Assembly (NCBI GenBank): GCA_025454815.1
Contig: JALONR010000007.1
Location: forward strand, 70,010 to 134,009
DNA length: 64,000 nucleotides
Direction: 5' to 3'
Source: Bacteroidales bacterium
GTDB lineage: Bacteria; Bacteroidota; Bacteroidia; Bacteroidales; VadinHA17
The position numbers were made by a program, and so were the translations under genes. Under the pieces are notes generated by a model, which worked only from the letters and a program-made list of their open reading frames with translations, searched no databases and was not told the DNA's origin. The number at the start of each line of letters is the position of its first letter. Position 1 is the stretch's first letter. This document shows, piece after piece, positions 1 through 64,000 of the stretch.

Positions 1-978
1 ATGCCCGATATCCTGTTGCTTGACAATAAGCTTCCCGGCATTCAGGGTGTTGAGGTGCTTGAATATGTAAGGAAGAAAAACTATGACATTGTCGTGGCAA
101 TGATCACATCCTATGCATCAATTGATGTCGCCGTCAAGGCGCACAATGACGGCGCCATTGACTTCATCCCCAAGCCCTTCACCCCACAGGAGCTTAAAGC
201 TTCCGTAGAACAGATAACAAAGCAGCAATACCTTCGCAGGATAACGCATAAGCTCAAGGTGGAGGGAAGGAAAGTCAGATTCCAGTTTCTTTCGGTGCTG
301 TCGCACGAACTGAAGGCTCCCCTCAATGCCATTGAGGGTTACCTCAGGATGATGCAGGAGAGGCAGATGGGCGATTCACTTGATGAGTATTCATCGGCAA
401 TAGAGAGATCTCTGCAGAGAATTGAGAGCATGAGGAACCTGATAATGGATCTTCTTGATTTCACCAAGGTGAACTTTGAGCGTCAGATGGAAAAGATGCA
501 GAATGTGAACCTGAGGGAACTGGTTTCAATGGCTGTCGGAACCGTCAGTCCATACGCCATTCACAAGGACATTCATTTCGTTACCGAGGTCGGCGGATGT
601 GAGACAATCTGGGCTGACCCGAACGACTTCGAGATAATTCTCAATAACCTCGTCTCCAATGCCGTCAAGTACAACAAACCGGGCGGTACTGTCAGCGTAA
701 AGGTTGACTGCAATGAGAATGAGTTCACCGTCTCCGTGGCTGACACCGGGATAGGGATGAATGGTGACGAACGTGACATGCTCTTCGAGGAGTTCTCCAG
801 GATCCGCAATGACAAGACCCGCAATATCAGCGGCAGCGGGCTGGGACTCTCGATAGTGAAAAAGGTTGTTGATCTCTACCATGGCGTGATCAATGTGGAG
901 AGCACCCCCGACAGGGGATCAGTCTTCACGGTGATCATCCCCAGGTCCCAGGTATCCAATATAAAGACAGGAATATGA
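1..978 (+). CDS. Hybrid sensor histidine kinase (receiver + HisKA + HATPase_c), 5'-truncated by the window edge
   Basis: The ORF is open to base 1. It has a receiver-like segment 'DILLLDNKLPG...FIPKPF', an H-box 'LSVLSHELKAPLNAI' and ATPase boxes 'LVSNAVKYN', 'DTGIGM', 'GSGLGLSIV'. Its stop overlaps the next start (ATGA at 975-978). Confidence 0.85.
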   Translation: MPDILLLDNKLPGIQGVEVLEYVRKKNYDIVVAMITSYASIDVAVKAHNDGAIDFIPKPFTPQELKASVEQITKQQYLRRITHKLKVEGRKVRFQFLSVLSHELKAPLNAIEGYLRMMQERQMGDSLDEYSSAIERSLQRIESMRNLIMDLLDFTKVNFERQMEKMQNVNLRELVSMAVGTVSPYAIHKDIHFVTEVGGCETIWADPNDFEIILNNLVSNAVKYNKPGGTVSVKVDCNENEFTVSVADTGIGMNGDERDMLFEEFSRIRNDKTRNISGSGLGLSIVKKVVDLYHGVINVESTPDRGSVFTVIIPRSQVSNIKTGI

Positions 979-1516
979 AAACACTACCCGGAAAAACAGT
1001 TGAACGCCTCAGCCAGTACAGAAGGGCACTTATCGCTACCCTGGCGGCTAACCGAAATTATGTTTTCTCTCATGAGCTTGCAGCGATGCTTCATATTACA
1101 GCCGTCCAGGTCAGGCGTGACCTCATGCTCATAGGATACGGAAGCGTTATGCGAAAAGGATATGATGTAAGGGAACTTATCAAGACCATTGGCTCCATCA
1201 TTGACGCTCCCAACGGACTCAACGTGGCTATCATCGGGATGGGTAACCTCGGCAGAGCCATAACCGGCTACTTCATGGGCAGGCGTACCAATATGAACGT
1301 TGTTGCAGCATTTGATGTTGATCCTCAGAAGGGGCTGACCAGGCCGTGTCCACTTCATCAATGCTTGTAAGCAACGGAATAAAAGGGATCATGAACTTCA
1401 CCACAGTGCCACTGAATGTGCCTGACAATGTTTACCTCGAAGAGTTTGACATGATCACCTCCATTGAGAAGGTAGCCTACTTTGTCAAGGAAAACAAGCA
1501 GCCGGCAGGAAAATGA
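975..1516 (+). pseudogene. rex: Rex-family redox-sensing transcriptional repressor, disrupted by an internal deletion/frameshift
   Basis: The N-terminal frame (975-1370) encodes 'ERLSQYRRAL...GYGSVMRKGYDV...VAIIGMGNLGRAI...AAFDVDPQK' and then stops after 12 unrelated codons. A different frame (1322-1516) encodes the Rex C-terminus 'ADQAVSTSSMLVSNGIKGIMNFTTVPLNVPDNVYLEEFDMITSIEKVAYFV'. About 30 residues of the Rossmann core between the two parts are absent. Confidence 0.75.
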
Positions 1517-2424
1517 GGATCTTCAGGAGCTTTCAGGAAGCCTCGGTTATCAATGCACCTGTAGTTACGACCGGTACCTTTGACGGGGTGCACATCGGGC
1601 ACCGGGTCATAATCAACAGGTTAAAGAAGCTGGCCTCGGAACATGGAGGTGAGAGTGTGCTCATAACCTTCCACCCGCATCCCAGGGTGGTGCTTTACCC
1701 CGAAACCGCCGGGAAAGGGCTGAAGCTTATCTGCTCCCAGGAGGAGAAGATTGAACTCCTCCGGAAGGCCGGGCTTGACAATGTTATTATCATTGAGTTT
1801 ACCCGCGATTTCGCCCGGATTACAAGCGAGGAGTTTGTCCGTGATATCCTCTGCGGCATCCTGGGAGCCAGGGTGATAGTTGTCGGCCATAACCACCATT
1901 TCGGGTTTAACCAGCAGGGAGACTACCGGACACTGTGGGAGTGGCGGGAGAAATACGGTTTCGAAGCCGAAGAGATACCAATGCAGGAGGTGCAGAACGA
2001 AACCGTAAGCTCAACGCGTATCAGGCAGGCACTGACGGAAGGATACATCCAGCGGGCTAATGCATACCTCGACCATTTTTATCTTGTCATTGGTAATGCC
2101 CGGAAGGAGGATCCGGGAATTACACCTCAGGTACCAATGATAAGGATCCCTGTGACTGACTTTGCCAAACTCGTTCCCGCTTCCGGACTCTACGCCGTCT
2201 CATGTGCTGCTGAGACATTTTTTTCCAGGGGTATGGTTTATATCCCTGAAACCGGTGAGCCGCTGCCGGACATCTTTCTCCATCTTGAGAAATATGAGAG
2301 CGATATCCCCGGTAAAAGGATGACTCTCTTCTTTCATAAACGACTGGAGGCCAGCCATCTGATTGCCGATCCGGCAAAGGCCCTGATTGCCGGGAGCCGG
2401 GAGATGGAAGAGCTTATCTTCTGA
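1513..2424 (+). CDS. ribF: Bifunctional riboflavin kinase / FAD synthetase
   Basis: 303 aa. It has the nucleotidyltransferase motif 'GTFDGVHIGHRVII' and the C-terminal riboflavin-kinase segment 'ETVSSTRIRQAL'. Its ATG overlaps the stop of the rex C-terminal frame (ATGA at 1513-1516). Confidence 0.9.
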   Translation: MRIFRSFQEASVINAPVVTTGTFDGVHIGHRVIINRLKKLASEHGGESVLITFHPHPRVVLYPETAGKGLKLICSQEEKIELLRKAGLDNVIIIEFTRDFARITSEEFVRDILCGILGARVIVVGHNHHFGFNQQGDYRTLWEWREKYGFEAEEIPMQEVQNETVSSTRIRQALTEGYIQRANAYLDHFYLVIGNARKEDPGITPQVPMIRIPVTDFAKLVPASGLYAVSCAAETFFSRGMVYIPETGEPLPDIFLHLEKYESDIPGKRMTLFFHKRLEASHLIADPAKALIAGSREMEELIF

Positions 2425-2454
2425 GCATATTGAACATGCAGCCCCCTTTTTTCG

Positions 2455-2462
2455 TATCTTTG
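2455..2462 (+). promoter_or_regulatory. Candidate Bacteroidota -7 promoter box (TAnnTTTG) for hydG
   Basis: TATCTTTG is an exact match to the TAnnTTTG consensus, 43 nt upstream of the hydG ATG. No clear -33 TTTG was seen. Confidence 0.4.
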
Positions 2463-2504
2463 TATGTTAATTTCTGAGGGGGACAGAAACAAAAAATCAA
2501 TCAG

Positions 2505-3926
2505 ATGAAATTCAATCCTGAAAAATGCAATATACCTGACCGTCGTATGGAGCCGTTCATTGACCCGGCTGAACTATGGTCACATCTCAATGATAACAGG
2601 GCTGACAAAGTGAGGGTCAGGGAGCTGATTGCAAAGTCACTCTCCAAGGAGCGCCTTACTCTGGCAGAGACTGCTGTGCTCATCAACGCCGAAGGCGACC
2701 TGGTGGAGGAGATCAAGGCTGGTGCACGCGAACTGAAGAAAAAAGTCTACGGGAACAGGATAGTTCTCTTTGCACCGCTCTATATCGGCAACAAGTGCAC
2801 CAACAACTGCCAGTACTGCGGCTTCAGGGTCACCAATAAGGAAGCAAAGCGTAAGACTCTTACCGATGCCGAGATAACTGCTGAGGTTGAAGCTCTCGAG
2901 GATAACGGTCAGAAAAGGCTGATCCTTGTTTACGGAGAGCATCCTGAATATGGACCTGATTTTATAGCCCACACCGTGAAGCTCGTCTATGGCATCAAGA
3001 AAGGCCGGGGTGAGATACGCAGGGTGAACATCAATGCAGCCCCACTTGACATTGACGGTTTCCGGACTGTCGGAAGGGCGGGTATAGGCACATACCAGGT
3101 ATTCCAGGAGACCTATGACCCGGAAGCATATAAATGGTATCATCTTGGAGGGAAGAAGAAAGACTACGAATGGCGCCTCACCGCCCTCGACAGGGCTCAG
3201 GAGGCTGGCATTGACGATGTCGGGATAGGAGCACTGTTCGGGCTGTATGACTGGCGGTTCGAGGTGATGGGACTGGTCCGGCATACCAACCACCTGGAAG
3301 CCTGTTATAACGTGGGGCCGCATACCATCTCCTTCCCGAGGATAAAGGATGCCTCGGCGCTGAACCTTAATGGCAATTATTATGTAAATGATAACGACTT
3401 CAAGAAACTGATAGCCATCCTGAGGCTGGCAGTGCCATATACCGGTCTTATACTCACCGCACGCGAGACACCTGAGGTACGCTCCGAGGCCATGGCATTC
3501 GGGGTTTCCCAGATAGACGGCGGTACAAAACTTGAACTGGGAGGATACTCGGCATCGAAGAATGAACAACAGAATCTTAACCGCGAGCAGTTCAAGATCA
3601 ATGACGAGAGATCACTTGCCGATGTCATTGACGAGCTTATAGAAAATGACTATATACCTTCTTTCTGCACGGCTTGCTACCGCCTTGGACGGACCGGCGA
3701 ACACTTCATGGAGTTCTCGGTACCCGGATTCATCAAGCGATATTGTACCCCCAACGCCATCCTTACCCTTTCCGAGTATATCGTTGATTACGCTTCGCCG
3801 GAACTGGCAGAGAAGGGATGGAAAGCCATTGAAAAGAACATGGCTGACCTTGACGAAGGGATGAAGCAGAGCATAAGGAAGAAGATTGAACGGATCAGGA
3901 ACGGGGAGAGGGACCTTTACTACTAA
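2505..3926 (+). CDS. hydG: [FeFe]-hydrogenase maturase HydG (radical SAM tyrosine lyase)
   Basis: 473 aa with the radical-SAM motif 'CTNNCQYC'. The C-terminal CX2CX22C motif 'CTACYRLGRTGEHFMEFSVPGFIKRYC' distinguishes HydG from the shorter ThiH. Confidence 0.85.
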   Translation: MKFNPEKCNIPDRRMEPFIDPAELWSHLNDNRADKVRVRELIAKSLSKERLTLAETAVLINAEGDLVEEIKAGARELKKKVYGNRIVLFAPLYIGNKCTNNCQYCGFRVTNKEAKRKTLTDAEITAEVEALEDNGQKRLILVYGEHPEYGPDFIAHTVKLVYGIKKGRGEIRRVNINAAPLDIDGFRTVGRAGIGTYQVFQETYDPEAYKWYHLGGKKKDYEWRLTALDRAQEAGIDDVGIGALFGLYDWRFEVMGLVRHTNHLEACYNVGPHTISFPRIKDASALNLNGNYYVNDNDFKKLIAILRLAVPYTGLILTARETPEVRSEAMAFGVSQIDGGTKLELGGYSASKNEQQNLNREQFKINDERSLADVIDELIENDYIPSFCTACYRLGRTGEHFMEFSVPGFIKRYCTPNAILTLSEYIVDYASPELAEKGWKAIEKNMADLDEGMKQSIRKKIERIRNGERDLYY

Positions 3927-3937
3927 TATCAAATATC

Positions 3938-4462
3938 ATGGTCAGAGTATTAGGCATTAAGATCACTGACAGGATCAAGGAGGCCGGGCTGGTTCAGAAG
4001 GCACTTTCGCAGCATGGCTCCGTTGTCAGTACCAGGCTCGGTTTTCATGAACTGAATGACGAGCTGTGCAGCCGAGAGGGTTTTATGGTCATTCACCTGG
4101 CCGGTCAGGCTGACGACTGTGAGGAACTGGTTGCAAAGCTCAGGAATATAGAAGGGCTTTTCGTGAAGGAGATGATATTTTCGCACGGGCTCTCAGATGC
4201 ATCAACGGATTGTGAGGGTACCACCGTGCTGGGAATAATGGTACCCAGACGCGAGGAACTTGGCCCTGCAGTACAGGCACTGCTGACCACCTACGGATGC
4301 GTTATCCGCACAAGACTTGGGGTCAATGAAGTATATTTTGGCGAACCGGCCGGCCTGATTATCCTTGAGCTTGCAGGCGACAGGAGTCAGTATGCTTCTC
4401 TCGAGCGTTCACTACGTGAGATCGAGGAGATAGCTATTGGCCGTATCTGCTTTCCTGCCTGA
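3938..4462 (+). CDS. Tandem-duplicated TM1266-like (putative iron-only hydrogenase system regulator, ACT/NikR-C-like) protein
   Basis: 174 aa made of two roughly 80-aa halves that align with each other: 'VRVLGIKITDRIKEAGLVQKALSQHGSVVSTRLGFHE...' and 'TTVLGIMVPRREELGPAVQALLTTYGCVIRTRLGVNE...'. It starts 12 nt after hydG, the usual genomic context of single-domain TM1266-family proteins. Confidence 0.6.
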   Translation: MVRVLGIKITDRIKEAGLVQKALSQHGSVVSTRLGFHELNDELCSREGFMVIHLAGQADDCEELVAKLRNIEGLFVKEMIFSHGLSDASTDCEGTTVLGIMVPRREELGPAVQALLTTYGCVIRTRLGVNEVYFGEPAGLIILELAGDRSQYASLERSLREIEEIAIGRICFPA

Positions 4463-4510
4463 GAGCCTGGCCGGAATAAATGACACCTATTCCCTTCCCT
4501 GATTGGTCTT

Positions 4511-7087
4511 CTAATATCCGTACCTGCCTTCCTGCCTCAACAGCTGGCCGAAGAATACCGCATTCATAAACAGTTTCGAGGTGCCGTACCAGATGGCCCT
4601 GAAGTTGGTATCGTCATATATTGATATTACCCTTACCGGACCCTGATGTACGGTGACAGCAGCGCTGCCTGCAATCCTCTGAAGATTCTCCTTTGAACAG
4701 TACCCGCTAAGCAGCGGATCAGCCGTGTATTTTACGGGGGTATTGTAACTGCTGCCAGTTACCTTTACTGCTGAAGCGTCAGTTTTGAATACCGGCAGGT
4801 AAGGCTGGGAGTACCCGTAACACAGGGGGTGTGTGATATCAATCGCTGTCCGGAAAATGGTTCCCGGTACCGTCTGTATTGCCCTGTCAACCGATCTTGA
4901 TGCGTAATTTCGTTCCTTCGCCTGATCGGTTGCCGCGCTTTCAATATAGCTGATTTCAGCAAACCCGTTTGACGCCAGCCACCGGTTCCCTCCCCTGTAG
5001 CCTATCAGTGTACCGCCGGAACGCGCCCAGTCACGGATACGCTCTGTTGCCGCGGAAGGCACTGAGGGATTTCCGGCAATGATTATCACATTGTATTTTC
5101 CCAGGTTTGCCGATCCAATGCGTGACGGCGAAACCAGGGTAACCGGCATGTCGTATCTTACATCCAGCAGGTGCCAGATCTCACCGGCATCATCAGCCGG
5201 GGTCCCCTCATCAATCACAAGCATCACCGATGGCCTTGAGAGTACGGTGAACCCGCCGCTGCCCAGGTCAATACCCGCGGGAGTGAGCCCGGTAGAGACG
5301 CCATAAATGGTTATGCCGCAATCTGCCGCCACCCCTTGAAGAATACTTGTGATGTCTCCGTCAGCTATGGGATTTTCACCTTTTTGCACCATAATGGTTC
5401 CATACCCGAAGGATTTCTTCTTCCCGTCGCTCATCACGGCAGTGAAGGGTGCAGTGGCCACACGTGCAGTGAGGCCTTTACCCTGAAGCATGTAAAGCGC
5501 CTTCGGGGCATAGGTGTCGCTCCACTCGAAGAGCCATGCGTAGTCTTTTTCAATGCCGATGACAGTACCGGCAGGGAATGGGGGCGTCGTCATCCGCTCC
5601 CCGGTCATTCCGGCAGTTTCCGTGCTTCCAAGGGAAGTATAGTTGAGGTTGAAAGCCATCGGCATTACCCATGTGGAGATATCATAGAAGACAGTGTCGG
5701 AGAATGTCTTCACCGTTTCAAACAATGCCCTGACAAAGCGGTATTCCTTCTGCCTTATGGGAACAAACCAGCTGTCACCGGGATTGTAGGTGACTCCGTT
5801 TTTGGTAATCTGGCGGCCGCATTCGTAGACCTCTATCTTATGCCTGAGAAGATTCTCGATGAACCTGGCACATCCCCCGCGGTCAGCACCTGCACTGAAC
5901 AGGTAGCCTTTTACCGGGGAAGCATCAGCCTCCCTGAGAGCAGAGAGGTAGAAGTCCCTCTGCATATCCAGCAGTCTGACCCTCATGTTCATCCCTGCCT
6001 CGATTGTGGAGAGGGAAACGTTGAACTGGTTCCTTATAGCAAAGGGGAAGGAGAGCAATCCGCCCGGCACCTCCCGGAGGTGACCCTTGGTTCCTGCCTG
6101 CTCAAAGAGGATGCCTACAGAACCGTGAGCATCAGGGTATGAAGAGCCTTTCCCCAGGTAGTAGTCGTCAAAGCTTTCTTCAGTGTAGTAAAGGCTGCCT
6201 ATGGAATCGAGATACTGTGCGTGGTAACTGCCTATCTCAGCCGTGAGAGCCTGGTTGTCAGGTGGAACCACGGGATTGTTGCGCGATTGTACGCCGGGCT
6301 GGAAGAAGAAAGTGGAGTTGGCACCCATCTCGTGGTGGTCGGTATTGATGTTTGGCATCCAGCGGTGGAAGGCCTCCACCCGACCCACGCTCTCCGGATG
6401 CTGAAGCATAAGGTAATCACGGTTCAGGTCAAACCAGTAGTGGTTGGTGCGTCCCCCTGGCCATGCTTCGTTAAATTCACGGCCTGAAGGGTCGGTGGCG
6501 AGAGTCATCCCCCGGTGCATGTTTACCCATGTTGAATGGCGCTGCAGTCCGTCAGGATTCAGTGACGGATCAACGAGGATGACACATTTGTCCAGTATCT
6601 CGTCAATCTGCGGGCTTTGGCCGGCAACGAGGTAATAGGCGGTAAGTATCGAGGCATTTTGTGCGCTTGACTCATTGCCGTGCACACCATAACCGAACTT
6701 GATTATCAATGGCATCCCTGCCGTGCTGAGGCCCCTTGAAACGGCCGGATCTGAAAGCTTGAGGTGCTCTGTCCTTATCTCCTCGAGGCGGGACATGTTC
6801 TTCTCCGAGGTGATGATCAGCTGTCCGAGTGGCCTTCCTTCCCAGCTTTTCCCGTAATCTTCCCACTGTGCCCTGCCGGAAAGGCCGTCAAGAAGCTTCA
6901 TGTAACCCACCAGCCTGTCATGGGTTATGTGCCATTCACCCACTTCATGACCGATGCTTCCCGGTGCCGGAATTCTCCTGTCAAAATTTATGCCTGCCGG
7001 CATATAGTATTCAGGCGTGGGCCGGGTCTGGCTGAAACTGGTCAGTGAAGCAAGTAGAATCACCGACGAAAGGAGTAGTTTATTCAT
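4511..7087 (-). CDS. Secreted M14-family zinc carboxypeptidase-like protein (large, multi-domain)
   Basis: The track ORF is 4511..7114 with a TTG start. The ATG at 7087 gives the signal peptide 'MNKLLLSSVILLASLTSFSQ'. M14 zinc-site context 'YGVHGNESSAQNA' is present. Confidence 0.8.
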   Translation of the reverse strand: MNKLLLSSVILLASLTSFSQTRPTPEYYMPAGINFDRRIPAPGSIGHEVGEWHITHDRLVGYMKLLDGLSGRAQWEDYGKSWEGRPLGQLIITSEKNMSRLEEIRTEHLKLSDPAVSRGLSTAGMPLIIKFGYGVHGNESSAQNASILTAYYLVAGQSPQIDEILDKCVILVDPSLNPDGLQRHSTWVNMHRGMTLATDPSGREFNEAWPGGRTNHYWFDLNRDYLMLQHPESVGRVEAFHRWMPNINTDHHEMGANSTFFFQPGVQSRNNPVVPPDNQALTAEIGSYHAQYLDSIGSLYYTEESFDDYYLGKGSSYPDAHGSVGILFEQAGTKGHLREVPGGLLSFPFAIRNQFNVSLSTIEAGMNMRVRLLDMQRDFYLSALREADASPVKGYLFSAGADRGGCARFIENLLRHKIEVYECGRQITKNGVTYNPGDSWFVPIRQKEYRFVRALFETVKTFSDTVFYDISTWVMPMAFNLNYTSLGSTETAGMTGERMTTPPFPAGTVIGIEKDYAWLFEWSDTYAPKALYMLQGKGLTARVATAPFTAVMSDGKKKSFGYGTIMVQKGENPIADGDITSILQGVAADCGITIYGVSTGLTPAGIDLGSGGFTVLSRPSVMLVIDEGTPADDAGEIWHLLDVRYDMPVTLVSPSRIGSANLGKYNVIIIAGNPSVPSAATERIRDWARSGGTLIGYRGGNRWLASNGFAEISYIESAATDQAKERNYASRSVDRAIQTVPGTIFRTAIDITHPLCYGYSQPYLPVFKTDASAVKVTGSSYNTPVKYTADPLLSGYCSKENLQRIAGSAAVTVHQGPVRVISIYDDTNFRAIWYGTSKLFMNAVFFGQLLRQEGRYGY

Positions 7088-7281
7088 CACATCAGGTTTG
7101 AGAAGAGTTAGCAATTTCGGAAAAAAGAGGATTGGTTGTTACAGCAGGAGCTTGTTCTGCAGCATAATCATTTTTCAGGCTCACCCAGACCCGGCAGAAT
7201 CATTCCCGGACCCTTGAACCGCAATGCCTGAAAAGTCTGGCAACAGTCTTAGCCACAGTTTTTTGTTGTCTCCCGGCATCT

Positions 7282-8370
7282 TCACCGGGCGTTGATACGG
7301 CGGCCAAAATGCGGTGTGTCACCCCATGTGCCCAGCCCGAGACTCATCCCGGGAATAAGGTCCAGGTTCAGGCCGCTGACATTTGACTCATTTATCTCGC
7401 GGTAGCCTGGCTTCCCTTCGTAGATCTGATATCCTGCCCTGTACCTGGCAGGGGTCAGGTTGGGCATCACCACGTTGGCGCCGCAGGATATAGCCTTCTC
7501 CCGGCCGGCAGGGTCTATAGTCTGCATCGCCGTGGAGGCAACAATGTTTATATCCTTCATGATGATCCTCAATATTGCTATCATCCTGAGTGTAAGATTA
7601 AACCGCTCCTTAAGGAAGAGGTTGTCAGTACCCCTTTCTCCCAGTGGTGTGTCAGTATGCTCTATGAATGGTCCCATGCCGCACATGTCGATGTCAAAGT
7701 CGCGCATGAAGATGATATCATCAGCCAGGTCTCCCATTGTCTGGAAAGGAAGTCCCACCATCACCCCGGTTCCTGTCTGGTAGCCGGTCTCCTGTATTAC
7801 CTTCAGGCACTCCAGCCTCCTGTGGTATCTGTGCATGTCATCATCAGGGTGAACCCTGCGGTAGAGGGCTTCGCTTGAGGCTTCTATCCTCAGGAGGTAA
7901 CGGTGGGCACCGGCATCAAACCATCTCTGGTAGGTCTCCCTGCTTTGCTCGCCGAGCGAGAGTGTTATGCCAAGCTTTCCGTCAGTCATCTCCCTAATGG
8001 TTCTGACCAGCTCTTCAATTGTGTCAACAAAAACTTTCGAGGAGTTCTCTCCGGACTGGATGGCAATAGATCCAAAGCTGAGGTTATAGGCTGTCATTGC
8101 CGCCTCCAGTACTTCCTCACGTGTCAGGGTATACCTGTCTATCCTGACATTGTCACGCCTGACACCGCAATAGAGGCAGTTCTTGCCGCAGATGTTTGAG
8201 TATTCAATGAGTCCGCGCAGGTATACATGGGTTCCCACATAGCGATCCCTGACAGATGCCGCCTTGCGGAAGAGAAGCGGAGCCTCCTCCTCGCGGCACT
8301 GCAGCAAGGCCATTATGTCTGACCTGTCATGATGCTTCTTGTCCAGAAGTTCGGGTATGCCTGAACCCAT
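7282..8370 (-). CDS. hydE: [FeFe]-hydrogenase maturase HydE (radical SAM)
   Basis: 362 aa with 'CGKNCLYCGVRRDN', 'GAHRYLLRIE' and 'GYQTGTGVMVGLPFQT...FDIDMCGMGPFI'. The pattern is collinear with characterised HydE. Confidence 0.8.
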   Translation of the reverse strand: MGSGIPELLDKKHHDRSDIMALLQCREEEAPLLFRKAASVRDRYVGTHVYLRGLIEYSNICGKNCLYCGVRRDNVRIDRYTLTREEVLEAAMTAYNLSFGSIAIQSGENSSKVFVDTIEELVRTIREMTDGKLGITLSLGEQSRETYQRWFDAGAHRYLLRIEASSEALYRRVHPDDDMHRYHRRLECLKVIQETGYQTGTGVMVGLPFQTMGDLADDIIFMRDFDIDMCGMGPFIEHTDTPLGERGTDNLFLKERFNLTLRMIAILRIIMKDINIVASTAMQTIDPAGREKAISCGANVVMPNLTPARYRAGYQIYEGKPGYREINESNVSGLNLDLIPGMSLGLGTWGDTPHFGRRINAR

Positions 8371-8400
8371 TGTTGGTGTGAATCGTTTAACGTTAACAAA

Positions 8401-8522
8401 CCGGATACTGATTAGTTCAGCGCGGGCATCAGTAATATCAGTCCCGTATCAATTAATTCAGCCCTGCAGCAAAAATATCAGCCTGGACATCAATAATACA
8501 GGTCCGGGCTTCAATCAGATCA
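8401..8522 (-). repeat. Degenerate ~40-nt tandem repeat (3 units), each unit starting with TGA; the first TGA is the stop codon of the C69 peptidase gene
   Basis: Minus-sense units are 8522-8481 (42 nt), 8480-8441 (40 nt) and 8440-8401 (40 nt). All begin 'TGAT' and share a '...GCTGAAyTAAT...' core. Hand alignment gives roughly two-thirds identity. Confidence 0.4.
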
Positions 8523-10142
8523 GAATCCCCTGCCAAACATCTGCCATAGTTCTGCCTTCAGCTCCTGCCAGCGGCTCATGGCTCCATGAGCAAATGCATT
8601 GGTATATTCTGTTACAGCCTTCCTGGCCTCATCTTTTTTACCCTCCTTTACCATAATTTTGACTCTCTCCTCGAGTGCCGGAAGTTCGGTCAGTGCTTTC
8701 TGTTCCATATCGGCAACAGCCGGTTCAATCAGTTTACGGCCCCGTTCCCAGTTGACTGTCGACAGCCTGTTGGCTTCGCGGAATGCCCAGATGGCTGCAT
8801 CCTCGCGGTAGCGGTGTTGTCCGCATATGCGGAAGCTTGGCGGCAGAGCCATGGTGCCCGAGAAGATTGGTACACGCGGACTCTGCCCCGGGTTGTCAAA
8901 CGAGAACCATGCCACGGCGCCTACCTCATCGGGCAGCCATGAGCGGCACTGGATCACGTGGGAATAGGAACAGCCCGTGATGGCAATCGTACGCTGCCTC
9001 TCTATCGTGCCTGGCTTCAGCTCGTTGATCAGGGTACGGATGTCTGCGTTCATCCAGATGTTTATTGCGGGCGACTTGACAGTCTCGCTGATCTCGTTTC
9101 CGGCTTCGTCCTTTTTCTTTACGGTGATCATCAGGTTCTTAGTCATGTCCCATTGGGTTCCCTCATAGGTCTCGCGGAAGAGAGCCATCACGTCACTTAC
9201 GGAAAGCTTTTTATCGGCCTTCACCGAGAAGGGAAGCTCTTCCATTTCCATGGTCAGGTTCAGTCCGGGTGCCAGTTTATTCAGCACATAGAACTCGCGG
9301 ATAGCATATGGTTTGCCGGTGCCGATCACCTTGTAGAATTTGAACGGCTCCCTGCCGTCCCAGTAACCCAGGTCCTTTGCCTTCTTGCGCAGGTCAGTGG
9401 AGGTCATGAAGTGATCGGCGTCCTTGAAATCAACATCTGAAATTCTTGGGATATTGGCTGCAATGCCAACGTGGTCATCAGGGATCCTCTGTGCCACCCA
9501 CAGTGACGATGGCTTGCCGGGCCCTGAGCCGGCTATCTCCAGCTGCCACACCTCCTTAGGGTCGGCTATCGTGATGCATTCGGCCATGTCACCGTAGCCG
9601 TACTGCTCAGCAAGCGAGCCGATCAGGGCTATTGCCTGGCGTGCCGTGGTGCAGCGCTGCAGCGCGATTTTCTCAAGTTCCTCAATAAGGAAGAGCCCAT
9701 CCTTGTTGATCAGTTCCTGCCTGCCGTAGATCGTGGTTTCGCCAATGGCAAGCTGCTTTTCGTTGAGACAGGGATAAGCGGTGCTTAGAAATGCGTATGT
9801 CTCCTCTACCTCAGGGATTTCGCCCTTGCGTGTCACGTTGGTCATATCCCAGGCTTCCTCGGTGTGCAACGTTCCCCAATAGACAGGGTGGACCGTATCA
9901 CGCTCAAACTTCATTGCCGGAACCACCTCCAGCCATGTACGGTACCTGCCGTCACAGGTGTGAGAAGTCATCACAGAACCGTCAGTGGAGGCCAGCCGAC
10001 CAACCATTATGCTGGTGCAGTTTTCGGCGTAGCCGGGTCCGTCAGGATCCGTATCCTTTTCCGGCTGTGAATAGGAAACAGGTGCAAAACTTAGCAACAG
10101 GACCGTCAGAGCGGCGGAGATGAATCGGTAAGATGGTTTCAT
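8520..10142 (-). CDS. C69-family dipeptidase (secreted)
   Basis: The track ORF extends to 10166 (TTG). The ATG at 10142 gives the signal peptide 'MKPSYRFISAALTVLLLSFAPVSYSQ'. The Ntn-type catalytic-Cys context 'NCTSIMVGRLASTDGSVMTSHTCDG' is typical of C69. Confidence 0.8.
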   Translation of the reverse strand: MKPSYRFISAALTVLLLSFAPVSYSQPEKDTDPDGPGYAENCTSIMVGRLASTDGSVMTSHTCDGRYRTWLEVVPAMKFERDTVHPVYWGTLHTEEAWDMTNVTRKGEIPEVEETYAFLSTAYPCLNEKQLAIGETTIYGRQELINKDGLFLIEELEKIALQRCTTARQAIALIGSLAEQYGYGDMAECITIADPKEVWQLEIAGSGPGKPSSLWVAQRIPDDHVGIAANIPRISDVDFKDADHFMTSTDLRKKAKDLGYWDGREPFKFYKVIGTGKPYAIREFYVLNKLAPGLNLTMEMEELPFSVKADKKLSVSDVMALFRETYEGTQWDMTKNLMITVKKKDEAGNEISETVKSPAINIWMNADIRTLINELKPGTIERQRTIAITGCSYSHVIQCRSWLPDEVGAVAWFSFDNPGQSPRVPIFSGTMALPPSFRICGQHRYREDAAIWAFREANRLSTVNWERGRKLIEPAVADMEQKALTELPALEERVKIMVKEGKKDEARKAVTEYTNAFAHGAMSRWQELKAELWQMFGRGF

Positions 10143-10414
10143 AGTTAAATAGTTACAGTACAACAATGATGGTCATAAAGGTCAAATCCGTTTATTGAAA
10201 CATAAGCTTATAAACCGGGCAGATTAACCGGTACAGCTCACAAAATGCCTGACCGGCTGTTTACCCATATGTCACAAAAATAGTCGGGTTGCCGTAACAA
10301 CCCGCCATAAAGATAATATTATGCAACATACAGGCGGTCTAAAGTGAATTGTATTACATATCATTTGGTAAGTTTCAAAATGTTTCTACCTTTCCTGCAA
10401 CAGAGACCCCCGTT

Positions 10415-12526
10415 ATGATCAATGCTAAATTATTGAATCCTAAAAGTATAGTCGTTGTTGGCGGTTCAGATGATGTCACCAAGGCCGGAGGCAAGGTACT
10501 AAAGAATCTTTTGGACTGCGGATTCCACGGCAATATCTATGTTGTCAATCCCAAAGCACCTGTTGTTCAGGGTCTGACAGCCCACGCAGATGTATCACTG
10601 CTCCCCCGTACAGACCTTGCAGTGATTGCCGTTGCCGCCCGCTACTGTCCGGGAATTGTCAGGACGCTGGCAACAGAGAAGGGGACAGGAGGATTTATTA
10701 TTCTCTCTGCCGGTTTCGGCGAGGAAGATGAAGAGGGAGCTGCCCTTGAAAAAGAGATAGTTGATATCATCAACAGCACCGGAGGCACACTCATCGGGCC
10801 TAATTGCATTGGCTTTCTGAATAATAATTATCACGGTGTCTTCACCGAGCCCATCCCCCGTCTCTCGATCAAAGGGATTGACTTTATTTCGGGCTCGGGG
10901 GCGACGGCGGTATTTATCCTTGAGACTGCCATTACCGGCGGACTCCCTTTTTCAAGCGTATGGTCTGTAGGGAACAGCGCCCAGACCGGCGTGGAGGATG
11001 TTCTGGAACATCTCGATAATACTTTTGACCCGCTGACCAGCTCACGGATCAAGCTTCTGTACATTGAAAATATTGCCGATCCGATGCGGTTCCTGAGGCA
11101 CTCGGCTTCGCTTATCAGAAAGGGGTGCAGGATTGCTGCCATCAAAGCCGGCTCGTCAGAAGCGGGTTCCAGGGCTGCTTCGTCTCATACCGGTGCTATG
11201 GCCTCCCCTGATTCGGCAGTCGATGCACTTCTGCGAAAGGCAGGAATCGTCAGGTGTTACAGCCGTGCCGACCTTGCTGCAGTGGCTGCATTGTTTACAT
11301 ATAAACCGCTAAAGGGTAAAAGAATAGCTATTGTAACCCATGCCGGAGGACCTGCCGTCATGCTTACAGATGCACTCAGCGAAGGAGGGATGGAGATACC
11401 CCGCCTGTCGGGACCTGCTGCAGACCGGCTTCTGGAAAAACTTTACCCCGGATCATCTGTGGCAAATCCCATTGATTTTCTGGCAACCGGAACTGCTGAA
11501 CAGCTGGGTCATATTCTTGACGCGTGTGAGAACGACTTTGACGAGGTGGATGCAATGGCAGTAATCTTCGGAAGTCCCGGGCTCTTCCCTGTAGATGATG
11601 TCTACAGCCTCCTTCATGACAAGATACGCAGTTGCCGTAAGCCGATATACCCGGTACTGCCTTCGGTGATAAATGTAAAAAGGGAAATAGCCGAATTTAT
11701 AGCTCATGGGAATGCAATATTCACTGACGAGGTGCTCTTCGGGAGGGCGCTATGCCGGGTCAATGCAACCCCTGCGCCGGCCGTGCCGGAGAGAATTGAG
11801 GATATCACCGCCGGATCAACTGGTTTGAACGGCGGCTACCCGCAACCGGACATAAGGGTGATCAGGGAGGTCATCGATGGGTCCCGGGATGGATACCTGC
11901 CACCGGAAAAAGTATCTGCTCTGCTGAGGGCTGCCGGCATAGAGACGGTTTCCGAGAGTGTTGTCACCTCGGCCGAAGCGGCCGCCAGGACTGCCGCAGC
12001 TATGGGCTACCCGGTGGTGATGAAGGTTGTGGGCCCTGTACATAAATCGGATATCGGTGGTGTGGCACTTAACATCATCAATGAGGAGAAGGTCAGGGAG
12101 GAGTTTGGACGAATGATGGCACTGCCGGAGGTTACCGGTATACTGATACAAAAGATGATCAGCGGGCGCGAACTATTCTGCGGCGCCACCCGCGAGGGCC
12201 GCTTCGGCCACATGGTCATGGCAGGTTTGGGCGGAATCTTTATTGAGGTATTCAGGGATGTGGCCAAGGCGCTGGTACCCGTCTCAGACAGTGAAGCCAG
12301 GTTAATGATCAGGTCTCTGAAGTCATACAAGATAATCAAGGGTGTCAGAGGTTCAGAAGGGGTCAACGAAGAGGGGTTTGCCAGGGTAATCACCTCCCTC
12401 TCGGACCTCCTTGCCGCTGCCCCCGAAATTGAGGAGATGGATATCAATCCGTTGCTGGGTACGGCTGACAGGATAGTGGCGGTGGATGCACGAATAAGAA
12501 TTCAGGCAATAGGCAAAGGGCAGTAG
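10415..12526 (+). CDS. ADP-forming acetyl/acyl-CoA synthetase (acetate--CoA ligase family, fused CoA-binding + ATP-grasp)
   Basis: The ATG at 10415 gives 'MINAKLLNPKSIVVVGGSDD', the family's usual N-terminus. It also has 'GPNCIGF', 'SSHTGAMASPD' and the C-terminal ATP-grasp segment 'GYPVVMKVVGPVHKSDIGGV'. Confidence 0.85.
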   Translation: MINAKLLNPKSIVVVGGSDDVTKAGGKVLKNLLDCGFHGNIYVVNPKAPVVQGLTAHADVSLLPRTDLAVIAVAARYCPGIVRTLATEKGTGGFIILSAGFGEEDEEGAALEKEIVDIINSTGGTLIGPNCIGFLNNNYHGVFTEPIPRLSIKGIDFISGSGATAVFILETAITGGLPFSSVWSVGNSAQTGVEDVLEHLDNTFDPLTSSRIKLLYIENIADPMRFLRHSASLIRKGCRIAAIKAGSSEAGSRAASSHTGAMASPDSAVDALLRKAGIVRCYSRADLAAVAALFTYKPLKGKRIAIVTHAGGPAVMLTDALSEGGMEIPRLSGPAADRLLEKLYPGSSVANPIDFLATGTAEQLGHILDACENDFDEVDAMAVIFGSPGLFPVDDVYSLLHDKIRSCRKPIYPVLPSVINVKREIAEFIAHGNAIFTDEVLFGRALCRVNATPAPAVPERIEDITAGSTGLNGGYPQPDIRVIREVIDGSRDGYLPPEKVSALLRAAGIETVSESVVTSAEAAARTAAAMGYPVVMKVVGPVHKSDIGGVALNIINEEKVREEFGRMMALPEVTGILIQKMISGRELFCGATREGRFGHMVMAGLGGIFIEVFRDVAKALVPVSDSEARLMIRSLKSYKIIKGVRGSEGVNEEGFARVITSLSDLLAAAPEIEEMDINPLLGTADRIVAVDARIRIQAIGKGQ

Positions 12527-12548
12527 TGATGTAAAATTGCAAATCCAC

Positions 12549-13250
12549 ATGAAGCGTTCTGATATTATTTTCGTTCTCGTCTTTGTCGGGCTGTTTGTCC
12601 CGTTTTTTCTTTCTGACAGACTGTTTGATTTTTTCATCTGGTTCAGTTCCGACTGGGCATTTACTGCAAGCTTCATAAAGTTTGCCATTCTCGCCACGAT
12701 GGGAGAGATGCTCGGCAGCAGGATCCGCACCGGCATTTATCTTCCTGCGGGTCTTGCACTGCTTTACAGGGCTGTTGTATGGGGCTTCCTCGGCATGACC
12801 GTAAAGGCTGCCTTTATGATCTTTGGCGGCGGCACACCGCTTATTATGGAACACCTGGGTATGGAGAACCCGGCAGCAGTCATGGCCGGCCCGGTGACCG
12901 GCGCCAGGGTGTTGCTCGCCTTTGCCATCAGCACCTTCCTGAATATCTTTTATGCACCGGTTCTTATGGTTACCCACCGTATAAGTGACCTCCATATTGC
13001 CGCCGCGGCAGGAAACAGGCACAAACTGCTGTCGGTCCCCGATGTGAAAGGACTTCTCGCATCAATAGACTGGAACAGCATGTGGGGCATTGTGCTGAAA
13101 AGAAGCATCCCCCTGTTCTGGATACCGGCACAGACGGTCAACTTCCTCCTGCCTGATGAGTTCAGGATACTCGTTGCAGCCCTCTACAGCACCGTCCTTG
13201 GAGTGATACTGGCCCTGGCGTCGGGAGCAGGAAGGAGGCCTGAGGTCTGA
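12549..13250 (+). CDS. Integral membrane protein, Mpv17/PMP22-like
   Basis: Several hydrophobic segments are visible. The C-terminal 'FWIPAQTVNFLLPDEFRILVAALYSTVLGV' resembles the Mpv17/PMP22 signature W-x-P-x-Q-x-x-NF-x-x-P. The start is ambiguous (12537 or 12549). The last codons and the stop lie inside the TGAGGTC repeat. Confidence 0.55.
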   Translation: MKRSDIIFVLVFVGLFVPFFLSDRLFDFFIWFSSDWAFTASFIKFAILATMGEMLGSRIRTGIYLPAGLALLYRAVVWGFLGMTVKAAFMIFGGGTPLIMEHLGMENPAAVMAGPVTGARVLLAFAISTFLNIFYAPVLMVTHRISDLHIAAAAGNRHKLLSVPDVKGLLASIDWNSMWGIVLKRSIPLFWIPAQTVNFLLPDEFRILVAALYSTVLGVILALASGAGRRPEV

Positions 13251-13322
13251 GGTCTGAAGTCTGAGGTCTGAAGTCTGAGGTCTGAAGGTCTGAGGGTCTG
13301 AGGGTGTGAGGGTCTGAGGGTC
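13241..13322 (+). repeat. Heptamer-to-octamer microsatellite (TGAGGTC/TGAAGTC x6, then TGAGGGTC-type x5)
   Basis: Eleven contiguous units read directly. They start at 13241, 13248, 13255, 13262, 13269, 13276 (7 nt) and 13283, 13291, 13299, 13307, 13315 (8 nt). The TGA of unit 2 (13248-13250) is the stop codon of the upstream gene. Confidence 0.95.
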
Positions 13323-13450
13323 CCAATAAATTAAGAATTTCATATGGTTTCCAACCATGAGACCTTGCGATCTTTGGACTTTCAGACTATTATGAAATAT
13401 GACAAATAGCAGCTATCGGTCTCTTATAAATTTTTATCTTAGGGCCTGAG

Positions 13451-14797
13451 ATGAGGGCACTAAATGGAAAATTTATGAAAAATACCCCCATTAATCGTCA
13501 AACAGTAAGCAACGCCATAGTTACCAGCGGGATCACGGATCTCGGTCGCGCAAGCATCAGGGAGATAGTCAAGCTGGTGAACGTGCTCCGCCGCGAGACA
13601 GGTGAGGAATTCATCCGGATGGAGATGGGTGTACCAGGCCTCCCCTCGGCAGAGGTGGGTGTCAGGGCAGAGATAGAAGCCCTGAGAAGGGGTGTTGCCT
13701 CAGACTACCCTGATATCGAAGGGCTGCCTGAGATGAAAACTGAAGCATCAAAATTTGTGAAGAATTTCCTCGATGTGGATGTGAAACCGGAATGCTGCGT
13801 ACCTACCGGAGGCGCAATGATGGGAGGGATGGCAAGCTTCATGGTGGCCAACCGCAATGACCGGACAAAAGAGGGCACACTCTTCATTGACCCCGGTTTC
13901 CCGGTGCAGAAGACCCAGACCCGGATACTCGGCCAGGACTTCAGGTCATTTGACGTATACAACTACCGCGGTGACAAACTGGGACCGAAGCTGGAGTCAA
14001 TCCTTGAGTGCGGAAAGGTATCGACACTTCTGTACTCCAACCCCAATAATCCTTCCTGGATATGCTTCACCGAGGAAGAGCTGAAGACAATAGGCACACT
14101 GGCACGCAAATATGATGTCATAGTGATAGAGGACCTGGCCTACTTCGGGATGGATTTCCGCGAGAACTATTCCGTTCCCGGTCAGCCTCCCTTCCAGCCT
14201 ACGGTGGCCAGATACTGTGACGACTATATCCTTCTGATATCCAGTTCAAAGATATTCAGTTACGCGGGACAGAGGATAGGCCTTCTGGTGATGTCTGACC
14301 ATCTCTACAACCGGCGTTACCCCGACCTTCTCCGTTATTACAGCTCTGAAATCTTTGGAAGGGCGATGATCTTCGGTGCACTATATGCCCTCTCCTCCGG
14401 TGTGAGTCACTCGGCACAGTACGGTTTCACAGCCATACTCAAGGCAGTCAATGAAGGTCTTTATAATTTTGTGGACAATACGAGGGTCTACGGTGAGAAG
14501 GCAGCAAAAATGAAGGATATGTTCATAAGAAACGGTTTCAAAATCGTTTATGACATGGACATCGACAGGCCTGTAGCAGACGGATTTTACTTTACAATCT
14601 CATACCCGGGCATGAGTGGAGGGGAACTGCTTCAGGAGCTTCTTGCATACGGTATCGCGGCAATAACGTTGAACATATGTGGAAGCGAACGGCACGAGGG
14701 ACTCAGGGCATGTGTTTCACAGGTAAGAAGTAGCCAGCTTCCCCTTCTTGAGGAACGTCTGGCACTTTTCAGTGAGAATAATCCAATAGCAAAATAA
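13451..14797 (+). CDS. PLP-dependent aminotransferase, class I/II
   Basis: 448 aa; an alternative in-frame ATG lies at 13475. PLP-lysine context 'SSSKIFSYAGQRIG' and 'YSNPNNPS' are present. It lies directly upstream of the oxoacid:ferredoxin oxidoreductase operon. Confidence 0.8.
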   Translation: MRALNGKFMKNTPINRQTVSNAIVTSGITDLGRASIREIVKLVNVLRRETGEEFIRMEMGVPGLPSAEVGVRAEIEALRRGVASDYPDIEGLPEMKTEASKFVKNFLDVDVKPECCVPTGGAMMGGMASFMVANRNDRTKEGTLFIDPGFPVQKTQTRILGQDFRSFDVYNYRGDKLGPKLESILECGKVSTLLYSNPNNPSWICFTEEELKTIGTLARKYDVIVIEDLAYFGMDFRENYSVPGQPPFQPTVARYCDDYILLISSSKIFSYAGQRIGLLVMSDHLYNRRYPDLLRYYSSEIFGRAMIFGALYALSSGVSHSAQYGFTAILKAVNEGLYNFVDNTRVYGEKAAKMKDMFIRNGFKIVYDMDIDRPVADGFYFTISYPGMSGGELLQELLAYGIAAITLNICGSERHEGLRACVSQVRSSQLPLLEERLALFSENNPIAK

Positions 14798-14831
14798 ATC
14801 ATACTTTTAACGAGAGAAAATTCAAGGAAAA

Positions 14832-15059
14832 ATGGCAAAGATAAAAGGAGCAGTTGTTGTTGACCGCGAGCGGTGCAAGGGTTGCGAGGTGTGTGTGGTA
14901 ACCTGCCCTACAGAAACCCTGGCACTGGCAACGGAAGTGAATTCAAAGGGATATCATTACTGTTATCCGGCTAATCCTGAGGCATGCATTGGCTGTTCCA
15001 ATTGCGCAGTGGTATGTCCTGACGGTTGTATTACCGTTTATAAGGTGAAAATCGGATAA
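14832..15059 (+). CDS. 2-oxoacid:ferredoxin oxidoreductase delta subunit (2x[4Fe-4S] ferredoxin)
   Basis: 75 aa with two CxxCxxCxxxCP motifs: 'CKGCEVCVVTCP' and 'CIGCSNCAVVCP'. Confidence 0.85.
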   Translation: MAKIKGAVVVDRERCKGCEVCVVTCPTETLALATEVNSKGYHYCYPANPEACIGCSNCAVVCPDGCITVYKVKIG

Positions 15060-15172
15060 CGTGACTTTCTGGATCAGAAACTCATAAGGGAGAATGATTG
15101 CGTTTTAAGTTATTCCGTTCAACGGATAAAATAGGCATCAAATAATCAAATGAAAAGAAACATCATACTTTA

Positions 15173-16240
15173 ATGGAAAAGGAACTGAGACTGATGAAAG
15201 GCAACGAAGCTGTAGCCGAGGCGGCTATACGCGCAGGTGCCGACGGTTATTTCGGGTATCCCATCACTCCGCAGAGCGAGATACTTGAATATCTTATGGA
15301 GGCCAACCCCCAGGCAACCACCGGGATGGTGGTACTCCAGGCGGAGAGCGAGGTGGCTGCCATCAATATGGTTTACGGAGGCGCTTCCTGCGGGAAGAAG
15401 GTCATGACATCATCCTCATCCCCCGGCATAAGCCTCAAGCAGGAGGGAATAACCTACATCGCAGGAGCCGAACTGCCGTGTCTTATTGTGAACGTGGTGC
15501 GCGGCGGCCCGGGACTGGGAACCATACAGCCGGCACAGAGCGACTACTTCCAGGCTACAAAGGGTGGAGGACACGGCGACTATCACCTCCTGGTCCTTGC
15601 CCCGGCGTCAGTACAGGAAATGGCTGACTTTGTCGAACTCGGATTTGACCTGGCATTCAAATACAGGAACCCGGTAATGATACTCTCTGATGGTGCCATC
15701 GGGCAGATGATGGAGAAGGTATGGCTCAAGCCGCAGAAGAAGAGATCGGAAGAGATCCTTCCCTGGGCAACCACGGGGAAACCGGCAACACGTGAACGCA
15801 ATATAATAACATCACTTGACCTCGATCCGGGCCGGCAGGAGCACTTCAACCTGAAGCTGATAGCCAAATACCGCGAGATGGAAGAGAAGGAGGTGCGCTT
15901 CGAGGAGTTCATGACCGATGACGCCGAATACATCTTCGTGGCATACGGCACAAGTGCAAGACTGTGCCAGAAGGCACTGCAGCTTGCAAGGGCCGAAGGG
16001 ATCAAGGCAGGGCTGCTCAGACCGATAACACTCTTCCCGTTCCCGAAGAAGAGACTCAATGAGCTCGCTGCCAGTGTGAAGGGAATGCTGGCAGTGGAGA
16101 TGAGCGCCGGACAGATGGTGGAGGACGTGATGCTCTCGGTATGCGGAAAAACAAGAGTAAGCCACTATGGACGAATGGGAGGGATGATCCCTACACCTGA
16201 AGAGGTTTTGGAAAACCTGAAATCATTTATTAAAGGATAA
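15173..16240 (+). CDS. 2-oxoacid:ferredoxin oxidoreductase alpha subunit
   Basis: 355 aa with 'GNEAVAEAAIRAGADGYFGYPITPQSEI', typical of the KorA/VorB/PorA family. Substrate cannot be assigned from sequence alone. Confidence 0.85.
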   Translation: MEKELRLMKGNEAVAEAAIRAGADGYFGYPITPQSEILEYLMEANPQATTGMVVLQAESEVAAINMVYGGASCGKKVMTSSSSPGISLKQEGITYIAGAELPCLIVNVVRGGPGLGTIQPAQSDYFQATKGGGHGDYHLLVLAPASVQEMADFVELGFDLAFKYRNPVMILSDGAIGQMMEKVWLKPQKKRSEEILPWATTGKPATRERNIITSLDLDPGRQEHFNLKLIAKYREMEEKEVRFEEFMTDDAEYIFVAYGTSARLCQKALQLARAEGIKAGLLRPITLFPFPKKRLNELAASVKGMLAVEMSAGQMVEDVMLSVCGKTRVSHYGRMGGMIPTPEEVLENLKSFIKG

Positions 16241-16245
16241 GAGAA

Positions 16246-17022
16246 ATGGCAGAAATTACTTTCAATGATATAATCAAGCCCGAAAACCTGGCATACAAAA
16301 AATCCAGGTTGATGACAGACAACATCCTGTCTTACTGTCCCGGTTGCGGACATGGTACCGCTCACCAGGTCCTGGCTGAGGTGCTGGAGGAAGAAAACCT
16401 CCAGGAAAGGACTATCGGGATAACCCCGGTCGGATGTTCGGTCCTTATGTACAACTATATCGATGTCGATTTCCAGGAGGCCGCCCACGGAAGGGCACCG
16501 GCACTGGCAACTGCCGTCAAACGGCTGATGCCTGATAAGTTTGTATTTACCTACCAGGGCGACGGTGACCTGGCAGCCATTGGTACTGCCGAAACCATTC
16601 ACACCTGCAACAGGGGAGAGAATATCCTTATGCTGTTTATCAACAACGGTATATACGGTATGACAGGTGGCCAGATGGCCCCCACAACCCTGCCAGGTAT
16701 GAAATCATCTACATCACCCTACGGACGCGACGTCTCAATGATGGGTTCTCCCATCAAGATGGCAGACATCGTAGCCATGCTGCCTGGCACATGCTATGTT
16801 ACACGCCAGAGCGTAAACACTGCCGGTGGAGTACGAAAACTCAAAAGAGCCCTGAAAAAAGCAGTCCAGTACCAGAATGAAAAGAGAGGCACATGCTTTA
16901 TTGAGGTGGTCTCAAACTGCCCCTCAGGTTGGAAGATGACCCCTGTTGAGTCAAACAAGTGGATGGAAGAGCATATGTTCCCGTTCTACCCGCTGGGTGA
17001 CATAAAGGTACCGGCCGAATAG
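16246..17022 (+). CDS. 2-oxoacid:ferredoxin oxidoreductase beta subunit (TPP-binding)
   Basis: 258 aa with 'YCPGCGHG' and the TPP motif 'GDGDLAAIG...NNGIYGMTGGQ'. Confidence 0.85.
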   Translation: MAEITFNDIIKPENLAYKKSRLMTDNILSYCPGCGHGTAHQVLAEVLEEENLQERTIGITPVGCSVLMYNYIDVDFQEAAHGRAPALATAVKRLMPDKFVFTYQGDGDLAAIGTAETIHTCNRGENILMLFINNGIYGMTGGQMAPTTLPGMKSSTSPYGRDVSMMGSPIKMADIVAMLPGTCYVTRQSVNTAGGVRKLKRALKKAVQYQNEKRGTCFIEVVSNCPSGWKMTPVESNKWMEEHMFPFYPLGDIKVPAE

Positions 17023-17114
17023 TGGCGGGGTTTAGCCGAATAATGCCACTGTTCAGAATTTGCAGGAAATTATTTACCCCGGCGAAAGTGTAAAACGAAT
17101 CAAATCAACAGATC

Positions 17115-17657
17115 ATGACAGAAGAAATTATAATAGCAGGTTTTGGCGGACAGGGTGTGCTCTCGATGGGAAAGATAATGGCCTATTCAGGCATGATGCA
17201 GGATATGGAGGTTAGCTGGATGCCTTCGTACGGCCCCGAGATGAGGGGCGGCACCGCAAACGTCAACGTGATACTAAGTGATGAACGCATCAGTTCCCCT
17301 ATACTCAGGAGCTTCGATACGGCAATCATCCTCAACCAGCAGAGCATGGACAAGTTCGAGAAATCGGTCAAGCCGGGAGGAACCCTTATCTATGACGGCA
17401 ACGGCATCACCAGGCATCCCGAACGCAAGGACATAACCGTCTACCGTATTGATGCGGCAGAAGAGGCTTCAAAGCTGAAAATGCAGAAGATGTTCAACAT
17501 GTTCGTCCTGGGAGGTTTTATGAAAGTCAAACCCATTCTGAAAACCGAATATGTTCTCAAGGGTCTGAAAAAATCCCTTCCCGAACGGTACCACAATCTC
17601 ATCCCCCTGAACGAGAAGGCCATTGAAAGGGGAATGGAGATTATCAATAAGGTCTGA
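17115..17657 (+). CDS. 2-oxoacid:ferredoxin oxidoreductase gamma subunit
   Basis: 180 aa with 'IIIAGFGGQGVLSMGKI...YGPEMRGG', the gamma-subunit signature. Confidence 0.85.
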   Translation: MTEEIIIAGFGGQGVLSMGKIMAYSGMMQDMEVSWMPSYGPEMRGGTANVNVILSDERISSPILRSFDTAIILNQQSMDKFEKSVKPGGTLIYDGNGITRHPERKDITVYRIDAAEEASKLKMQKMFNMFVLGGFMKVKPILKTEYVLKGLKKSLPERYHNLIPLNEKAIERGMEIINKV

Positions 17658-17832
17658 ATATAAAGTCAGCAGTCAGCAGGTTGACATCATAATATTGCAG
17701 CTGAAAAGTTTAAAGCAGATTTTGAGATACTGGCGGGTTCAATTACGAAGTTGCCGACCTGTAGCATGCCCTTCTGGCCGGCCCCTGACCCGGCATCCAG
17801 GGATTAATGAGGAACATGCGTAAATAATTTGG

Positions 17833-17881
17833 CTCATAACCATAAAAACATTAAAAAATGTAATATATTTGTGGTTATGGG
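17833..17881. repeat. Imperfect inverted repeat (14-nt arms, 12/14 complementary) in the AT-rich region upstream of the ATPase gene
   Basis: The left arm CTCATAACCATAAA (17833-17846) is near-complementary to the right arm TTTGTGGTTATGGG (17868-17881), with a 21-nt AT-rich spacer. It ends 16 nt before the ATG at 17897. Confidence 0.5.
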
Positions 17882-17896
17882 CATAAGAATTATTTA

Positions 17897-19114
17897 ATGA
17901 TAAAACGTAATCTCTATCTGAATCAGCTTCTCAGGTTCACGGACAAACCCCTGATTAAGGTAATAACCGGGATAAGGCGTGGCGGAAAATCCGTTATGCT
18001 GGCTCTTCTGCATGATAACCTGATTGAGAGGGGTATAGAGGAAGACAGAATAATCCATCTCAGCCTTGACAGCCTTGAATATGCCGCTCTGAACAGCGCT
18101 GAACCTCTTTACCGTTATGTGAAGGAAAGAACCGGAGCCGGGAAACGATATTATCTTCTGCTTGATGAGATTCAGGAGGTTGCCCAGTGGGAAAAGGCTG
18201 TGAATTCATTATTTACGGAATTGAACGCAGACATATATATTTCAGGCTCCAATTCACGCCTTCTCTCATCTGAACTTTCTACATATCTGGCAGGAAGGTA
18301 TGTTGAACTCAATCTCTTTACCCTTTCATTTGCAGAATACCTTCAGTTCAGAAATCAACAGAAAGAAACCAGGATTGATAATATCAGGAATGAGTTTGCC
18401 GGATTTCTGAGATCTGGTGGCTTCCCGGTCCTGCACGTGGCAGACTATGAGGATGATACTGCCGGTAAGGTGGTGTTTGATATTTACTCCTCCATTATTC
18501 TTCGTGATGTGGTTCAACGGAATAGGATACGCGACATTGAACTTCTCGAACGTGTGGTCAGGTATTTATTTGATAATATCGGAAACCGGTTTTCTGCTGC
18601 AAATGTTGCTGCCTATTTCAAAAGTCAGCAACGGAAGGTTGACCTGAATACGGTGTATAATTACATCGACGCTCTGGAGAGCGCCTATATAATATACCGT
18701 GTTCCCAGGTATGATATCAAGGGTAAGGAGATACTAAAGACACTTGAGAAATGCTATGTGGGCGATCATGGTCTCGTTTATTCAGTAATGGGCCACAGGG
18801 ACAGGTTGATTTCAGGGGTGCTGGAAAATATAGTATTGCTTGAACTGAAGCGAAGGGGTTATGACGTCTTTACAGGAAGATCGGGTGAGAAAGAGATAGA
18901 TTTTATAGCAAAGAAGGGAGAGAACACAATTTATGTGCAGGTCACTTTCCGGATGGATGCTCAGTCAACTGTCGACAGGGAATTCAATCCCCTGATGGAT
19001 ATACCCGATCATTATCCGAAATTCGTTGTATCGATGGATGATGTTTGGCGTGATAATTATGAAGGGATCAGACACATGCATATTGCCGACTTTCTTCTTT
19101 CTGACTTTTACTAG
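17897..19114 (+). CDS. AAA+ ATPase with C-terminal PD-(D/E)xK-like domain (COG1373 / AAA_14 + DUF4143 type)
   Basis: 405 aa with Walker A 'GIRRGGKS', Walker B 'YLLLDEIQ' and the C-terminal nuclease-like segment 'EKEIDFIAKKGENTIYVQV'. By eye the gene is more AT-rich than its neighbours. Confidence 0.75.
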   Translation: MIKRNLYLNQLLRFTDKPLIKVITGIRRGGKSVMLALLHDNLIERGIEEDRIIHLSLDSLEYAALNSAEPLYRYVKERTGAGKRYYLLLDEIQEVAQWEKAVNSLFTELNADIYISGSNSRLLSSELSTYLAGRYVELNLFTLSFAEYLQFRNQQKETRIDNIRNEFAGFLRSGGFPVLHVADYEDDTAGKVVFDIYSSIILRDVVQRNRIRDIELLERVVRYLFDNIGNRFSAANVAAYFKSQQRKVDLNTVYNYIDALESAYIIYRVPRYDIKGKEILKTLEKCYVGDHGLVYSVMGHRDRLISGVLENIVLLELKRRGYDVFTGRSGEKEIDFIAKKGENTIYVQVTFRMDAQSTVDREFNPLMDIPDHYPKFVVSMDDVWRDNYEGIRHMHIADFLLSDFY

Positions 19115-19152
19115 CCGCAACCATCAGCAATCAGGAGTAAACCACGAAATTT

Positions 19153-19263
19153 CTGACTGCCCACTGCCGACTGGTACTGCCGACTGCCGACTGGTACTGC
19201 CTACTGCCGACTGGTACTGCCTACTGCCGACTGGTACTGCCTACTGCCGACTGGTACTGCCTA
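19153..19263 (-). repeat. 20-nt tandem repeat (about 5.5 units) whose first unit starts with the nadD stop codon
   Basis: The minus-sense unit is TAGGCAGTACCAGTCGGCAG. Four consecutive units start with TAG (plus-strand CTA at 19261, 19241, 19221, 19201). Then come a TCG variant (19183) and a partial TGG variant (19163). The plus-strand units at 19201-19260 are three perfect copies. Confidence 0.95.
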
Positions 19264-19854
19264 CTCATAAAAATGCATCTCCCTGATATACTTCCAGACG
19301 GAAGCAGGGACAAACCACGAGACATCCTTTCCTTCTCGGATGGCGCTGCGGATGAAGGTGCCGGAAATCTCCATTACCGGGGCGTCAATCTCCTGTATTG
19401 TGGCCATGGCAAGTATCTCCTGCAGCCGCTTGCTGCCCTTCCTTCCGGGGTAAAGCCTGGGATAAACCACAATCGGATACTGTTTCACCAGCATCTCTGC
19501 ATTCTTCCACTTGTGGAGAGTGGTGAGATTATCCTCACCCATTATCAGTGTGAACCGGCGTGACGGGTACTTTTCTGTCAGATGAGCCAGGGTGTCAATT
19601 GTGTAGGATGGCCTGGGAAGGGTGAACTCTATGTCCGAGGCCCTGAACCTCGGATCATCACCTATTGCCAGCTGGGTCATGTAAAACCGGTCGCGCTCAC
19701 TCAGCAATGTCTCCTTTACCTTCAGAGGATTATGCGGACTGACAACAAACCATACCTCCTTCAGCGGTGAGTATTCGGTGATGTAGTTGGCTATGGCCAT
19801 GTGGCCAATATGCACCGGGTTGAATGATCCGAAGAATAGTCCTGTCTCAGTCAT
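19261..19854 (-). CDS. nadD: Nicotinate-nucleotide adenylyltransferase
   Basis: 197 aa with 'GLFFGSFNPVHIGH' and 'ISGTFIRSAI'. It overlaps gmk by 4 nt. Confidence 0.9.
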   Translation of the reverse strand: MTETGLFFGSFNPVHIGHMAIANYITEYSPLKEVWFVVSPHNPLKVKETLLSERDRFYMTQLAIGDDPRFRASDIEFTLPRPSYTIDTLAHLTEKYPSRRFTLIMGEDNLTTLHKWKNAEMLVKQYPIVVYPRLYPGRKGSKRLQEILAMATIQEIDAPVMEISGTFIRSAIREGKDVSWFVPASVWKYIREMHFYE

Positions 19855-20432
19855 GGCCTGTCCATAAATTCCCTCACAACATTCACTATGGCGATGCAGG
19901 CTTTTTCAAGGTTGTCATTGATGACCACCGTGTCAAAATGTTCTGCAAGCAGTATCTCCGATGCAGCCTTCTCAACCCTCATTGTTATCTGTTCCGGGGA
20001 GTCAGTGCCCCTCCTTTCCAGCCTCCTGCGCAGCTCTTCAACACAGGGGGGCATGATGAATACTGAGAGGGCATCATCTCCGAAGATCTTCTTCAGGTTG
20101 ATGCCTCCCATCACGTCAACGTCGAACAGAGGTATCTTCCCGGAGTCGCGTATGCGCTCGATCTCCTTGCGAAGGGTTCCGTAATAATGGTCCCTGTAAA
20201 CCTCCTGCCACTCGATGAACTCGTCTCTTCTGATCCTTTTCCGGAACTCACCGGCAGTTATGAAGTAGTATTCCCTGCCGTCGGTTTCGTTGCCCCGCGG
20301 CTTCCTGCTTGTGGCGGAGACAGAGAACATCAGGGGAAAGCCCGAAGCCAGGAGGTGGCTGACAAGGGTCGATTTTCCGGCTCCTGAGGGGGCCGAAATG
20401 ATGAGTACTTTTTTGCTGCCGGCAGGACGCAT
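19851..20432 (-). CDS. gmk: Guanylate kinase
   Basis: 193 aa with the P-loop 'SAPSGAGKST' and 'SATSRKPRGNETDGREYYF'. Confidence 0.9.
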   Translation of the reverse strand: MRPAGSKKVLIISAPSGAGKSTLVSHLLASGFPLMFSVSATSRKPRGNETDGREYYFITAGEFRKRIRRDEFIEWQEVYRDHYYGTLRKEIERIRDSGKIPLFDVDVMGGINLKKIFGDDALSVFIMPPCVEELRRRLERRGTDSPEQITMRVEKAASEILLAEHFDTVVINDNLEKACIAIVNVVREFMDRP

Positions 20433-20436
20433 ACAC

Positions 20437-21312
20437 TTAAAGGATATTGAGGGTCAGTTCCTTGATCTTCTCCAGTTCATCCTTCATCATTACCACCAGC
20501 TTCTGCATGGAGGCATCGTTGGCTTTGGAGCCGATGGTATTGATCTCGCGTCCCATCTCCTGCGATATGAAGTTGAGCATCTTGCCATGGGTCCCTTCAG
20601 CTTTCATCGTCTCCAGGAAGTAGTCACAGTGTTTCCGCAGGCGAACCTTTTCCTCATTTATATCGAGTTTTTCCAGGTAGAAAATCAGCTCCTGTTCGAA
20701 CCGGTTTTTATCAACTTTTTCCGATCCCACTGCCTCCTTCAGCGTGGCATTCAGTTTCTCCCGCATCCTTGTGATACGATCTCCTTCCACTGCTCCGAGG
20801 TTGTCAAGATACCCGATTATGGAGGCGACCGATTTCGAGAGATCCTTTTCCATCGCCTTTCCCTCCTCCAGCCTGTAGAGGTCAGTCATCGCCAGTGCCT
20901 CATCCGTGAGTCCGGAGATCCTGTTCCACTCTTCGTCAGAGAGCTCCGCCTTCTCGGTACGGAGGGTCTCGGGCAGGCGCATCACTATTCCCAGCAGCCC
21001 GGCATCGTCATTGATTCCAAGTTCACCACTGATTTCCTTCAGCTGGCTGAAGTAACTCTTTACATTGTATTTGTTGATCACCGGTACCTGCTCGCTGTCC
21101 ATGGTGTCAAAGTTTATCGACAGGTCGATTTTCCCTCTCTCGAGCTTCCTCATCACTATGTTCCGGATATCAAGTTCCTTCTCCTTGCAGATCCATGGAA
21201 GCCTGGTGTTGATATCTGCCTGCTTGCTGTTGAGTGATTTTATCTCAACGGTGATCTTTCTCTGTGGCGTCTCCAGCATGGCTTTGCCATAGCCGGTCAT
21301 CGATCTTATCAT
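20437..21312 (-). CDS. yicC: YicC-family stress-induced protein
   Basis: The track ORF extends to 21405. The ATG at 21312 gives the canonical YicC N-terminus 'MIRSMTGYGKA'. The C-terminal segment 'EMGREINTIGSKAND' is also present. Confidence 0.85.
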   Translation of the reverse strand: MIRSMTGYGKAMLETPQRKITVEIKSLNSKQADINTRLPWICKEKELDIRNIVMRKLERGKIDLSINFDTMDSEQVPVINKYNVKSYFSQLKEISGELGINDDAGLLGIVMRLPETLRTEKAELSDEEWNRISGLTDEALAMTDLYRLEEGKAMEKDLSKSVASIIGYLDNLGAVEGDRITRMREKLNATLKEAVGSEKVDKNRFEQELIFYLEKLDINEEKVRLRKHCDYFLETMKAEGTHGKMLNFISQEMGREINTIGSKANDASMQKLVVMMKDELEKIKELTLNIL

Positions 21313-21375
21313 CGTTTTGCGGAAATTATAATGGTAAAGATATGTTTTTTCTCCAAGTCGCGAAGTAATGATCCG

Positions 21376-21560
21376 GCCGTGAAGCGCCTGATGGCGACAA
21401 TTCATGCCTCAGCCCGGCAGGTCAGGTTACACGGTGCAGTGTCTTATGAAGACAATTCATGCCTCAGCCCGGCAGGTCAGGCTCCACGGTGAAGTGCCTG
21501 ATGGCGACAATTCATACCTCAGCCCAGCAGGTCAAGCTCCACGGTGAAGTGTCTCATGAT
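21376..21560 (-). repeat. 55-nt tandem repeat (about 3.35 units) made of the last 13 codons, the stop codon and 13 nt of 3' flank of the tryptophanase-family gene
   Basis: Plus-strand units are 21376-21430, 21431-21485 and 21486-21540, plus 20 nt of a fourth (21541-21560, unique coding continuation). The period is exactly 55. Hand-counted mismatches are 8/55, 8/55 and 10/55 between unit pairs. Each full unit keeps the TGA. Confidence 0.95.
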
Positions 21561-22895
21561 TGGTGCTTCCCATTTTATGGCAAGACCCCTTCTGACGGTT
21601 TCCCTTCTCTCCCAGACATTCTGCACTGCCGCTGCAACATAATCCATGTGGTTGTCAGTGTAAACCCTTCTCGGTATTGCCAGCCTGACAAGCTCCAGCT
21701 CCGGGTACCTGTTCTCACGGGTAACAGGGTCACGGTCGGCCATCAGGGTGCCAATCTCGGTGCCCCGTATTCCTCCCTCGAGGTATATCTCAACCGCCAG
21801 TCGCTGTGCCGGGAATTCCGATGCCGGTATCTGCGGATAGAACTTGCCTGCATCAATAAAGATGGCATGGCCGCCGATGGGCATCTGTACCGGGATGCCT
21901 GACCTGTGAAGCTTTTCTCCCAGCCGTGCCACCTGGCCGATGCGGGCCCCCAGGTAATCAGATTCGGTACCCTCATACAACCCCTGTGCCAGCGCGTTCA
22001 TGTCGCGGCCTGACATACCGCCGTAGGTGATGTAACCCTCGAACATGATGTTGAAGGTTGATGCCTTCCGGAAGAGCTCGCGGTCCTTCATGCCGATGAA
22101 TCCGCCAATGTTGACTATGGCATCCTTCTTTGAGCTCATGGTCATGGCGTCAGCATATGAGAACATCTCACGGGTGATCTCCCTGATGGGTTTGTCAGCA
22201 TAACCCGCTTCACGCGTTTTGATGAAGTAGGCATTCTCTGCAAAACGGGCCGAGTCAATGACAAGCAGAACGCCGTACCTGTCAGCCAGACTGCGCACTC
22301 CGCGCAGGTTTGCCATGCTCACCGGCTGTCCACCTGCGGTGTTGTTGGTGACTGTCATCACGATGCAACCGAGCTTTTCACGCGGTGTCTCCTTCAGTAC
22401 CTGCTCCAGGTGTCCCAGGTCGGCATTACCCTTAAAGGGGTCATTATTGGTGATATCCCTTGCCCATGAAACGGTGCAGTCAACAGCTGTCGCTTTTCTG
22501 AATTCTATATGCCCCTTGGTAGTGTCAAAATGGGCGTTGCCCGGGATAACGTCACCCTCTTTTACCAGGACGGAAAAGAGTACATTTTCGGCGGCCCTTC
22601 CCTGGTGGGTGGGGAGAAAGTATTCGAACCCGGTTATGTCACGGATGGCCTCCTTCAGTTTGAAGTATGAGGATGCGCCGGCGTAGCTCTCGTCGCCGGT
22701 CATTATGGCCCCCCACTGCCTGTCGCTCATGGCGCCCGTGCCGGAGTCGGTCAGCAGGTCAATGAATACCTGTTCTGACTTCAGGTTGAACATGTTGTAT
22801 GAGGCGATTTTCATCCATTCTTCCCGCTCCTGGCGGGTGCTCTGCCGGATGGCCTCAATTGTCTTTATCTTGTAAGGTTCACAATATGGTAACAT
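21519..22895 (-). CDS. tnaA: Beta-eliminating lyase: tryptophanase / tyrosine phenol-lyase family
   Basis: The track ORF extends to 23090. The ATG at 22895 gives 'MLPYCEPYKIKTIE', the family's usual N-terminus, and a 458-aa product. PLP-lysine context 'MSSKKDAIVNIGGF' is present. Trp versus Tyr specificity cannot be decided by eye. Confidence 0.85.
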   Translation of the reverse strand: MLPYCEPYKIKTIEAIRQSTRQEREEWMKIASYNMFNLKSEQVFIDLLTDSGTGAMSDRQWGAIMTGDESYAGASSYFKLKEAIRDITGFEYFLPTHQGRAAENVLFSVLVKEGDVIPGNAHFDTTKGHIEFRKATAVDCTVSWARDITNNDPFKGNADLGHLEQVLKETPREKLGCIVMTVTNNTAGGQPVSMANLRGVRSLADRYGVLLVIDSARFAENAYFIKTREAGYADKPIREITREMFSYADAMTMSSKKDAIVNIGGFIGMKDRELFRKASTFNIMFEGYITYGGMSGRDMNALAQGLYEGTESDYLGARIGQVARLGEKLHRSGIPVQMPIGGHAIFIDAGKFYPQIPASEFPAQRLAVEIYLEGGIRGTEIGTLMADRDPVTRENRYPELELVRLAIPRRVYTDNHMDYVAAAVQNVWERRETVRRGLAIKWEAPIMRHFTVELDLLG

Positions 22896-22936
22896 TGGAT
22901 TTGCGATTTGCGATGTGAGATGAGCGATTTGAGATT
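22896..22936 (-). repeat. Heptamer tandem repeat (about 5.7 units, consensus ATCGCAA) ending at the tnaA start codon
   Basis: Minus sense reads ATCTCAA ATCGCTC ATCTCAC ATCGCAA ATCGCAA ATCCA|ATG. The plus strand at 22896-22935 reads TGGAT TTGCGAT TTGCGAT GTGAGAT GAGCGAT TTGAGAT. Confidence 0.9.
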
Positions 22937-23247
22937 TTGCCAGCACTACTGCCTTCCCGGTCCGACAGCTGGCGGAACGGGATTGATCCGCCTTCTGCGT
23001 CGTCGTTTCAAATTGCCTGTTGCCTTTCGGCATCTGCAATCTATAGATTAATAACAGAAAGTGAACCAATAATAGCGATGGAGCATGCAACTCCTGAACT
23101 CAGAATGCGTCCCTGTTCTTGATGTTACGGAAAATCAGCTTCCTGTTTATGACCCTGGATTGGCGGGAATTCATGGAAACGGCTATTTTTGCAAATATAA
23201 CTTTTTTACGTTTGGGGTACAATCCGGAATTCTTTAAACATTACGAA

Positions 23248-25161
23248 ATGAGATTGAGAACCTACAAGATTCTTTTACTTGTGCTTTGCCTTGCGGGCAC
23301 TACTCACCTGGCAGGTCAGGTTGTTGATGTACCTGTGGTGCCGCAGGTGGCAGCACCCCGCACGGATTCGCTGGCAGTGAACGGGTCATTGATCAGACAG
23401 ATAAAGGCAGCTCCCGTGCCCGGCATTAACGGACCTCAGGACATAAACCTTGGCACGGACGAGTCATTGAAATTCCTAGAACGTTTCTGTGCCTCACCGG
23501 CATTGTGGAAGCGCAGCAGTGACCCGCTTCGTGAAGCCCTGAAGAACCTAGTATGGCTTGCTTCCAGACCCCCGGCAGACACTGTGATCAGTTACCTTTC
23601 AGAGTATCCCTTTGAGCGGATCAGGGTTCCGGCTGAAAGCTATTATCTCTTTGATTCCGTGAGGATAATCCTCCCTCTGATAGTTCCTGATTCGACGGTC
23701 TCCGACAGTGCCGCCAGCGGTGCACGGCCGGATGAGATGTTCATCAGTGCCGGACGCAGTCTCAGGAAGGTTAAGCTTGCCGATGATGACCGGCCCATAA
23801 TTAAAAATGATACTCTCAAGCTGAACGACTCGGTCTATGTCCTGATGAAGGACTTCATCCCGGCAAGGCTGCCCCACAGGACAAATGACACAATCGTCCT
23901 TGTCATTACCGATACCCTGCCGGAAGTCTCACTGGCAGGTACCGATCTTCCGTTCAGGTATCTGAGGAATCCGTATGTCAGCGATTCTCTGCAGGCTGCA
24001 GTCAGTTCGCTGATAGGCTATCTTGTAAACCGTGACTCCTCGCTGGTTCGGATCACATCGGAAACCGGGAGGGGTGCTGATTTATGGCTTAACAGCCTGT
24101 CTGACAATCTTGTGAGATTCTGGTTGCCTGACGGTAAAGGTGATTCTGTAACAGTCTGGCTGGGAAACCCGATGCGCAATACTATTTCACTGAGGGCTGA
24201 AGAGGGAGTTCTCTTCAGGAAGCAGGTATGGCATGACAGATATGTTGACACACGCGTCAATGTCACCACTGCAAAGGAGGAAGAGCTCCGGAGAGTGGCC
24301 TTAAGCAAGGTTAAACCCGACTTATGGAAATTCAGGACTGACCTTTCATATCTTCTCTCACAGGGGGTTGTCTCCAACTGGGCTAAGGGGGGGGAGAATA
24401 ACGTTTCAACGGTGCTCGATGTGACATCAGCCCTGAATTACAATAACAAGATTACCAGGGTCAACTCTGCTACATCTGCAAGATTCGCTCTCGGGCTTCA
24501 GGCTTCGGGAAAATATGATGGAATCAGAAAGAACCTCGATATCCTTGAGATCAACTCCAAGATAAACCATAAGGCATTCGGCAAGTTCGATCTTTCGGGG
24601 ATCTTCCAGTTCAAGTCGCAATTCCTTCCGGGATATACCTATCCGAATGACACCACCTCGATAATGGTTTCAAAGTTCTTTAATCCGGCCACATTCATAC
24701 TGGGTTACGGTCTCGAGTACAAACCGGACAAAAACACCTCCATAAGCTTCTCCCCTCTGTCATACAAGGGGACGTTCGTTACTGACACCGCCAGCATCAA
24801 CCAGACCAAATATGGTATTGCAGCAGACAAACGATCAAAGAACGAGTTAGGGGCTTATCTTACCATCAGCAGCAAACTTGTTCTTTTTGAAAAGATCAAC
24901 ATGTCAAACAGGGTGCAGTTCTTCAGCAATTTCCTTTCGAAGCCTCAGAATGTTGATGTCGACTGGGAGATGATTGCAACGATGCCTCTGAACTGGTTCA
25001 CAGACCTCAGGGTTAATGTCCACCTGATATATGATGACAACACACTGCTTCCTGTCTATGAAAGGGGAGAGCCTGTCCTGGGCACCGACGGCAAGCAGAA
25101 GAAAGCTCCGATGGTTCAGTTCAAGGAGCTGCTTGGGGTAAGTTTTGTGTTTAAGTTTTAG
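23248..25161 (+). CDS. Outer-membrane protein, DUF3078-like (signal peptide plus C-terminal beta-barrel-like region)
   Basis: The ATG at 23248 gives the signal peptide 'MRLRTYKILLLVLCLAGTTHLAGQ'. The C-terminal half has alternating beta-strand-like segments and ends in 'LLGVSFVFKF', an aromatic C-terminus typical of OMPs. Confidence 0.6.
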   Translation: MRLRTYKILLLVLCLAGTTHLAGQVVDVPVVPQVAAPRTDSLAVNGSLIRQIKAAPVPGINGPQDINLGTDESLKFLERFCASPALWKRSSDPLREALKNLVWLASRPPADTVISYLSEYPFERIRVPAESYYLFDSVRIILPLIVPDSTVSDSAASGARPDEMFISAGRSLRKVKLADDDRPIIKNDTLKLNDSVYVLMKDFIPARLPHRTNDTIVLVITDTLPEVSLAGTDLPFRYLRNPYVSDSLQAAVSSLIGYLVNRDSSLVRITSETGRGADLWLNSLSDNLVRFWLPDGKGDSVTVWLGNPMRNTISLRAEEGVLFRKQVWHDRYVDTRVNVTTAKEEELRRVALSKVKPDLWKFRTDLSYLLSQGVVSNWAKGGENNVSTVLDVTSALNYNNKITRVNSATSARFALGLQASGKYDGIRKNLDILEINSKINHKAFGKFDLSGIFQFKSQFLPGYTYPNDTTSIMVSKFFNPATFILGYGLEYKPDKNTSISFSPLSYKGTFVTDTASINQTKYGIAADKRSKNELGAYLTISSKLVLFEKINMSNRVQFFSNFLSKPQNVDVDWEMIATMPLNWFTDLRVNVHLIYDDNTLLPVYERGEPVLGTDGKQKKAPMVQFKELLGVSFVFKF

Positions 25162-26030
25162 AGCAGAATCAGGTCCAGCACCACGGCAAGCCCGAAGATG
25201 ACCCCGGCTATTCCGTTGGTGGTTCCAAAGGCAAGGTTCACCCTGCTCAGGTCATCAGGCCTCACTATCAGATGCTGATAAGCAAGCATGGCAATGAATA
25301 TTGCTGCTCCGGCCCAGTAAATGTAACCGGAGGAGCCGTTAATCCCTGCCACAACCACCAGGATAACGGTTCCCAGGTGCAATGCGGTTGACACTGCGAG
25401 GGCTTTGCCCCGCGACATCATCGCAGGAATGGAATAGAGCCCGGTCTCACGGTCAAACTGGTCATCCTGGAGTGAATAGATGATATCAAAACCGCTGACC
25501 CATGTAAGCACTATGAATGAAAAGATCAGCGGCAACAATGCAAAACTGCCTGTGACAGCTATGTAGGCTCCGATCGGGGCAAGGCTCAGCCCAAGTCCCA
25601 GCACCAGATGGCATAGAGGAGTGAAGCGCTTGGTATAGCTGTATCCTAGTATTACAATCAGGGCCACCGGTGAAAGCAAAAGTGTCAGCCTGTTGATGAG
25701 ACCGGCTGAGACGATGAAAAGCAGAGAGCTTGCAATTACGAAAATCATTGCCTGGCGCGGGGAGATCTTTCCGGAAGGGATCTCCCGGACCGCGGTACGG
25801 GGATTGAGTGAATCAAACCTTACATCTGCCCACCGGTTGAAAGCCATGGCTGCACTGCGTGCGAATACCATGCAGGCAAGCACAAGCAAAAAGGTCTTCA
25901 GTGAAAAACCATACCCGGGCCGGGTGGCCCCGATAAAATAACCGGCAAGGGCAAATGGCATCGCAAAGACCGTGTGACTGAACTTTACGAGTGAAATATA
26001 ATGCTGTGTCCTGCCTAGCAGCTTCTTCAT
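25158..26030 (-). CDS. UbiA-family aromatic prenyltransferase (possibly the menaquinone/futalosine-branch enzyme)
   Basis: 290 aa and polytopic, with 'NRWADVRFDSLNPRT' (NxxxDxxxD-type motif) and 'YSLQDDQFDRETG'. Its stop overlaps the convergent upstream gene's stop by 4 nt (TTAG). Confidence 0.75.
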   Translation of the reverse strand: MKKLLGRTQHYISLVKFSHTVFAMPFALAGYFIGATRPGYGFSLKTFLLVLACMVFARSAAMAFNRWADVRFDSLNPRTAVREIPSGKISPRQAMIFVIASSLLFIVSAGLINRLTLLLSPVALIVILGYSYTKRFTPLCHLVLGLGLSLAPIGAYIAVTGSFALLPLIFSFIVLTWVSGFDIIYSLQDDQFDRETGLYSIPAMMSRGKALAVSTALHLGTVILVVVAGINGSSGYIYWAGAAIFIAMLAYQHLIVRPDDLSRVNLAFGTTNGIAGVIFGLAVVLDLILL

Positions 26031-28477
26031 CTCAATGTGGCACCCAGTTCGCGCTCAAATACTTTTATCAGAGCGCTCATGGTCTTTTCAATATTCTTTT
26101 CGGTAAGGGTCTGCCTGTCATCACGAAGGATGAAACTGACCGCATATGACTTCTTATCCTTCCCGATTGACTCACTTTCGTAGAGATCGAAGAGGTCAAC
26201 CTCCTGAAGTATATTCTTCTCGGTTTTAAATGCAAGATCACGTATCTGGCTGAATCTCACTGACCTGTCAAGCAGCAGCGCCAGGTCGCGCCGTACCCAG
26301 GGATACTTTGGAAGTTCGCTGTACCTGATTGTGCGGCTCTTTATCAGCCTGATGACATTCTCCCAGTCAATTTCCGCGTAGAAGACCTCCTGCCTTATAT
26401 CGAACATAGCCAGGTATCTCCTGGAAACCTTTCCAAAGGATGCCACATCCAGGCTTCCGGCAGTGTATTTCATCCCTTCGGCGAACCACCCAGCGGTCTC
26501 ATCAGTGAGGATGGTCTCCCGCCGGGTTATGCCGAATCGTGACAGCACCATCTCAACATACCCCTTCAGATGGAAGAATCCTGAAGATATCTCCGGCGAA
26601 TTCCACCGCTTTTCATTCAGGTTCCCTGTCAGTGCCAGGGCAAGGATCTGCTTCTCATTGAAGTTGTCGGTAATTTCGAGGGTACCTTTTCCTTCCTTCC
26701 TTTTGTAGGTATAACCAAGTTCGAAAAGCCTGAGGTTGCTGTTCTGCCTGTTGATGTTCCACGCTATAGTATTCATCATTCCCGGCAGGAGCGACATGCG
26801 CATAACGTTCAGGTCACTGCTCAGCGGGTTGGCCAGTCTTACCATGGCCCGGGTATCAAAATCACCAGTAGTCTCGAACCACGCTGCCGGAGTGAGGGAA
26901 TTACACATTATTTCGGCAAATCCGTTGGCTGCGAGCAAGTCAGACATATTGGCGGCAACCTTCTCGCGATCAGGTTTTTCAGTATGGGAAAGCATCGAGT
27001 GCATCTCGCTGGTGACGCCAACGTTGTTGTAACCGTAGATTCTGAGTACCTCCTCCGTGATGTCGGCTTCACGGGTGACATCAACGCGGTATGTCGGAAT
27101 CTCCACTGTAAGGTAACCGGGTTCCTCGGCAGTGATATGGATGTCAAGGGAGTAGAGGATGGTCTTGACCGTCTCCACCGGGATTTCCTTGCCGATAAGC
27201 CGCGTCATGCGGTCAAGTGAGTATCTCACAACAGCTTTTCTTACAGGAGAGGGGTAGATATCAACAACATCCCCGGCTATTTCCCCGCCCGCGATCTCCT
27301 TCACAAGCAGTGCAGCTCTCTTAAGTGCATAAAGGGTCATCTCCGGGTCAGTGCCTCTCTCAAAGCGGTATGACGCATCGGTGCGGAGGTCATGCCTGCG
27401 CGAGGTACGCCTTACCGATACCGGGCTGAATGTTGCACTCTCAAGGAACAGGTCAGTGGTTGCCTCAGTAACTCCTGACCTGAGGCCGCCAAATACTCCG
27501 GCGATACACATCCCTTCATCCCGGTTGCAGATCATCAGGTCTGTTGATGCAAGTGTGCGTTCCACTCCGTCAAGGGTAATGAATTTTGTCCTGTCGGGCA
27601 GGTGCCTGACACGAACGGTATTGCCTGTTACGGCAGCTACATCAAATGCATGCAGCGGCTGCCCTGTCTCATGCAGGACAAAGTTGGTAATATCAACAAT
27701 ATTATTTATGGGGTTGAGCCCTATGGCTCTCAGTCTTGCCTGAAGCCATGCCGGTGACGGACCTGTTTTAATGCCACGCACAGTCAGCCCGGAATAGCGT
27801 ATGCAGGCTTCCGGTGATTCAACGGTTACACTTATGGCACCCTTGTCAGTTTCCTTCCTGAATCCGGTAATCTCCGGCAGCTTTGCCCTGACGGGCTTCT
27901 GAAGATTGAAATATGCTGCCAGGGCACGTGCAACCCCGTAGTGCGAGCTGCAGTCAATCATGTTGGGAGTAAGGCCTATCTCAAACACAGTGTCGGTTGT
28001 GACTCCGAAATATTCGGCTGCAGGCATGCCAGGCCTTGCATCCTTGTCGAGGACCACTATGCCTTCATGGTCGGTGCCAATGCCAAGCTCATCCTCAGCA
28101 CAGATCATCCCCTCGGAGAGCTGACCCCTTATCTTTGATCTCTTGATCTCAAACTGTTCATTACCATGGAAGACCATGGTTCCCGGCAACGCCACAGCCA
28201 CAAGCTGACCGGCAGCTACGTTGGGAGCGCCGCATACGATATGGAGAGGCTCCGTACCTCCTGCATCTACTGTGGTGACACTCAGCCTGTCAGCATCAGG
28301 ATGCCTCTCACATGTGAGCACCCTGCCCACAACAACTCCCTTCATACCACCCCTGACGGAGACCCACTCTTCCATGCCTTCAACCTCAAGCCCCAGTGAG
28401 GTCAGAACCGATGAGAGCTCATCTGGTCCTGAATCAAAATCAAGATACTCCCTGAGCCAGTTATAAGAAATCTTCAT
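26027..28477 (-). CDS. pheT: Phenylalanine--tRNA ligase beta subunit
   Basis: The track ORF extends to 28588. The ATG at 28477 gives the canonical 'MKISYNWLREYL'. The product is 816 aa, with a tRNA-binding domain 'VVGRVLTCERHPDADRL'. Confidence 0.92.
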   Translation of the reverse strand: MKISYNWLREYLDFDSGPDELSSVLTSLGLEVEGMEEWVSVRGGMKGVVVGRVLTCERHPDADRLSVTTVDAGGTEPLHIVCGAPNVAAGQLVAVALPGTMVFHGNEQFEIKRSKIRGQLSEGMICAEDELGIGTDHEGIVVLDKDARPGMPAAEYFGVTTDTVFEIGLTPNMIDCSSHYGVARALAAYFNLQKPVRAKLPEITGFRKETDKGAISVTVESPEACIRYSGLTVRGIKTGPSPAWLQARLRAIGLNPINNIVDITNFVLHETGQPLHAFDVAAVTGNTVRVRHLPDRTKFITLDGVERTLASTDLMICNRDEGMCIAGVFGGLRSGVTEATTDLFLESATFSPVSVRRTSRRHDLRTDASYRFERGTDPEMTLYALKRAALLVKEIAGGEIAGDVVDIYPSPVRKAVVRYSLDRMTRLIGKEIPVETVKTILYSLDIHITAEEPGYLTVEIPTYRVDVTREADITEEVLRIYGYNNVGVTSEMHSMLSHTEKPDREKVAANMSDLLAANGFAEIMCNSLTPAAWFETTGDFDTRAMVRLANPLSSDLNVMRMSLLPGMMNTIAWNINRQNSNLRLFELGYTYKRKEGKGTLEITDNFNEKQILALALTGNLNEKRWNSPEISSGFFHLKGYVEMVLSRFGITRRETILTDETAGWFAEGMKYTAGSLDVASFGKVSRRYLAMFDIRQEVFYAEIDWENVIRLIKSRTIRYSELPKYPWVRRDLALLLDRSVRFSQIRDLAFKTEKNILQEVDLFDLYESESIGKDKKSYAVSFILRDDRQTLTEKNIEKTMSALIKVFERELGATLR

Positions 28478-28507
28478 TTCGGTATTATTAACTCTTTTTT
28501 TAACATG

Positions 28508-28515
28508 CAAAAGTA
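28508..28515 (-). promoter_or_regulatory. Candidate -7 promoter box (TAnnTTTG) for pheT
   Basis: Minus-sense TACTTTTG, 30 nt upstream of the pheT ATG at 28477. Confidence 0.4.
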
Positions 28516-28572
28516 AGGAAAAAAGGTTTGTGGCATCAATGAGCCCGGTATTAAAAGCATCGTCATTATCAT

Positions 28573-28580
28573 TATATTTG
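28573..28580 (+). promoter_or_regulatory. Candidate -7 promoter box (TAnnTTTG) for surE
   Basis: TATATTTG, 19 nt upstream of the surE ATG at 28600. Confidence 0.4.
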
Positions 28581-28599
28581 CACGTCAACAGAAATCCAG

Positions 28600-29376
28600 A
28601 TGAAATTAGAAGAAAACGATAAACTGATACTTATAACCAATGATGACGGACTCTATGCAGGAGGCATCAGGACCCTCATCAGGATCATGGAGGACTTCGG
28701 GAAGCTTGTGGTAATCTCGGCTACCGAAAGCCGCAGCGCCATGTCACAGGCCCTTACGGTCAAGCAACCCCTCAGGGTCAAGCTGCTCGATGAGGATGAC
28801 CGCAAACGGATTTATGCCTGCAGCGGCACTCCGGCCGACGGGGTAAAGCTGGCAGTGAACCAGTTGCTGGACCGTAAGCCTGACCTTATCGTTTCCGGTA
28901 TAAACCACGGCTCCAATGCCTCAGCAAGCATACTGTATTCAGGTACAATGGCTGCCGCACTGGAGGGTTGTCTCTATGACATCACATCAGTTGGATTTTC
29001 CCTTAACAGCTACTCATCTGCAGCTGATTTTTCCGGGTGCGAAGAGTACATCCGGAAGATTTGCGGCATGCTCCTTCGCGAGCCGCTTCCCCAGGGCATA
29101 TGCCTCAATGTCAACTTCCCGGCGCTGCCGGCATCGGAGATCAAAGGGATGGTTGTTGCACGCCAGGCCTCAGGCAACTGGCAGGAGGAGTTTGAAAAGA
29201 GAAAAGACCCGGCCGGCAAGACTTACTACTGGCTTACAGGTAATTTCATCAACCATGAACCGGAAGCCGCAGACACTGATGACTGGGCCATCCAGAACGG
29301 ATATGTCTCGGTTGTGCCGGTCACCACTGACATGACTGCATACAGTTACCTGGAAACACTCAGGACAAAGATTTGA
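28600..29376 (+). CDS. surE: 5'/3'-nucleotidase SurE
   Basis: 258 aa with 'ILITNDDGLYAGGI' and 'SGINHGSNASASILYSGTMAAA'. Confidence 0.92.
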   Translation: MKLEENDKLILITNDDGLYAGGIRTLIRIMEDFGKLVVISATESRSAMSQALTVKQPLRVKLLDEDDRKRIYACSGTPADGVKLAVNQLLDRKPDLIVSGINHGSNASASILYSGTMAAALEGCLYDITSVGFSLNSYSSAADFSGCEEYIRKICGMLLREPLPQGICLNVNFPALPASEIKGMVVARQASGNWQEEFEKRKDPAGKTYYWLTGNFINHEPEAADTDDWAIQNGYVSVVPVTTDMTAYSYLETLRTKI

Positions 29377-29422
29377 AATACTGACTGCAGTTACCCGGAA
29401 AAGCTGAAATCAATACTCTGAA

Positions 29423-29719
29423 ATGAAGTTAAGTCAAAGATTCAACAATGCACTTACAGGGGTTATTGCCGGCCTGGTTATTCCTGTCATAGCCTTTATG
29501 GTTTTCTTCCTCCTTACAAGGAACGGACTCTCCTTCGGAGATTATTTCCGTAAGGTGGAGGCTGCCGGCAATATTACCAGTATCATGAGCGTATCTGTCT
29601 TCGCAAACATCGTCATCTTTCTGGTCTTTAACCGTTTTGATATGCTCCGGGCTTCAAGGGGTGTCTTAGGTATAACCATTGCATGGGCTTTAACCGTCTT
29701 CGCGATCAAGCTGTTCTGA
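29423..29719 (+). CDS. Small membrane protein of unknown function
   Basis: 98 aa with three hydrophobic segments. It sits tightly between surE and lpxB, and its stop is 1 nt before the lpxB ATG. Confidence 0.6.
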   Translation: MKLSQRFNNALTGVIAGLVIPVIAFMVFFLLTRNGLSFGDYFRKVEAAGNITSIMSVSVFANIVIFLVFNRFDMLRASRGVLGITIAWALTVFAIKLF

Positions 29720-29720
29720 A

Positions 29721-30854
29721 ATGAAATACTTCATCATAGCCGGTGAACCATCCGGGGATCTTCACGGATCTAATCTCGTGAGGCACCTCCGCAAGGCAGA
29801 CCCGGAGGCTGATATCGCATGCTGGGGTGGAGACCTCATGCGTGAGGAAGGAGCCAGGCTGCTGAAGCACTACCGTGAGACTGCCTTTATGGGTGCATGG
29901 GAGGTGCTTGTCAACATCCGTCGCATCAGGGCCAATTTCACTGAGTGCCGGAGCCAGATCAAGGAGATGAGCCCTGATGTGGTTATTCTCATAGATTATC
30001 CCGGTTTCAACCTGAGAATGGCACGCTTTGCACGCGAGGCAGGCATCAGGGTCTTCTATTACATCTCCCCGAAGTTCTGGGCATGGCGCGAAGGGAGGGT
30101 TGAGAAGATAAAACGATATGTTGACCGGCTTTATATCATCTTTCCCTTCGAGAAGGAGTTTTATGCCCGGCATGACTACCCTGCAGTTTTCCTTGGCAAC
30201 CCGCTGATTGATCATATTGACGGCTGGCGGAGCCGGGTCTCTGACCAGGACCTGCTGAAAGGCTCCATGGGCCTTGACGGCAGGCCGGTGATTGCACTCC
30301 TTGCAGGCAGCAGATTGCAGGAGGTTACAGGAATGCTCCCCGTGATGGCAGCTGCAGCTCCCTCTTATCCCGATTACCAGTTTGCCGTTGCGGCAATGGA
30401 TCACCTGCCGGCACGACTGTATGAAGAAGCTGCTGCAAACTTTGGTATAAAGATCATTTACGGAAGGACATATGACCTGCTTGCGGTGGCAGAAGCTGCC
30501 CTGGTGACCTCCGGAACGGCAACCCTCGAGGCTGCCCTGTTTGATGTTCCGCAGGTAGTCTGTTACAGAACCAGTCCGCTTACCTACCGCCTGGCAAAAC
30601 TGGTGATAAGGGTACGCTTCATATCACTTGTGAACCTGATCATGGACAGGGAGGTGGTCAGGGAACTGATCCAGGGTGATCTCAGCCTCATGAATCTCCA
30701 CCGCGAACTGGCGCTGATCCTTTCGACCGGTTACAGGCACCTGGTAATAAAAAGGGATTACGCGGAGCTTCGCGGGATCCTCGGGGGCGGCGGCGCCTCC
30801 GGGAGAGTGGCAGCAGACATGATCAGAAACCTTCAACAGTCTCAGGGAAGATGA
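29721..30854 (+). CDS. lpxB: Lipid-A-disaccharide synthase
   Basis: 377 aa with 'MKYFIIAGEPSGDLHGSNL', 'YYISPKFWAWR' and 'GTATLEAALFDVPQVVCY'. Confidence 0.92.
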   Translation: MKYFIIAGEPSGDLHGSNLVRHLRKADPEADIACWGGDLMREEGARLLKHYRETAFMGAWEVLVNIRRIRANFTECRSQIKEMSPDVVILIDYPGFNLRMARFAREAGIRVFYYISPKFWAWREGRVEKIKRYVDRLYIIFPFEKEFYARHDYPAVFLGNPLIDHIDGWRSRVSDQDLLKGSMGLDGRPVIALLAGSRLQEVTGMLPVMAAAAPSYPDYQFAVAAMDHLPARLYEEAAANFGIKIIYGRTYDLLAVAEAALVTSGTATLEAALFDVPQVVCYRTSPLTYRLAKLVIRVRFISLVNLIMDREVVRELIQGDLSLMNLHRELALILSTGYRHLVIKRDYAELRGILGGGGASGRVAADMIRNLQQSQGR

Positions 30855-32014
30855 GGAGGCTGGCAATAACAATCATTTTTCTGCTTCTGCTGCCACTCGC
30901 CGGCCGCTCGCAGATTTCAATAAGGATCTTTGCCCGTACGCGGCCGGCAACCATCATATTCACTGCCGGGCAGGGGGGCTTCCTGCTCCGTGACGGCGCC
31001 GCCGCTGATCTCAGGCTCATCCCCGGTGAGGTGGTCATCATAACCCGTTATGACAAAAGGGTGATCTACAGGACCCTCTCGGGAACCTTCGGCGCTGCCG
31101 ATTCACTCACCTTCAGCCCCGCATCAGCCGATGCACTTTTCAGGGTGCGTGCCCCGGGAAATCCTGAACCGGAAAAGCTACTCAACGGTATGCTCAGGGT
31201 AAAACCCTTTCCCGGGTCACTCCTGGTACTTAATTACACTACTGTGGAGGAGTGCCTTCCAGGCGTGGTCCGCGCCGAGGCCGGCAAGTTTGGCCCCTCT
31301 CACTACTTCAGGGCACAGGCGGTTGTGGCACGGACATATATCTACAGGAATATGGAGAGGCATGCCCTCGACGGCTACAATCTCTGTGACGATATCCATT
31401 GCCAGGTCTACCCCGGGGTGGTCACTGATACCGTGATAGTGAATGCCTGCCGGTTAACGGCAGGAAAAGTGCTGACAGACCGAGACAGCCTGCTCATAGA
31501 GGCTGCCTTCCACGGCAACTGCGGAGGAGAGACAGCCTCATCAGCCGATGTATGGCTCGCGGGTTATCCATACCTGGTCAGTGTAAAGGACCCGTGGTGC
31601 AGTTATTCGGCATCATCGACATGGAGGAAGAGCATATCACGGGCAGAGTGGAACAGCTTCCTGGTATCAAAAGGTATCACTCCCGGTACTGAAGGAAGCA
31701 TGTATTCCGGCCGGTCACCAGGTCAGCCCCCCGAAGGAGGAAGAATAGCAAACCGAATTGTGCAGGGTAAAACCATAACCAGCGAGGAGATACGCCTCCG
31801 CTTCGACCTGAGGTCGTCTTATATTGCGATGGCACCAGCAGCTGACAGCATTATTATCAGCGGGAGGGGATACGGACACGGCGTAGGACTGTGCCAGGAC
31901 GGAGCAAAGCATATGGCAGAAAAGAAAACAAGCTATGACAGGATAATCGGGTTTTATTACCCGGGAACAATAATAACAGATATCAAAAATGCCCGCAGGC
32001 CGCCGAGGCCATGA
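30851..32014 (+). CDS. SpoIID/LytB-domain protein (peptidoglycan-remodelling)
   Basis: 387 aa with the signal peptide 'MRRLAITIIFLLLLPLAGRSQ'. It has 'YLPGVVRAE', 'CDDIHCQVYPG' and 'GRGYGHGVGLCQDGA'. It overlaps lpxB by ATGA. Confidence 0.8.
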   Translation: MRRLAITIIFLLLLPLAGRSQISIRIFARTRPATIIFTAGQGGFLLRDGAAADLRLIPGEVVIITRYDKRVIYRTLSGTFGAADSLTFSPASADALFRVRAPGNPEPEKLLNGMLRVKPFPGSLLVLNYTTVEECLPGVVRAEAGKFGPSHYFRAQAVVARTYIYRNMERHALDGYNLCDDIHCQVYPGVVTDTVIVNACRLTAGKVLTDRDSLLIEAAFHGNCGGETASSADVWLAGYPYLVSVKDPWCSYSASSTWRKSISRAEWNSFLVSKGITPGTEGSMYSGRSPGQPPEGGRIANRIVQGKTITSEEIRLRFDLRSSYIAMAPAADSIIISGRGYGHGVGLCQDGAKHMAEKKTSYDRIIGFYYPGTIITDIKNARRPPRP

Positions 32015-32048
32015 AAGATTTGGATATTTTTACAACAAACTTGAAACT

Positions 32049-34451
32049 ATGTTCACACTCTTCAGAAAGGAGGTAGCAGGATTTTTCAGCTCCCTGACGG
32101 GATACATCGTAATGATAGTGTTCCTGCTGGCCAACAGCCTGATAATGTGGATCATGCCCGGCCAGTGGAACCTGCTTGACAGCGGCTATGCCGGACTTGA
32201 TCCCCTATTCGTCCTCTCTCCCTGGCTGTTTCTTTTCCTGGTTCCTGCCGTGACCATGAGGCTCTTCTCGGAAGAGCGAAGGGCCGGAACAATTGAACTG
32301 CTCTGGTCACGTCCTGTTACCGATGGTGCCGTGATCTATGGAAAGTTTCTTTCTTCCCTCTTCCTTGTGCTCCTTTCGCTCCTGCCGGCTCTGGTTTTTG
32401 TCGTATCAGTATGGGTGCTCGGTGAGACACCCGGCAATCTTGACAGGGGAGGTACAGCGGGCTCTTTCATAGGCCTTCTGCTGCTCGCCGCAGTCTATTC
32501 TGCCATCGGGCTCTTTGCTTCTTCACTCACCTCCAACCAGGTCATTTCATTCATCCTGGCAGCGGTCCTCTCTTTCATCATGTTCAGGGGGTTCGACTCA
32601 CTTTCACTGCTTCCCGGCCTTTCATCTGCAGGGGAGACAGTGGCTGCTGTGGGAATCAATGAGCATTACCGGTCTGTCAGCAGGGGTGTGCTTGATATAC
32701 GGGATATCGCATATTTCATATTCGTAACCGTTCTTTTCTGCGAAGCGGCAAGGATCTCACTGCGCCGCAGCAGGATCACCAGGCCGCTGGCTGTCATCGT
32801 TGCCACAGGTGCCGCCTGCATTCTGCTCTCCTTGATTCATATAAGGGTTGACCTGACAGAAGACAGACGCTTTACCCTGGCAGAGCCAACAAAAAAAATC
32901 CTCAGGGAACTGGAGACCGATGTGAAGGTGGATGTCTACCTCGACGGTGATCTCCCCATTGCCTTCCGGAAACTGCGCCGAAACGTGGAACAGTACCTCG
33001 ATGAGTTCCGCATTACCTCGGGAAGAAAAATCAGATATGATTTCATTAACCCTTCCGGGTCTCCTGACAGGGCAGAACGGGAAAGATTTCACAGTGAACT
33101 GATGAGCCGCGGGCTTAACCCGGTAAACGTCATGGCCTCAGACGGAGAAGGCGGCAGAACCCAGAAACGCATCTTTCCGTCGCTGACCATCACCAGCGGC
33201 GAAACGGTGATACCTGTCAACTTCCTCCGGAATAACCCGACACTGCCGGCAGAGACAAACCTCCTGCATTCCACGGAAGGACTTGAATACGAGATCATCC
33301 AGGCCATTGCTACGGCAACGGCCGATACCGTCAGTACAGTGGCATTCATAGAAGGTCATGGTGAGCTCGGCGAGCTGAATGTTGCAGACCTGACCCTGGA
33401 ACTGGCCAAATTCTATAATATTGACAGGGGTGTGATAGGAGGGAGGCAGGGTATAATTGACAGGTACGCTGCCATCATCATCGCTGCTCCCCGTAAAGAG
33501 ATCGATGAAAAGGACAAGTTCATCATTGACCAGTATATCATGAATGGAGGCAGGGTCATGTGGCTGGCTGAGGAGGTGACGGTGAATGCTGACAGTCTTA
33601 TTGCCGGTTCAACGGTTGCTCTTTATGAACCGCTGACTATCAGTGATATGCTCTTCAGATACGGCGCCCGGATCAACCCTGTGATAGTTCAGGATGCAGA
33701 CTGCATGCTCATCCCGTTGAAGGTATCCGATCCCGGAGGCGATGCTCAGTATGTGCCCACCCCATGGGTCTACTACCCCCTTCTCCGTCCTTCACAGAAC
33801 CACCCGGTAACCAGGAATCTTAACAGGGTGAAAGCTGAATTTGCCGGCACCATAGATACTGTCGGGCGTGACCCGCGGGTGAAGAAAAGCATCCTCCTGA
33901 CTACTTCTCCGGAAGCCAGGACAGTTATGCCTCCTGCAGTTATTTCACTTGAAGAGGCAGCTGAAATGATCCCCGACGAATTTTTCAATGCCGGCCCGCT
34001 ATCGGTGGCCGTTCTGCTGGAAGGAACATTCACATCAGTCTTTGCCAACCGGATGGCGGGAAGCATTATGGGCGACCCCGGGCTGGTAACGGTAACAGTA
34101 AGCAAACCGACAAAAATGATTGTGATTGCCGATGGGGATATAATCCGCAACGAGATCTCATGGGCGGGAGGGAATCCTGAGCCCCTGGCCCTGGGACTTG
34201 ACCGTTACACCATGCAGACTTTCGGCAACAAGGACTTCCTTGTAAACTGCATAAACTACCTGGTAAATGACAATGGCCTTGTTGAGATGCGGTCGAGGGA
34301 ACTGAAACCCAGGCTCCTTGACCAGGCAAGGATCAGGGATCAGCGAGGCCTCTGGCAGGTTGTCAACACGGTGCTGCCGGTAATTATTATTATACTGGCA
34401 GGTCTGATCTATAACTCTCTCAGGCGCAGGCATTATATTTCAGTGAAATAA
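32049..34451 (+). CDS. gldF/gldG: Fused gliding-motility ABC-2 permease GldF and GldG-like protein
   Basis: The ATG at 32049 gives 'MFTLFRKEVAGFFSSLTGYIVM...SEERRAGTIELL', a GldF-type ABC-2 permease of about 240 aa. It continues without a stop into 'RVDLTEDRRFTLAEPTKKIL...', a GldG-type region of about 560 aa, and ends in a C-terminal TM segment. Confidence 0.75.
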   Translation: MFTLFRKEVAGFFSSLTGYIVMIVFLLANSLIMWIMPGQWNLLDSGYAGLDPLFVLSPWLFLFLVPAVTMRLFSEERRAGTIELLWSRPVTDGAVIYGKFLSSLFLVLLSLLPALVFVVSVWVLGETPGNLDRGGTAGSFIGLLLLAAVYSAIGLFASSLTSNQVISFILAAVLSFIMFRGFDSLSLLPGLSSAGETVAAVGINEHYRSVSRGVLDIRDIAYFIFVTVLFCEAARISLRRSRITRPLAVIVATGAACILLSLIHIRVDLTEDRRFTLAEPTKKILRELETDVKVDVYLDGDLPIAFRKLRRNVEQYLDEFRITSGRKIRYDFINPSGSPDRAERERFHSELMSRGLNPVNVMASDGEGGRTQKRIFPSLTITSGETVIPVNFLRNNPTLPAETNLLHSTEGLEYEIIQAIATATADTVSTVAFIEGHGELGELNVADLTLELAKFYNIDRGVIGGRQGIIDRYAAIIIAAPRKEIDEKDKFIIDQYIMNGGRVMWLAEEVTVNADSLIAGSTVALYEPLTISDMLFRYGARINPVIVQDADCMLIPLKVSDPGGDAQYVPTPWVYYPLLRPSQNHPVTRNLNRVKAEFAGTIDTVGRDPRVKKSILLTTSPEARTVMPPAVISLEEAAEMIPDEFFNAGPLSVAVLLEGTFTSVFANRMAGSIMGDPGLVTVTVSKPTKMIVIADGDIIRNEISWAGGNPEPLALGLDRYTMQTFGNKDFLVNCINYLVNDNGLVEMRSRELKPRLLDQARIRDQRGLWQVVNTVLPVIIIILAGLIYNSLRRRHYISVK

Positions 34452-34578
34452 ATTTGTTTGAGGGTAAGATATTTTTTTGTAATATTGATAACCCGGTTTT
34501 TGAAGCAGACAATATTTATTATCAGTCAGTTGGCTGCTGAGAGACACCAGATTCGGAATAACTTAAATAATTGAACAT

Positions 34579-35709
34579 ATGAAATTTGTTGTATCGAGTA
34601 CAGAACTCCTGGGTCACCTTCAGGCCATCAGCAGGGTGATCAGTTCAAAGAATACCCTTCCGATTCTTGACAATTTTCTTTTCAATATAAGCGGAAATGA
34701 TCTCGAGATCACGGCTTCCGACCTGGAGTCGACGCTTATCACCCGCATGCATCTTGACAATATCACCGGAAGCGGAACAGTGGCACTGCCTGCCAGGATA
34801 CTGCTGGATACCCTTAAGGAGTTCTCGGAGCAGCCACTAACCTTTGATATCAACCCTGATACGCTTGCGGTGGTGATCAACTCAGAGAACGGCCGTTTCA
34901 GCATCGTAGGGCAGAACGGGATAGATTTCCCGGTACTTCCGGTTATAAAGAAGGAGAAGCGTTTCGGCTTTACCGTACCGGCCGATGTGCTCCTTGCAGG
35001 AATCTCACGCACCCTCTTTGCAACTGCTGATGATGAGCTCCGTCCCGTCATGGGAGGCATACTGGTTGAGGCATCAACCTCCAGGCTTACCTTTGTTGCT
35101 TCCGATGCCCATAAACTTGTCAGATACCAGAGAAGCGACGCAAAGGCTGATGACAACGCATCATTCATCCTCCCCAAGAAACCTGCCTCACTTCTGAAAA
35201 ACATACTACCCAGGGAAGACGGCGTTGTTTCAGTGGAATTCGATGACAGGAACGCATTCTTCAATCTCTCGGATTACAGGGTGGTATGCCGCCTCGTTGA
35301 GGGTAATTATCCGAACTACAACTCCGTCATACCTAAAAACAACCCGAGGAAGGTTCGCATTGACAGACTGGAGTTCTACAATATCCTCCGCAGGGTGTCG
35401 GTCTTCTCCAACCAGGCCAGCAACCTCGTCAAGCTGCAGTTCACACCGAACCAGATAACCGTCTCGGCACAGGATGTGGACTTCTCAATATCAGCATACG
35501 AGCGGCATAAGTGCCTCTACGAGGGCGATGACATGGAAATTGGTTTCAAATCAGTCTTCCTGCTTGAGATACTGTCCAACATCGCTTCACAGGATGTGGT
35601 TATAGAGCTTGCTGACCCGACCCGGGCAGGACTATTCCTCCCCTCGGAGACGGCAAATGAGAATGAAGACCTTCTCATGCTTCTGATGCCGATGATGATA
35701 AACGCCTGA
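34579..35709 (+). CDS. dnaN: DNA polymerase III beta sliding clamp
   Basis: 376 aa with 'MKFVVSSTELLGHLQAISRVI...LPILDNFLF', 'RPVMGGILVE' and the C-terminal 'LLMPMMINA'. Confidence 0.92.
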   Translation: MKFVVSSTELLGHLQAISRVISSKNTLPILDNFLFNISGNDLEITASDLESTLITRMHLDNITGSGTVALPARILLDTLKEFSEQPLTFDINPDTLAVVINSENGRFSIVGQNGIDFPVLPVIKKEKRFGFTVPADVLLAGISRTLFATADDELRPVMGGILVEASTSRLTFVASDAHKLVRYQRSDAKADDNASFILPKKPASLLKNILPREDGVVSVEFDDRNAFFNLSDYRVVCRLVEGNYPNYNSVIPKNNPRKVRIDRLEFYNILRRVSVFSNQASNLVKLQFTPNQITVSAQDVDFSISAYERHKCLYEGDDMEIGFKSVFLLEILSNIASQDVVIELADPTRAGLFLPSETANENEDLLMLLMPMMINA

Positions 35710-35722
35710 GAAGCAGCAGGAC

Positions 35723-36493
35723 ATGGAGCTAAACCTCAGAAAACCCCTGGTCATACTTGATCTTGAGACCACGGGGGTGAATATCGCTTCTGACCGTATC
35801 GTCGAGTTCTCAGCATTGAAGGTCTCTCCGGGCGGCAGTGAAGAATGGCTGACATTAAGGCTTAATCCGGGCATACCAATATCTCCCGAGGCAACCCGCG
35901 TGCACGGCATCACCGATGCTGATGTTGCAAATGAACCTCACTTCAGGGATGTTGCCAGGAGGATTGCTTCATTCCTTGAAGGATGTGACCTGGCAGGCTT
36001 TAACTCAATGAAATTTGATATCCCGATCCTATGTGAGGAGTTCCTGAGGGTCAATGTAGATTTCAACCCCGCCCGCCACAGGTATGTTGACGTTCAGGTT
36101 ATCTTCCACAAGAAGGAACAGAGAACCCTCAGCGCCGCCTACAGGTTCTACTGCAACATGGAACTGGAAAACGCTCACAGCTCGAAGGCAGACACCGCAG
36201 CCACCTATGAAATTCTCAAAGCACAGCTTGACAGGTATCCCGACCTGGAAAACGACATTGAAAAACTGTCGGTTTTCAGCGCATTCAACAATAATGCCGA
36301 CCTGGCAGGCAGGATAGTCTTCAATGAGCAGGGACAGGAGGTGTTCAATTTCGGCAAGCATAAGGGGAAGCCTGTTGAACAGGTCTTTAAGGAGGAACCT
36401 TCATACTACTCCTGGATGATGAACGGTGACTTCCCGCTTAACACCAAGCAGGTGATCACAGCAATAAAAGTACGTTCATTCGGAAAAGCATAG
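35723..36493 (+). CDS. DnaQ-like 3'-5' exonuclease
   Basis: 256 aa with Exo I 'VILDLETTG', Exo II 'LAGFNSMKFDIPIL' and Exo III 'AHSSKADTAATYEIL'. Confidence 0.8.
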   Translation: MELNLRKPLVILDLETTGVNIASDRIVEFSALKVSPGGSEEWLTLRLNPGIPISPEATRVHGITDADVANEPHFRDVARRIASFLEGCDLAGFNSMKFDIPILCEEFLRVNVDFNPARHRYVDVQVIFHKKEQRTLSAAYRFYCNMELENAHSSKADTAATYEILKAQLDRYPDLENDIEKLSVFSAFNNNADLAGRIVFNEQGQEVFNFGKHKGKPVEQVFKEEPSYYSWMMNGDFPLNTKQVITAIKVRSFGKA

Positions 36494-36499
36494 GCCGGA

Positions 36500-37111
36500 A
36501 TGAAAATTATCTGTGTCGGACTGAATTACCGGAAACATGCTGCAGAGATGGGTCGTCCGCTCCCTGAGGAACCGATGATCTTCCTTAAACCTGATTCTGC
36601 GCTGCTGAAGAAGAACAAACCCTTCTTTATGCCCGATTTCTCAAAAAACATGCAGTTCGAGGCGGAGGTGGTTATCCGCATCTCAAAGCTGGGGAAAGGC
36701 ATTGCAGCCAAATATGCATCCCGTTACTATGATGCTTTCACGGTGGGTATAGACTTCACCGCGAGAGACCTCCAGCATCGCTTCTCACAGGCGGGACATC
36801 CGTGGGAACTGTCCAAGACTTTTGACGGTTCTGCTCCCCTCGGCACCTTCATTCCTGCCGGGAGTTTCCCGAACCACTCTGATATAAGCTTCTCGCTTAC
36901 GGTGAACGGTGACACCAGGCAGGAAGGAAACACCTCTGACCTGATATTCAGTTTTGCTTCAATAATAGAATATGTCTCAAAATTCTATACACTCAAGACC
37001 GGAGACCTGATCTTTACAGGTACACCGTCAGGAGTGGGCCCCGTCAAAAAAGGTGACCACCTGGTGGCAAGACTCGCAGGCGAGACGGTGCTTGACTTCC
37101 ATGTAAGGTGA
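36500..37111 (+). CDS. Fumarylacetoacetate hydrolase (FAH) family protein
   Basis: 203 aa with 'IICVGLNYRKHAAE', 'EAEVVIRI' and 'LKTGDLIFTGTPSGVGPV'. Confidence 0.85.
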   Translation: MKIICVGLNYRKHAAEMGRPLPEEPMIFLKPDSALLKKNKPFFMPDFSKNMQFEAEVVIRISKLGKGIAAKYASRYYDAFTVGIDFTARDLQHRFSQAGHPWELSKTFDGSAPLGTFIPAGSFPNHSDISFSLTVNGDTRQEGNTSDLIFSFASIIEYVSKFYTLKTGDLIFTGTPSGVGPVKKGDHLVARLAGETVLDFHVR

Positions 37112-37147
37112 GACTGCCGGCAGTGTGCCGGGTTTCTGAATACCGGG

Positions 37148-38632
37148 TCATTCAGGCATACGGGCCATAACAGCACCGGTTCTCTTCACACTGTTTAACA
37201 GTCTTTCAAGGTCGCTGTCCTCAGTCATGGCATTCATCAGTGCGGTACGGAGCCAGATGACTCCCTCGAGTTCGGTCTGAACGATGTAAAACTCACCGCT
37301 CCTGACGATTTCCCTTCTGATTGTCCGGTTGAGCTCATTAAGTTGTTCACCACTGAGGCCGCCGGGTGCGTACCTGAAGCAGACGATGTTTGACTCCGGG
37401 GTCACTGCCAGCTCCATATCCCTTTCCCGGCGTATCGCTTCAGCGAACCTGGCCGCCAGATCATACCGGCTTTCAACATACCCTCCCAGTGTTTCCCGTC
37501 CGTAGTACCTTATTACCGTCCATGCCACTATTCCGAGTGCGGTTTTTGTGCACTCAAGCGTTCTTTTGGCCCCGTTGTACCATTCATTTTCGTCATGCTT
37601 TTCGAAAAGGTACCCGGCTTTCTGTGCAAAGGTCTCATACGACCTGGTGCCGTCACGAAACAACACCATCGTGTTAAGACCCGGAGTAAGAAGCATCTTG
37701 TGAAAATCAAAAACAACAGAGTCGGCATGCTCCAGGCCCCTTACCAGGTGGCGGTATTTCTTTGAAAACAGCACCCCCAGGCCATGTGCTCCGTCGACAT
37801 GAAACCAAACCTTTTTTTCCCGGCAGAAGGCAGCTATCTCCTCCAGGTTGTCATATGTGCCGGTGGCAGTTGAGCATGCATTTGCAGCCACACAGATCAC
37901 TCTTATTCCCCGGTCTTCAGCCTGTTTCATCGTCTCGCTGAGGAGACCGGTTTTCATGGCATAGCGGCTGTCATAGGGTATCCGAATGACCGATCCGCCT
38001 CCCAGGCCGATCACTTTAGCATTGCGTGTTATGCTGTAGTGAGACTGGTCAGAAACAATGATCCCGACCGGCCGGTCATTCCTGACTCCCTCTTCCCATA
38101 TATTGTAATCGCTCATTGCCTGACGCGCTGCGAGCAGCGCTGTCAGATTTCCGGCGCTGCCACCGTGGGTGAAGATGCCATCAGCATTGTCATCAAAGCC
38201 AATCATACGGGCCAGGTACCTTATCACGTTGCGCTCGGCAGCCATTGAGGCCGGCCCCATCTCATAGACGGCCACACCGTTATTGATCACTGCAGAACAT
38301 ATCTGCGCAATCATCCCCGCCATGAGCGGAGGGTTGTTCTGATGCCCCACGAAACGAGGATGGTGAAGATGGTTCATCCCTCCAATAACCTTACGTATGA
38401 ACTTGCCAAGAGGCAGGTCGGTGTTGGATGGATTATCAAAATCATATTCGGCCACCATATCATCCGGCTCACGCCACTCAAGAACAGGCATATCACCTCG
38501 CGAGGTTGCCTCCCTGAGATAATCAGCAAGTATGTCTATCACCTCATGTCCGTACCTGCGGAACTCCTCGCTGTCATATATGCTGCTTAGTCTGTCTTGT
38601 ACCATAAATTTTACCTGACTTTTTAAGATCAC
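37148..38632 (-). CDS. PLP-dependent amino-acid decarboxylase, group II
   Basis: 494 aa; the start is either the GTG at 38632, which overlaps the upstream stop, or the ATG at 38605. It has 'FTHGGSAGNLTALLAAR' and the PLP-lysine context 'SVVFDFHKMLLTP'. Confidence 0.85.
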   Translation of the reverse strand: MILKSQVKFMVQDRLSSIYDSEEFRRYGHEVIDILADYLREATSRGDMPVLEWREPDDMVAEYDFDNPSNTDLPLGKFIRKVIGGMNHLHHPRFVGHQNNPPLMAGMIAQICSAVINNGVAVYEMGPASMAAERNVIRYLARMIGFDDNADGIFTHGGSAGNLTALLAARQAMSDYNIWEEGVRNDRPVGIIVSDQSHYSITRNAKVIGLGGGSVIRIPYDSRYAMKTGLLSETMKQAEDRGIRVICVAANACSTATGTYDNLEEIAAFCREKKVWFHVDGAHGLGVLFSKKYRHLVRGLEHADSVVFDFHKMLLTPGLNTMVLFRDGTRSYETFAQKAGYLFEKHDENEWYNGAKRTLECTKTALGIVAWTVIRYYGRETLGGYVESRYDLAARFAEAIRRERDMELAVTPESNIVCFRYAPGGLSGEQLNELNRTIRREIVRSGEFYIVQTELEGVIWLRTALMNAMTEDSDLERLLNSVKRTGAVMARMPE

Positions 38633-40410
38633 CGCGAACTGTCGGGTACTCCTCCCGTATTCATCAATCTGCCCACAGGATAGAGCCTGGTCCTCTTCTC
38701 AAGCTCTGATGCCGGGGTGTTCTGGTATAACCATTGCAACTGCGCCACCGGATCAGATGCCACCTTTGCATCTGTCAGCCTTGCTTTCTCAAAGGCCTCC
38801 CGCAGGGCAGGGTCCTCATCAAGCAGTTTCTTCAGATGGCTCTCAAAGCCCCATACTGAATACCAGTCCTGCCCCTCCAGAAATGAATCGAAAAAGTTCC
38901 ATGCGAAGAAGCCCGACTCGCTCTTTGGTTCAAGCATGGTAAGGATATACTTTTTTGATCTCTGGTTCACCGGGATAATGTAGTCACCCAGCAGGTAATC
39001 AACCTCCTGTGTCACTGTGCGCATCTTCACGTTGCTGTTGAAGTAATGTCCCTGTGTTGCCCTCCTGGCAGGCTCAAAGCTGTCAATATAATATGTTTCC
39101 ACCATCAGGGTGGTGTCATGTTTCAACTGCATCATCCGCACACCGTTAATCTTCAACCGTTCAATAACCTCCTCCCATGCAAACGGGACTATGTAGGCCT
39201 CAGGCACTTTGACGGTGATGGAAGGGTTGAAATAATTATAGTACCGGATTGTTTCAGTATACGGCTTATCCCGGTTGTAATATCCGGATTTTCTGCCTGT
39301 TATTGGCGTAGTTGTCTCCTCGTACCTGTAACCGTGATATACCACCTCATCCCACCGGGTACTGTCCTGTTCCCAATCGACCACAAACTCATCCGCCTCA
39401 AGGGTGTGACGGTTTGCATCAGCTCTCAGTTTCAATATCTCCGTGCTGTTCATTGAGGTGAATTTTACAAGCTCGGTGATGAACTGAAGTGTGCCGATGA
39501 CCCTTTCGTGATATGGTTTATATACCAGCGTTTCCGTCATGAAGCCGAACGAATTGAAGAGCGAGGAGTATCCGGTGGAATAGTATGCGTGTTCCTCGAA
39601 GCCGATTATTGCCTTAATCTCTCCTCTATCGGTATACTGGACATAGGGAACCATTTCATTTTTATGTTCTTCCTTCATACCCCTGTAGAGTTCCGGGAGC
39701 ATTTTTCCCCTGAAGAATTTTTCCATCTCCGGGTGCATTTTCTCAGGTTGTGTGGCAATGAGTGTCACGGTGAACTGATGGTCAGATCCGTTGGTTGTGT
39801 GGGTGTCGAGAAAAACGTCAGGGTCAAGAAGCCCGTAGATCTCAGCGAAGGCCCGTGCATCACGTGAGTCCTGCTTGACGAAATCGCGGTTAAGGTCCAG
39901 GAAGCGGGTGTTTCGCCTTGCCCCCTTCTCATCCGGGCCGTTCTGGTTGATACGCCAGTAGGGGCTTCGCGTCAGCGCGCCTCCTATATTATAAACCGGG
40001 ATGATGGCCACTGAACAATTGCGGAGGTATTTCTTCATCCCGTCCTTATTGGCAAGCATATCGGCTGCAAACCTTGCGCTGGCGTCTATGCCCTCGGGCT
40101 CACCCGGGTGGATGCCGTTATTGATGAGCACTATGGCTTTGCCTTCCCTCCTTATTTCTTCCGGGTCTGTCTCCCCGCCGGATGAGATGATGAACAGGTG
40201 GATCGGACGGCCGGCGTCAGTCATTCCCATCTCCAGGAGAGTGGCCTCCTTATACTTTTTATCAAGTTCACTGTAGAAACTGATGGCCTCCTCCCATGTC
40301 AGGCTATGGTTCTCATCATACCTCAGTTCCGGGGCTTCTGTCCGGCCCTGGCCTGCAAGACCGGCGATCAGAAAGGTGCCGGAAAGAATTGTTAAAAACA
40401 TTCTTTTCAT
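38629..40410 (-). CDS. Secreted M14-family zinc carboxypeptidase
   Basis: 593 aa with the signal peptide 'MKRMFLTILSGTFLIAGLAGQ', the zinc-site context 'INNGIHPGEPEGID' and 'DTHTTNG'. Confidence 0.8.
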   Translation of the reverse strand: MKRMFLTILSGTFLIAGLAGQGRTEAPELRYDENHSLTWEEAISFYSELDKKYKEATLLEMGMTDAGRPIHLFIISSGGETDPEEIRREGKAIVLINNGIHPGEPEGIDASARFAADMLANKDGMKKYLRNCSVAIIPVYNIGGALTRSPYWRINQNGPDEKGARRNTRFLDLNRDFVKQDSRDARAFAEIYGLLDPDVFLDTHTTNGSDHQFTVTLIATQPEKMHPEMEKFFRGKMLPELYRGMKEEHKNEMVPYVQYTDRGEIKAIIGFEEHAYYSTGYSSLFNSFGFMTETLVYKPYHERVIGTLQFITELVKFTSMNSTEILKLRADANRHTLEADEFVVDWEQDSTRWDEVVYHGYRYEETTTPITGRKSGYYNRDKPYTETIRYYNYFNPSITVKVPEAYIVPFAWEEVIERLKINGVRMMQLKHDTTLMVETYYIDSFEPARRATQGHYFNSNVKMRTVTQEVDYLLGDYIIPVNQRSKKYILTMLEPKSESGFFAWNFFDSFLEGQDWYSVWGFESHLKKLLDEDPALREAFEKARLTDAKVASDPVAQLQWLYQNTPASELEKRTRLYPVGRLMNTGGVPDSSR

Positions 40411-40481
40411 TGCTTTTTATTCCTTATTTTATTGATATTCTGATATATGAATGAATTATTGGTGGCAGATACCCATGTGTA

Positions 40482-41138
40482 TCACTGTTCATCCGGTATT
40501 TCTTCCGGCTTCCCTGAAAAATGGTTGATTACTATTTCAGCTCTGGCTCGCATCTCCTGAACGAGGTCAGGGAACATATTGTAGGTTGATTCAAGATGCC
40601 GGAATCGCGATATTACGTTGGGTACAATTATTCCGGGCATCTCTTCCTCCGCCACCCCTCTCATTTCATAGATCTCCTTATACCGTTCAATGCCTGTCTC
40701 CCCGAAAGCGTCCATATCATCTGCAACTGAAAGAATTGCTGCCAGCGTTGCCGGGTCTGAATTACCCGGGTAATCCTTGTTGTCATGCATCTCCACAGCT
40801 TCAAGTATCTCAAGCCGGTCAGATGCTGAGATATCCCTTGTTGCAAGGAAAGCTTCGCAGATGTGCCTGCTCTCGCTGCCATGGTCAGGGCCCCGGTTTA
40901 TTGTCAGGCCGGTATCATGAAAATATGAGGCGATGATGGCTTTTTCAGCCAGACCAGGGTCACTGGCCATCCATGCCCCGTAGAGCTTTTCAAGAAGAAG
41001 GATTGCGTTATGCCAGACCCTCTCATGATGCAGGTGATCATGTGAAGGGATGTCTGTATCGGAAAAGAGGTTTCTGCACTCCCCCGAAAGCAGTTTCCCG
41101 TATTTACCCTCAGCGTATGTGATGAACGGATGTGCCAT
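40482..41138 (-). CDS. HD-domain phosphohydrolase
   Basis: The ATG at 41138 gives 'MAHPFITYAEGKY'. The HD motif elements 'HHERVWHNA', 'SYFHDTG' and 'VEMHDN' are present. Confidence 0.7.
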   Translation of the reverse strand: MAHPFITYAEGKYGKLLSGECRNLFSDTDIPSHDHLHHERVWHNAILLLEKLYGAWMASDPGLAEKAIIASYFHDTGLTINRGPDHGSESRHICEAFLATRDISASDRLEILEAVEMHDNKDYPGNSDPATLAAILSVADDMDAFGETGIERYKEIYEMRGVAEEEMPGIIVPNVISRFRHLESTYNMFPDLVQEMRARAEIVINHFSGKPEEIPDEQ

Positions 41139-41201
41139 GACTGAAAACAAAAAAAGCAAAAGTAGGAACTTCTGCTTCTCTGTTCCCTGTAAAAGTCATA
41201 A

Positions 41202-41447
41202 TTAGCGGGCAAGCATACTTTCTGCAAGGTCAAGTATGGTGGTGTCTTCCAGAGTTACAATGCCCCCTTCGGGTCCTTTCTCAATATGGATCCCGGCACT
41301 CTGCCCGCGGTCAAAGTTCCAGCCTCCGAAATAATTCCTGACGGTCTCCTCCTCCATATCCAGCTCATCGGCTATCTTTCTGATGCTCCCGTCAGGAAGC
41401 TGGTCCTTGATCTTCCTCAGTTGTGAAAATGTTAATGTTCGTGCCAT
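41202..41447 (-). CDS. Small protein of unknown function (possible N-terminal helix-turn-helix)
   Basis: 81 aa. 'SIRKIADELDMEEETVRNYF' looks HTH-like. I do not recognise the family. Confidence 0.45.
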   Translation of the reverse strand: MARTLTFSQLRKIKDQLPDGSIRKIADELDMEEETVRNYFGGWNFDRGQSAGIHIEKGPEGGIVTLEDTTILDLAESMLAR

Positions 41448-41534
41448 GATATAAAAAGGATATATTTCTTCAAATATACTGAATTTTCCCTGAAAAGGGA
41501 AATTAACCGTACTCTTTAAGGTTATTTTAACATT

Positions 41535-41969
41535 TTAAAATTCAATAGATTGAATATCACGTATTATGTATACATCATAGTCTCCAAGGTACTCAAAACC
41601 TGCCTTTTTGTAGAGGCTGACGGCAATTTCGTTTGAACGGTGTACCTCAAGCTTTGCCTGGAATCCTTTCTCCTTCACGAATCTGAGTGATTCCCGGAGC
41701 AGTTCTGCTGACAATCCCTTTCCCTGGTGTCCGGGGATTATTCCAAAATGATGGAGATGAATCCTTCTCCCGTCGAAGGTCAGCCAGGAGGTTCCGGTTA
41801 TCCTGTCACCATTTGTTTCGTCATGCATGACGAACAATGCACCTCCCATGGCAATGCTTCTTTCAATGGTAGCCTCATCGTCTCCTCTCTCAGGCCTGCT
41901 CAGGCCTGTGGCACTCCAGACTTCCATTATCCCTGGGAAATCACCTTTTCTGTAAGACCTTACCTTCAT
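41535..41969 (-). CDS. GNAT-family N-acetyltransferase
   Basis: 144 aa with the acetyl-CoA-binding motif 'IIPGHQGKGLSAELLRE' (Q/RxxGxG/A). Confidence 0.85.
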   Translation of the reverse strand: MKVRSYRKGDFPGIMEVWSATGLSRPERGDDEATIERSIAMGGALFVMHDETNGDRITGTSWLTFDGRRIHLHHFGIIPGHQGKGLSAELLRESLRFVKEKGFQAKLEVHRSNEIAVSLYKKAGFEYLGDYDVYIIRDIQSIEF

Positions 41970-42050
41970 CGTTCAATTGATTGCCAATCGTTCAGCACGG
42001 AGCCAGGTTACCGGCCCAGCGAACCTCCTTAGCGCTTATGCCACACCCGC

Positions 42051-43589
42051 TCAGCTCTTCTCTGCCTCCACCACGTAGAGCTGTCCCTGTTCCTCCCTTC
42101 TTACGATTATCTCTGTTCCCCTTGCTATAAAGCCTGTCTCGGCAACGGCAGGGTATACCTCATCACCTATCATCACCTTGCCTGAGGGACGCAGGACGGT
42201 ATGGGCCGTTCCCCTGCGGCCTACCACTGACTGGAGCTTTCCGGTGTCAAAGCTGACAAACCCGTCAGCCTGGTTCACTGTCGTCTCCAGGGCGAGACTG
42301 CCAAAGAGCCTGTTGGGAGCAAAAAGCTTCCGGGAAAGCCAGAGTGACAGGATAAATGAGATGACTGCCGCAAGTATTACTATTGCGAAGGCCCCGACTA
42401 TCTCCCTTACTCCGTCACCCGAAGGACCGAACCTGAAGACTATCTTGTCAATCATCACCAGTGCCAGGCCTGTAACTATGCCTATTACCCCCAGCACTCC
42501 GGTGACACCGAAGCCGGGAATGGCAAAGATTTCGACCAGCAGCAGGATTATGCCCGCAACGAATATCACCACATGCCAGTTGGCAGCCATCCCTTCAAGA
42601 TACAGCGGCGCAAAGTAAAGAACAGCGGCAAAGATGGCTGCTGCCAGCGGAAAACCCACACCAGGTGTCTGCAGCTCAAAATATATGCCCCCGATGATCA
42701 GCATGATGAGAAGTCCCGAAACAACCGGATTGACAAGCAGCATAATGATCCTGTCAACCAGGGTCAGTCTCAGTTCCCTGATGGTATACTCTTCTATTCC
42801 TGCATTTTCGAGTACCTCCTCAACCGTCTCGGCCTGACCCTCACAGAAACCGTATCTGATTGCTTCCAGAGTGGTCAGCGTCAGCACCTGTCCGGTATCA
42901 ACTATGCCCTTGAGTACTATTGAGGGGTCCACCATCGCCTGGGCGATTTCAGGGTCACGGTGCCACACCCAGGTTGTATCGCCATTCTCCACTACCGGTT
43001 TTTTACCGTGAGCCTCCGCGGTGGCCCTCATCATTCCTCGCATGAACGACTGGTACTTGTCAGGCATCTTCTGACCTGTCTGGTCAACCACCGTTGCCGC
43101 GCCTATGCTTGCCCCCGAGCGCATATAGATGCTGTCTGCGGCCACAGCTATCAATGCTCCTGCCGAAATAGCCTGGTTGTCGATGAAAACCAGGACAGGA
43201 ATGTCATAATTCAGGATGAGGGTCCGCATTGAGTCGGCAATATCAACCTGCCCGCCATATGTATTCATGTGTATCAGCATGTAATCGGCATTCAGGGAGT
43301 CGGCCTCGGCAAAACTCTTTTTGACGCTTCGCCACAAAGGAGCGGCTATCATTTTCTTTATATCGCATTTGTAGACAAGTGCGGTGGTGCCTGTTTCATT
43401 ACCTGCATCAGCTATGCCGGAAGCCGAGAGGGAACTGTCAGTGGCCTCAGAAACTGCCTGTGATTGTTGTTCAGCGGTAGGCAATGAGACAGTGTCAGCT
43501 TTGCCCCCGGCTGTCTGGGCAAAACCATTCATGGTAGTTGCTGCAACAGCGAAGAGCAGGATTATCAGTCTTATTAAAAGCCTTTTCAT
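42051..43589 (-). CDS. NfeD-family membrane-bound ClpP-class serine protease
   Basis: 512 aa. It has a signal/anchor segment, a ClpP/S49-like segment 'IHMNTYGGQVDIADSM...QAISAGALIA', about 5 TM segments, and a C-terminal NfeD OB-fold-like tail 'GRRGTAHTVLRPSGKVMIGDEVYPAVAE'. Confidence 0.8.
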   Translation of the reverse strand: MKRLLIRLIILLFAVAATTMNGFAQTAGGKADTVSLPTAEQQSQAVSEATDSSLSASGIADAGNETGTTALVYKCDIKKMIAAPLWRSVKKSFAEADSLNADYMLIHMNTYGGQVDIADSMRTLILNYDIPVLVFIDNQAISAGALIAVAADSIYMRSGASIGAATVVDQTGQKMPDKYQSFMRGMMRATAEAHGKKPVVENGDTTWVWHRDPEIAQAMVDPSIVLKGIVDTGQVLTLTTLEAIRYGFCEGQAETVEEVLENAGIEEYTIRELRLTLVDRIIMLLVNPVVSGLLIMLIIGGIYFELQTPGVGFPLAAAIFAAVLYFAPLYLEGMAANWHVVIFVAGIILLLVEIFAIPGFGVTGVLGVIGIVTGLALVMIDKIVFRFGPSGDGVREIVGAFAIVILAAVISFILSLWLSRKLFAPNRLFGSLALETTVNQADGFVSFDTGKLQSVVGRRGTAHTVLRPSGKVMIGDEVYPAVAETGFIARGTEIIVRREEQGQLYVVEAEKS

Positions 43590-44353
43590 GGGGTTATCTT
43601 TAGTTCCTTAATATAATCAATAAATCTTGCCAGTGCCTCTCTTTTACGGTCATCAAGGCGAAAATCAATATTGTGGTTGAGGTAGAACATCACCTCCTCA
43701 GGTGTGGCTGCGGCCCCCTCCTTAAGAAGTGTCACTGCCTCGTTTTTTCTTTCCAGCCCTTCACCCAGTGCCTTGTTGAAAAGGGCGGTGAAGTGATCTG
43801 GCAGCTTCCTGGATGATACCCAGCAGGCAAAGACAAAGGGCAGTCCGGTAAATTTCTTCCACTCCAGACCCAGGTCAAGCCTGTACCTGAAGTGTCGGGC
43901 ATATTCAAAGCAGCGGTCACCTATCATAACCGCCGCTTCGCCGTGACCCATGGAGGTAATATCGAACTCCTCGGGGGCAGGAAGCCAGTTGTATTCACGT
44001 TTCCAGGCTCTGGCCGCCAGGATCCGGCAAAGGGTTACGGAGCTCCTTGAACGGTAATCAAGGAAGATGGTACTGATCTCCTCAAACGGAGTGTTGCTGA
44101 CGAGCAGTACTGTTCTTACCTCACCGTTGGTGCTCAGGCAGTAATCACCAACAAGGTGGTATTCCTTCATTCCGGCTATCATGGCCACGGGTATCAGGCC
44201 AAGGTCAGTCTTCCCTGAAATCAGTCTGTCAGCACACTCGGAGGGGTGACACACCTCCAGGTCGATCATCGCCGCAATCTCACCGTCGCGAAGGCCGATC
44301 ATGAACGGGTAGCTGTTAATATACCTGACCGCTGAAACCCTTATCTTTTCCAT
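43586..44353 (-). CDS. mqnA: Chorismate dehydratase MqnA (futalosine pathway of menaquinone synthesis)
   Basis: 255 aa with 'IRVSAVRYINSYPF' and 'LPFVFACWV', typical of the MqnA/DUF178 family. Confidence 0.75.
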   Translation of the reverse strand: MEKIRVSAVRYINSYPFMIGLRDGEIAAMIDLEVCHPSECADRLISGKTDLGLIPVAMIAGMKEYHLVGDYCLSTNGEVRTVLLVSNTPFEEISTIFLDYRSRSSVTLCRILAARAWKREYNWLPAPEEFDITSMGHGEAAVMIGDRCFEYARHFRYRLDLGLEWKKFTGLPFVFACWVSSRKLPDHFTALFNKALGEGLERKNEAVTLLKEGAAATPEEVMFYLNHNIDFRLDDRKREALARFIDYIKELKITP

Positions 44354-44466
44354 CTCATTTCTTCATCCCGCAGATAAATGCAAAGGTTCAATTTTTTTAG
44401 ACCAGTACAAAATACTATTTTTGATTTTTGAATCACGGGTAAAATCGCGCTGAGGAGAGATACACT

Positions 44467-45804
44467 ATGGATCGTCTAATGGCAATATCACCGGTTGACG
44501 GCCGCTACGGCGAGCGGGTGACGGAACTGATACCCTTCTATTCTGAATTCGGCCTGATGCGCTACCGTGTGCTGGTTGAAACAGAATACTTTTTAGCCCT
44601 TTCACAGGCAGGCCTGCCGCAGTTTGAAGGGTTCCCGGCTGAAAAGGAACAGGAACTGCGGGCTGTCTGGAATTCATTCTCACCGGCTGACGCCGAGTTC
44701 ATTAAGCATAAGGAGGCTGTCACCAACCACGATGTAAAGGCAGTGGAGTACTTTGTAAAGGAGAAGGTGTCAGCCATGGGGCTGGAGAAATGGTCTGAAT
44801 TCGTTCATTTCGGCCTTACCTCACAGGATATAAACAACACTGCCATGCCCATGGCTATACGTGACTCCGTCAGGGAAGTCATGAAACCAATGCTGGTCAC
44901 CCTGCGCGATTCACTCAGGAAGATGGCTGATGAGTGGGCTGACTTACCCATGCTGGCCCGCACTCACGGACAGCCTGCCTCCCCGACCAGGCTGGGAAAG
45001 GAGATTGCGGTCTTCACTGACAGGCTCGACAATGAGCTTATGACTCTCATGACAATGAAGTACAGCGGCAAGTTCGGCGGTGCCACCGGGAATTTCAATG
45101 CCCACAGGGTGGCGTATCCCAATATCAACTGGCCCCGGTTCGCTGACAGGCTTCTCGCTGACAGGCTCGGGCTGGAAAGGCAGCAGATCACCACGCAGAT
45201 AGAACACTATGACGGACTCGCCGCACTGTTTGACAGCATCAGCCGCATCAATACCATCATTACTGACCTGTGCAGGGATATGTGGAGCTATATCTCGCTT
45301 GACTATTTCAAACAGTCAATAGTAAAGGGAGAGATAGGATCATCAGCAATGCCCCACAAGGTGAACCCGATCGACTTTGAAAATGGTGAAGGAAACCTTG
45401 GCCTGGCCAATGCCCTCCTCGGACATCTCTCAGCCAAGCTCCCGGTGTCAAGACTGCAGCGTGACCTGACCGATTCAACCGTGATACGTAACACGGGTGT
45501 CGCCATGGCCCACTCCCTCATAGCCTGGAAATCGGTCAGGAAGGGTCTTTCAAAGCTGATTGTCAACCGGGAAAAGATAAATACTGACCTTGAGGAGAAC
45601 TGGGTTGTGGTTGCCGAAGCTTTGCAAACCATCCTGCGCAGGGAGGGATATCCGAAACCTTACGAGGCGCTGATGGCCCTGACCCGTACCAATGAAAAGA
45701 TCACCGGTGAGCACATAAGGAAATTCATCGATTCCCTTGAAGTGAGCGAAAGGGTGAAAGAGGAGATGAAGGGGGTGACCCCGTTCAATTACACCGGTTT
45801 CTGA
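44467..45804 (+). CDS. purB: Adenylosuccinate lyase
   Basis: 445 aa with 'ISPVDGRY', 'GLTSQDINNTA' and the signature loop 'GSSAMPHKVNP'. Confidence 0.93.
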   Translation: MDRLMAISPVDGRYGERVTELIPFYSEFGLMRYRVLVETEYFLALSQAGLPQFEGFPAEKEQELRAVWNSFSPADAEFIKHKEAVTNHDVKAVEYFVKEKVSAMGLEKWSEFVHFGLTSQDINNTAMPMAIRDSVREVMKPMLVTLRDSLRKMADEWADLPMLARTHGQPASPTRLGKEIAVFTDRLDNELMTLMTMKYSGKFGGATGNFNAHRVAYPNINWPRFADRLLADRLGLERQQITTQIEHYDGLAALFDSISRINTIITDLCRDMWSYISLDYFKQSIVKGEIGSSAMPHKVNPIDFENGEGNLGLANALLGHLSAKLPVSRLQRDLTDSTVIRNTGVAMAHSLIAWKSVRKGLSKLIVNREKINTDLEENWVVVAEALQTILRREGYPKPYEALMALTRTNEKITGEHIRKFIDSLEVSERVKEEMKGVTPFNYTGF

Positions 45805-45813
45805 AAGGCTGGG

Positions 45814-47637
45814 ATGAAGAGCATAAGGATCCTTTTGCAGTATCTCAGGCCCTATAAATGGCTGGCCGTCCAGAATATGGGCTACAACATCCTCAGTGCC
45901 TTCTTTGCCCTTTTTACATACACACTTATAGTACCCTTCCTCCAGATCCTGTTCAAGAGGGTCGAAATGGTTCCTGATCCCGGGCCGTTCAGCCTGTCGG
46001 CTTCATACCTTAAGGACTGGGCCAACTGGTTCTTTTCATCATCCATAGAAAGGTACGGTGAGATGAGGACCCTGCTTATGGTGGTGATAGTCTTTGCGGT
46101 AGCCAGTTTCATAAAGAACCTGCTGGTCTTCCTGGCCAACAACTGTATGGCCAGCCTGAGGGCCGGAACGGTAAGGGATGTCAGGAACCGCATTTATGCC
46201 AAGATACTTAAGCTTCCCCTTTCTTATTTCTCCGAGGCCCGGAAAGGTGACCTGATGACCAGGGTCTCAAATGATGTCCAGGAAATTGAGATGTCGGTGA
46301 TGGCTTCATTATCCATGATGTTTCGTGATCCTTTTACCATAATAATCTTCGTGGTCTACCTGTTTGTCACCAGTCCGCAGCTGACAATCTTCGCCCTTCT
46401 TATGCTGCCACTAAGTGCCTGGGCCATAGCACGGATCAGCCGCAGCCTGAAAACCAGGTCTTTCATTGGTCAGAAGGCGCTGGGACGGCTTCTTTCAGTT
46501 CTGGAGGAGACCCTTACCGGACTCCGCATCATCAAGGGGTTCAATGCCGAGGAGAAGATGAGAAGGCATTTTAGTATTGCAAATGAGAAATATACGCAAA
46601 CATTCAGAAGGGTGGTTCGAAAGGCCTATATGGCACATCCGGTCAGTGAGTTCCTCTCAACTGTAGTACTGCTGATTGTGATCTATTATGGTGGTTTCCT
46701 GGCACTGAAAGGCACCGGTAACATGTCACCTGACAGACTGATAGCATTTGTGGTGGTATTCTCCCAGATCATCCAGCCTGCAAAAGCTATCTCCAGCGCA
46801 TGGTTCAGTATTCAGAAGGGGATGGCGTCAATTGACCGGATCAATGAGGTGTTCGACGCCGGTGAGACCATAACCGAAAAACCTGATGCGGTCAGACTAA
46901 CCGGGTTCAGGGAGAGCATCGAGTTTAGGAATGTCTGGTTCGCCTATAATCATGAACCGGTGCTGAAGGATGTCTCGCTCACCATCAGGAAGGGGCAGAC
47001 GATAGCAGTTGTGGGACGCTCAGGAGGCGGCAAGTCGACTCTGGTTGACCTGATACCCCGTTTCATCGATCCTGACAGGGGGAAGGTGCTTATTGACGGC
47101 ATTGATCTGCGTGACGTAAACTTAAAGGACCTCAGACAACTGATGGGAATAGTCAGCCAGCAGGCAATACTTTTCAATGATACCTTTTATAATAATATAT
47201 CCTTTTCCCTTGACGGGGAAGCCGAAGCTGAGAATGTTGAGAGGGCTGCCTCGATAGCCAATGCACACGAATTCATAAAGGAATCACCCGAAGGGTACCA
47301 GGCGACCGTGGGTGAGGGAGGCAATAAGCTCAGCGGAGGACAGCGTCAGCGCATAAGCATAGCCAGGGCTGTCATGGCCAACCCGCCTATACTCATCCTT
47401 GATGAAGCCACTTCGGCACTTGACTCCGAATCTGAACGGTTGGTGCAGGATGCCATGCTGAAGCTGATGGAGAACCGGACCTCGGTAATTATTGCTCACA
47501 GGCTGTCGACGATACAGCATGCTGACCTCATTGTGGTTGTGGAGGAGGGGAGGGTTGCCGAGTGCGGCACCCACGAGGAACTGATCAGGAACCCTGCCGG
47601 CATCTATCGGAAGCTGTATGAGATGCAGACCTTCTAG
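45814..47637 (+). CDS. ABC transporter, fused permease/ATPase (MsbA-like exporter)
   Basis: 607 aa. An N-terminal 6-TM domain is followed by Walker A 'GRSGGGKST', signature 'LSGGQRQR' and Walker B 'ILILDEATS'. Confidence 0.88.
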   Translation: MKSIRILLQYLRPYKWLAVQNMGYNILSAFFALFTYTLIVPFLQILFKRVEMVPDPGPFSLSASYLKDWANWFFSSSIERYGEMRTLLMVVIVFAVASFIKNLLVFLANNCMASLRAGTVRDVRNRIYAKILKLPLSYFSEARKGDLMTRVSNDVQEIEMSVMASLSMMFRDPFTIIIFVVYLFVTSPQLTIFALLMLPLSAWAIARISRSLKTRSFIGQKALGRLLSVLEETLTGLRIIKGFNAEEKMRRHFSIANEKYTQTFRRVVRKAYMAHPVSEFLSTVVLLIVIYYGGFLALKGTGNMSPDRLIAFVVVFSQIIQPAKAISSAWFSIQKGMASIDRINEVFDAGETITEKPDAVRLTGFRESIEFRNVWFAYNHEPVLKDVSLTIRKGQTIAVVGRSGGGKSTLVDLIPRFIDPDRGKVLIDGIDLRDVNLKDLRQLMGIVSQQAILFNDTFYNNISFSLDGEAEAENVERAASIANAHEFIKESPEGYQATVGEGGNKLSGGQRQRISIARAVMANPPILILDEATSALDSESERLVQDAMLKLMENRTSVIIAHRLSTIQHADLIVVVEEGRVAECGTHEELIRNPAGIYRKLYEMQTF

Positions 47638-47781
47638 GATTGTCGATCGTCGATCTTCCCAGCAGGGGATAAAGAATTGCATATCCGTCGCGTCCCGCAG
47701 AGCACATTCTGTCACCGCAACGTGAAACAAATTTTCCCGGAATTTGTTACCTTCGTGAATATCCAGAATAAAGAAACCAAC

Positions 47782-48288
47782 ATGGAAATCAAAACCCCAA
47801 CTGACATTCTCAAGGAAGCTATCCTGCTTGAACACCGGGGCAGGGCATTTTACTCCGACGTTGCAGCACGGACCAGCAGTGAAGCCGTGAAGCGGATCTT
47901 TACCATCATAGCTGATGAGGAGCAGGAACACATCCGTTTCCTTTCCGATCAGTTCAAACACTATCAGAAGCATAATTCATTCAGGGAAGTCGAACCGCAG
48001 CACGGAGCTTCCTCAGATGAGGTGGCACTCAAGGTTCTGACGGATGAAGTAAAGGGACAGATCAATGCTGCAGGCTATGAGGCGGCAGCAATTGGTGCTG
48101 CAATGGATTTTGAGGCAAAGGCTGTGGCGCTTTACTCATCGCGCGCAGAGGCATCTGGTGATGCCAACGAAAAGGCTCTCTACACAATGCTTGCTGAGTG
48201 GGAGAGGGGACACCACCAGTGGCTTGCCCGAATTGACAGGGAACTGAGGGAAGAGGTATGGTATGACAATAACTTCTGGCCTTTCTGA
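47782..48288 (+). CDS. Ferritin-like/rubrerythrin-family diiron domain protein (no rubredoxin tail)
   Basis: The ATG at 47782 gives 'MEIKTPTDILKEAILLEHRGRAFY'. ExxH pairs 'EEQEHIRFL' and 'WERGHHQWL' are present. Confidence 0.7.
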   Translation: MEIKTPTDILKEAILLEHRGRAFYSDVAARTSSEAVKRIFTIIADEEQEHIRFLSDQFKHYQKHNSFREVEPQHGASSDEVALKVLTDEVKGQINAAGYEAAAIGAAMDFEAKAVALYSSRAEASGDANEKALYTMLAEWERGHHQWLARIDRELREEVWYDNNFWPF

Positions 48289-48319
48289 ATGAAGGGTTCC
48301 TGACCCGGGCGGGGACTGA

Positions 48320-49189
48320 TCAGACCATCCTCCTGAATTTTGCGGGAATTCTTGATTCGAACCGCATCTCCTTTCCGGTTACCGGGTGAATGAATGCCAG
48401 CACGCTCGCATGCAGTCCGAGCCTTCCTATGGGACCTGACGTTGCGCCGTATTTTTTATCTCCCGCTATGCTGTGACCTGCCTCCTGCATGTGCAGCCTG
48501 ATCTGGTTCTTTTTGCCTGTTTCCAGGGTCACTTCCAGCAGTGAATAGTCTTTGCCGCTCTTCAGCAGCCTGTAACGGGTAATTGCCAGTTCTCCCTTTT
48601 CGGGGTTTTTAGTTGAATGCATTACCAGCGATTTGCTCTCATATATGTAGGATTTGATTACCCCTTCCGGTTCGGTGACCTCTCCCTCAACCAGGGCCAC
48701 ATATGTCCGGTCAGTGACATTCCGCTTCCAGTCGCGCTGCAGGAGACCCTGCACCTTCTCACTCCGGGCGAACATCATCAGACCGGAGGTGTCACGGTCA
48801 AGGCGGTGAACTATAAAGATCCTGTTTGATGGTTTCTGGCTCTTGACGTAATTGCTTAGTATATTATAGGCGGTGAGGTACTTCTCATTGTCCGATGCCA
48901 TTGAGAGCAATCCGGCATTCTTGTCGATCACAATCAGGTGTTCATCTTCATATACCAGCCTCATGTTACGGGCCATCAGTCCGCCTGTGGGTCTTGCCGG
49001 TGATATTACCACAGTATCACCCGGCTTCAGTTCATGGTTGAACTGTGAGACAGGTTCTCCGTTGACCAGGACCTGGCGGTTGCGGAGAAGGGACTTGATA
49101 TTGTCACGGCTCTTTTTTGGCAGTGAGCTTATCAGGAAGGGCATGAGAGCAGACGGCTCCGTAACCCCAAGGGTAATCTCCTTTGTCAT
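48320..49189 (-). CDS. RluA-family pseudouridine synthase with N-terminal S4 domain
   Basis: 289 aa with 'SRDNIKSLLRNRQVLVNGEP' (S4) and the catalytic motif 'HRLDRDTSGLMMFA'. Confidence 0.85.
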   Translation of the reverse strand: MTKEITLGVTEPSALMPFLISSLPKKSRDNIKSLLRNRQVLVNGEPVSQFNHELKPGDTVVISPARPTGGLMARNMRLVYEDEHLIVIDKNAGLLSMASDNEKYLTAYNILSNYVKSQKPSNRIFIVHRLDRDTSGLMMFARSEKVQGLLQRDWKRNVTDRTYVALVEGEVTEPEGVIKSYIYESKSLVMHSTKNPEKGELAITRYRLLKSGKDYSLLEVTLETGKKNQIRLHMQEAGHSIAGDKKYGATSGPIGRLGLHASVLAFIHPVTGKEMRFESRIPAKFRRMV

Positions 49190-49319
49190 ATATTTAATAT
49201 TGGTGTAAAGATAGGAGAGAATGCGGGATATCCGCGATGATCTGTACTTGTCAGGCTCTGTTTGTCATGGAGACGCCGGACGGTTCTTCTCATGAGCAGG
49301 CTCATACGTCTATACCCGT

Positions 49320-49355
49320 GAAAACAGAAGCCGGGCCGCCTGGTGGCGGCCCGGC
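49320..49355 (-). terminator. Hairpin terminator downstream of tRNA-Ser
   Basis: An 11-bp GC-rich stem GCCGGGCCGCC / GGCGGCCCGGC (49330-49340 / 49345-49355) has a 4-nt loop. In minus sense it is followed by TTCTGTTTTC. Confidence 0.6.
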
Positions 49356-49369
49356 CTTCATTACCGGAG

Positions 49370-49456
49370 CGGAGAAAGAGGGATTCGAACCCCCGGTCCA
49401 GTCGCCCGGACAACGGTTTTCAAGACCGCCGCAATCGACCACTCTGCCATTTCTCC
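49370..49456 (-). tRNA. tRNA-Ser (anticodon UGA), class II with long variable arm
   Basis: The minus-sense sequence is GGAGAAATGGCAGAGTGGTCGATTGCGGCGGTCTTGAAAACCGTTGTCCGGGCGACTGGACCGGGGGTTCGAATCCCTCTTTCTCCG. The acceptor stem is GGAGAAA/TTTCTCC, the anticodon loop is CTTGAAA, and the T-loop is GGTTCGAATCC. CCA is not encoded. Confidence 0.93.
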
Positions 49457-49498
49457 ATCTGCATCTGTCACCCTTGCGGGAAACGGAAGCAGCGGGTG

Positions 49499-49506
49499 CA
49501 AATATA
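49499..49506 (-). promoter_or_regulatory. Candidate -7 promoter box (TAnnTTTG) for tRNA-Ser
   Basis: Minus-sense TATATTTG, 42 nt upstream of the tRNA 5' end. Confidence 0.4.
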
Positions 49507-49727
49507 ATCTTTTTTTGTTTTTCTCCCGGCAAGGTAAAAAAATCAGGTCAACAACAGCCGTAACCCAAGCCTCTGACCCGCCTCAAATGGGCTCCTGATA
49601 CCTTCAGGGAGCCTGCTGACACCATCTTACGGGGGGTTATTAACCAAAAAAGTGCTCATTTCTAATAAAAATCGGCATTTCAGGCATAAAAAAGATCACA
49701 AAAACTTGCTTTTGAATAAGAATGGAA

Positions 49728-49735
49728 TAAATTTG
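49728..49735 (+). promoter_or_regulatory. Candidate -7 promoter box (TAnnTTTG) for the HU gene
   Basis: TAAATTTG, 42 nt upstream of the ATG at 49778. A TTTG lies at 49711-49714. Confidence 0.4.
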
Positions 49736-49777
49736 TATGCAATTAGAGATTGGTCTAACCCTAAAATTGAATTTATT

Positions 49778-50050
49778 ATGACAAAGAAAGAATTAGTAGG
49801 CAGCATTGCAAAAAAAGCAGGACTTTCACTCAAGGATGCCAACGTTGCTCTGAACGCTTTCGTAGGCGCATTTGGTGATGCTATGAAAAAAGGCCAGAGG
49901 CTCCAGCTCCCCTCAATGGGCACCTTTAAGGTTGAAAAGAGAAGTGCAAGAGTTGTCCGCAACCCCCGCACAGGCGCCAAACTGAATGTTCCCGCCAAGA
50001 AAGTCGTGAAATTCAAAGCAGCTCCGGCTCTTACAAAAGGCCTGAAGTAA
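49778..50050 (+). CDS. hup: HU-family DNA-binding protein
   Basis: The ATG at 49778 gives a 90-aa protein 'MTKKELVGSIAKKAGLSLKDANVALNAF...RNPRTGAKLNVPAKKVVKFKA'. The longer track ORF is an N-terminal extension. Confidence 0.9.
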   Translation: MTKKELVGSIAKKAGLSLKDANVALNAFVGAFGDAMKKGQRLQLPSMGTFKVEKRSARVVRNPRTGAKLNVPAKKVVKFKAAPALTKGLK

Positions 50051-50058
50051 AAGTTACA

Positions 50059-50084
50059 GGGGTGCAGGTCACCCCTTTTTTTTT
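50059..50084 (+). terminator. Rho-independent terminator after the HU gene
   Basis: Stem GGGGTG/CACCCC (50059-50064 / 50070-50075) with a 5-nt loop, followed by a run of nine T (50076-50084). Confidence 0.8.
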
Positions 50085-50214
50085 GTCTACCTGGGATTAG
50101 GGCCGGCAGAACCGCCGTTTTTTCCTGTTTGTTGTTAAAACCAGGATGTGGATTTATTTCATATTATTTTAGTATATTTGTTATCCACCTAGAACCCAAC
50201 CGCAAACTCCCGCG

Positions 50215-50925
50215 ATGAATTGCATAATCGTTGATGATGACCCCGTTTGGCTCCGGACCCTGGAGGAATTTGTAGGAAAATCCTCTTCCCTTTCACTGGT
50301 GGGAAGCTTTTCGGATTCTCTCTCAGCCCGCAATCTCCTGATGTCAAGAAGAGATATCGAACTTATCTTTCTTGATATCCAGATGCCTGAGATGGATGGC
50401 TTTGATTTCCTTTCAAGCCTTGAAAATCCGCCTCATATAATATTTGTTTCGGGGAGCGAAGAGCACGCATACAAGGCGTTTAACTACAACGGGATAGATT
50501 ACCTTCTTAAACCTATTACCTATCCGCGTTTCTGCCGCGCCGTGGAAAAAATCATGAAGTACTATGCCCCAAGGGCTGTACCTTCAGCTGCCGGTGAGGA
50601 AGAAATATTCATTAAAAAAGCCTCGTCGCTTGTGCGACTCAAACTAAAGGAGATACTCTATGTTGAGGCGCTCGAAAACTATGTCAGCGTCATCACGCGC
50701 GACGAGAAGTATACCATTCACTTTACAATGAGGGCTATCGAACAGCAACTCCCCTCCAGCCTCTTCGTCAGAATACACCGCTCATACCTGGTGAACAAAA
50801 GCGTCATCAGGTCAATCAGCGAAAACAGCCTTACAATCGTAGTCGGTTCCAATCCTAAAATCCTCCCCGTGGGTAAGTCCTACCGCGACGGGATTATGAA
50901 CTACATCAATATAATGCAACGCTGA
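50215..50925 (+). CDS. LytTR-family response regulator
   Basis: 236 aa with a receiver domain 'IIVDDDP...LDIQMPEMDGF...LLKP' and a LytTR domain 'IHRSYLVN'. No cognate kinase is adjacent. Confidence 0.88.
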   Translation: MNCIIVDDDPVWLRTLEEFVGKSSSLSLVGSFSDSLSARNLLMSRRDIELIFLDIQMPEMDGFDFLSSLENPPHIIFVSGSEEHAYKAFNYNGIDYLLKPITYPRFCRAVEKIMKYYAPRAVPSAAGEEEIFIKKASSLVRLKLKEILYVEALENYVSVITRDEKYTIHFTMRAIEQQLPSSLFVRIHRSYLVNKSVIRSISENSLTIVVGSNPKILPVGKSYRDGIMNYINIMQR

Positions 50926-52121
50926 TGCCTTCGCAAAGGCAACTATTTCTCGATCATCTTGGACAGACATCACCATCACCCCTCATGCTTGAGATTGAGC
51001 GGGCTGAAGGGTCATTCCTGTATGACACCCGTGGCAATGATATACTTGACCTCATCTCCGGAGTGTCAGTAAGCAACACGGGTCACCGCCACCCGGCCGT
51101 TATGGCAGCCCTGAATGAGCAGGCAGGGAAATACATGCACCTTATGGTCTACGGCGAAGTGATACAGAGCCCCCAGGTCCGGTATGCAACCCGCCTTGCA
51201 TCCCTGCTGCCGCCATCACTGGAGTCGGTCTATTTTGTTAATTCAGGCAGCGAAGCCATCGAGGGAGCTATAAAACTCGCAAGAAGATACACCGGAAGAA
51301 ATGAAATCATCTACTTCCGGAACGGATATCACGGATCAACCACCGGTGCACTCAGTGTGCAGGGCTCCGAGGCTTACCGGAATGCATTCAGACCCCTCAT
51401 GCCTGCAACAACAATGGCTGAGTTCAACTCTCCTGAAGCTGCAGGAATGATAAGCGACAACACTGCTGCTGTCCTGGTGGAACCGGTTCAGGCAGAGGGT
51501 GGTGTGATACAGCCATCCGGTACCTTCCTCGCTGACCTCCGCAGTGCATGCGACAGGCATGGCGCGTTGCTGGTGTTTGATGAAGTGCAGACAGGATTCG
51601 GACGTACCGGCAATCTCTTTTCAATATACAGGTACAATGTAACCCCTGACATACTCGTCCTTGCAAAAGCTCTCGGCGGTGGACTGCCGCTGGGTGCATT
51701 CATCGCCTCGTGCGGGATAATGTCATCACTCGCACATGACCCGGCGCTGGGACATATCACCACATTTGGCGGCCACCCGCTCTGCTGTGCAACAGGATTG
51801 GCATCGCTGGAGGTGATTGTTAATGAAGGTCTTGCCGGAAAAGCCCTTGAAAAAGAGCAGCTTTTCAGAAAAGAGCTGGCAACGATGCCATTCAGGGAAA
51901 TAAGGGGCGAGGGGCTGCTCCTGGCAGTGGTTCCCGAAAAACCGGAGATCATACCGGCAATGGTAGCCCGTGCCCCGGAATACGGACTGCTGCTTGACTG
52001 GTTCCTCTTCTGTTCGACAGCATTCCGCATTGCTCCCCCGCTGACAATATCTGATGATGAAATACGCCTTGGCTGCACCCGCCTGAAGGAACTGACCGAG
52101 GCAGTACTATGCTCCGACTGA
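50925..52121 (+). CDS. Class-III (acetylornithine/GABA-type) PLP aminotransferase
   Basis: 398 aa with 'SGSEAIEGAIKLAR', 'DEVQTGFGRTG' and 'LAKALGGGLPLGA'. Its start overlaps the preceding stop (TGATG). Confidence 0.85.
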   Translation: MPSQRQLFLDHLGQTSPSPLMLEIERAEGSFLYDTRGNDILDLISGVSVSNTGHRHPAVMAALNEQAGKYMHLMVYGEVIQSPQVRYATRLASLLPPSLESVYFVNSGSEAIEGAIKLARRYTGRNEIIYFRNGYHGSTTGALSVQGSEAYRNAFRPLMPATTMAEFNSPEAAGMISDNTAAVLVEPVQAEGGVIQPSGTFLADLRSACDRHGALLVFDEVQTGFGRTGNLFSIYRYNVTPDILVLAKALGGGLPLGAFIASCGIMSSLAHDPALGHITTFGGHPLCCATGLASLEVIVNEGLAGKALEKEQLFRKELATMPFREIRGEGLLLAVVPEKPEIIPAMVARAPEYGLLLDWFLFCSTAFRIAPPLTISDDEIRLGCTRLKELTEAVLCSD

Positions 52122-52193
52122 CACTCTGTCAGACTTCCTTCTCCGGCACGCACTTTGAACAACAGGGGCAGGATAATCAAAAAACTATATACT

Positions 52194-54245
52194 ATGGAAA
52201 AGGGTAAAATCGGAGTAACCACAGAAAACATCTTTCCTATCATCAAGAAATTCCTCTACTCAGACCATGAAATCTTCCTGAGAGAGCTGGTATCAAACGC
52301 AACAGACGCGCTTCAGAAGCTGAAGGCCCTGTCATCAGCCGGTGAGTTCAAGGGCGAACTGGGAGAACTTCGCGTCAGGGTCACACTTGACTCAAAGAAG
52401 AAAACCCTTACCGTCTCCGATAACGGTATCGGCATGAGCGCGGAAGAAATTGACAAATACCTGAACCAGATTGCCTTCTCAAGCGCCAATGAATTCCTTG
52501 ACAAATACAAGGATCAGGCCAGCGGTCTTATCGGCCAGTTCGGCCTTGGCTTCTATTCGGCATTCATGGTCTCCGATAAGGTGGAAGTGGTCTCAAGATC
52601 ATACCGTGAAAATGTCCCGGCAGTGAAGTGGACCTGCGACGGCAGCCCTGAATACACCATTGAAGAGACTCAGAGAGAAGAGCGGGGAACAGATGTCATA
52701 TTGCATGTTGACAAGGAATCCAAGGAGTTCCTGGATGAACACCGCATTGAGGGTCTGCTTAAGAAATATTGCAGTTTTCTCCCGGTTCAGGTGCAATTCG
52801 GCAATGAGAAGGAATGGAAGGACGGAAAGATGGTCGATACCGGTAAACCAAAGATCATCAACAATACCCAGCCGGCATGGACACGCAAGCCATCAGACCT
52901 CAAGGACGAGGATTATACAAACTTCTACCGCGAGCTTTACCCCATGGGCGAGGAACCCCTCTTCCATATTCACCTGAACGTTGATTACCCGTTCAAGCTG
53001 ACCGGCATTCTCTACTTCCCGAAGATCCGCAACAATTTCGAAATACAGAAAAACAAGATCCAGCTCTACTGCAACCAGGTCTTCGTGACCGATTCCGTTG
53101 AGGGTATCGTCCCCGATTTCCTGACACTGCTGCACGGGGTGATTGACTCACCTGATATACCGCTGAATGTATCCAGGAGTTACCTGCAGAGCGATTCCAA
53201 TGTCAAGAAAATCAGCGGACACATCACCAAAAAAGTGGCTGACCGCCTGGCTGACATCTTCAAGAAAGACCGCGAGACCTTCGAAAAGAAATGGGACGAC
53301 CTGAAACTCTTCATTGAGTACGGGATGATCACCGAGGAGAAGTTCTTTGAGAAGGCATCGAAGTTTGCCCTGTTTAAGAACACTGCCGGCAAATACTTCA
53401 CCCTGGAAGAATATGACAAGATCATAAAGGAGAACCAGACCGACAGGGACAAGTCTCTTATCCATCTCTACACCACTGATCAGGTTGCCCAGCATACCTA
53501 TGTTTCCAAGGCTGCCGACAAGGGTTATGATGTGCTGGTGCTCGACGGACAGCTTGATACTCATCTTATTAATACACTTGAATCAAAAGAGCCCTCCTCG
53601 AAGTTCGTGAGGGTTGACAGTGACGTTATTGAGAAGCTGATCAGGAAGGACGACAGCCACACATCGAAACTGTCCCAGGCTCAGTCAGATGACCTGGCAC
53701 AGGTCTTCCGCAGCCAGGTGGCTGACACTGACAAGGCACGCTTCCATGTCAGGGCTGAAAACCTCGATGAGAATGATCTTCCCATGGTGATCACGCAGAG
53801 CGAGTTCATGCGCAGGATGAAGGACATGGCTCAGTTCGGTGGTGGTTATTCATTCTACGGTGAGATGCCTGACAGCTTTGACCTGGTGCTTAATACAAAT
53901 CATCCGCTGGTTATATCCCTTGCCGGAGACCTTGACAAGGAGCATGCCGACGAGCTGAAGAAGAACAGCGCCGGGATAGACAAGACGAAGGTTGAGATAG
54001 AATTCATCGAAAAGGAACACAGCAAGAAGAAGCCCGAGGAGATCCCGTCTGTTGAAAAGGATGATCTTGAAAGGCTCCGGAATGAACTCAGCCAGCTTGA
54101 AGAGAAGAGGAAAGCGATTCTTGGTGGTTTCGGCGGTGACCATCAGGCTGTGAGACAGCTGATTGACCTTGCCATGCTGGCCAATAACATGCTCAAGGGA
54201 GAAGCTCTAAGCGCATTTGTCAAGCGAAGCATCAGCCTGCTCTGA
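52194..54245 (+). CDS. htpG: Molecular chaperone HtpG (Hsp90)
   Basis: The ATG at 52194 gives 'MEKGKIGVTTENIFPIIKKFLYSDHEIFLRELVSNATDA', with 'GQFGLGFYSAF'. The track start at 52155 is a TTG. Confidence 0.93.
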   Translation: MEKGKIGVTTENIFPIIKKFLYSDHEIFLRELVSNATDALQKLKALSSAGEFKGELGELRVRVTLDSKKKTLTVSDNGIGMSAEEIDKYLNQIAFSSANEFLDKYKDQASGLIGQFGLGFYSAFMVSDKVEVVSRSYRENVPAVKWTCDGSPEYTIEETQREERGTDVILHVDKESKEFLDEHRIEGLLKKYCSFLPVQVQFGNEKEWKDGKMVDTGKPKIINNTQPAWTRKPSDLKDEDYTNFYRELYPMGEEPLFHIHLNVDYPFKLTGILYFPKIRNNFEIQKNKIQLYCNQVFVTDSVEGIVPDFLTLLHGVIDSPDIPLNVSRSYLQSDSNVKKISGHITKKVADRLADIFKKDRETFEKKWDDLKLFIEYGMITEEKFFEKASKFALFKNTAGKYFTLEEYDKIIKENQTDRDKSLIHLYTTDQVAQHTYVSKAADKGYDVLVLDGQLDTHLINTLESKEPSSKFVRVDSDVIEKLIRKDDSHTSKLSQAQSDDLAQVFRSQVADTDKARFHVRAENLDENDLPMVITQSEFMRRMKDMAQFGGGYSFYGEMPDSFDLVLNTNHPLVISLAGDLDKEHADELKKNSAGIDKTKVEIEFIEKEHSKKKPEEIPSVEKDDLERLRNELSQLEEKRKAILGGFGGDHQAVRQLIDLAMLANNMLKGEALSAFVKRSISLL

Positions 54246-54255
54246 ACGAAGATCT

Positions 54256-54280
54256 GACGCCCCCTGAGGGCGTCTTTTTT
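54256..54280 (+). terminator. Rho-independent terminator after htpG (shared with the convergent gene)
   Basis: Stem GACGCCC/GGGCGTC (54256-54262 / 54268-54274) with a 5-nt loop and a T6 run (54275-54280). The last T is part of the stop codon of the convergent minus-strand ORF. Confidence 0.8.
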
Positions 54281-54804
54281 CATCCCATTATCCTTGCAAG
54301 CTCTGACTTGATGTAGGCAATTGCTGCCCTGGTTGGTTCGGCATCCATCTCCATCACCTCCTCAAGGAGCAGCCTAGAAAGCTCTTCCCCGGTGGCAACC
54401 GGAGGAAGCTGTGAGGCAACACTGTTTATAAGTCTTACGATGGTACCCCGGGCATTCTTTACCATCTCCCATGCCTCGTTGCTCATGTAAATCTGTTGTG
54501 ACAGGTTGTGCTCATATTCGCTCCTGACCGCTGTGACCAGTGCAGACTGCAACTGCTGGGCCGTCATCTCCGGCCTGGCCGTGCGGATAATTAATGACTC
54601 CGGGGAAATGCGCTCGAGGAAGAGCACCAGTCTCTCATAAGCCTGAAGCCTGACCGGTGTCAGTGTCTTTACCGTCTGCAGTAACAGGTCCTGCCTCCGC
54701 CGCTCCTGGTCGTCGCGAAGCATGTTACGTATCACCAGCCAGGCAGTGAGCATTACCAGCAGTGCAGGGATGGTTATTTTAAGTATCTCGGTGAAGGTTT
54801 CCAT
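54280..54804 (-). CDS. Membrane-anchored protein of unknown function
   Basis: 174 aa with an N-terminal TM helix 'ILKITIPALLVMLTAWLVI' and a helical remainder. I do not recognise the family. Confidence 0.5.
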   Translation of the reverse strand: METFTEILKITIPALLVMLTAWLVIRNMLRDDQERRRQDLLLQTVKTLTPVRLQAYERLVLFLERISPESLIIRTARPEMTAQQLQSALVTAVRSEYEHNLSQQIYMSNEAWEMVKNARGTIVRLINSVASQLPPVATGEELSRLLLEEVMEMDAEPTRAAIAYIKSELARIMG

Positions 54805-55015
54805 CTGCGCGATTATTTATGTTAATATGAGTTGCAAATTAATCATTTTTGTACCTCATTTCCGGGTTTTCAGCGGTTTTAAATCTGATACCACCGATAT
54901 AGTTTTTATTGGCAGCATCCCGCCGGTTTTCACCTGCCATAATCCCTTTTCTTTTTCACTTTTAACAATTACATTTGGCCTTTCCGGAAACGAACCCAAT
55001 TAAACAACTGACACA

Positions 55016-56209
55016 ATGGAGCATATCAGCAGGAGGGTGCAGGCACTCTCGGTATCACAGACACTGGCAATGACGGCGAAGAGCCAGGAACTGAAGGAAC
55101 AGGGAATAGATGTTATCAGCCTGAGCATAGGGGAACCTGACTTCAATACACCTGATGATATCAAGGAGGCTGCAAAAAAAGCCATCGATGACAACTATTC
55201 TTTCTATCCACCTGTACCCGGTTACCCGGATCTTCGAAAGGCTATCTCACGCAAGTTCCTGGAAGAAAACGGCCTGAATTATACTCCGGAGCAGATCATC
55301 GTTTCAGCAGGAGGCAAGCACAGCCTGATCAACATAATGATTTCAGTAGTTGATCCGGGCGACGAGGTTATCCTGCTCGCTCCCTACTGGGTAAGTTACC
55401 TTGATCATATCACCTTCGCCGAAGGTAAACCGGTAATAATCCAGACCTCCATTGACAGTGACTTCAAGGTCACCCCGGCTCAGCTAGAAGCGGCACTCAC
55501 CCCGCGCACCAGGGTACTTATCTTCAACTCTCCGTCAAACCCCACCGGCATGGTTTACACCCGCGAGGAGATGGCCGAACTGGTGAAGGTGCTTGAGAAA
55601 TACCCGCAGGTGATCATCATCTCGGATGAGATTTATGAACATATCATTTTCACCGGTGAACATGTCAGCCTGGCATCGTTCAGCAGCATCACTGACAGGG
55701 TGGTGACCGTGAACGGCGTCTCAAAGGGATATGCCATGACAGGATGGAGGATTGGCTACATAGGCGCACCGCTGTGGCTGGCAAAAGCCTGCAACAAACT
55801 GCAGGGTCAGTTCACCTCCGGAGTATGCTCTATAGCACAACGGGCTGCACTGGCTGCCATCACCTCTAAAAGTGATTCGAAGGAGAGAATGCGCGAGGCT
55901 TTCCTCCGGCGCAGGGACCTGATCTGCAGACTTCTCGGAGAGATACCCGGACTGAAGGTAAGAGTGCCGCAGGGGGCTTTCTACGTCATGCCTGATATCA
56001 GCAACTTCATCGGCAGGAGCTTTAACGGCCAGGTGATAAAGAATGCTGATGACCTCGCCTTATATCTTCTTGCAGAGGCAAGGGTAGCACTTGTCAGTGG
56101 AAGCGCATTCGGTTCAGATAACTGCATCAGGATCTCCTATGCCACATCTGATGAGCGCATCACTGAGGCAGTAAGTCGCATAAAGGAAGCACTGGCAAAA
56201 CTGAACTGA
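55016..56209 (+). CDS. Class-I PLP aminotransferase (aspartate aminotransferase-like)
   Basis: 397 aa with 'ISLSIGEPDFNTP', 'NSPSNPTG' and PLP-lysine 'VNGVSKGYAMTGWRIGY'. Confidence 0.88.
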   Translation: MEHISRRVQALSVSQTLAMTAKSQELKEQGIDVISLSIGEPDFNTPDDIKEAAKKAIDDNYSFYPPVPGYPDLRKAISRKFLEENGLNYTPEQIIVSAGGKHSLINIMISVVDPGDEVILLAPYWVSYLDHITFAEGKPVIIQTSIDSDFKVTPAQLEAALTPRTRVLIFNSPSNPTGMVYTREEMAELVKVLEKYPQVIIISDEIYEHIIFTGEHVSLASFSSITDRVVTVNGVSKGYAMTGWRIGYIGAPLWLAKACNKLQGQFTSGVCSIAQRAALAAITSKSDSKERMREAFLRRRDLICRLLGEIPGLKVRVPQGAFYVMPDISNFIGRSFNGQVIKNADDLALYLLAEARVALVSGSAFGSDNCIRISYATSDERITEAVSRIKEALAKLN

Positions 56210-56307
56210 CTTATTCAGTAGAATTTAGTCACTGGCACAGGCGGCCGGTGCCAATGGTCTTCTGAATGAACTGCCGGGCCTGGTGCAAGTCAGATAATTT
56301 ACCAACA

Positions 56308-56338
56308 ATCAGGGCCGTATCCCGGATGCGGCCCTGAT
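56308..56338. terminator. Strong hairpin between convergent genes (possible bidirectional terminator)
   Basis: A 10-bp stem ATCAGGGCCG/CGGCCCTGAT (56308-56317 / 56329-56338) with an 11-nt loop. There is no clear T-run on either side. Confidence 0.45.
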
Positions 56339-56344
56339 CATGTA

Positions 56345-56896
56345 TTAATACCTGTTGTAAGTGATTACGTCTCCGGGCGGCTTTCGCGATTTCTCCCTCA
56401 GACGGTTGTCAGTGTACCCGACGGAGATGACCAGCTCAATCCTCCTGGCAGCCGGAATCCCAAGTGCATTTCTAATCCGCTTTTCGTCCATCCAGCCGAT
56501 GATGCAGGTGCCCAGCCCCTCGGCTGTTGCCTGATAAACCATTGATGCCGCGGCAATTCCAAGGTCAATATGGGAGTAATCCTTCTGCTTGATCAGATCG
56601 CCGGCCCGGGATGTTAAGTTGGATTTCTCCGTTACCATAACTATCAGCACCGGAGCCTCTCTGACGAAACCGTTCATTCGAAGAACGACTGACTCCGTGG
56701 CAGCAGCCACTTCATCACGCAGCGCTGGATCATCCACAACAATGAAATGCCATGGCTGACCATTGCAGGCAGAAGGAGACAGCCTTCCCGCTTCGGTTAT
56801 CCTTTCTATCTTCTCCCTCTCAACTGGCTTGTTGAGATACTTTCTCTCACTCTGCCTTGATTTAATCAGGCTGAGCATCCCTTTGCCATCTGTCAT
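56345..56896 (-). CDS. Nitroreductase-family protein
   Basis: 183 aa with 'RQSERKYLNKPVEREKI' and 'LSPSACNGQPWHFIVV'. Confidence 0.85.
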   Translation of the reverse strand: MTDGKGMLSLIKSRQSERKYLNKPVEREKIERITEAGRLSPSACNGQPWHFIVVDDPALRDEVAAATESVVLRMNGFVREAPVLIVMVTEKSNLTSRAGDLIKQKDYSHIDLGIAAASMVYQATAEGLGTCIIGWMDEKRIRNALGIPAARRIELVISVGYTDNRLREKSRKPPGDVITYNRY

Positions 56897-56912
56897 TGCA
56901 GGGTAAGGCTGA

Positions 56913-57488
56913 TCAATAGTTCTGGGCGTATACCTCGCTGTAGTTGAAGGGATGAAGGCATGCCGGGCAGTTCTTCAGCGGTTTCGTCCCGAAGTGCACA
57001 TAACCGCACTTCCTGCAATACCAGAAGACCTTCTCGTCACGCTCGAAAACCTTGTTGCCCATCACGCTCTCAAGCAGCTTCCTGTAACGCTCCTCATGCA
57101 CCTTCTCTGCGGCAGAGATAGCCTTGAAGCAGGTTGCCACCTCCTTGAATCCCTCTTCTTCGGCAACCTTTGCAAATTCCGGATAAAGCTCAGCCCACTC
57201 TTCATGCTCGCCGGCTGCTGCGGCCTCCAGGTTCTCACTTGTGGTAGAGGTTTTGCCTGCCGGGTATGCAGCTGTGATCTCAACCATTCCTCCTTCAAGG
57301 TAGCCGAAGAAACGCTTGGCATGCTGCTGCTCCTGCATTGCCGTCTCAAGAAATATGGCGGCAATCTGCTCATAGCCCTCTTCCTTTGCAACCTTGGCTG
57401 CAAATTCATAACGGTTCTTTGCCTGTGATTCACCGGCAAATGCCTTAAGAAGATTCTTCTCCGTACGGGTTCCTTTTATTCCTTTCAT
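56913..57488 (-). CDS. rbr: Rubrerythrin
   Basis: 191 aa with 'GTRTEKNLLKAFAGESQA', diiron ExxH motifs and a C-terminal rubredoxin-like 'CRKCGY...CPAC'. Confidence 0.92.
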   Translation of the reverse strand: MKGIKGTRTEKNLLKAFAGESQAKNRYEFAAKVAKEEGYEQIAAIFLETAMQEQQHAKRFFGYLEGGMVEITAAYPAGKTSTTSENLEAAAAGEHEEWAELYPEFAKVAEEEGFKEVATCFKAISAAEKVHEERYRKLLESVMGNKVFERDEKVFWYCRKCGYVHFGTKPLKNCPACLHPFNYSEVYAQNY

Positions 57489-57590
57489 TTCTCTGTTTTT
57501 TTGGTTGGTTTAATTGACAGGCCTTAAAAATAAATAAATTTTGGCTACTTTCAGGAGTCGTTTATCACTCAATTAAACATTCCGTAAATC

Positions 57591-58499
57591 ATGAAAAGAA
57601 TATCATTTGCCATCGTAGCGGTACTTGTGGTTGCCTTCCAGGCCTGTCAGACCCGGGGAAACGAGTATCACCTGTATTACCTTGGAGGACAGTCAAATAT
57701 GGACGGTTACGGTCTCACGGCGGATCTGCCGGCCAGCCTTGCAGGCGATATGCAGGGTGTCATGATCTACCATGGCAACACCTCTGCAGACAATACACCT
57801 GTTGACGGTCGGGGCATCTGGAGCACCCTCCGTCCCGGGCACGGCGCGGGCTTCAAAAGTGACGGAACCACCAACCTGTACTCTGACAGGTTCGGGGTTG
57901 AACTCTCCTTCGCTGAAAAAATGAAGGAACTTTTCCCTGATGAAAAGATCGCAATAATAAAGTATTCGAGGGGAGGTACCTCAATTGACACTGCAGCTGC
58001 CGGTGGTGCAGGTGCATGGCTGCCAGGGTACACAGGGGGCAATGCCGTAAACCAGTATGATCATTTCCTGTCCACCGTTAAGGGAGCCCTGGCTGCAAAG
58101 GACATCGACGGCGACGGAAAGAAAGACCGGCTTTTACCGTCGGGGATTTTATGGATGCAGGGGGAGAGCGATGCCAACAATGACTATGCCACCTCGATTT
58201 ACAAGGAGAACCTTGCAATGCTGATTGACAGTATCCGGACTGTCTTTTCGGCACCCGATATGCCTGTGGCCATTGGCCGTATTTCAGATTCCCGCAATGA
58301 TGCTGACAGCCTTGTGTGGACATGGGGTGATGCAGTCAGGGAGGCACAGGCGAAGTATGTTGCCGAAGACGGTAAAGCTGTACTTGTGACTTCAACTGAC
58401 AACTACGGTTACAGTGATCCATGGCATTATGACAGCGAAGGCTATATTGACCTCGGAAGGAAATTCGCCGAGGCGATTGCAGCCATCAGGCAGCGGTGA
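57591..58499 (+). CDS. Sialate O-acetylesterase-like (DUF303/SGNH-type) esterase, secreted
   Basis: 302 aa with a signal peptide, a catalytic-Ser block 'YYLGGQSNMDGYG' and 'ILWMQGESD'. Confidence 0.75.
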   Translation: MKRISFAIVAVLVVAFQACQTRGNEYHLYYLGGQSNMDGYGLTADLPASLAGDMQGVMIYHGNTSADNTPVDGRGIWSTLRPGHGAGFKSDGTTNLYSDRFGVELSFAEKMKELFPDEKIAIIKYSRGGTSIDTAAAGGAGAWLPGYTGGNAVNQYDHFLSTVKGALAAKDIDGDGKKDRLLPSGILWMQGESDANNDYATSIYKENLAMLIDSIRTVFSAPDMPVAIGRISDSRNDADSLVWTWGDAVREAQAKYVAEDGKAVLVTSTDNYGYSDPWHYDSEGYIDLGRKFAEAIAAIRQR

Positions 58500-58546
58500 T
58501 TCATTATCCGGGGGAACAATAGTCAGCAGGAGTTGCTGCTGATTCA

Positions 58547-58671
58547 GAATCCGGAAGAGGCAATGGCCAGCCTTGGATGCCGCTGCATGATCCGGCAGAC
58601 TCAATGGCCAGCCTTGGATGCCGCTGCATGATCCGGCAGAATCAATTGCCAGCCTTGGAGGCTGCTAATCC
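58547..58671 (-). repeat. 41-nt tandem repeat (about 3.3 units) whose gene-proximal partial unit covers the plsY stop codon
   Basis: Plus-strand units 58561-58601 and 58602-58642 differ at 2 positions by hand count. A partial divergent unit 58643-58671 (CAATTGCCAGCCTTGGAGGCTGCTAATCC) includes the CTA stop (58665-58667). A unit-end-like fragment lies at 58547-58560. Confidence 0.9.
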
Positions 58672-59297
58672 TTTTTCTTCCTGATAAATTTTTTCTCCTC
58701 GCCCCTGAGCAGCCGCCTGATGTTTTTGGAGTGGGTGATAATAACTGCCACTGCCACCACCACAGAAAAGACCACCAGCAGCCTGGAAGGGGTTCGGAAA
58801 AGTGTCAGCAGCAGAACGGGAAACATTGTCACTGCAATCATTGATCCCAGCGATACATAACCGCTTAACAGGAGCACCAGGAGAAATATTCCGGCACATG
58901 TCAGTGTAAGCAGCGGATGAAGCGCCAGCAGGACTCCGAAAGTGGTTGCCACCCCTTTTCCGCCACGGAATCCGGCAAACAACGGAAACACATGTCCGAT
59001 AATTGCTGCAAGTCCGCATACGATCTGAAGCACCATCATCTGCTCGCTGCCTTCAGGGGCAGCAACGAGGAACCGCGGCAGCATGGCGGCCAGCCAACCC
59101 TTGAAAAGGTCAAATATCAGAACAGGAATTCCGGTTTTCCAGCCCAGAACCCTCACAGTGTTTGTGGCACCTGCGTTACCGCTGCCATGTTCCCTGACAT
59201 CAATGCCGTGAAATATCTTACCTGCCCAGACGGCACTGGGGATTGAGCCTGCCAGGTAAGCCAGCACGACTGCAACAACTGATAATGATATGACCAT
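58665..59297 (-). CDS. plsY: Glycerol-3-phosphate acyltransferase PlsY
   Basis: 210 aa and polytopic, with 'GSGNAGATN' and 'FRGGKGVAT'. Confidence 0.92.
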   Translation of the reverse strand: MVISLSVVAVVLAYLAGSIPSAVWAGKIFHGIDVREHGSGNAGATNTVRVLGWKTGIPVLIFDLFKGWLAAMLPRFLVAAPEGSEQMMVLQIVCGLAAIIGHVFPLFAGFRGGKGVATTFGVLLALHPLLTLTCAGIFLLVLLLSGYVSLGSMIAVTMFPVLLLTLFRTPSRLLVVFSVVVAVAVIITHSKNIRRLLRGEEKKFIRKKKD

Positions 59298-59307
59298 TGG
59301 CTATCTG

Positions 59308-60954
59308 TTACGGCTTAGGCCCCGAAGATACGAGTTTTGCCGTTTCAGTGTTCGATGTGAACTTGCTGAAATTCTTAACGAACTTTTCTGCAAGTTCCCT
59401 GGCAGCTTTCAGCCATTCCTCATAATCAGGCCACTTTTTGCCCGGATCAAGCAGGTCGGCAGGTACACCAGGAACGGAGGCAGGGATGCTAAGATTAAAT
59501 ACCGGGATTGTAGTGTACCGGACATCCTTCAGTGACCCGTTGAGTATGGCGTCAATGATTCTTCTGGTAGAGGGGAGGTCAATCCGTTTACCGGTGCCAT
59601 AGGGACCTCCCATCCATCCCGTGTTGACCAGCCAGGCTTCAGCATGATGTTCCTTCATCTTTCTTGTGAGCTCACGGGCATAGATGATGGGGTCAAGCAG
59701 CAGGAATGCCGCCCCGAAACATGCCGAGAACGAGGGCACCGGTTCCTTTATGCCGCGCTCAGTTCCTGCAACCTTGGCGGTATATCCGCTTAAAAAATAA
59801 TACTGTGTCTGCTCTTCAGTCAGCCTGGCAACCGGGGGAAGGACCCCGAATGCGTCCGCGGTAAGAAATATTACCGTGGTGGCATGACCAGCTCTTGATA
59901 CCGGCCTGACAATATTCTCTATATGGTAAATAGGGTAGGATACCCTCGTGTTTTCCGTTTTGGCAGCGCTTGCAAAATCAATCTCACCCTTCTCATCCAC
60001 CACCACGTTTTCAAGCAGCGCATCACGCCTGATTGCCCTGAAGATGTCAGGCTCATTCTCCCTGCTGAGACAGATGGTCTTGGCATAGCACCCTCCCTCG
60101 AAGTTGAATATCCCGTCATCATCCCAGCCATGCTCATCATCACCTATCAGTGCCCTCTCAGGATCAGTTGAAAGAGTGGTTTTTCCCGTACCTGACAGTC
60201 CAAAGAAAATGGCAACATCATTCTTTTTGCCAACATTGGCCGAGCAGTGCATGGAGGCCATCCCTTTCAGCGGGAGGTAATAGTTCATCACAGAGAAAAT
60301 ACCCTTCTTCATCTCCCCTCCGTACCATGTACCGCCAACAAGCATCATTCTCTCAGTGAGGTTGAAAAGCACGAAGTTCTCTGAATTCATCCCAAATTTC
60401 TGATAATCAGCGTTAATGGTTTTTGAAGCCATGAGAACTACGAAATCTGGACTGAACTCCTTCAACTCCTCCCCGGTAGGACGGATGAACATATTCTTTA
60501 CAAAATGGGCCTGCCATGCCACCTCCATTACAAAACGGACGCAGAGCCTGGTATCACGGTTGGCCCCGCTGTAACAGTCCATCACATAAAGTTTCTTTCC
60601 GGAGAGCTGATTCACGGCAACGGTCCTGCAGTGGTCCCATGCCTCCATGCTCAGAGCCTTGTTGTCTGACACAGGTGAACTCTCTGATTTCCACCAGACG
60701 GTGCTCTCAGTGGTACTGTCCCGCACAATGTACTTGTCTTTGGGAGACCGGCCGGTGAAAACACCTGTGTCAACAGCAACAGCCCCGGTGGTGGTTAGCA
60801 TGCCCCTCTCGAAACCTGTCAGCTCAGGCGAGAGTTCATCATCATAAAGGCTTTCATACGAGGGATTGTAAATGATCTCCCTGACTTCTTCAATGCCGTA
60901 TTGCTTTAAGATTTCCACTGACATCATGGTAATGGGGGTTTTGATGTCCATCAA
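59308..60954 (-). CDS. pckA: Phosphoenolpyruvate carboxykinase (ATP)
   Basis: 548 aa as listed in the track; the real start may be the ATG pair at 60927/60924 ('[12 protein letters not shown]'). The kinase-1a motif '[13 protein letters not shown]' and 'IGDDEHGW' are present. Confidence 0.92.
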
Positions 60955-61068
60955 AGTTAATAATATTAAGCAATCAAATTACCTGATAAAAATCAAGACG
61001 CCCTATTAATTCAAAAGTCCTTCAGGTAAACCGGGATTGATTATCTTTATGTTGCAATACACAGTGAA

Positions 61069-61980
61069 ATGAAAACGGTTTTTTTCCTGATTGTCTTACT
61101 TTTCTCTGCTGAGGTTTATCCCCAGGATATAAAGGTAAGGAGTGTCAAAAGGGTCACACCCGAAGATAACGGATCATACCTTCTTACCGGTGTTGTTCCC
61201 GGTTCAGGGTACCTCCTGGTGGCAGGAGGGGGCTACAACGGACTGTCACTTCTTGATATTCGCCGGGAGACCCTTAAGCCGGTAACCGATGAGCCCGGTG
61301 CCGGATATGAACCGGCAGTTACTGCCGACGGGAATAAGATTATCTACAGGAGCGACAGCTACTCTGATAACTTGAAATACTCCTCCGTCACCAGCTATGA
61401 TGTTACTACAGGAGAAAAGAAAAAACTTGTGGAGAAGGGCAGGGATGTTCTGACTCCTGCTGTGGCAGGAAATAAGGTCTTGGTGAAATCAGAGGGAGTG
61501 ATGAGAATTGAACAGGCCGGTCCTGAAATGAAGTCATCCGGTGCCGGTCTCTTTCTGGTTATTGAAGAGATGATGCCTGTGCTGTACCGTGATGGTGAAA
61601 GAAAAGCCCTTATGCCCAATGGCGACGGGTTTTATATCTGGGCATCACTCTCACCGGACGGGACAATGATCCTGTATAACTACCAGGGTCGCGGTACTTA
61701 TATCTGTGACCTGTCAGGAAATATCCTGCATGACCTCGGGAGGATAAACGCCCCGAGGTGGTTCAACGACAGGCTGGTGATAGGTATGGATGATAAGGAT
61801 GACGGCCACAGGATAACCTCCTCCGAACTGGTTTATTATTCACTTGGCGACAGGAAACGGGTAGTTTTTACCTCCACACCGGAACGGTCAGAAATGTTCC
61901 CGTTTGCCCTCGGCAACCGGCGAATCGCCTTTTGCACAGACAACGGGGAGCTTTTTGTAATGAAAGTAAGGGTCAGATGA
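61069..61980 (+). CDS. Secreted beta-propeller (PD40/TolB-like repeat) protein
   Basis: 303 aa with the signal peptide 'MKTVFFLIVLLFSAEVYPQ' and repeated 'PA/SxSPDGxxIxY'-like segments ('PAVTADGNKIIYRS', 'ASLSPDGTMILYNY'). Confidence 0.6.
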   Translation: MKTVFFLIVLLFSAEVYPQDIKVRSVKRVTPEDNGSYLLTGVVPGSGYLLVAGGGYNGLSLLDIRRETLKPVTDEPGAGYEPAVTADGNKIIYRSDSYSDNLKYSSVTSYDVTTGEKKKLVEKGRDVLTPAVAGNKVLVKSEGVMRIEQAGPEMKSSGAGLFLVIEEMMPVLYRDGERKALMPNGDGFYIWASLSPDGTMILYNYQGRGTYICDLSGNILHDLGRINAPRWFNDRLVIGMDDKDDGHRITSSELVYYSLGDRKRVVFTSTPERSEMFPFALGNRRIAFCTDNGELFVMKVRVR

Positions 61981-64000
61981 AGAGCTTGAACAGGGCGTTG
62001 TTGTTCGCTGCCATAATATTGCTGCCTGCAACCATTTACGGTCAGAGGAGTGACTTCAGCGGACTCAGGATTTTCATCAATCCGGGCCATGGCGGCAATG
62101 ACGGCGACGACAGGCATATGATAGCGACAGACTTCTGGGAATCAGAGGGAAACCTGACGAAAGGACTTTTTCTCAGGCATCTCCTTGAAGACCGTAATGC
62201 GACAGTGTACATGTCGCGTACCACCAATTTCACGTCTGATGATCTTCCCCTTTCAACAATAGCCACAATGGCCAACACGGCCAATGCCGATTTCTTCATC
62301 TCAATCCACAGCAACGGGTTTGATGGTACCCGTAACCAGCCACTGGTCCTCTTCAGGGGCTATGACAATGCCCCGGCCTCCCCGCCAGCCAAAACATTCG
62401 CACATATTCTGTGGGCTAAACTGTATGAGAAGGGTAATTGCTGGACACATACCTCGGAGTGGGTGAAGGGAGACTGGACATTTTATCCCGACTGGGGTAC
62501 CCAGGGACTGGGTGTTCTCAGGACCCTGAATATGCCGGGAGTGCTGTCGGAGGGGTCATTTCACGATTATATCCCGGAAGGGTGGCGTCTTCGCAACGAG
62601 AACCACCTGCACCATGAAGCATGGGCTATGCTCAGGGCGCTTCAGGAGTTTTACAATGTACCACCTGAGCCTTCCGGAATAATAGCCGGAGTTGTACGTG
62701 ATGAGCTTACTTCTCCCCCGTGGTACTTCAGGCCGGGTACAAGGGATCAGCATCTTCCCATCAACGGAGCCACTGTCACCCTGATGCCGTCAGGCAGGTC
62801 AGTCACACTCGATGACCTGAATAACGGATTCTTCCTGTTTGACTCGGTACCACCCGGAAATTACCAGGTCATTGCAGGTGGCATGGCCGACTTCTATAAT
62901 GATACACTTGATGTGGAGATTGTATCCGGCCGTAGCACCCTGGCCGATTTCCTCCCTTCTTTTGATACAGCACGTGTACCTGTCGTCACGGAGTTCCTCC
63001 CGGTAACAACAGACAGTCTGCCTTTCAACCAGGTATTTACCCTGAAATTCAATGTGCCTATGGACAGGGCAAAAGCAGAGGCTGCCCTGGTCCTTGAACC
63101 TGCAGCCAGCGTGATCCGGGAGTGGGATGAGAAAAGCAAAATCCTTACCATCCGGCCGGAAACGGGGTTTGCATCGAAGACTTCATACCTGATCAGGCTT
63201 ACCACTGATGCGGCATCCAAATGGGATGTTCACCTAATCGAGGAGTACCAGGTATCTTTTGTTACCAGAGCCCGCCCGAAACTTGTAACAGAACAGGTAT
63301 GGCCTCCGCAGGATGCCGCCGGCATAACACTTTTCCCGAGGGTCACTCTACGGTTTGACGCTCCCCTTGACCAGGCGTCAGCCACAGCCGGCATAAGGCT
63401 GCTCGACAGCCAGTCAGCACCCCTTGCCAAAAAACTTGAGATCTTCTCTGGGGCGAACGGAAAGGGAAGCTATAGCTTTGAACTCACATCCCAGCTGCAG
63501 TTAAACAGTGTTTACCGCCTCGAAATAGATGCATCTGTAAAGGATATTGCCGGTGTATCTGTGGGTTCAGGTGCGGAGAATTCATTCACCACCCGAACAA
63601 AGACTTACCAGACCGGCAATGTGGTCGAGTCATTTGACAATATCCCGGCATTCTGGGACCCGGAAGCAAGCGGAAGCACTGTCGGAACTGACAACCCCCT
63701 GACCACGTTCACCTCTTCGACCTCAGTGATTAAATCGGCCCCCACCGCGGGGAGACTTGACTACGTCTTCACCGGAGGGGATGGAGGTGTATGCAGGGTC
63801 TTTAATACAGCCAAACCGTCAATCGGAAGCAGCACCAGCATGGTCTTTGCCATGTGGGTATACGGTGATCTTAGCTATAATGAACTTGAGTTCTGGTTTT
63901 ACTCCCCCGGCTCAGTCAACCAGATTGTCCCGGCTGCCACCATCAACTGGGCAGGGTGGGATCTGATATCCATTCCTTTCAGCTCAATTGGAGGAAGCGG
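61977..64000 (+). CDS. N-acetylmuramoyl-L-alanine amidase (Amidase_3) with a CarboxypepD_reg-like domain and Ig-like repeats, 3'-truncated by the window edge
   Basis: This ORF is not in the supplied track. I translated it by hand from the ATG at 61977 (ATGA overlap with the previous stop), and it stays open to base 64000. It reads 'MKSLNRALLFAAIILLPATIYGQ...RIFINPGHGGND...ADFFISIHSNG...LSEGSFHD' (amidase), 'INGATVTLMPSGRSV...FLFDSVPPGNYQV' (CarboxypepD_reg-like), then repeated 'FTLKFNVPMD' / 'VTLRFDAPLD' Ig-like modules. Confidence 0.8.
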   Translation, partial: MKSLNRALLFAAIILLPATIYGQRSDFSGLRIFINPGHGGNDGDDRHMIATDFWESEGNLTKGLFLRHLLEDRNATVYMSRTTNFTSDDLPLSTIATMANTANADFFISIHSNGFDGTRNQPLVLFRGYDNAPASPPAKTFAHILWAKLYEKGNCWTHTSEWVKGDWTFYPDWGTQGLGVLRTLNMPGVLSEGSFHDYIPEGWRLRNENHLHHEAWAMLRALQEFYNVPPEPSGIIAGVVRDELTSPPWYFRPGTRDQHLPINGATVTLMPSGRSVTLDDLNNGFFLFDSVPPGNYQVIAGGMADFYNDTLDVEIVSGRSTLADFLPSFDTARVPVVTEFLPVTTDSLPFNQVFTLKFNVPMDRAKAEAALVLEPAASVIREWDEKSKILTIRPETGFASKTSYLIRLTTDAASKWDVHLIEEYQVSFVTRARPKLVTEQVWPPQDAAGITLFPRVTLRFDAPLDQASATAGIRLLDSQSAPLAKKLEIFSGANGKGSYSFELTSQLQLNSVYRLEIDASVKDIAGVSVGSGAENSFTTRTKTYQTGNVVESFDNIPAFWDPEASGSTVGTDNPLTTFTSSTSVIKSAPTAGRLDYVFTGGDGGVCRVFNTAKPSIGSSTSMVFAMWVYGDLSYNELEFWFYSPGSVNQIVPAATINWAGWDLISIPFSSIGGS

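Follow-up and report, generated by a model that had tools for sequence, protein, structure and literature searches.

The tandem-repeat arrays that are anchored at stop and start codons in the 64-kb window (the whole stretch of DNA analyzed here) are best explained as an instance of a clade-wide and already described habit of bacterial repeats of 7–8 bases, and not as the outcome of a new genome-specific process. The balance of the evidence leans moderately towards the stop-anchored arrays being simple-sequence repeats that are generated by slippage and filtered by selection. Arrays were detected in the window with TRF, and their boundary coordinates were then checked on the sequence. Of the six arrays that an earlier, sequence-only reading of this DNA had listed, five were confirmed by TRF, while the sixth, at 8401, contains no demonstrable repeat. 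As that reading had stated, each of the five confirmed arrays either touches or contains a stop codon or, in one case, lies 2 nt from the ATG of tnaA, and none of the periods is a multiple of three. Four of the five are found at the 3′ ends of genes. Under uniform placement inside each spacer, a null that ignores promoters and terminators, the five adjacencies have a joint probability of about 6 × 10−7. The pattern counts of the 7/8-nt and 20-nt arrays are far above those of shuffled sequences, which indicates head-to-tail repetition well beyond chance length, and the 7/8-nt arrays, including the 20-nt higher-order unit, fall under the definition of long simple sequence repeats (5–11-nt units). 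The flanking genes are housekeeping or metabolic ones, coding for NadD, PlsY, TnaA, a membrane protein and an ACS-like protein. A CRISPR array was considered and rejected, as every array is head-to-tail and devoid of spacers.

The heptamer/octamer array (A/G)GTCTGA occupies positions 13235–13322 of the plus strand (TRF period 7/8, 11.6 copies). The TGA (13248–13250) of the membrane-protein gene 12549–13250 sits in its second unit, and the array encodes the last five codons of this gene together with the stop. In relatives L005 and L035, the end of the gene carries the identical heptamer with other array-encoded tails, and the tail varies among relatives (RRPEV*, RSEGPKV* and others). The distal part of the array (13294–13320) is the sole G-quadruplex motif in the window (it fits G3N1–7 × 4), and the other arrays are devoid of GGG tracts. 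A degenerate inverted partner of the array, with 75–80% complementarity, was found at 13354–13387 (plus strand) by inverted-repeat search. The fold of 13278–13387 has a z-score of −1.8, with 11 of 200 shuffles equally good, and modeling suggests that the partner could perhaps pair with the array in RNA to give a long imperfect hairpin. The predicted hairpin is located between gene 12549–13250 and the conserved promoter/leader block of an aminotransferase gene. Reading of the sequence also revealed a mini heptamer array, AGGCAAT AGGCAAA GGGCAGT AG, at 12504–12526 (plus strand), which constitutes the last seven codons and the TAG of the ACS-like (CoA-binding/ATP-grasp) gene 10415–12526. The Pfam ATP-grasp_5 match of the encoded protein stops at residue 696 of 703, and the heptamer units come after the domain. 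At this gene end, longer tails are translated from about a dozen heptamer units in L035 and from a 21-nt array in L005. L035 also has an N-gap beside an array.

The 20-nt array (19156–19265, minus strand; TRF 5.5 copies, 97% matches) consists of the unit GCAGTAC CAGTCG GCAGTAG, that is, 7+6+7 in the sense of NadD and 7+7+6 on the plus strand; TRF also describes it as period 7 with 16.4 copies. The stop codon of NadD (TAG, 19261–19263, minus strand) forms the start of the array, inside its proximal unit, and the NadD profile match extends to the last residue of the protein. On its other side, the array lies 41 nt from the stop of a convergent AAA_14/DUF4143 gene. L035 carries (GCAGTAG)n at the same place after NadD, and further relatives carry other units there. 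L002, with 99.87% flank identity, has 2.5 copies of the 20-nt unit versus 5.5 in the window, for which short-read collapse is a possible cause.

The 41-nt array (58549–58666, minus strand; TRF 2.9 copies) is overlapped at its end by 2 nt of the PlsY stop codon (TAG, 58665–58667, minus strand). Since the unit junction GGATCATGCAGC is, by eye, similar to the PlsY gene end GGATTAGCAGC, the duplicated unit appears to span the stop. A terminator-like hairpin, TCAGCAGCAACTCCTGCTGA, followed by a T-rich tail, was recognized by a consensus scan only at 58523–58542 (minus strand), just downstream in the PlsY sense, and the array is thus flanked by the stop on one side and the likely end of the transcript on the other. 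A homologous 44-nt array of two copies lies immediately 3′ of the same PlsY TAG in L089, and in L086, from an independent assembly, the copy number of the 41-nt array is unchanged. In BLAST searches against the window, which covers 64 kb of this genome, and all loci, the 41-nt unit was confined to its own array.

The 55-nt array at the 3′ end of tnaA spans 21379–21559 (minus strand): TRF delimits 21396–21559 with 3.0 copies, and in the identical JGI contig the array reaches 21379, with 3.3 copies. Its proximal copy comprises the last 13 codons of tnaA (IMRHFTVELDLLG), the TGA (21519–21521, minus strand) and 13 further nt, and the distal copies are decaying duplicates, that is, pseudo-3′ ends of tnaA. 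The TnaA profile aligns to within three residues of the stop. Nine relatives (L004, L005, L035 and L169–L174) keep the C-terminus of the protein and have no 55-nt array; they share the ...WEAPIMRHFTVEL... motif, differ by substitutions at the very end of the protein and, in three cases, use TAA as the stop. The BLAST search of the window and all loci found the 55-nt unit only at its own array and at the tnaA coding end in L035. The unit is a young duplication of the tnaA 3′ end. In L170–L174, a promoter box of the Bacteroidetes type (TAnnTTTG) is found for yicC about 10 nt past the tnaA stop, so the tolerant zone beside this stop is tiny.

At the other end of tnaA, a heptamer leader array of the sense CAAATCG/AATCGCA type (22898–22937, minus strand; TRF period 7, 5.7 copies, score 45) stops 2 nt upstream of the ATG (22893–22895, minus strand). 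Its lag-7 autocorrelation is 0.60 (shuffle p = 0.0005), and the leader RNA is predicted to be unstructured (−0.9 kcal/mol, z +1.7). An AAT-rich, heptamer-periodic leader also abuts the tnaA ATG in L004, L005, L006, L035, L170, L172, L173 and L174, and is absent in L169 and L171. The heptamer leader is thus present in 9 of 11 genomes, in which the adjacent non-coding sequence has no visible alignment. In phase-variable contingency loci, repeats in the promoter or the 5′ coding part of surface or virulence genes switch expression through their copy number; among the present arrays, the tnaA leader array is the only one that could modulate expression.

The unconfirmed array of about 40 nt (8403–8523) lies between the stop of the C69 dipeptidase gene (8520–8522, minus strand) and the ATG of HydE (8368–8370, minus strand), and has no statistical support. 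No TRF match was obtained there at a score of at least 30, the repeat search detected only three 16-nt cores (40–42 nt apart, 75–81% identity), and ungapped autocorrelation was not above that of shuffles (p = 0.17). The region is at best an eroded repeat remnant. Two further mini arrays are located on the plus strand. AGTCAGC × 2.3 (17664–17679), detected by TRF, starts 6 nt past the TGA of the POR gamma-subunit gene 17115–17657, and GATTGTC GATCGTC GATC (47638–47655), seen in the sequence and below the TRF threshold, lies immediately 3′ of the TAG (47635–47637) of the ABC-transporter gene 45814–47637.

For comparison, about 2.1 Mb of related Bacteroidia loci were surveyed in two independent sets, and searches for known heptamers covered 174 loci. 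Genes were called with a simple ORF caller, whose first-ATG rule over-extends starts (as in tnaA and YicC), and start positions are unreliable. The non-genic arrays of the relatives have periods of mostly 7, 8, 14 and 16 nt. In the first set, periods of 7 (28 arrays), 8 (15), 14 (13) and 16 (8) were recorded, with 6, 9 and 10 being rare, and in the second set periods of 7 (10) and 14 (8). The heptamer is the commonest array unit in the lineage. Arrays were enriched at translation boundaries, mainly at stops, in both locus sets and also after collapsing orthologous sites. Of 70 independent sites, about 24 are no more than 2 nt away from a stop, where 5.1 would be expected, a 4–5-fold excess that is overstated because the uniform-placement null ignores functional elements. 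The sequence-only reading had suggested a genome-specific process behind the arrays. This view is contradicted by the array density, which is 62/Mb in the window versus 68/Mb in close and 94/Mb in distant Bacteroidia loci, and by the many genomes that carry arrays at identical orthologous sites. Comparison of orthologous spacers showed that arrays recur at shared sites and differ between species in presence, unit and copy number.

According to the favored explanation, the 7/8-nt arrays would be long simple-sequence repeats, and the 41- and 55-nt arrays two local minisatellite-type duplications. Replication slippage or unequal exchange at short homologies is the standard model for the origin of repeats, and the arrays may well have arisen in this way. 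They would survive only where an out-of-frame change in length is harmless, and in this compact genome such a tolerant zone would extend from the end of functional protein constraint to the next promoter or terminator. A tandem duplication across a stop would leave the first copy, and hence the protein, unharmed, which would account for the many units that contain the stop and the last codons. An ORF entering an array with a stop-bearing unit and a period that is not a multiple of three must end within three units, so that the array itself supplies the stop, and arrays with no sense stops would be read through as variable C-terminal tails. Nucleation of the arrays at the stop, as had been suggested, is mostly the reverse of what is observed, since the array includes or supplies the stop in tnaA, gene 12549–13250, the ACS-like gene and PlsY.

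The distribution of arrays in the survey is as follows. Periods that are multiples of three were found in 47 of 65 arrays inside ORFs versus 21 of 152 outside (p = 7 × 10−17). The first set contains 12 out-of-frame arrays inside called ORFs. Eight of them are at most 162 nt away from the 3′ end of the ORF and three at most 96 nt away from its called 5′ end, so that 11 are close to an ORF end; the twelfth lies in mid-ORF. The three near called 5′ ends are located where the first-ATG rule over-extends starts. Divergent spacers make up 28% of the intergenic bases and hold only 7 of 94 arrays; the number of arrays per base is lowest in this class of spacer, which carries the promoters, and highest in convergent spacers. 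Without its array, a spacer has the normal length. Stop triplets in all three frames, which had been reported for at least three arrays, are present in the 7-, 20-, 41- and 55-nt arrays when these are read in the sense of the adjoining gene. This is a matter of arithmetic: any stop-bearing unit that is repeated with a period other than a multiple of three will show it. The idea that the arrays act as all-frame translation insulators does not hold in general. Of 41 stop-adjacent units, 28 contain stop triplets in sense and 15 in antisense; the 13 units that have none in sense include (AGTTGGG)27 and (GGCTCAG)15. The predominance of heptamers agrees with the slippage account of Mrazek et al. 2007, as far as it is relayed in PMC4679880.

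Slippage and selection leave three regularities unexplained: the excess of G on the sense strand, the reappearance of arrays at orthologous sites, and the recurring tnaA heptamer leader. Stop-adjacent arrays are G-rich on the sense strand (mean skew +0.35; 31 positive versus 6 negative), also after masking of stop triplets (G 89 versus C 55), and a pure filter does not predict such an excess. Among the skewed arrays of convergent spacers, 21 of 22 adjoin the stop for which the G-rich strand is the sense one. Arrays recur after the YicC stop, after the NadD stop and before the tnaA ATG in genomes at 72–78% YicC identity, with units turning over while the arrays stay in place, which is a long persistence for neutral bacterial DNA. 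Moreover, slippage is what we infer, and the sole copy-number difference (the 20-nt array in L002) could be an assembly collapse.

It is possible, though not likely, that the 7/8-nt arrays are selected cis-elements of the transcript. Past stops, they would serve as G-rich 3′-UTR or intercistronic protein-binding platforms, Rho-resistant spacers or halves of terminator hairpins; before starts, unstructured A/C-rich leaders would set initiation in a phylum that does without Shine–Dalgarno pairing. The G-rich strand being the sense strand of the abutting gene, a rule like that in Xanthomonas and Nostoc (PMC4692102), is consistent with such a role, as are the persistence of arrays despite unit turnover and the predicted unstructured leader in 9 of 11 genomes. 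A few heptamer families recur at unlinked sites, foremost AATCGCA at no fewer than seven, and pairs of arrays in inverted orientation give hairpins in spacers of convergent genes of L005 and L006 and, weakly, at 13278–13387. MacGregor 2015 proposed regulator binding for start-proximal heptamers (PMC4679880). On the other hand, the units are very diverse and have no common motif, and individual arrays are missing among the closest relatives: the tnaA leader array does not occur in L169 and L171, no array follows YicC in the window itself, and the units past the NadD stop are different ones in L004. The arrays are therefore dispensable. Rfam gave no match for the arrays, folding revealed no unusual RNA structure, and terminator-like sites were not in excess. 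In co-directional spacers, sense G-rich and C-rich arrays are equally frequent (25 versus 24). Furthermore, the transcriptome data of Rehm et al. showed no regulatory effect (PMC4692102). The broader proposition, that the sense-G-rich stop arrays of 7/8 nt and the tnaA leader are maintained by selection across Bacteroidia as transcript elements, is considered rather unlikely. If true, the arrays could be places where a factor with affinity for RNA or ssDNA binds, 3′ tracts that resist Rho or form terminators, or leaders for initiation independent of Shine–Dalgarno pairing. Behind the rule shared with Xanthomonas and Nostoc there would then be either a function that is general and so far undescribed or a mutational mechanism coupled to transcription.

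Mutation coupled to transcription and translation, an idea of the sequence-only reading, is unlikely to be the cause. The ribosome would leave at the stop, and R-loops of the G-rich nascent RNA would stall replication and promote slippage, so that G-rich-sense arrays grow onwards from the stop. This would account for the stop anchoring together with the sense-strand G excess, and for the depletion in divergent spacers. However, the abutment of 0–2 nt is tighter than expected from the footprint of a ribosome, the tnaA and PlsY arrays began as duplicated coding sequence upstream of the stop, some arrays lie inside a translated tail, and GC skew is nearly absent from the 41- and 55-nt arrays. Far less credible is the view that the arrays are copies of a dispersed or mobile family of repeats (MIRU-, REP- or MITE-like) with gene boundaries as its targets. 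MIRUs, a dispersed and apparently mobile family, do insert at start codons with reading frames coupled (PMC12548453), and some heptamer families occur at several unlinked loci, but the 41- and 55-nt units are found only at their own loci, the latter being plainly tnaA-derived, the heptamer units vary from site to site, and neither terminal inverted repeats nor target duplications were seen by sequence reading and repeat search. Assembly or polishing artefacts are almost certainly not the explanation, even though short-read Logan contigs break within arrays, the 20-nt array of L002 is shorter and the N-gap of L035 adjoins an array, as the same arrays are present in independent assemblies of slightly different strains (a JGI contig 99.985% identical to the window, and an NCBI metagenome assembly at 99.5% identity with the 41-nt array at equal copy number and the 20-nt array three units shorter), and homologous arrays occur in many other genomes.

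Slippage filtered by selection, the preferred reading, may also be set beside known repeat systems. The STRR sequences of cyanobacteria belong to a few heptamer families, stand in tandem at many intergenic sites and have no known function. Their choice as an analogue was a fair one; here, the units differ in sequence and the phylum is a different one. With the STRR1–3 units being CCCCAGT, TTGGTCA and CAACAGT, no tandem doublets of them were found in the window or the 174 loci. MIRU-VNTR are tandem units of 40–100 bp at gene junctions, where they respect the frames of the neighbors and vary in copy number. The present arrays are likewise tandem units at gene junctions that respect neighboring reading frames; unlike MIRUs, each of the 41- and 55-nt units is unique and arose locally by duplication of the 3′ end of the adjoining gene.

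The claim that no stop-anchored system had been described is contradicted by the precedents of Rehm et al. 2015 (PMC4692102) and MacGregor 2015 (PMC4679880). In Beggiatoaceae, Cyanobacteria and five Bacteroidetes, one heptamer, TAACTGA, is used genome-wide in mostly start-proximal arrays, some of which overlap upstream stops "necessarily", as the unit gives stops in all frames, and ribosome-binding sites are rare nearby (MacGregor 2015, PMC4679880). The tnaA leader similarly abuts a start codon, and ribosome-binding sites are rare nearby; no TAACTGA doublets occur in the window or the 174 loci. For long simple sequence repeats with 5–11-nt units, a descriptive class and not a system, Mrazek et al. 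2007, as cited in PMC4679880, found heptamers to be the commonest; the part relayed there adds that units that are not multiples of three are kept out of coding sequence and that polymerase slippage was proposed. The arrays described here are alike in both respects, with heptamers commonest and non-multiple-of-three units outside ORF interiors.

According to Rehm et al. 2015, the heptamers GGGAATC and GGGGAYT of Xanthomonas and Nostoc are tandem and mostly non-coding, with function unknown; they are strongly biased to within 50 bp of, or overlap with, a stop, have a G-rich coding strand, and are under-represented between divergent ORFs, and related species share intergenic sites at which length and sequence vary (PMC4692102). 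The unit consensus of this type is GGGNATC or GGGGAYT, and no tandem doublets of GGGAATC, GGGGACT or GGGGATT were found in the window or the 174 loci. Unlike that type, the present arrays belong to Bacteroidota and are built from many unrelated 7/8-nt units with no single consensus, only one array of the window (13294–13320) has G-quadruplex potential, and a preference for four units is not evident. Like that type, they are stop-proximal and G-rich on the coding strand, scarce between divergent ORFs, and variable at shared orthologous sites.

The window comes from an uncultured member of the Bacteroidales, on a contig of metagenomic origin, and its nearest genome by YicC in the GTDB set is that of "Bacteroidetes bacterium YS1.bin4" (92% identity), followed by relatives labelled uncultured Rikenella or Bacteroidales. 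Five of the six tandem-repeat arrays proposed by the sequence-only reading were confirmed by TRF: 13235–13322 (7/8 nt), 19156–19265 (20 nt, i.e., 7+7+6), 21396–21559 (55 nt, reaching as far as 21379), 22898–22937 (7 nt) and 58549–58666 (41 nt). The array proposed at 8401 was not demonstrable, with significant periodicity absent by TRF, repeat search and autocorrelation. Inspection of the sequence showed that the stop or start positions assigned to the five real arrays are correct. The arrays are not artefacts: a JGI contig of nearly the same sequence has them too, as does an NCBI assembly made independently from a strain that diverges by 0.5%. The arrays fragment short-read assemblies: the Logan short-read contigs L003, L085, L087 and L088 terminate within the 20-, 55-, 7- and 41-nt arrays, and an N run adjoins a heptamer array at about 15260–15360 of the related locus L035.

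Based on NCBIfam and Pfam, the genes flanking the arrays encode HydE, a C69 dipeptidase, an ADP-forming acyl-CoA-synthetase-like (ACS-like) protein, a conserved membrane protein (12549–13250), an aminotransferase, 2-oxoacid:ferredoxin oxidoreductase (POR) subunits, an AAA_14/DUF4143 ATPase, NadD, Gmk, YicC, TnaA, a SASA-family esterase and PlsY; a DUF3078 gene is listed in addition in the gene table of the JGI contig. The AAA_14/DUF4143 gene (17897–19114, plus strand) lies between the POR genes and NadD and is missing there in the related loci L005, L006 and L035, where NadD directly faces the POR gamma-subunit gene; it appears to be a lineage-specific insertion adjoining the 20-nt array. The 375-nt "spacer" that precedes the POR alpha-subunit gene contains an ORF of 75 aa (14832–15059, plus strand), which was passed over by the ORF cut-off of 90 aa; it has two CxxCxxCxxxCP motifs and probably encodes a ferredoxin-type delta subunit. 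The only Rfam match in the window is a tRNA gene (49370–49456, minus strand). Folding of the array RNAs gave no unusual structure, and the counts of intrinsic terminators equal the shuffle expectation, the only terminator-like hairpin that fits an array being the one after the 41-nt array.

Under uniform placement within each spacer, the five adjacencies of the window have a joint probability of about 6 × 10−7. Two independent sets of related loci were compared, one of 80 loci around YicC from genomes (1.29 Mb) and one of 80 loci around PlsY from metagenomes (0.81 Mb), with arrays detected by TRF and ORFs called by a simple longest-ORF rule, by which stops are exact and starts only approximate. 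In the YicC-centred set, 32 of the 94 arrays lie within 2 nt of a stop (8.1 ± 2.1 expected), as do 13 of the 41 arrays in the PlsY-centred set (2.6 ± 1.2 expected). When a single array was retained per nearest-gene family (70 sites), about 24 were found at stops versus 5.1 expected (p of about 4 × 10−10). The proposed enrichment at translation boundaries is thus real for stops in both sets and after gene-family collapse, while starts show little or no enrichment. With 62 arrays per Mb, the window is no denser in arrays than close (68 per Mb) or distant (94 per Mb) relatives, which speaks against the genome-specific process that had been suggested; with comparable density and enrichment in related loci, stop adjacency is a property of the clade rather than of this genome. 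The commonest periods of non-genic arrays are 7, 8, 14 and 16. Arrays are most frequent in convergent spacers and, per base, least frequent in divergent ones, and the length of a spacer minus its array is that of a normal spacer. Among array-abutting stops of both sets, with orthologous sites uncorrected, TAG accounts for 32%, compared to 17% of all called genes (chi-square p = 0.0065).

The comparison of individual genes indicates how arrays come to sit on stops. The TnaA profile match ends no more than three residues before the stop; the C-terminus WEAPIMRHFTVELDLLG, followed by the stop, is kept in the related loci L004, L005 and L035, and its core WEAPIMRHFTVEL is kept in six more relatives that differ in the last few residues. 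The 55-nt array is absent from all nine. Its unit corresponds exactly to the last 13 tnaA codons, TGA and 13 further nucleotides, and the distal copies (two and a bit) are decaying duplicates. The array is a young tandem duplication across the tnaA stop, and being so placed it does not alter the protein. In L170–L174, the TAnnTTTG box of yicC, of the Bacteroidetes promoter type, is found about 10 nt past the tnaA stop, so that the tolerant zone comprises only a few bases beside the stop.

At the end of gene 12549–13250, GGTCTGA units encode the final residues and the TGA. The homologues in L005 and L035 end in the identical heptamer with different array-encoded tails, whereas that of L006 stops earlier, without an array; the stop of this gene is supplied by the array. 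The only canonical G-quadruplex motif (G3N1–7 × 4) of the 64-kb window (13294–13320, plus strand) falls in the distal octamer part of this array and is on the upstream gene's sense strand. Farther downstream (13385–13450), a block of about 50 nt, ATATGACAAATAGCAGC.ATCG.TCTCTTATAAATTT.TATCTT, is kept upstream of the aminotransferase ATG in L005 and L035 and is presumably a promoter or leader; the remainder of that spacer is array-derived. In the ACS-like protein (703 residues), the Pfam domain stops at residue 696, and the final 7 codons of the gene plus TAG are built of heptamer units (AGGCAAT AGGCAAA GGGCAGT AG). In L035, this position is occupied by a run of about 12 heptamer units without sense stops, which is read through as a long tail, and in L005 by a 21-nt version. 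PlsY of the related locus L089 (90% identity) is followed immediately past the same TAG by a homologous 44-nt × 2 array, which was found in none of the more distant relatives compared.

The longest minus-strand ORFs of yicC (start 21405) and tnaA (start 23090) reach upstream into or through arrays; the true starts, as located by profile matches, are 21312 and 22895, respectively. Gene callers can be misled by such arrays in choosing a start. In L006, a long-read MAG, the tnaA frame seems broken (8581–9961), with the start at 8581 out of frame with the ORF 8750–9961, due to either a sequencing indel or pseudogenization.

Periods that are multiples of 3 were observed in 47 of 65 arrays inside ORFs versus 21 of 152 outside. 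Out-of-frame arrays within called ORFs of the YicC-centred set lie near an ORF end in 11 of 12 cases, the other being mid-ORF; eight are no more than 162 nt from the 3′ end and three no more than 96 nt from the called 5′ end, at which the first-ATG rule, as demonstrated for tnaA and YicC, over-extends ORF starts. In the PlsY-centred set, several of the six out-of-frame arrays are hundreds of nucleotides away from both called ORF ends. Stop triplets occur in the sense strand of 28 of the 41 stop-adjacent units and in the antisense strand of 15, an excess that would follow from copying of units out of segments that span a stop, or from stop-bearing arrays defining the ORF ends. The presence of stops in all three frames holds as an arithmetic consequence of the periods, but does not generalize to an all-frame insulator, since 13 of the 41 units contain no sense stops. 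The best-supported account is that arrays would be generated by slippage or unequal exchange, as in the standard model, after which purifying selection, a step backed by the sequence comparisons, would keep only those arrays that start where protein constraint ends and halt before the next promoter or terminator. What survives of the earlier interpretation is the enrichment, which is accounted for mostly by arrays that include or supply the stop.

Slippage followed by selection does not explain the G excess on the sense strand, the orthologous recurrence of arrays and the recurrence of one heptamer. Stop-adjacent arrays of the YicC-centred set have a mean sense skew of +0.35 (31 positive, G-rich, versus 6 negative; 17 versus 5 by gene family), compared to −0.01 in background 3′ flanks; the PlsY-centred set gives +0.24 (11 versus 5), and the combined count is 42 versus 11. 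Of the 22 skewed arrays in convergent spacers, 21 adjoin the stop whose sense strand is the G-rich strand. The stop triplets of the units account for only part of the excess, as masking them leaves G 89 versus C 55.

In many genomes, the stops of YicC and NadD are directly followed by arrays, whose units are unrelated. A heptamer-periodic AAT-rich leader adjoins the tnaA ATG in 9 of 11 genomes only 72–78% identical in YicC; it is absent from L169 and L171 and, therefore, is dispensable. The heptamer AATCGCA recurs at no fewer than seven unlinked sites in close relatives, and GCAGTNN doublets at several; single-linkage clustering of heptamers into families proved too permissive (random expectation equals half of the observed edges), and AATCGCA is the only robust family. 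In L005 (12053–12111) and L006 (12057–12122), the spacer between NadD and the convergent gene consists of (TTTGCGA)n, an A/T run and inverted (TCGCAAA)n, a pair that forms a long hairpin with each array abutting the stop of its own gene; in L035, both stops of this spacer bear G-rich-sense arrays. The related locus L009 harbors, 1 nt from a stop, a 73-nt × 5.8 high-identity array (17741–18165; score, 783) with an internal CCCCTGAAGGGG palindrome, far longer than the other arrays.

These three features keep alive the reading of arrays as functional elements acting at the transcript level, which we nevertheless consider unlikely. They likewise sustain the still more doubtful proposal that a transcription-coupled mutational process involving R-loops makes the arrays. 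Filtering by Rho avoidance is disfavoured, as co-directional spacers contain G-rich and C-rich arrays about equally on the sense strand (25 versus 24) and the orientation rule holds most strongly between convergent genes, where termination would do no harm; a replication-strand cause is disfavoured by two arrays of the window, at 13235 and 19156, which are separated by 6 kb and have opposite G-rich strands.

The main value of these observations is cautionary and descriptive: arrays can disrupt short-read assembly, lead gene callers astray, and give rise to stops and variable C-terminal tails. Their weight would be greater if the G excess, the orthologous recurrence across deep divergence, the few recurring heptamers and the tnaA leader reflected function or transcription-coupled mutation, and the strand rule and orthologous recurrence deserve follow-up. 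The role of heptamer repeats, a question since the 1990s, is now testable, as the phylum has cultivable, genetically tractable members.

According to Mrazek et al. (2007), as presented in PMC4679880, heptamers are the commonest long simple-sequence repeats of prokaryotes and are ascribed to polymerase slippage. The suggestion that no described system generates stop-anchored arrays does not stand, since the same positional rules were reported by Rehm et al. (2015; PMC4692102) for GGGAATC/GGGGAYT repeats of Xanthomonas and Nostoc. Those repeats lie near or overlap stops with the G-rich strand as the coding strand, are scarce between divergent ORFs, and occupy the same sites in related species with varying length and sequence; no function was identified for them (PMC4692102). 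Those specific heptamers were not found here, which places the present arrays outside those sequence families, although they are of the same kind. MIRU-type minisatellites share only size and position with the 41- and 55-nt arrays, as they form a dispersed family and these arrays are unique local duplications. The arrays thus represent a Bacteroidales case of a phenomenon already recorded from three other phyla.

Follow-up and report, generated by a model that had tools for sequence, protein, structure and literature searches.

A tandem array of tryptophanase gene ends in a Bacteroidales genome is probably an old, locus-specific minisatellite

Immediately downstream of the tryptophanase gene (tnaA) of an uncultured Bacteroidales bacterium, the end of the gene, stop codon included, is repeated head to tail through most of the spacer that precedes yicC, which raises the question of how such an array arose and whether it serves the genes that flank it. 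We analyzed this locus within a stretch of 64,000 nucleotides from contig JALONR010000007.1 (positions 70,010 to 134,009; termed here the window, whose coordinates are used throughout) and compared it with the corresponding loci of related lineages, each denoted by a number preceded by L. The array is best explained as an old, dynamic and probably neutral minisatellite, specific to this locus and generated by replication slippage or unequal recombination, a reading that we consider likely though by no means assured; no dedicated function of the array is indicated. The genes and repeat units on which the argument depends are the following:

22895-21519, minus strand: tnaA (tryptophanase, 458 aa; PF01212, Beta_elim_lyase)
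21559-21505, minus strand: unit 1 (U1), the coding copy, comprising the last 13 codons of tnaA, the stop codon TGA (21521-21519) and a 14-nt flank
21505..21559, minus strand: the sequence of U1, TCATGAGACACTTCACCGTGGAGCTTGACCTGCTGGGCTGA, followed by its flank, GGTATGAATTGTCG
21504-21450, minus strand: unit 2 (U2), non-coding, with a 5' end (CCATCAGGC) of the spacer-motif type and the remainder of the gene type
21449-21395, minus strand: unit 3 (U3), non-coding and with an internal TAA, its 5' part of the gene type but mutated and its 31-nt 3' part the same as in U2
21394-21377, minus strand: a fourth, partial unit (U4), the first 18 nt only, bearing the 'a3' motif CCATCAGGCGCTTCACGG
21313..21376, minus strand: the conserved, promoter-proximal block that separates the array from the yicC ATG, containing a -7-type box, TATCTTTA, at 21342-21335
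21312-20437, minus strand: yicC (291 aa, starting MIRSMTGYG), the first gene of yicC-gmk-nadD

Tandem Repeats Finder reported a single array at 21396-21559 (period 55, 3.0 copies, 88% matches, 0% indels, score 251), and a second repeat search of the window returned three copies of 71 nt, with both spacings equal to 55 nt, in agreement with an initial annotation of this DNA that had described three tandem copies of the tnaA end with a period of 55 nt. When the 18-nt start of the fourth unit is included, the whole array extends over 21377-21559 on the minus strand and amounts to about 3.3 units without indels. A 35-nt core produced three matches at three or fewer mismatches, as against none in 100 shuffles, and neither this core nor the unit was found elsewhere in the 64 kb, including by blastn-short at E <= 10. 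The units adjoin directly, without spacers or inserted DNA, and any two full units are distinguished by exactly 7 of their 55 positions (13%), fewer than the 8-10 counted in the initial annotation. U2 departs from U1 at positions 1, 5, 8, 25, 34, 44 and 55, and the three substitutions said to be shared by the downstream units are real, positions 25, 34 and 44 being T in U1 and C in both U2 and U3; comparison with outgroups identifies the state of U2 and U3 as derived at positions 25 and 34, but at position 44 it is probably the T of the gene copy that is derived. The longest run free of differences between U2 and U3 measures 31 nt (P about 0.014 by simulation), and the three 14-nt flanks are nearly identical to one another. 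The starts of successive units alternate between gene type and spacer type (gene, spacer, gene, spacer), and U4, which begins 55 nt past the equivalent point of U3, is identical to U2 at 16 of 18 positions, with similarity lost beyond it. The exact phase of the array, which had been thought worthy of remark, is unsurprising given about 10 variable sites in three units.

Because 55 equals 18 × 3 + 1, successive units fall in successive frames, and therefore U1 alone contributes to the protein; the remaining units would be non-coding pseudo-ends in other frames. The translations given in the initial annotation (IRHFTVEPDLPG*, IRHCTV*PDLPG* and IRRFTA) are correct. The last 13 codons and stop of tnaA fall inside U1, and the coding part of this unit agrees with the ending ...IMRHFTVELDLLG* of orthologues. 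The protein itself matches NCBI entry MCU0458021.1 ('tryptophanase', from an uncultured Bacteroidales MAG) exactly and is 95% identical to the representative of an 82-member protein cluster.

Short-read assemblers mishandle tandem repeats, and the Logan assembly of SRR12684589 does break inside the array, leaving two contigs (L001 and L003), both of which would be in keeping with an assembly artefact. However, one of these contigs ends ...GGCATGAATTGT inside U2 and the other starts CTGACCTGCC...GTCGCCATCAGGCG, at the end of U3, placing the break at the point where a shared 30-mer continues with T in U2 and with G in U3, which is where a de Bruijn assembler would break if both units exist. A JGI metagenome contig (L002, 54 kb), which departs from the window at only 2 of 8582 nt, has the three-unit array in identical form, so that two assemblies agree base for base. 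Moreover, a divergence of 13% between units is not what collapse or expansion artefacts produce, and an alignable multi-copy structure is present in the unrelated SPAdes assembly of L186. The array is thus real and not an artefact of assembly, and it breaks short-read assemblies at this locus. In its exact form it was found in a single population, consisting of the window and L001-L003, which are at least 99.98% identical.

The surroundings of the array offer little to link it to a dedicated repeat-making system. Annotation with Pfam of the larger ORFs (220 aa or more) about 11 kb to either side revealed only housekeeping neighbors: gmk and nadD, which come after yicC (itself with YicC-like_N/C domains in L002 and L003), an acetyl-CoA synthetase of the ADP-forming type, an aminotransferase, subunits of a 2-oxoacid:ferredoxin oxidoreductase, an AAA_14 ATPase, DUF3078, UbiA, PheT and SurE. 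No reverse transcriptase, integrase, transposase, recombinase or cas gene was detected among the larger ORFs within this distance. In a diversity-generating retroelement (DGR), with its template and variable repeats, as in the present case, a 3' gene end has a near-copy in its vicinity, but there is no reverse transcriptase here, the mismatches show no adenine-specific pattern (adenine is the changed base in 1 of the 7 that separate U1 from U2 and in 0 of the 7 that separate U1 from U3), and the target would be a conserved metabolic enzyme. Similarly, when an integrative element duplicates its attachment site into attL and attR, a direct repeat of a 3' gene end comes to lie downstream of the gene, which stays intact, but in the window no element separates the copies, no integrase is nearby, and there are three abutting copies instead of two distant ones; the direct abutment of units also argues against a CRISPR array. 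Considering these features together with the assembly evidence, it is very improbable that the array is an artefact or was built by any of these systems.

The array also resembles the mycobacterial interspersed repetitive units (MIRU-VNTR loci), which Supply et al. (1997, Mol Microbiol 26:991) reportedly described as 40-100 bp tandem units situated between co-oriented genes, overlapping the upstream stop codon and varying in copy number among strains. MIRUs constitute a dispersed family with dozens of loci and a consensus of its own. The tnaA array has a unit of similar size, likewise occupies the spacer of two genes in the same orientation and likewise overlaps a stop codon, but its unit occurs at one locus only (within 64 kb) and derives from the flanking gene itself; a dispersed, MIRU-like family was rejected because the 64 kb hold no other copy of the unit. 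A genome-wide excess of tandem arrays was likewise rejected, in that the window holds 3 arrays of period 15 or more, which does not exceed the approximately 4 per 64 kb in the fetched loci of relatives.

The history of the array is best read from its relatives. A scan of species-representative genomes and a metagenome scan returned nothing above 83-85% protein identity (L004 and L084), and closer lineages, with 89-96% identity, were reached through protein search and cluster look-ups. In L004 and L084, yicC follows tnaA directly, with a repeat-free spacer of 39-41 nt, and the closer lineages fall into three classes. Spacers of class (a), in L166, L174 and L199/L200, are of this repeat-free, ancestral type as well and 41-42 nt long, and consist of the tnaA stop, 11-12 nt, then TATCTTTG/TATATTTG/TATCTTTA, and then yicC. 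Compared with the 39-42 nt of repeat-free relatives, the spacer in the window measures 206 nt, in accordance with the earlier statement that the array takes up most of it. Class (b), comprising L164, L176, L191 and L201, has spacers of 127-128 nt that contain CA(T/A)CAGGC(A/G)CTTC...CCTGACCTG...GCATGGCTG, a motif that aligns to U2 of the window with deletions (0-1 of 3000 shuffles reach the alignment score, P <= 0.0003, for L164, L176 and L191) and that appears to be a decayed second copy of the gene end. Class (c), the lineage with a 458-aa TnaA, is represented by L175 and L186, whose tnaA genes are 97.1% identical and whose spacers differ in length by 133 nt.

Of these two, L186 possesses an array of its own. 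Its 229-nt spacer contains U1, a clear U2 (a 40-nt alignment to its own gene end, reached by 0 of 2000 shuffles), a 21-nt insertion, a third unit and then a terminal motif, the third unit being identified chiefly through its 3' end, GGCATGAAATGTC (P about 0.01), with a 5' end, TCAAGAGGCACTTC, that agrees with U3 of the window at about 10 of 14 positions when matched by eye. MAFFT aligns the L186 and window arrays unit for unit, and the unit starts of L186 show the same alternation of gene and spacer types, although the L186 array has decayed with indels. In contrast, the 96-nt spacer of L175 contains only U1 and the terminal motif, such that the gene's TCATGAGGCACTTCACGG and the spacer's CCATCAGGCTCTTCACGG form an imperfect 18-nt direct repeat, exactly 55 nt, or one period, apart (local alignment P = 0.0005). 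The junction in L175, CCATCAGGC|TCTTCACGG, joins the start of the L186 second unit to the remainder of the L186 terminal motif (CTATGAGGC|TCTTCACGG), and this chimera implies that L175 underwent a collapse by recombination between two unit starts, without damage to the coding copy. The additional units of L186 predate the split from L175, because they are far more diverged than 3%. The motif of U4 has an orthologous copy in both L175 and L186 and a relic in L164, L176, L191 and L201, as the alignment of the terminal motif to the class (b) relic makes evident. No array was present in L187, L190, L199 or any of the more distant relatives, and among about 200 fetched loci a multi-copy unit occurred only in this strain's own contigs and in L186.

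These comparisons bear on whether the array could be a recent slippage event, private to this strain and without history. Such an event would account for the restriction of the exact array to one population, and the three near-identical flanks do point to recent copying; but the L186 array aligns unit for unit and has the same flank type and alternation of starts, derived changes are common to the U2 copies of both lineages, and relic copies occur in four further lineages, making a private event improbable. The initial annotation had taken relatives with unrelated spacers and no trace of duplication as the sign of such an event, and this describes the more distant relatives but not the close clade. 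Its view that the array is old, having diverged while keeping its phase, is borne out by the alignable or relic copies in other species-level lineages.

How a minisatellite could have started here is suggested by the clade with TnaA proteins about 95% identical to that of the window, in which a spacer motif, CCATCAGGCNCTTCACGG, resembles the gene's own TCATGAGGCACTTCAC(C/G)G. Misalignment between such imperfect direct repeats, which are a classical substrate of slippage and of unequal crossing-over, would have duplicated the intervening 55 nt, that is, 13 codons, the stop and the 14-nt flank. Recombination between the gene and spacer motifs should yield a hybrid unit, and U2 is such a hybrid, since its nucleotides 1-9 (CCATCAGGC) are of the spacer type and its remainder of the gene type. 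The 55-nt spacing in L175 shows the geometry of this process and not a proven ancestral state, L175 itself being, as far as its junction indicates, a collapsed array. The spacer motif is in turn probably the remnant of a still older copy of the gene end, from the ancestor of the about-95% clade. Thereafter, copy number would have drifted, with the array intact here, decayed in L186, reduced to one unit in L175 and to one relic in four lineages, and the units of the window appear to have been partly homogenized, most likely via conversion or re-duplication. A simple two-step history, in which U1 gave rise to U2 and U2 to U3, was rejected because it fails to give U3 its gene-type start; this simplest model does not produce the alternating unit starts of the window and L186, and we do not claim an exact order of events.

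The age of the array, and the one aspect of it that sits uneasily with neutrality, emerge from how little some of its non-coding parts have changed. Compared with each of the other lineages of the clade, the window shows about 86% identity in tnaA, but no more than 0.49-0.59 at the 4-fold degenerate sites of the gene (0.56 against L186). These are deep splits, at the level of species or genus. Nevertheless, U2 of L186 differs from U2 of the window at only 4 of 41 positions, as against 8 of 41 from its own U1, and it is likewise more distant from any other coding copy than from U2 of the window. The two U2 copies have four derived states in common, at positions 1 and 5 together with T25C and T34C; the first two come with the hybrid origin, whereas the latter two do not and are absent from coding copies, and by our rough estimate the probability of their parallel origin is 0.001-0.005. 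From these comparisons we read the arrays of the window and L186 as orthologous and old. Conservation extends beyond the units: the window and L186 agree at 87-90% of positions (52-54 of 60) in the block that runs from the fourth, or terminal, motif to yicC, and spacers of class (b) show 84-86% identity and only one indel, of 1 nt, despite identities of 0.47-0.60 at 4-fold sites, so that part of this class (b) spacer DNA appears to be under purifying selection.

Old neutral DNA ought to be about half diverged, as are the U1 flanks (8 of 14 positions identical), and the U2 copies are not, which creates a tension with the neutral reading. Most of these observations are explained by concerted evolution, whether through conversion or through repeated collapse and re-expansion with the selected coding copy as anchor, and the near-identical flanks and 31-nt run shared by U2 and U3 point to recent homogenization in the window. 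The retention of T25C and T34C is not easily explained in this manner, as conversion by the coding copy should erase both, and the excess conservation of the non-coding copies over the neutral level is the one point left unexplained.

It is this excess that lends some weight to an alternative in which the unit, or its relic, is a selected cis-element of the tnaA-yicC spacer that the array has multiplied; candidates could be a site bound by a protein or RNase in the tnaA 3' UTR or the yicC leader, or an upstream promoter element. The four differences in 41 between U2 copies, set against an identity of 0.56 at 4-fold sites, the uniformity of the relic-bearing 127-128-nt spacers, the conservation of the block between the fourth motif and yicC, and the run common to U2 and U3 all agree with such an element. 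However, the array is dispensable, having been lost in L175, decayed in its third unit and interrupted by the 21-nt insertion in L186, and being absent from L187, L190, L199 and all more distant relatives; moreover, the motif and the -7 box are separated by a variable distance (52 nt here versus 70 nt in the 127-nt type), and we regard a multiplied cis-element as unlikely. A more specific version, in which purifying selection has kept a tnaA-end copy of about 40 nt as a clade-wide cis-element of which the window array is a triplication, is somewhat less likely again; it would place in the tnaA 3' UTR or yicC leader a site conceivably recognized by the YicC endoribonuclease encoded just downstream. 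If true, a selected copy would explain a divergence of 4 in 41 despite saturated synonymous sites, and the array would matter more if its conservation reflects a regulatory site common to tnaA and yicC-gmk-nadD.

The location of the yicC promoter bears on any regulatory role. Promoters of Bacteroidetes have TAnnTTTG at -7 and TTTG near -33 (PMC7366714), and the only match to TAnnTTT[AG] within 21290-21620 is the TATCTTTA box at 21342-21335, which lies outside the array, 35 nt past the fourth partial unit and 22 nt short of the yicC ATG. All nine aligned lineages, whether they have repeats or not, share its TATnTTT without change. Contrary to the suggestion that it might carry or displace the yicC promoter, the array accordingly neither carries nor replaces it and only pushes tnaA away from it; under the minisatellite reading, the net effect would be a longer spacer (206 nt in place of about 40) ahead of a yicC core promoter that is itself intact. 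A scan for sigma-70 promoters and terminators stayed at chance level, the promoter type being wrong for this phylum, and no terminator-like site was found on the minus (gene) strand.

Nor does the RNA of the array fold unusually well, a point that the initial annotation had put forward for testing: relative to shuffles, the 301-nt region has a z-score of -0.10, and U1, U2 and U3 have z-scores of -0.03, -0.53 and +0.31. Searches of Rfam returned no family at threshold, only two sub-threshold matches to a 25-nt plant-virus pseudoknot model, and the strong hairpin of the 127-nt spacer type is missing in the window, all of which weighs against a cis-element acting as structured RNA. A 6-bp hairpin, UCAGGC...GCCUGA, which arises in U2 from the derived changes G5C and T25C and is visible in relic copies, is a weak observation that we set aside, as it is missing from U3 and is not the fold that RNAfold selects for the window units.

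Two further candidates concerned the reading frames around the array. An ATG at 21405, in the flank of U3, is in frame with yicC both here and in L186, but an N-terminal extension of YicC from this codon was rejected, as 12 of 14 lineages have no in-frame upstream start and the -7 box would lie inside the extension; the array simply creates a spurious long yicC ORF beginning at 21405. Although tnaA and yicC are in frame with each other in L175, L166 and L174, a TnaA-YicC readthrough fusion is not conserved, with L199 and the window out of frame and an in-frame stop in L004.

Changes in copy number could damage the C-terminus of TnaA itself. Read from the sequence, an in-register deletion between U1 and U2 with a crossover before position 25-34 would yield a protein ending ...FTVEPDLPG*, and one involving U3 would yield ...CTV*, so that the swap of LDLLG for PDLPG proposed in the initial annotation is mechanically possible and keeps the frame. 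Yet none of the 120 closest TnaA homologues ends in EPDLPG; their endings conform to (T/P)(V/I/L)EL(D/E/G)(L/S)(L/P/I)x, with one ELELPG, and the one natural collapse, in L175, spared the coding copy and retained the native tail. With no recombinase gene within 11 kb on either side, it is hard to credit that the array is a device for varying or truncating the TnaA C-terminus. Rather, an in-register collapse with its crossover upstream of position 34 would give TnaA prolines or a premature stop and should be removed by selection, and collapses that change the tail are probably selected against, which would help the array to persist. The only harmless crossovers are those in the last approximately 20 nt of the unit, or between downstream units as in L175.

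The minisatellite reading thus places the array among the products of RecA-independent slippage or unequal recombination between short direct repeats, as at bacterial VNTR loci, with which it shares head-to-tail copies of constant period, imperfect repeats one period apart (in L175), a hybrid first extra unit, copy numbers that differ between close relatives, and a repeat-chimera at a deletion junction. It differs from other slippage minisatellites in that its unit includes the last 13 codons and stop of a gene, and from typical hypervariable VNTRs in that its copies and relics persist longer, across several species-level lineages. The mechanism is ordinary and of a kind already known, and the array is a fresh instance with unexpectedly conserved non-coding copies. 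It is nonetheless a tidy natural case of a minisatellite that grew from a short imperfect direct repeat and engulfed the end of a gene, and, with expansion, decay and collapse all visible across related genomes, it is more interesting than a private slip.

Apart from the array, we noted a conserved region at the other end of tnaA. The 150 nt upstream of the gene (about 23100-23250) are 95-98% identical between lineages with saturated synonymous sites, and contain, in the sense of tnaA, a TATATTTG box at 23199-23192 followed by a 24-codon ORF at 23174-23100, MNSRQSRVINRKLIFRNIKNRDAF*. Its C-terminal motif, N(I/V/L)K(N/D)RD(A/S)(F/Y), recurs in small upstream ORFs at Bacteroidales, Marinilabiliales-like and Prolixibacter loci, and most codon changes within the motif are synonymous among close relatives. 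The literature searched contained no published description of such a tnaA leader in Bacteroidetes. The layout recalls the tnaC leader of E. coli, which likewise has 24 codons and is followed by a spacer with Rho-dependent termination signals (PMC8429421), but the peptide sequences are unrelated. Directly 3' of the stop codon of the 24-codon ORF is a hairpin, one stem pair of which, by our reading, has changed on both sides (GGAG...CUCC here and GGGG...CCCC in L186), and a variable spacer of about 200 nt comes next and terminates in GCAAATC heptad repeats (22898-22937) beside the tnaA ATG.

Ahead of tnaA, on the same strand, lies a short open reading frame that is potentially of greater interest than the tandem array at the end of the gene. 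The elements upstream of the tryptophanase gene in the window are the following:

23199-23192, minus strand: -7-type box, TATATTTG, which precedes the upstream ORF
23174-23100, minus strand: upstream ORF of 24 codons, MNSRQSRVINRKLIFRNIKNRDAF and a stop codon, about 200 nt ahead of tnaA
23075-23097, minus strand: hairpin GGAG-UUGCAUG-CUCC, seen by eye, directly 3' of the upstream-ORF stop codon
22898-22937: heptad tandem repeat GATTTGC (GCAAATC in gene sense), 5.7 copies, adjoining the tnaA start codon

The upstream ORF behind its box (23100-23199, minus strand) is conserved, and the ORF was also seen at the loci L186, L164, L166, L199, L084, L004 and L026 and, further, in L039, L055, L062, L079, L080, L109 and L138. 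The identity of the block between lineages is 95-98%, as against 0.56 at the 4-fold degenerate sites of their tnaA genes, and codon changes in the ORF among close relatives are mostly synonymous. In many Bacteroidota, the motif N(I/V/L)K(N/D)RD(A/S)(F/Y), which is C-terminal in the ORF, recurs upstream of tnaA. On sequence grounds, the ORF is a candidate tryptophanase leader peptide: the layout is analogous to that of E. coli TnaC, although the sequence is not, and we found no description of such a tnaA upstream ORF in the literature searched. In L186 and L175, which represent the lineage with a 458-aa TnaA, GGGG...CCCC stands at the position of the window's GGAG...CUCC (by eye), so one stem pair differs on both sides (A-U in the window, G-C in these two). 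Judged from sequence, the hairpin and the upstream ORF could together form an attenuator. Closer to the gene, the heptad repeat is rich in C and poor in G on the mRNA strand; at this site the runs in relatives are of the CGCAAAT type, longer and less uniform. The JGI contig with the identical array (L002, JGI 3300037461), which is 99.98% identical to the window, has no gene call for tnaA at 1285-3120 in the JGI gene table; the reading frame is intact, so the gap lies in the annotation, and either the repeat or the unusual region around the start of the gene may be the cause.

Downstream of tnaA, four deep lineages (L164, L176, L191 and L201) have tnaA-yicC spacers of 127-128 nt (e.g., L176 2881-3007) that are 84-86% identical, with one 1-nt indel. 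These spacers carry a T-run some 22-29 nt past the tnaA stop. They also contain a strong hairpin, GCUGCGAA-NCAC-UUCGCRGC, with z values between -2.3 and -4.4; an alternative pairing joins its 3' arm to the CUGCGAG that comes next. T-run and hairpin probably function as a terminator or as part of a leader; the strong hairpin element is absent from the window.

Two other tandem repeats in the window also abut gene ends:

19156-19265: 20-nt unit, 5.5 copies, 97% matches, beginning exactly at the nadD stop codon
58549-58666: 41-nt unit, 2.9 copies, 90% matches, between two convergent ORFs

The 20-nt unit, flanked by the convergent nadD and AAA_14 genes, ends in AGTAG, resembling the last codon and stop of nadD, and a similar repeated motif, CAGTACCAGTC...GCAGT, occurs upstream of tnaA in L164 (1317-1380). 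The 41-nt repeat fills the gap between an unannotated 302-aa ORF (57591-58499, plus strand) and a 210-aa ORF (58665-59297, minus strand), and its end coincides with the stop codon of the latter.
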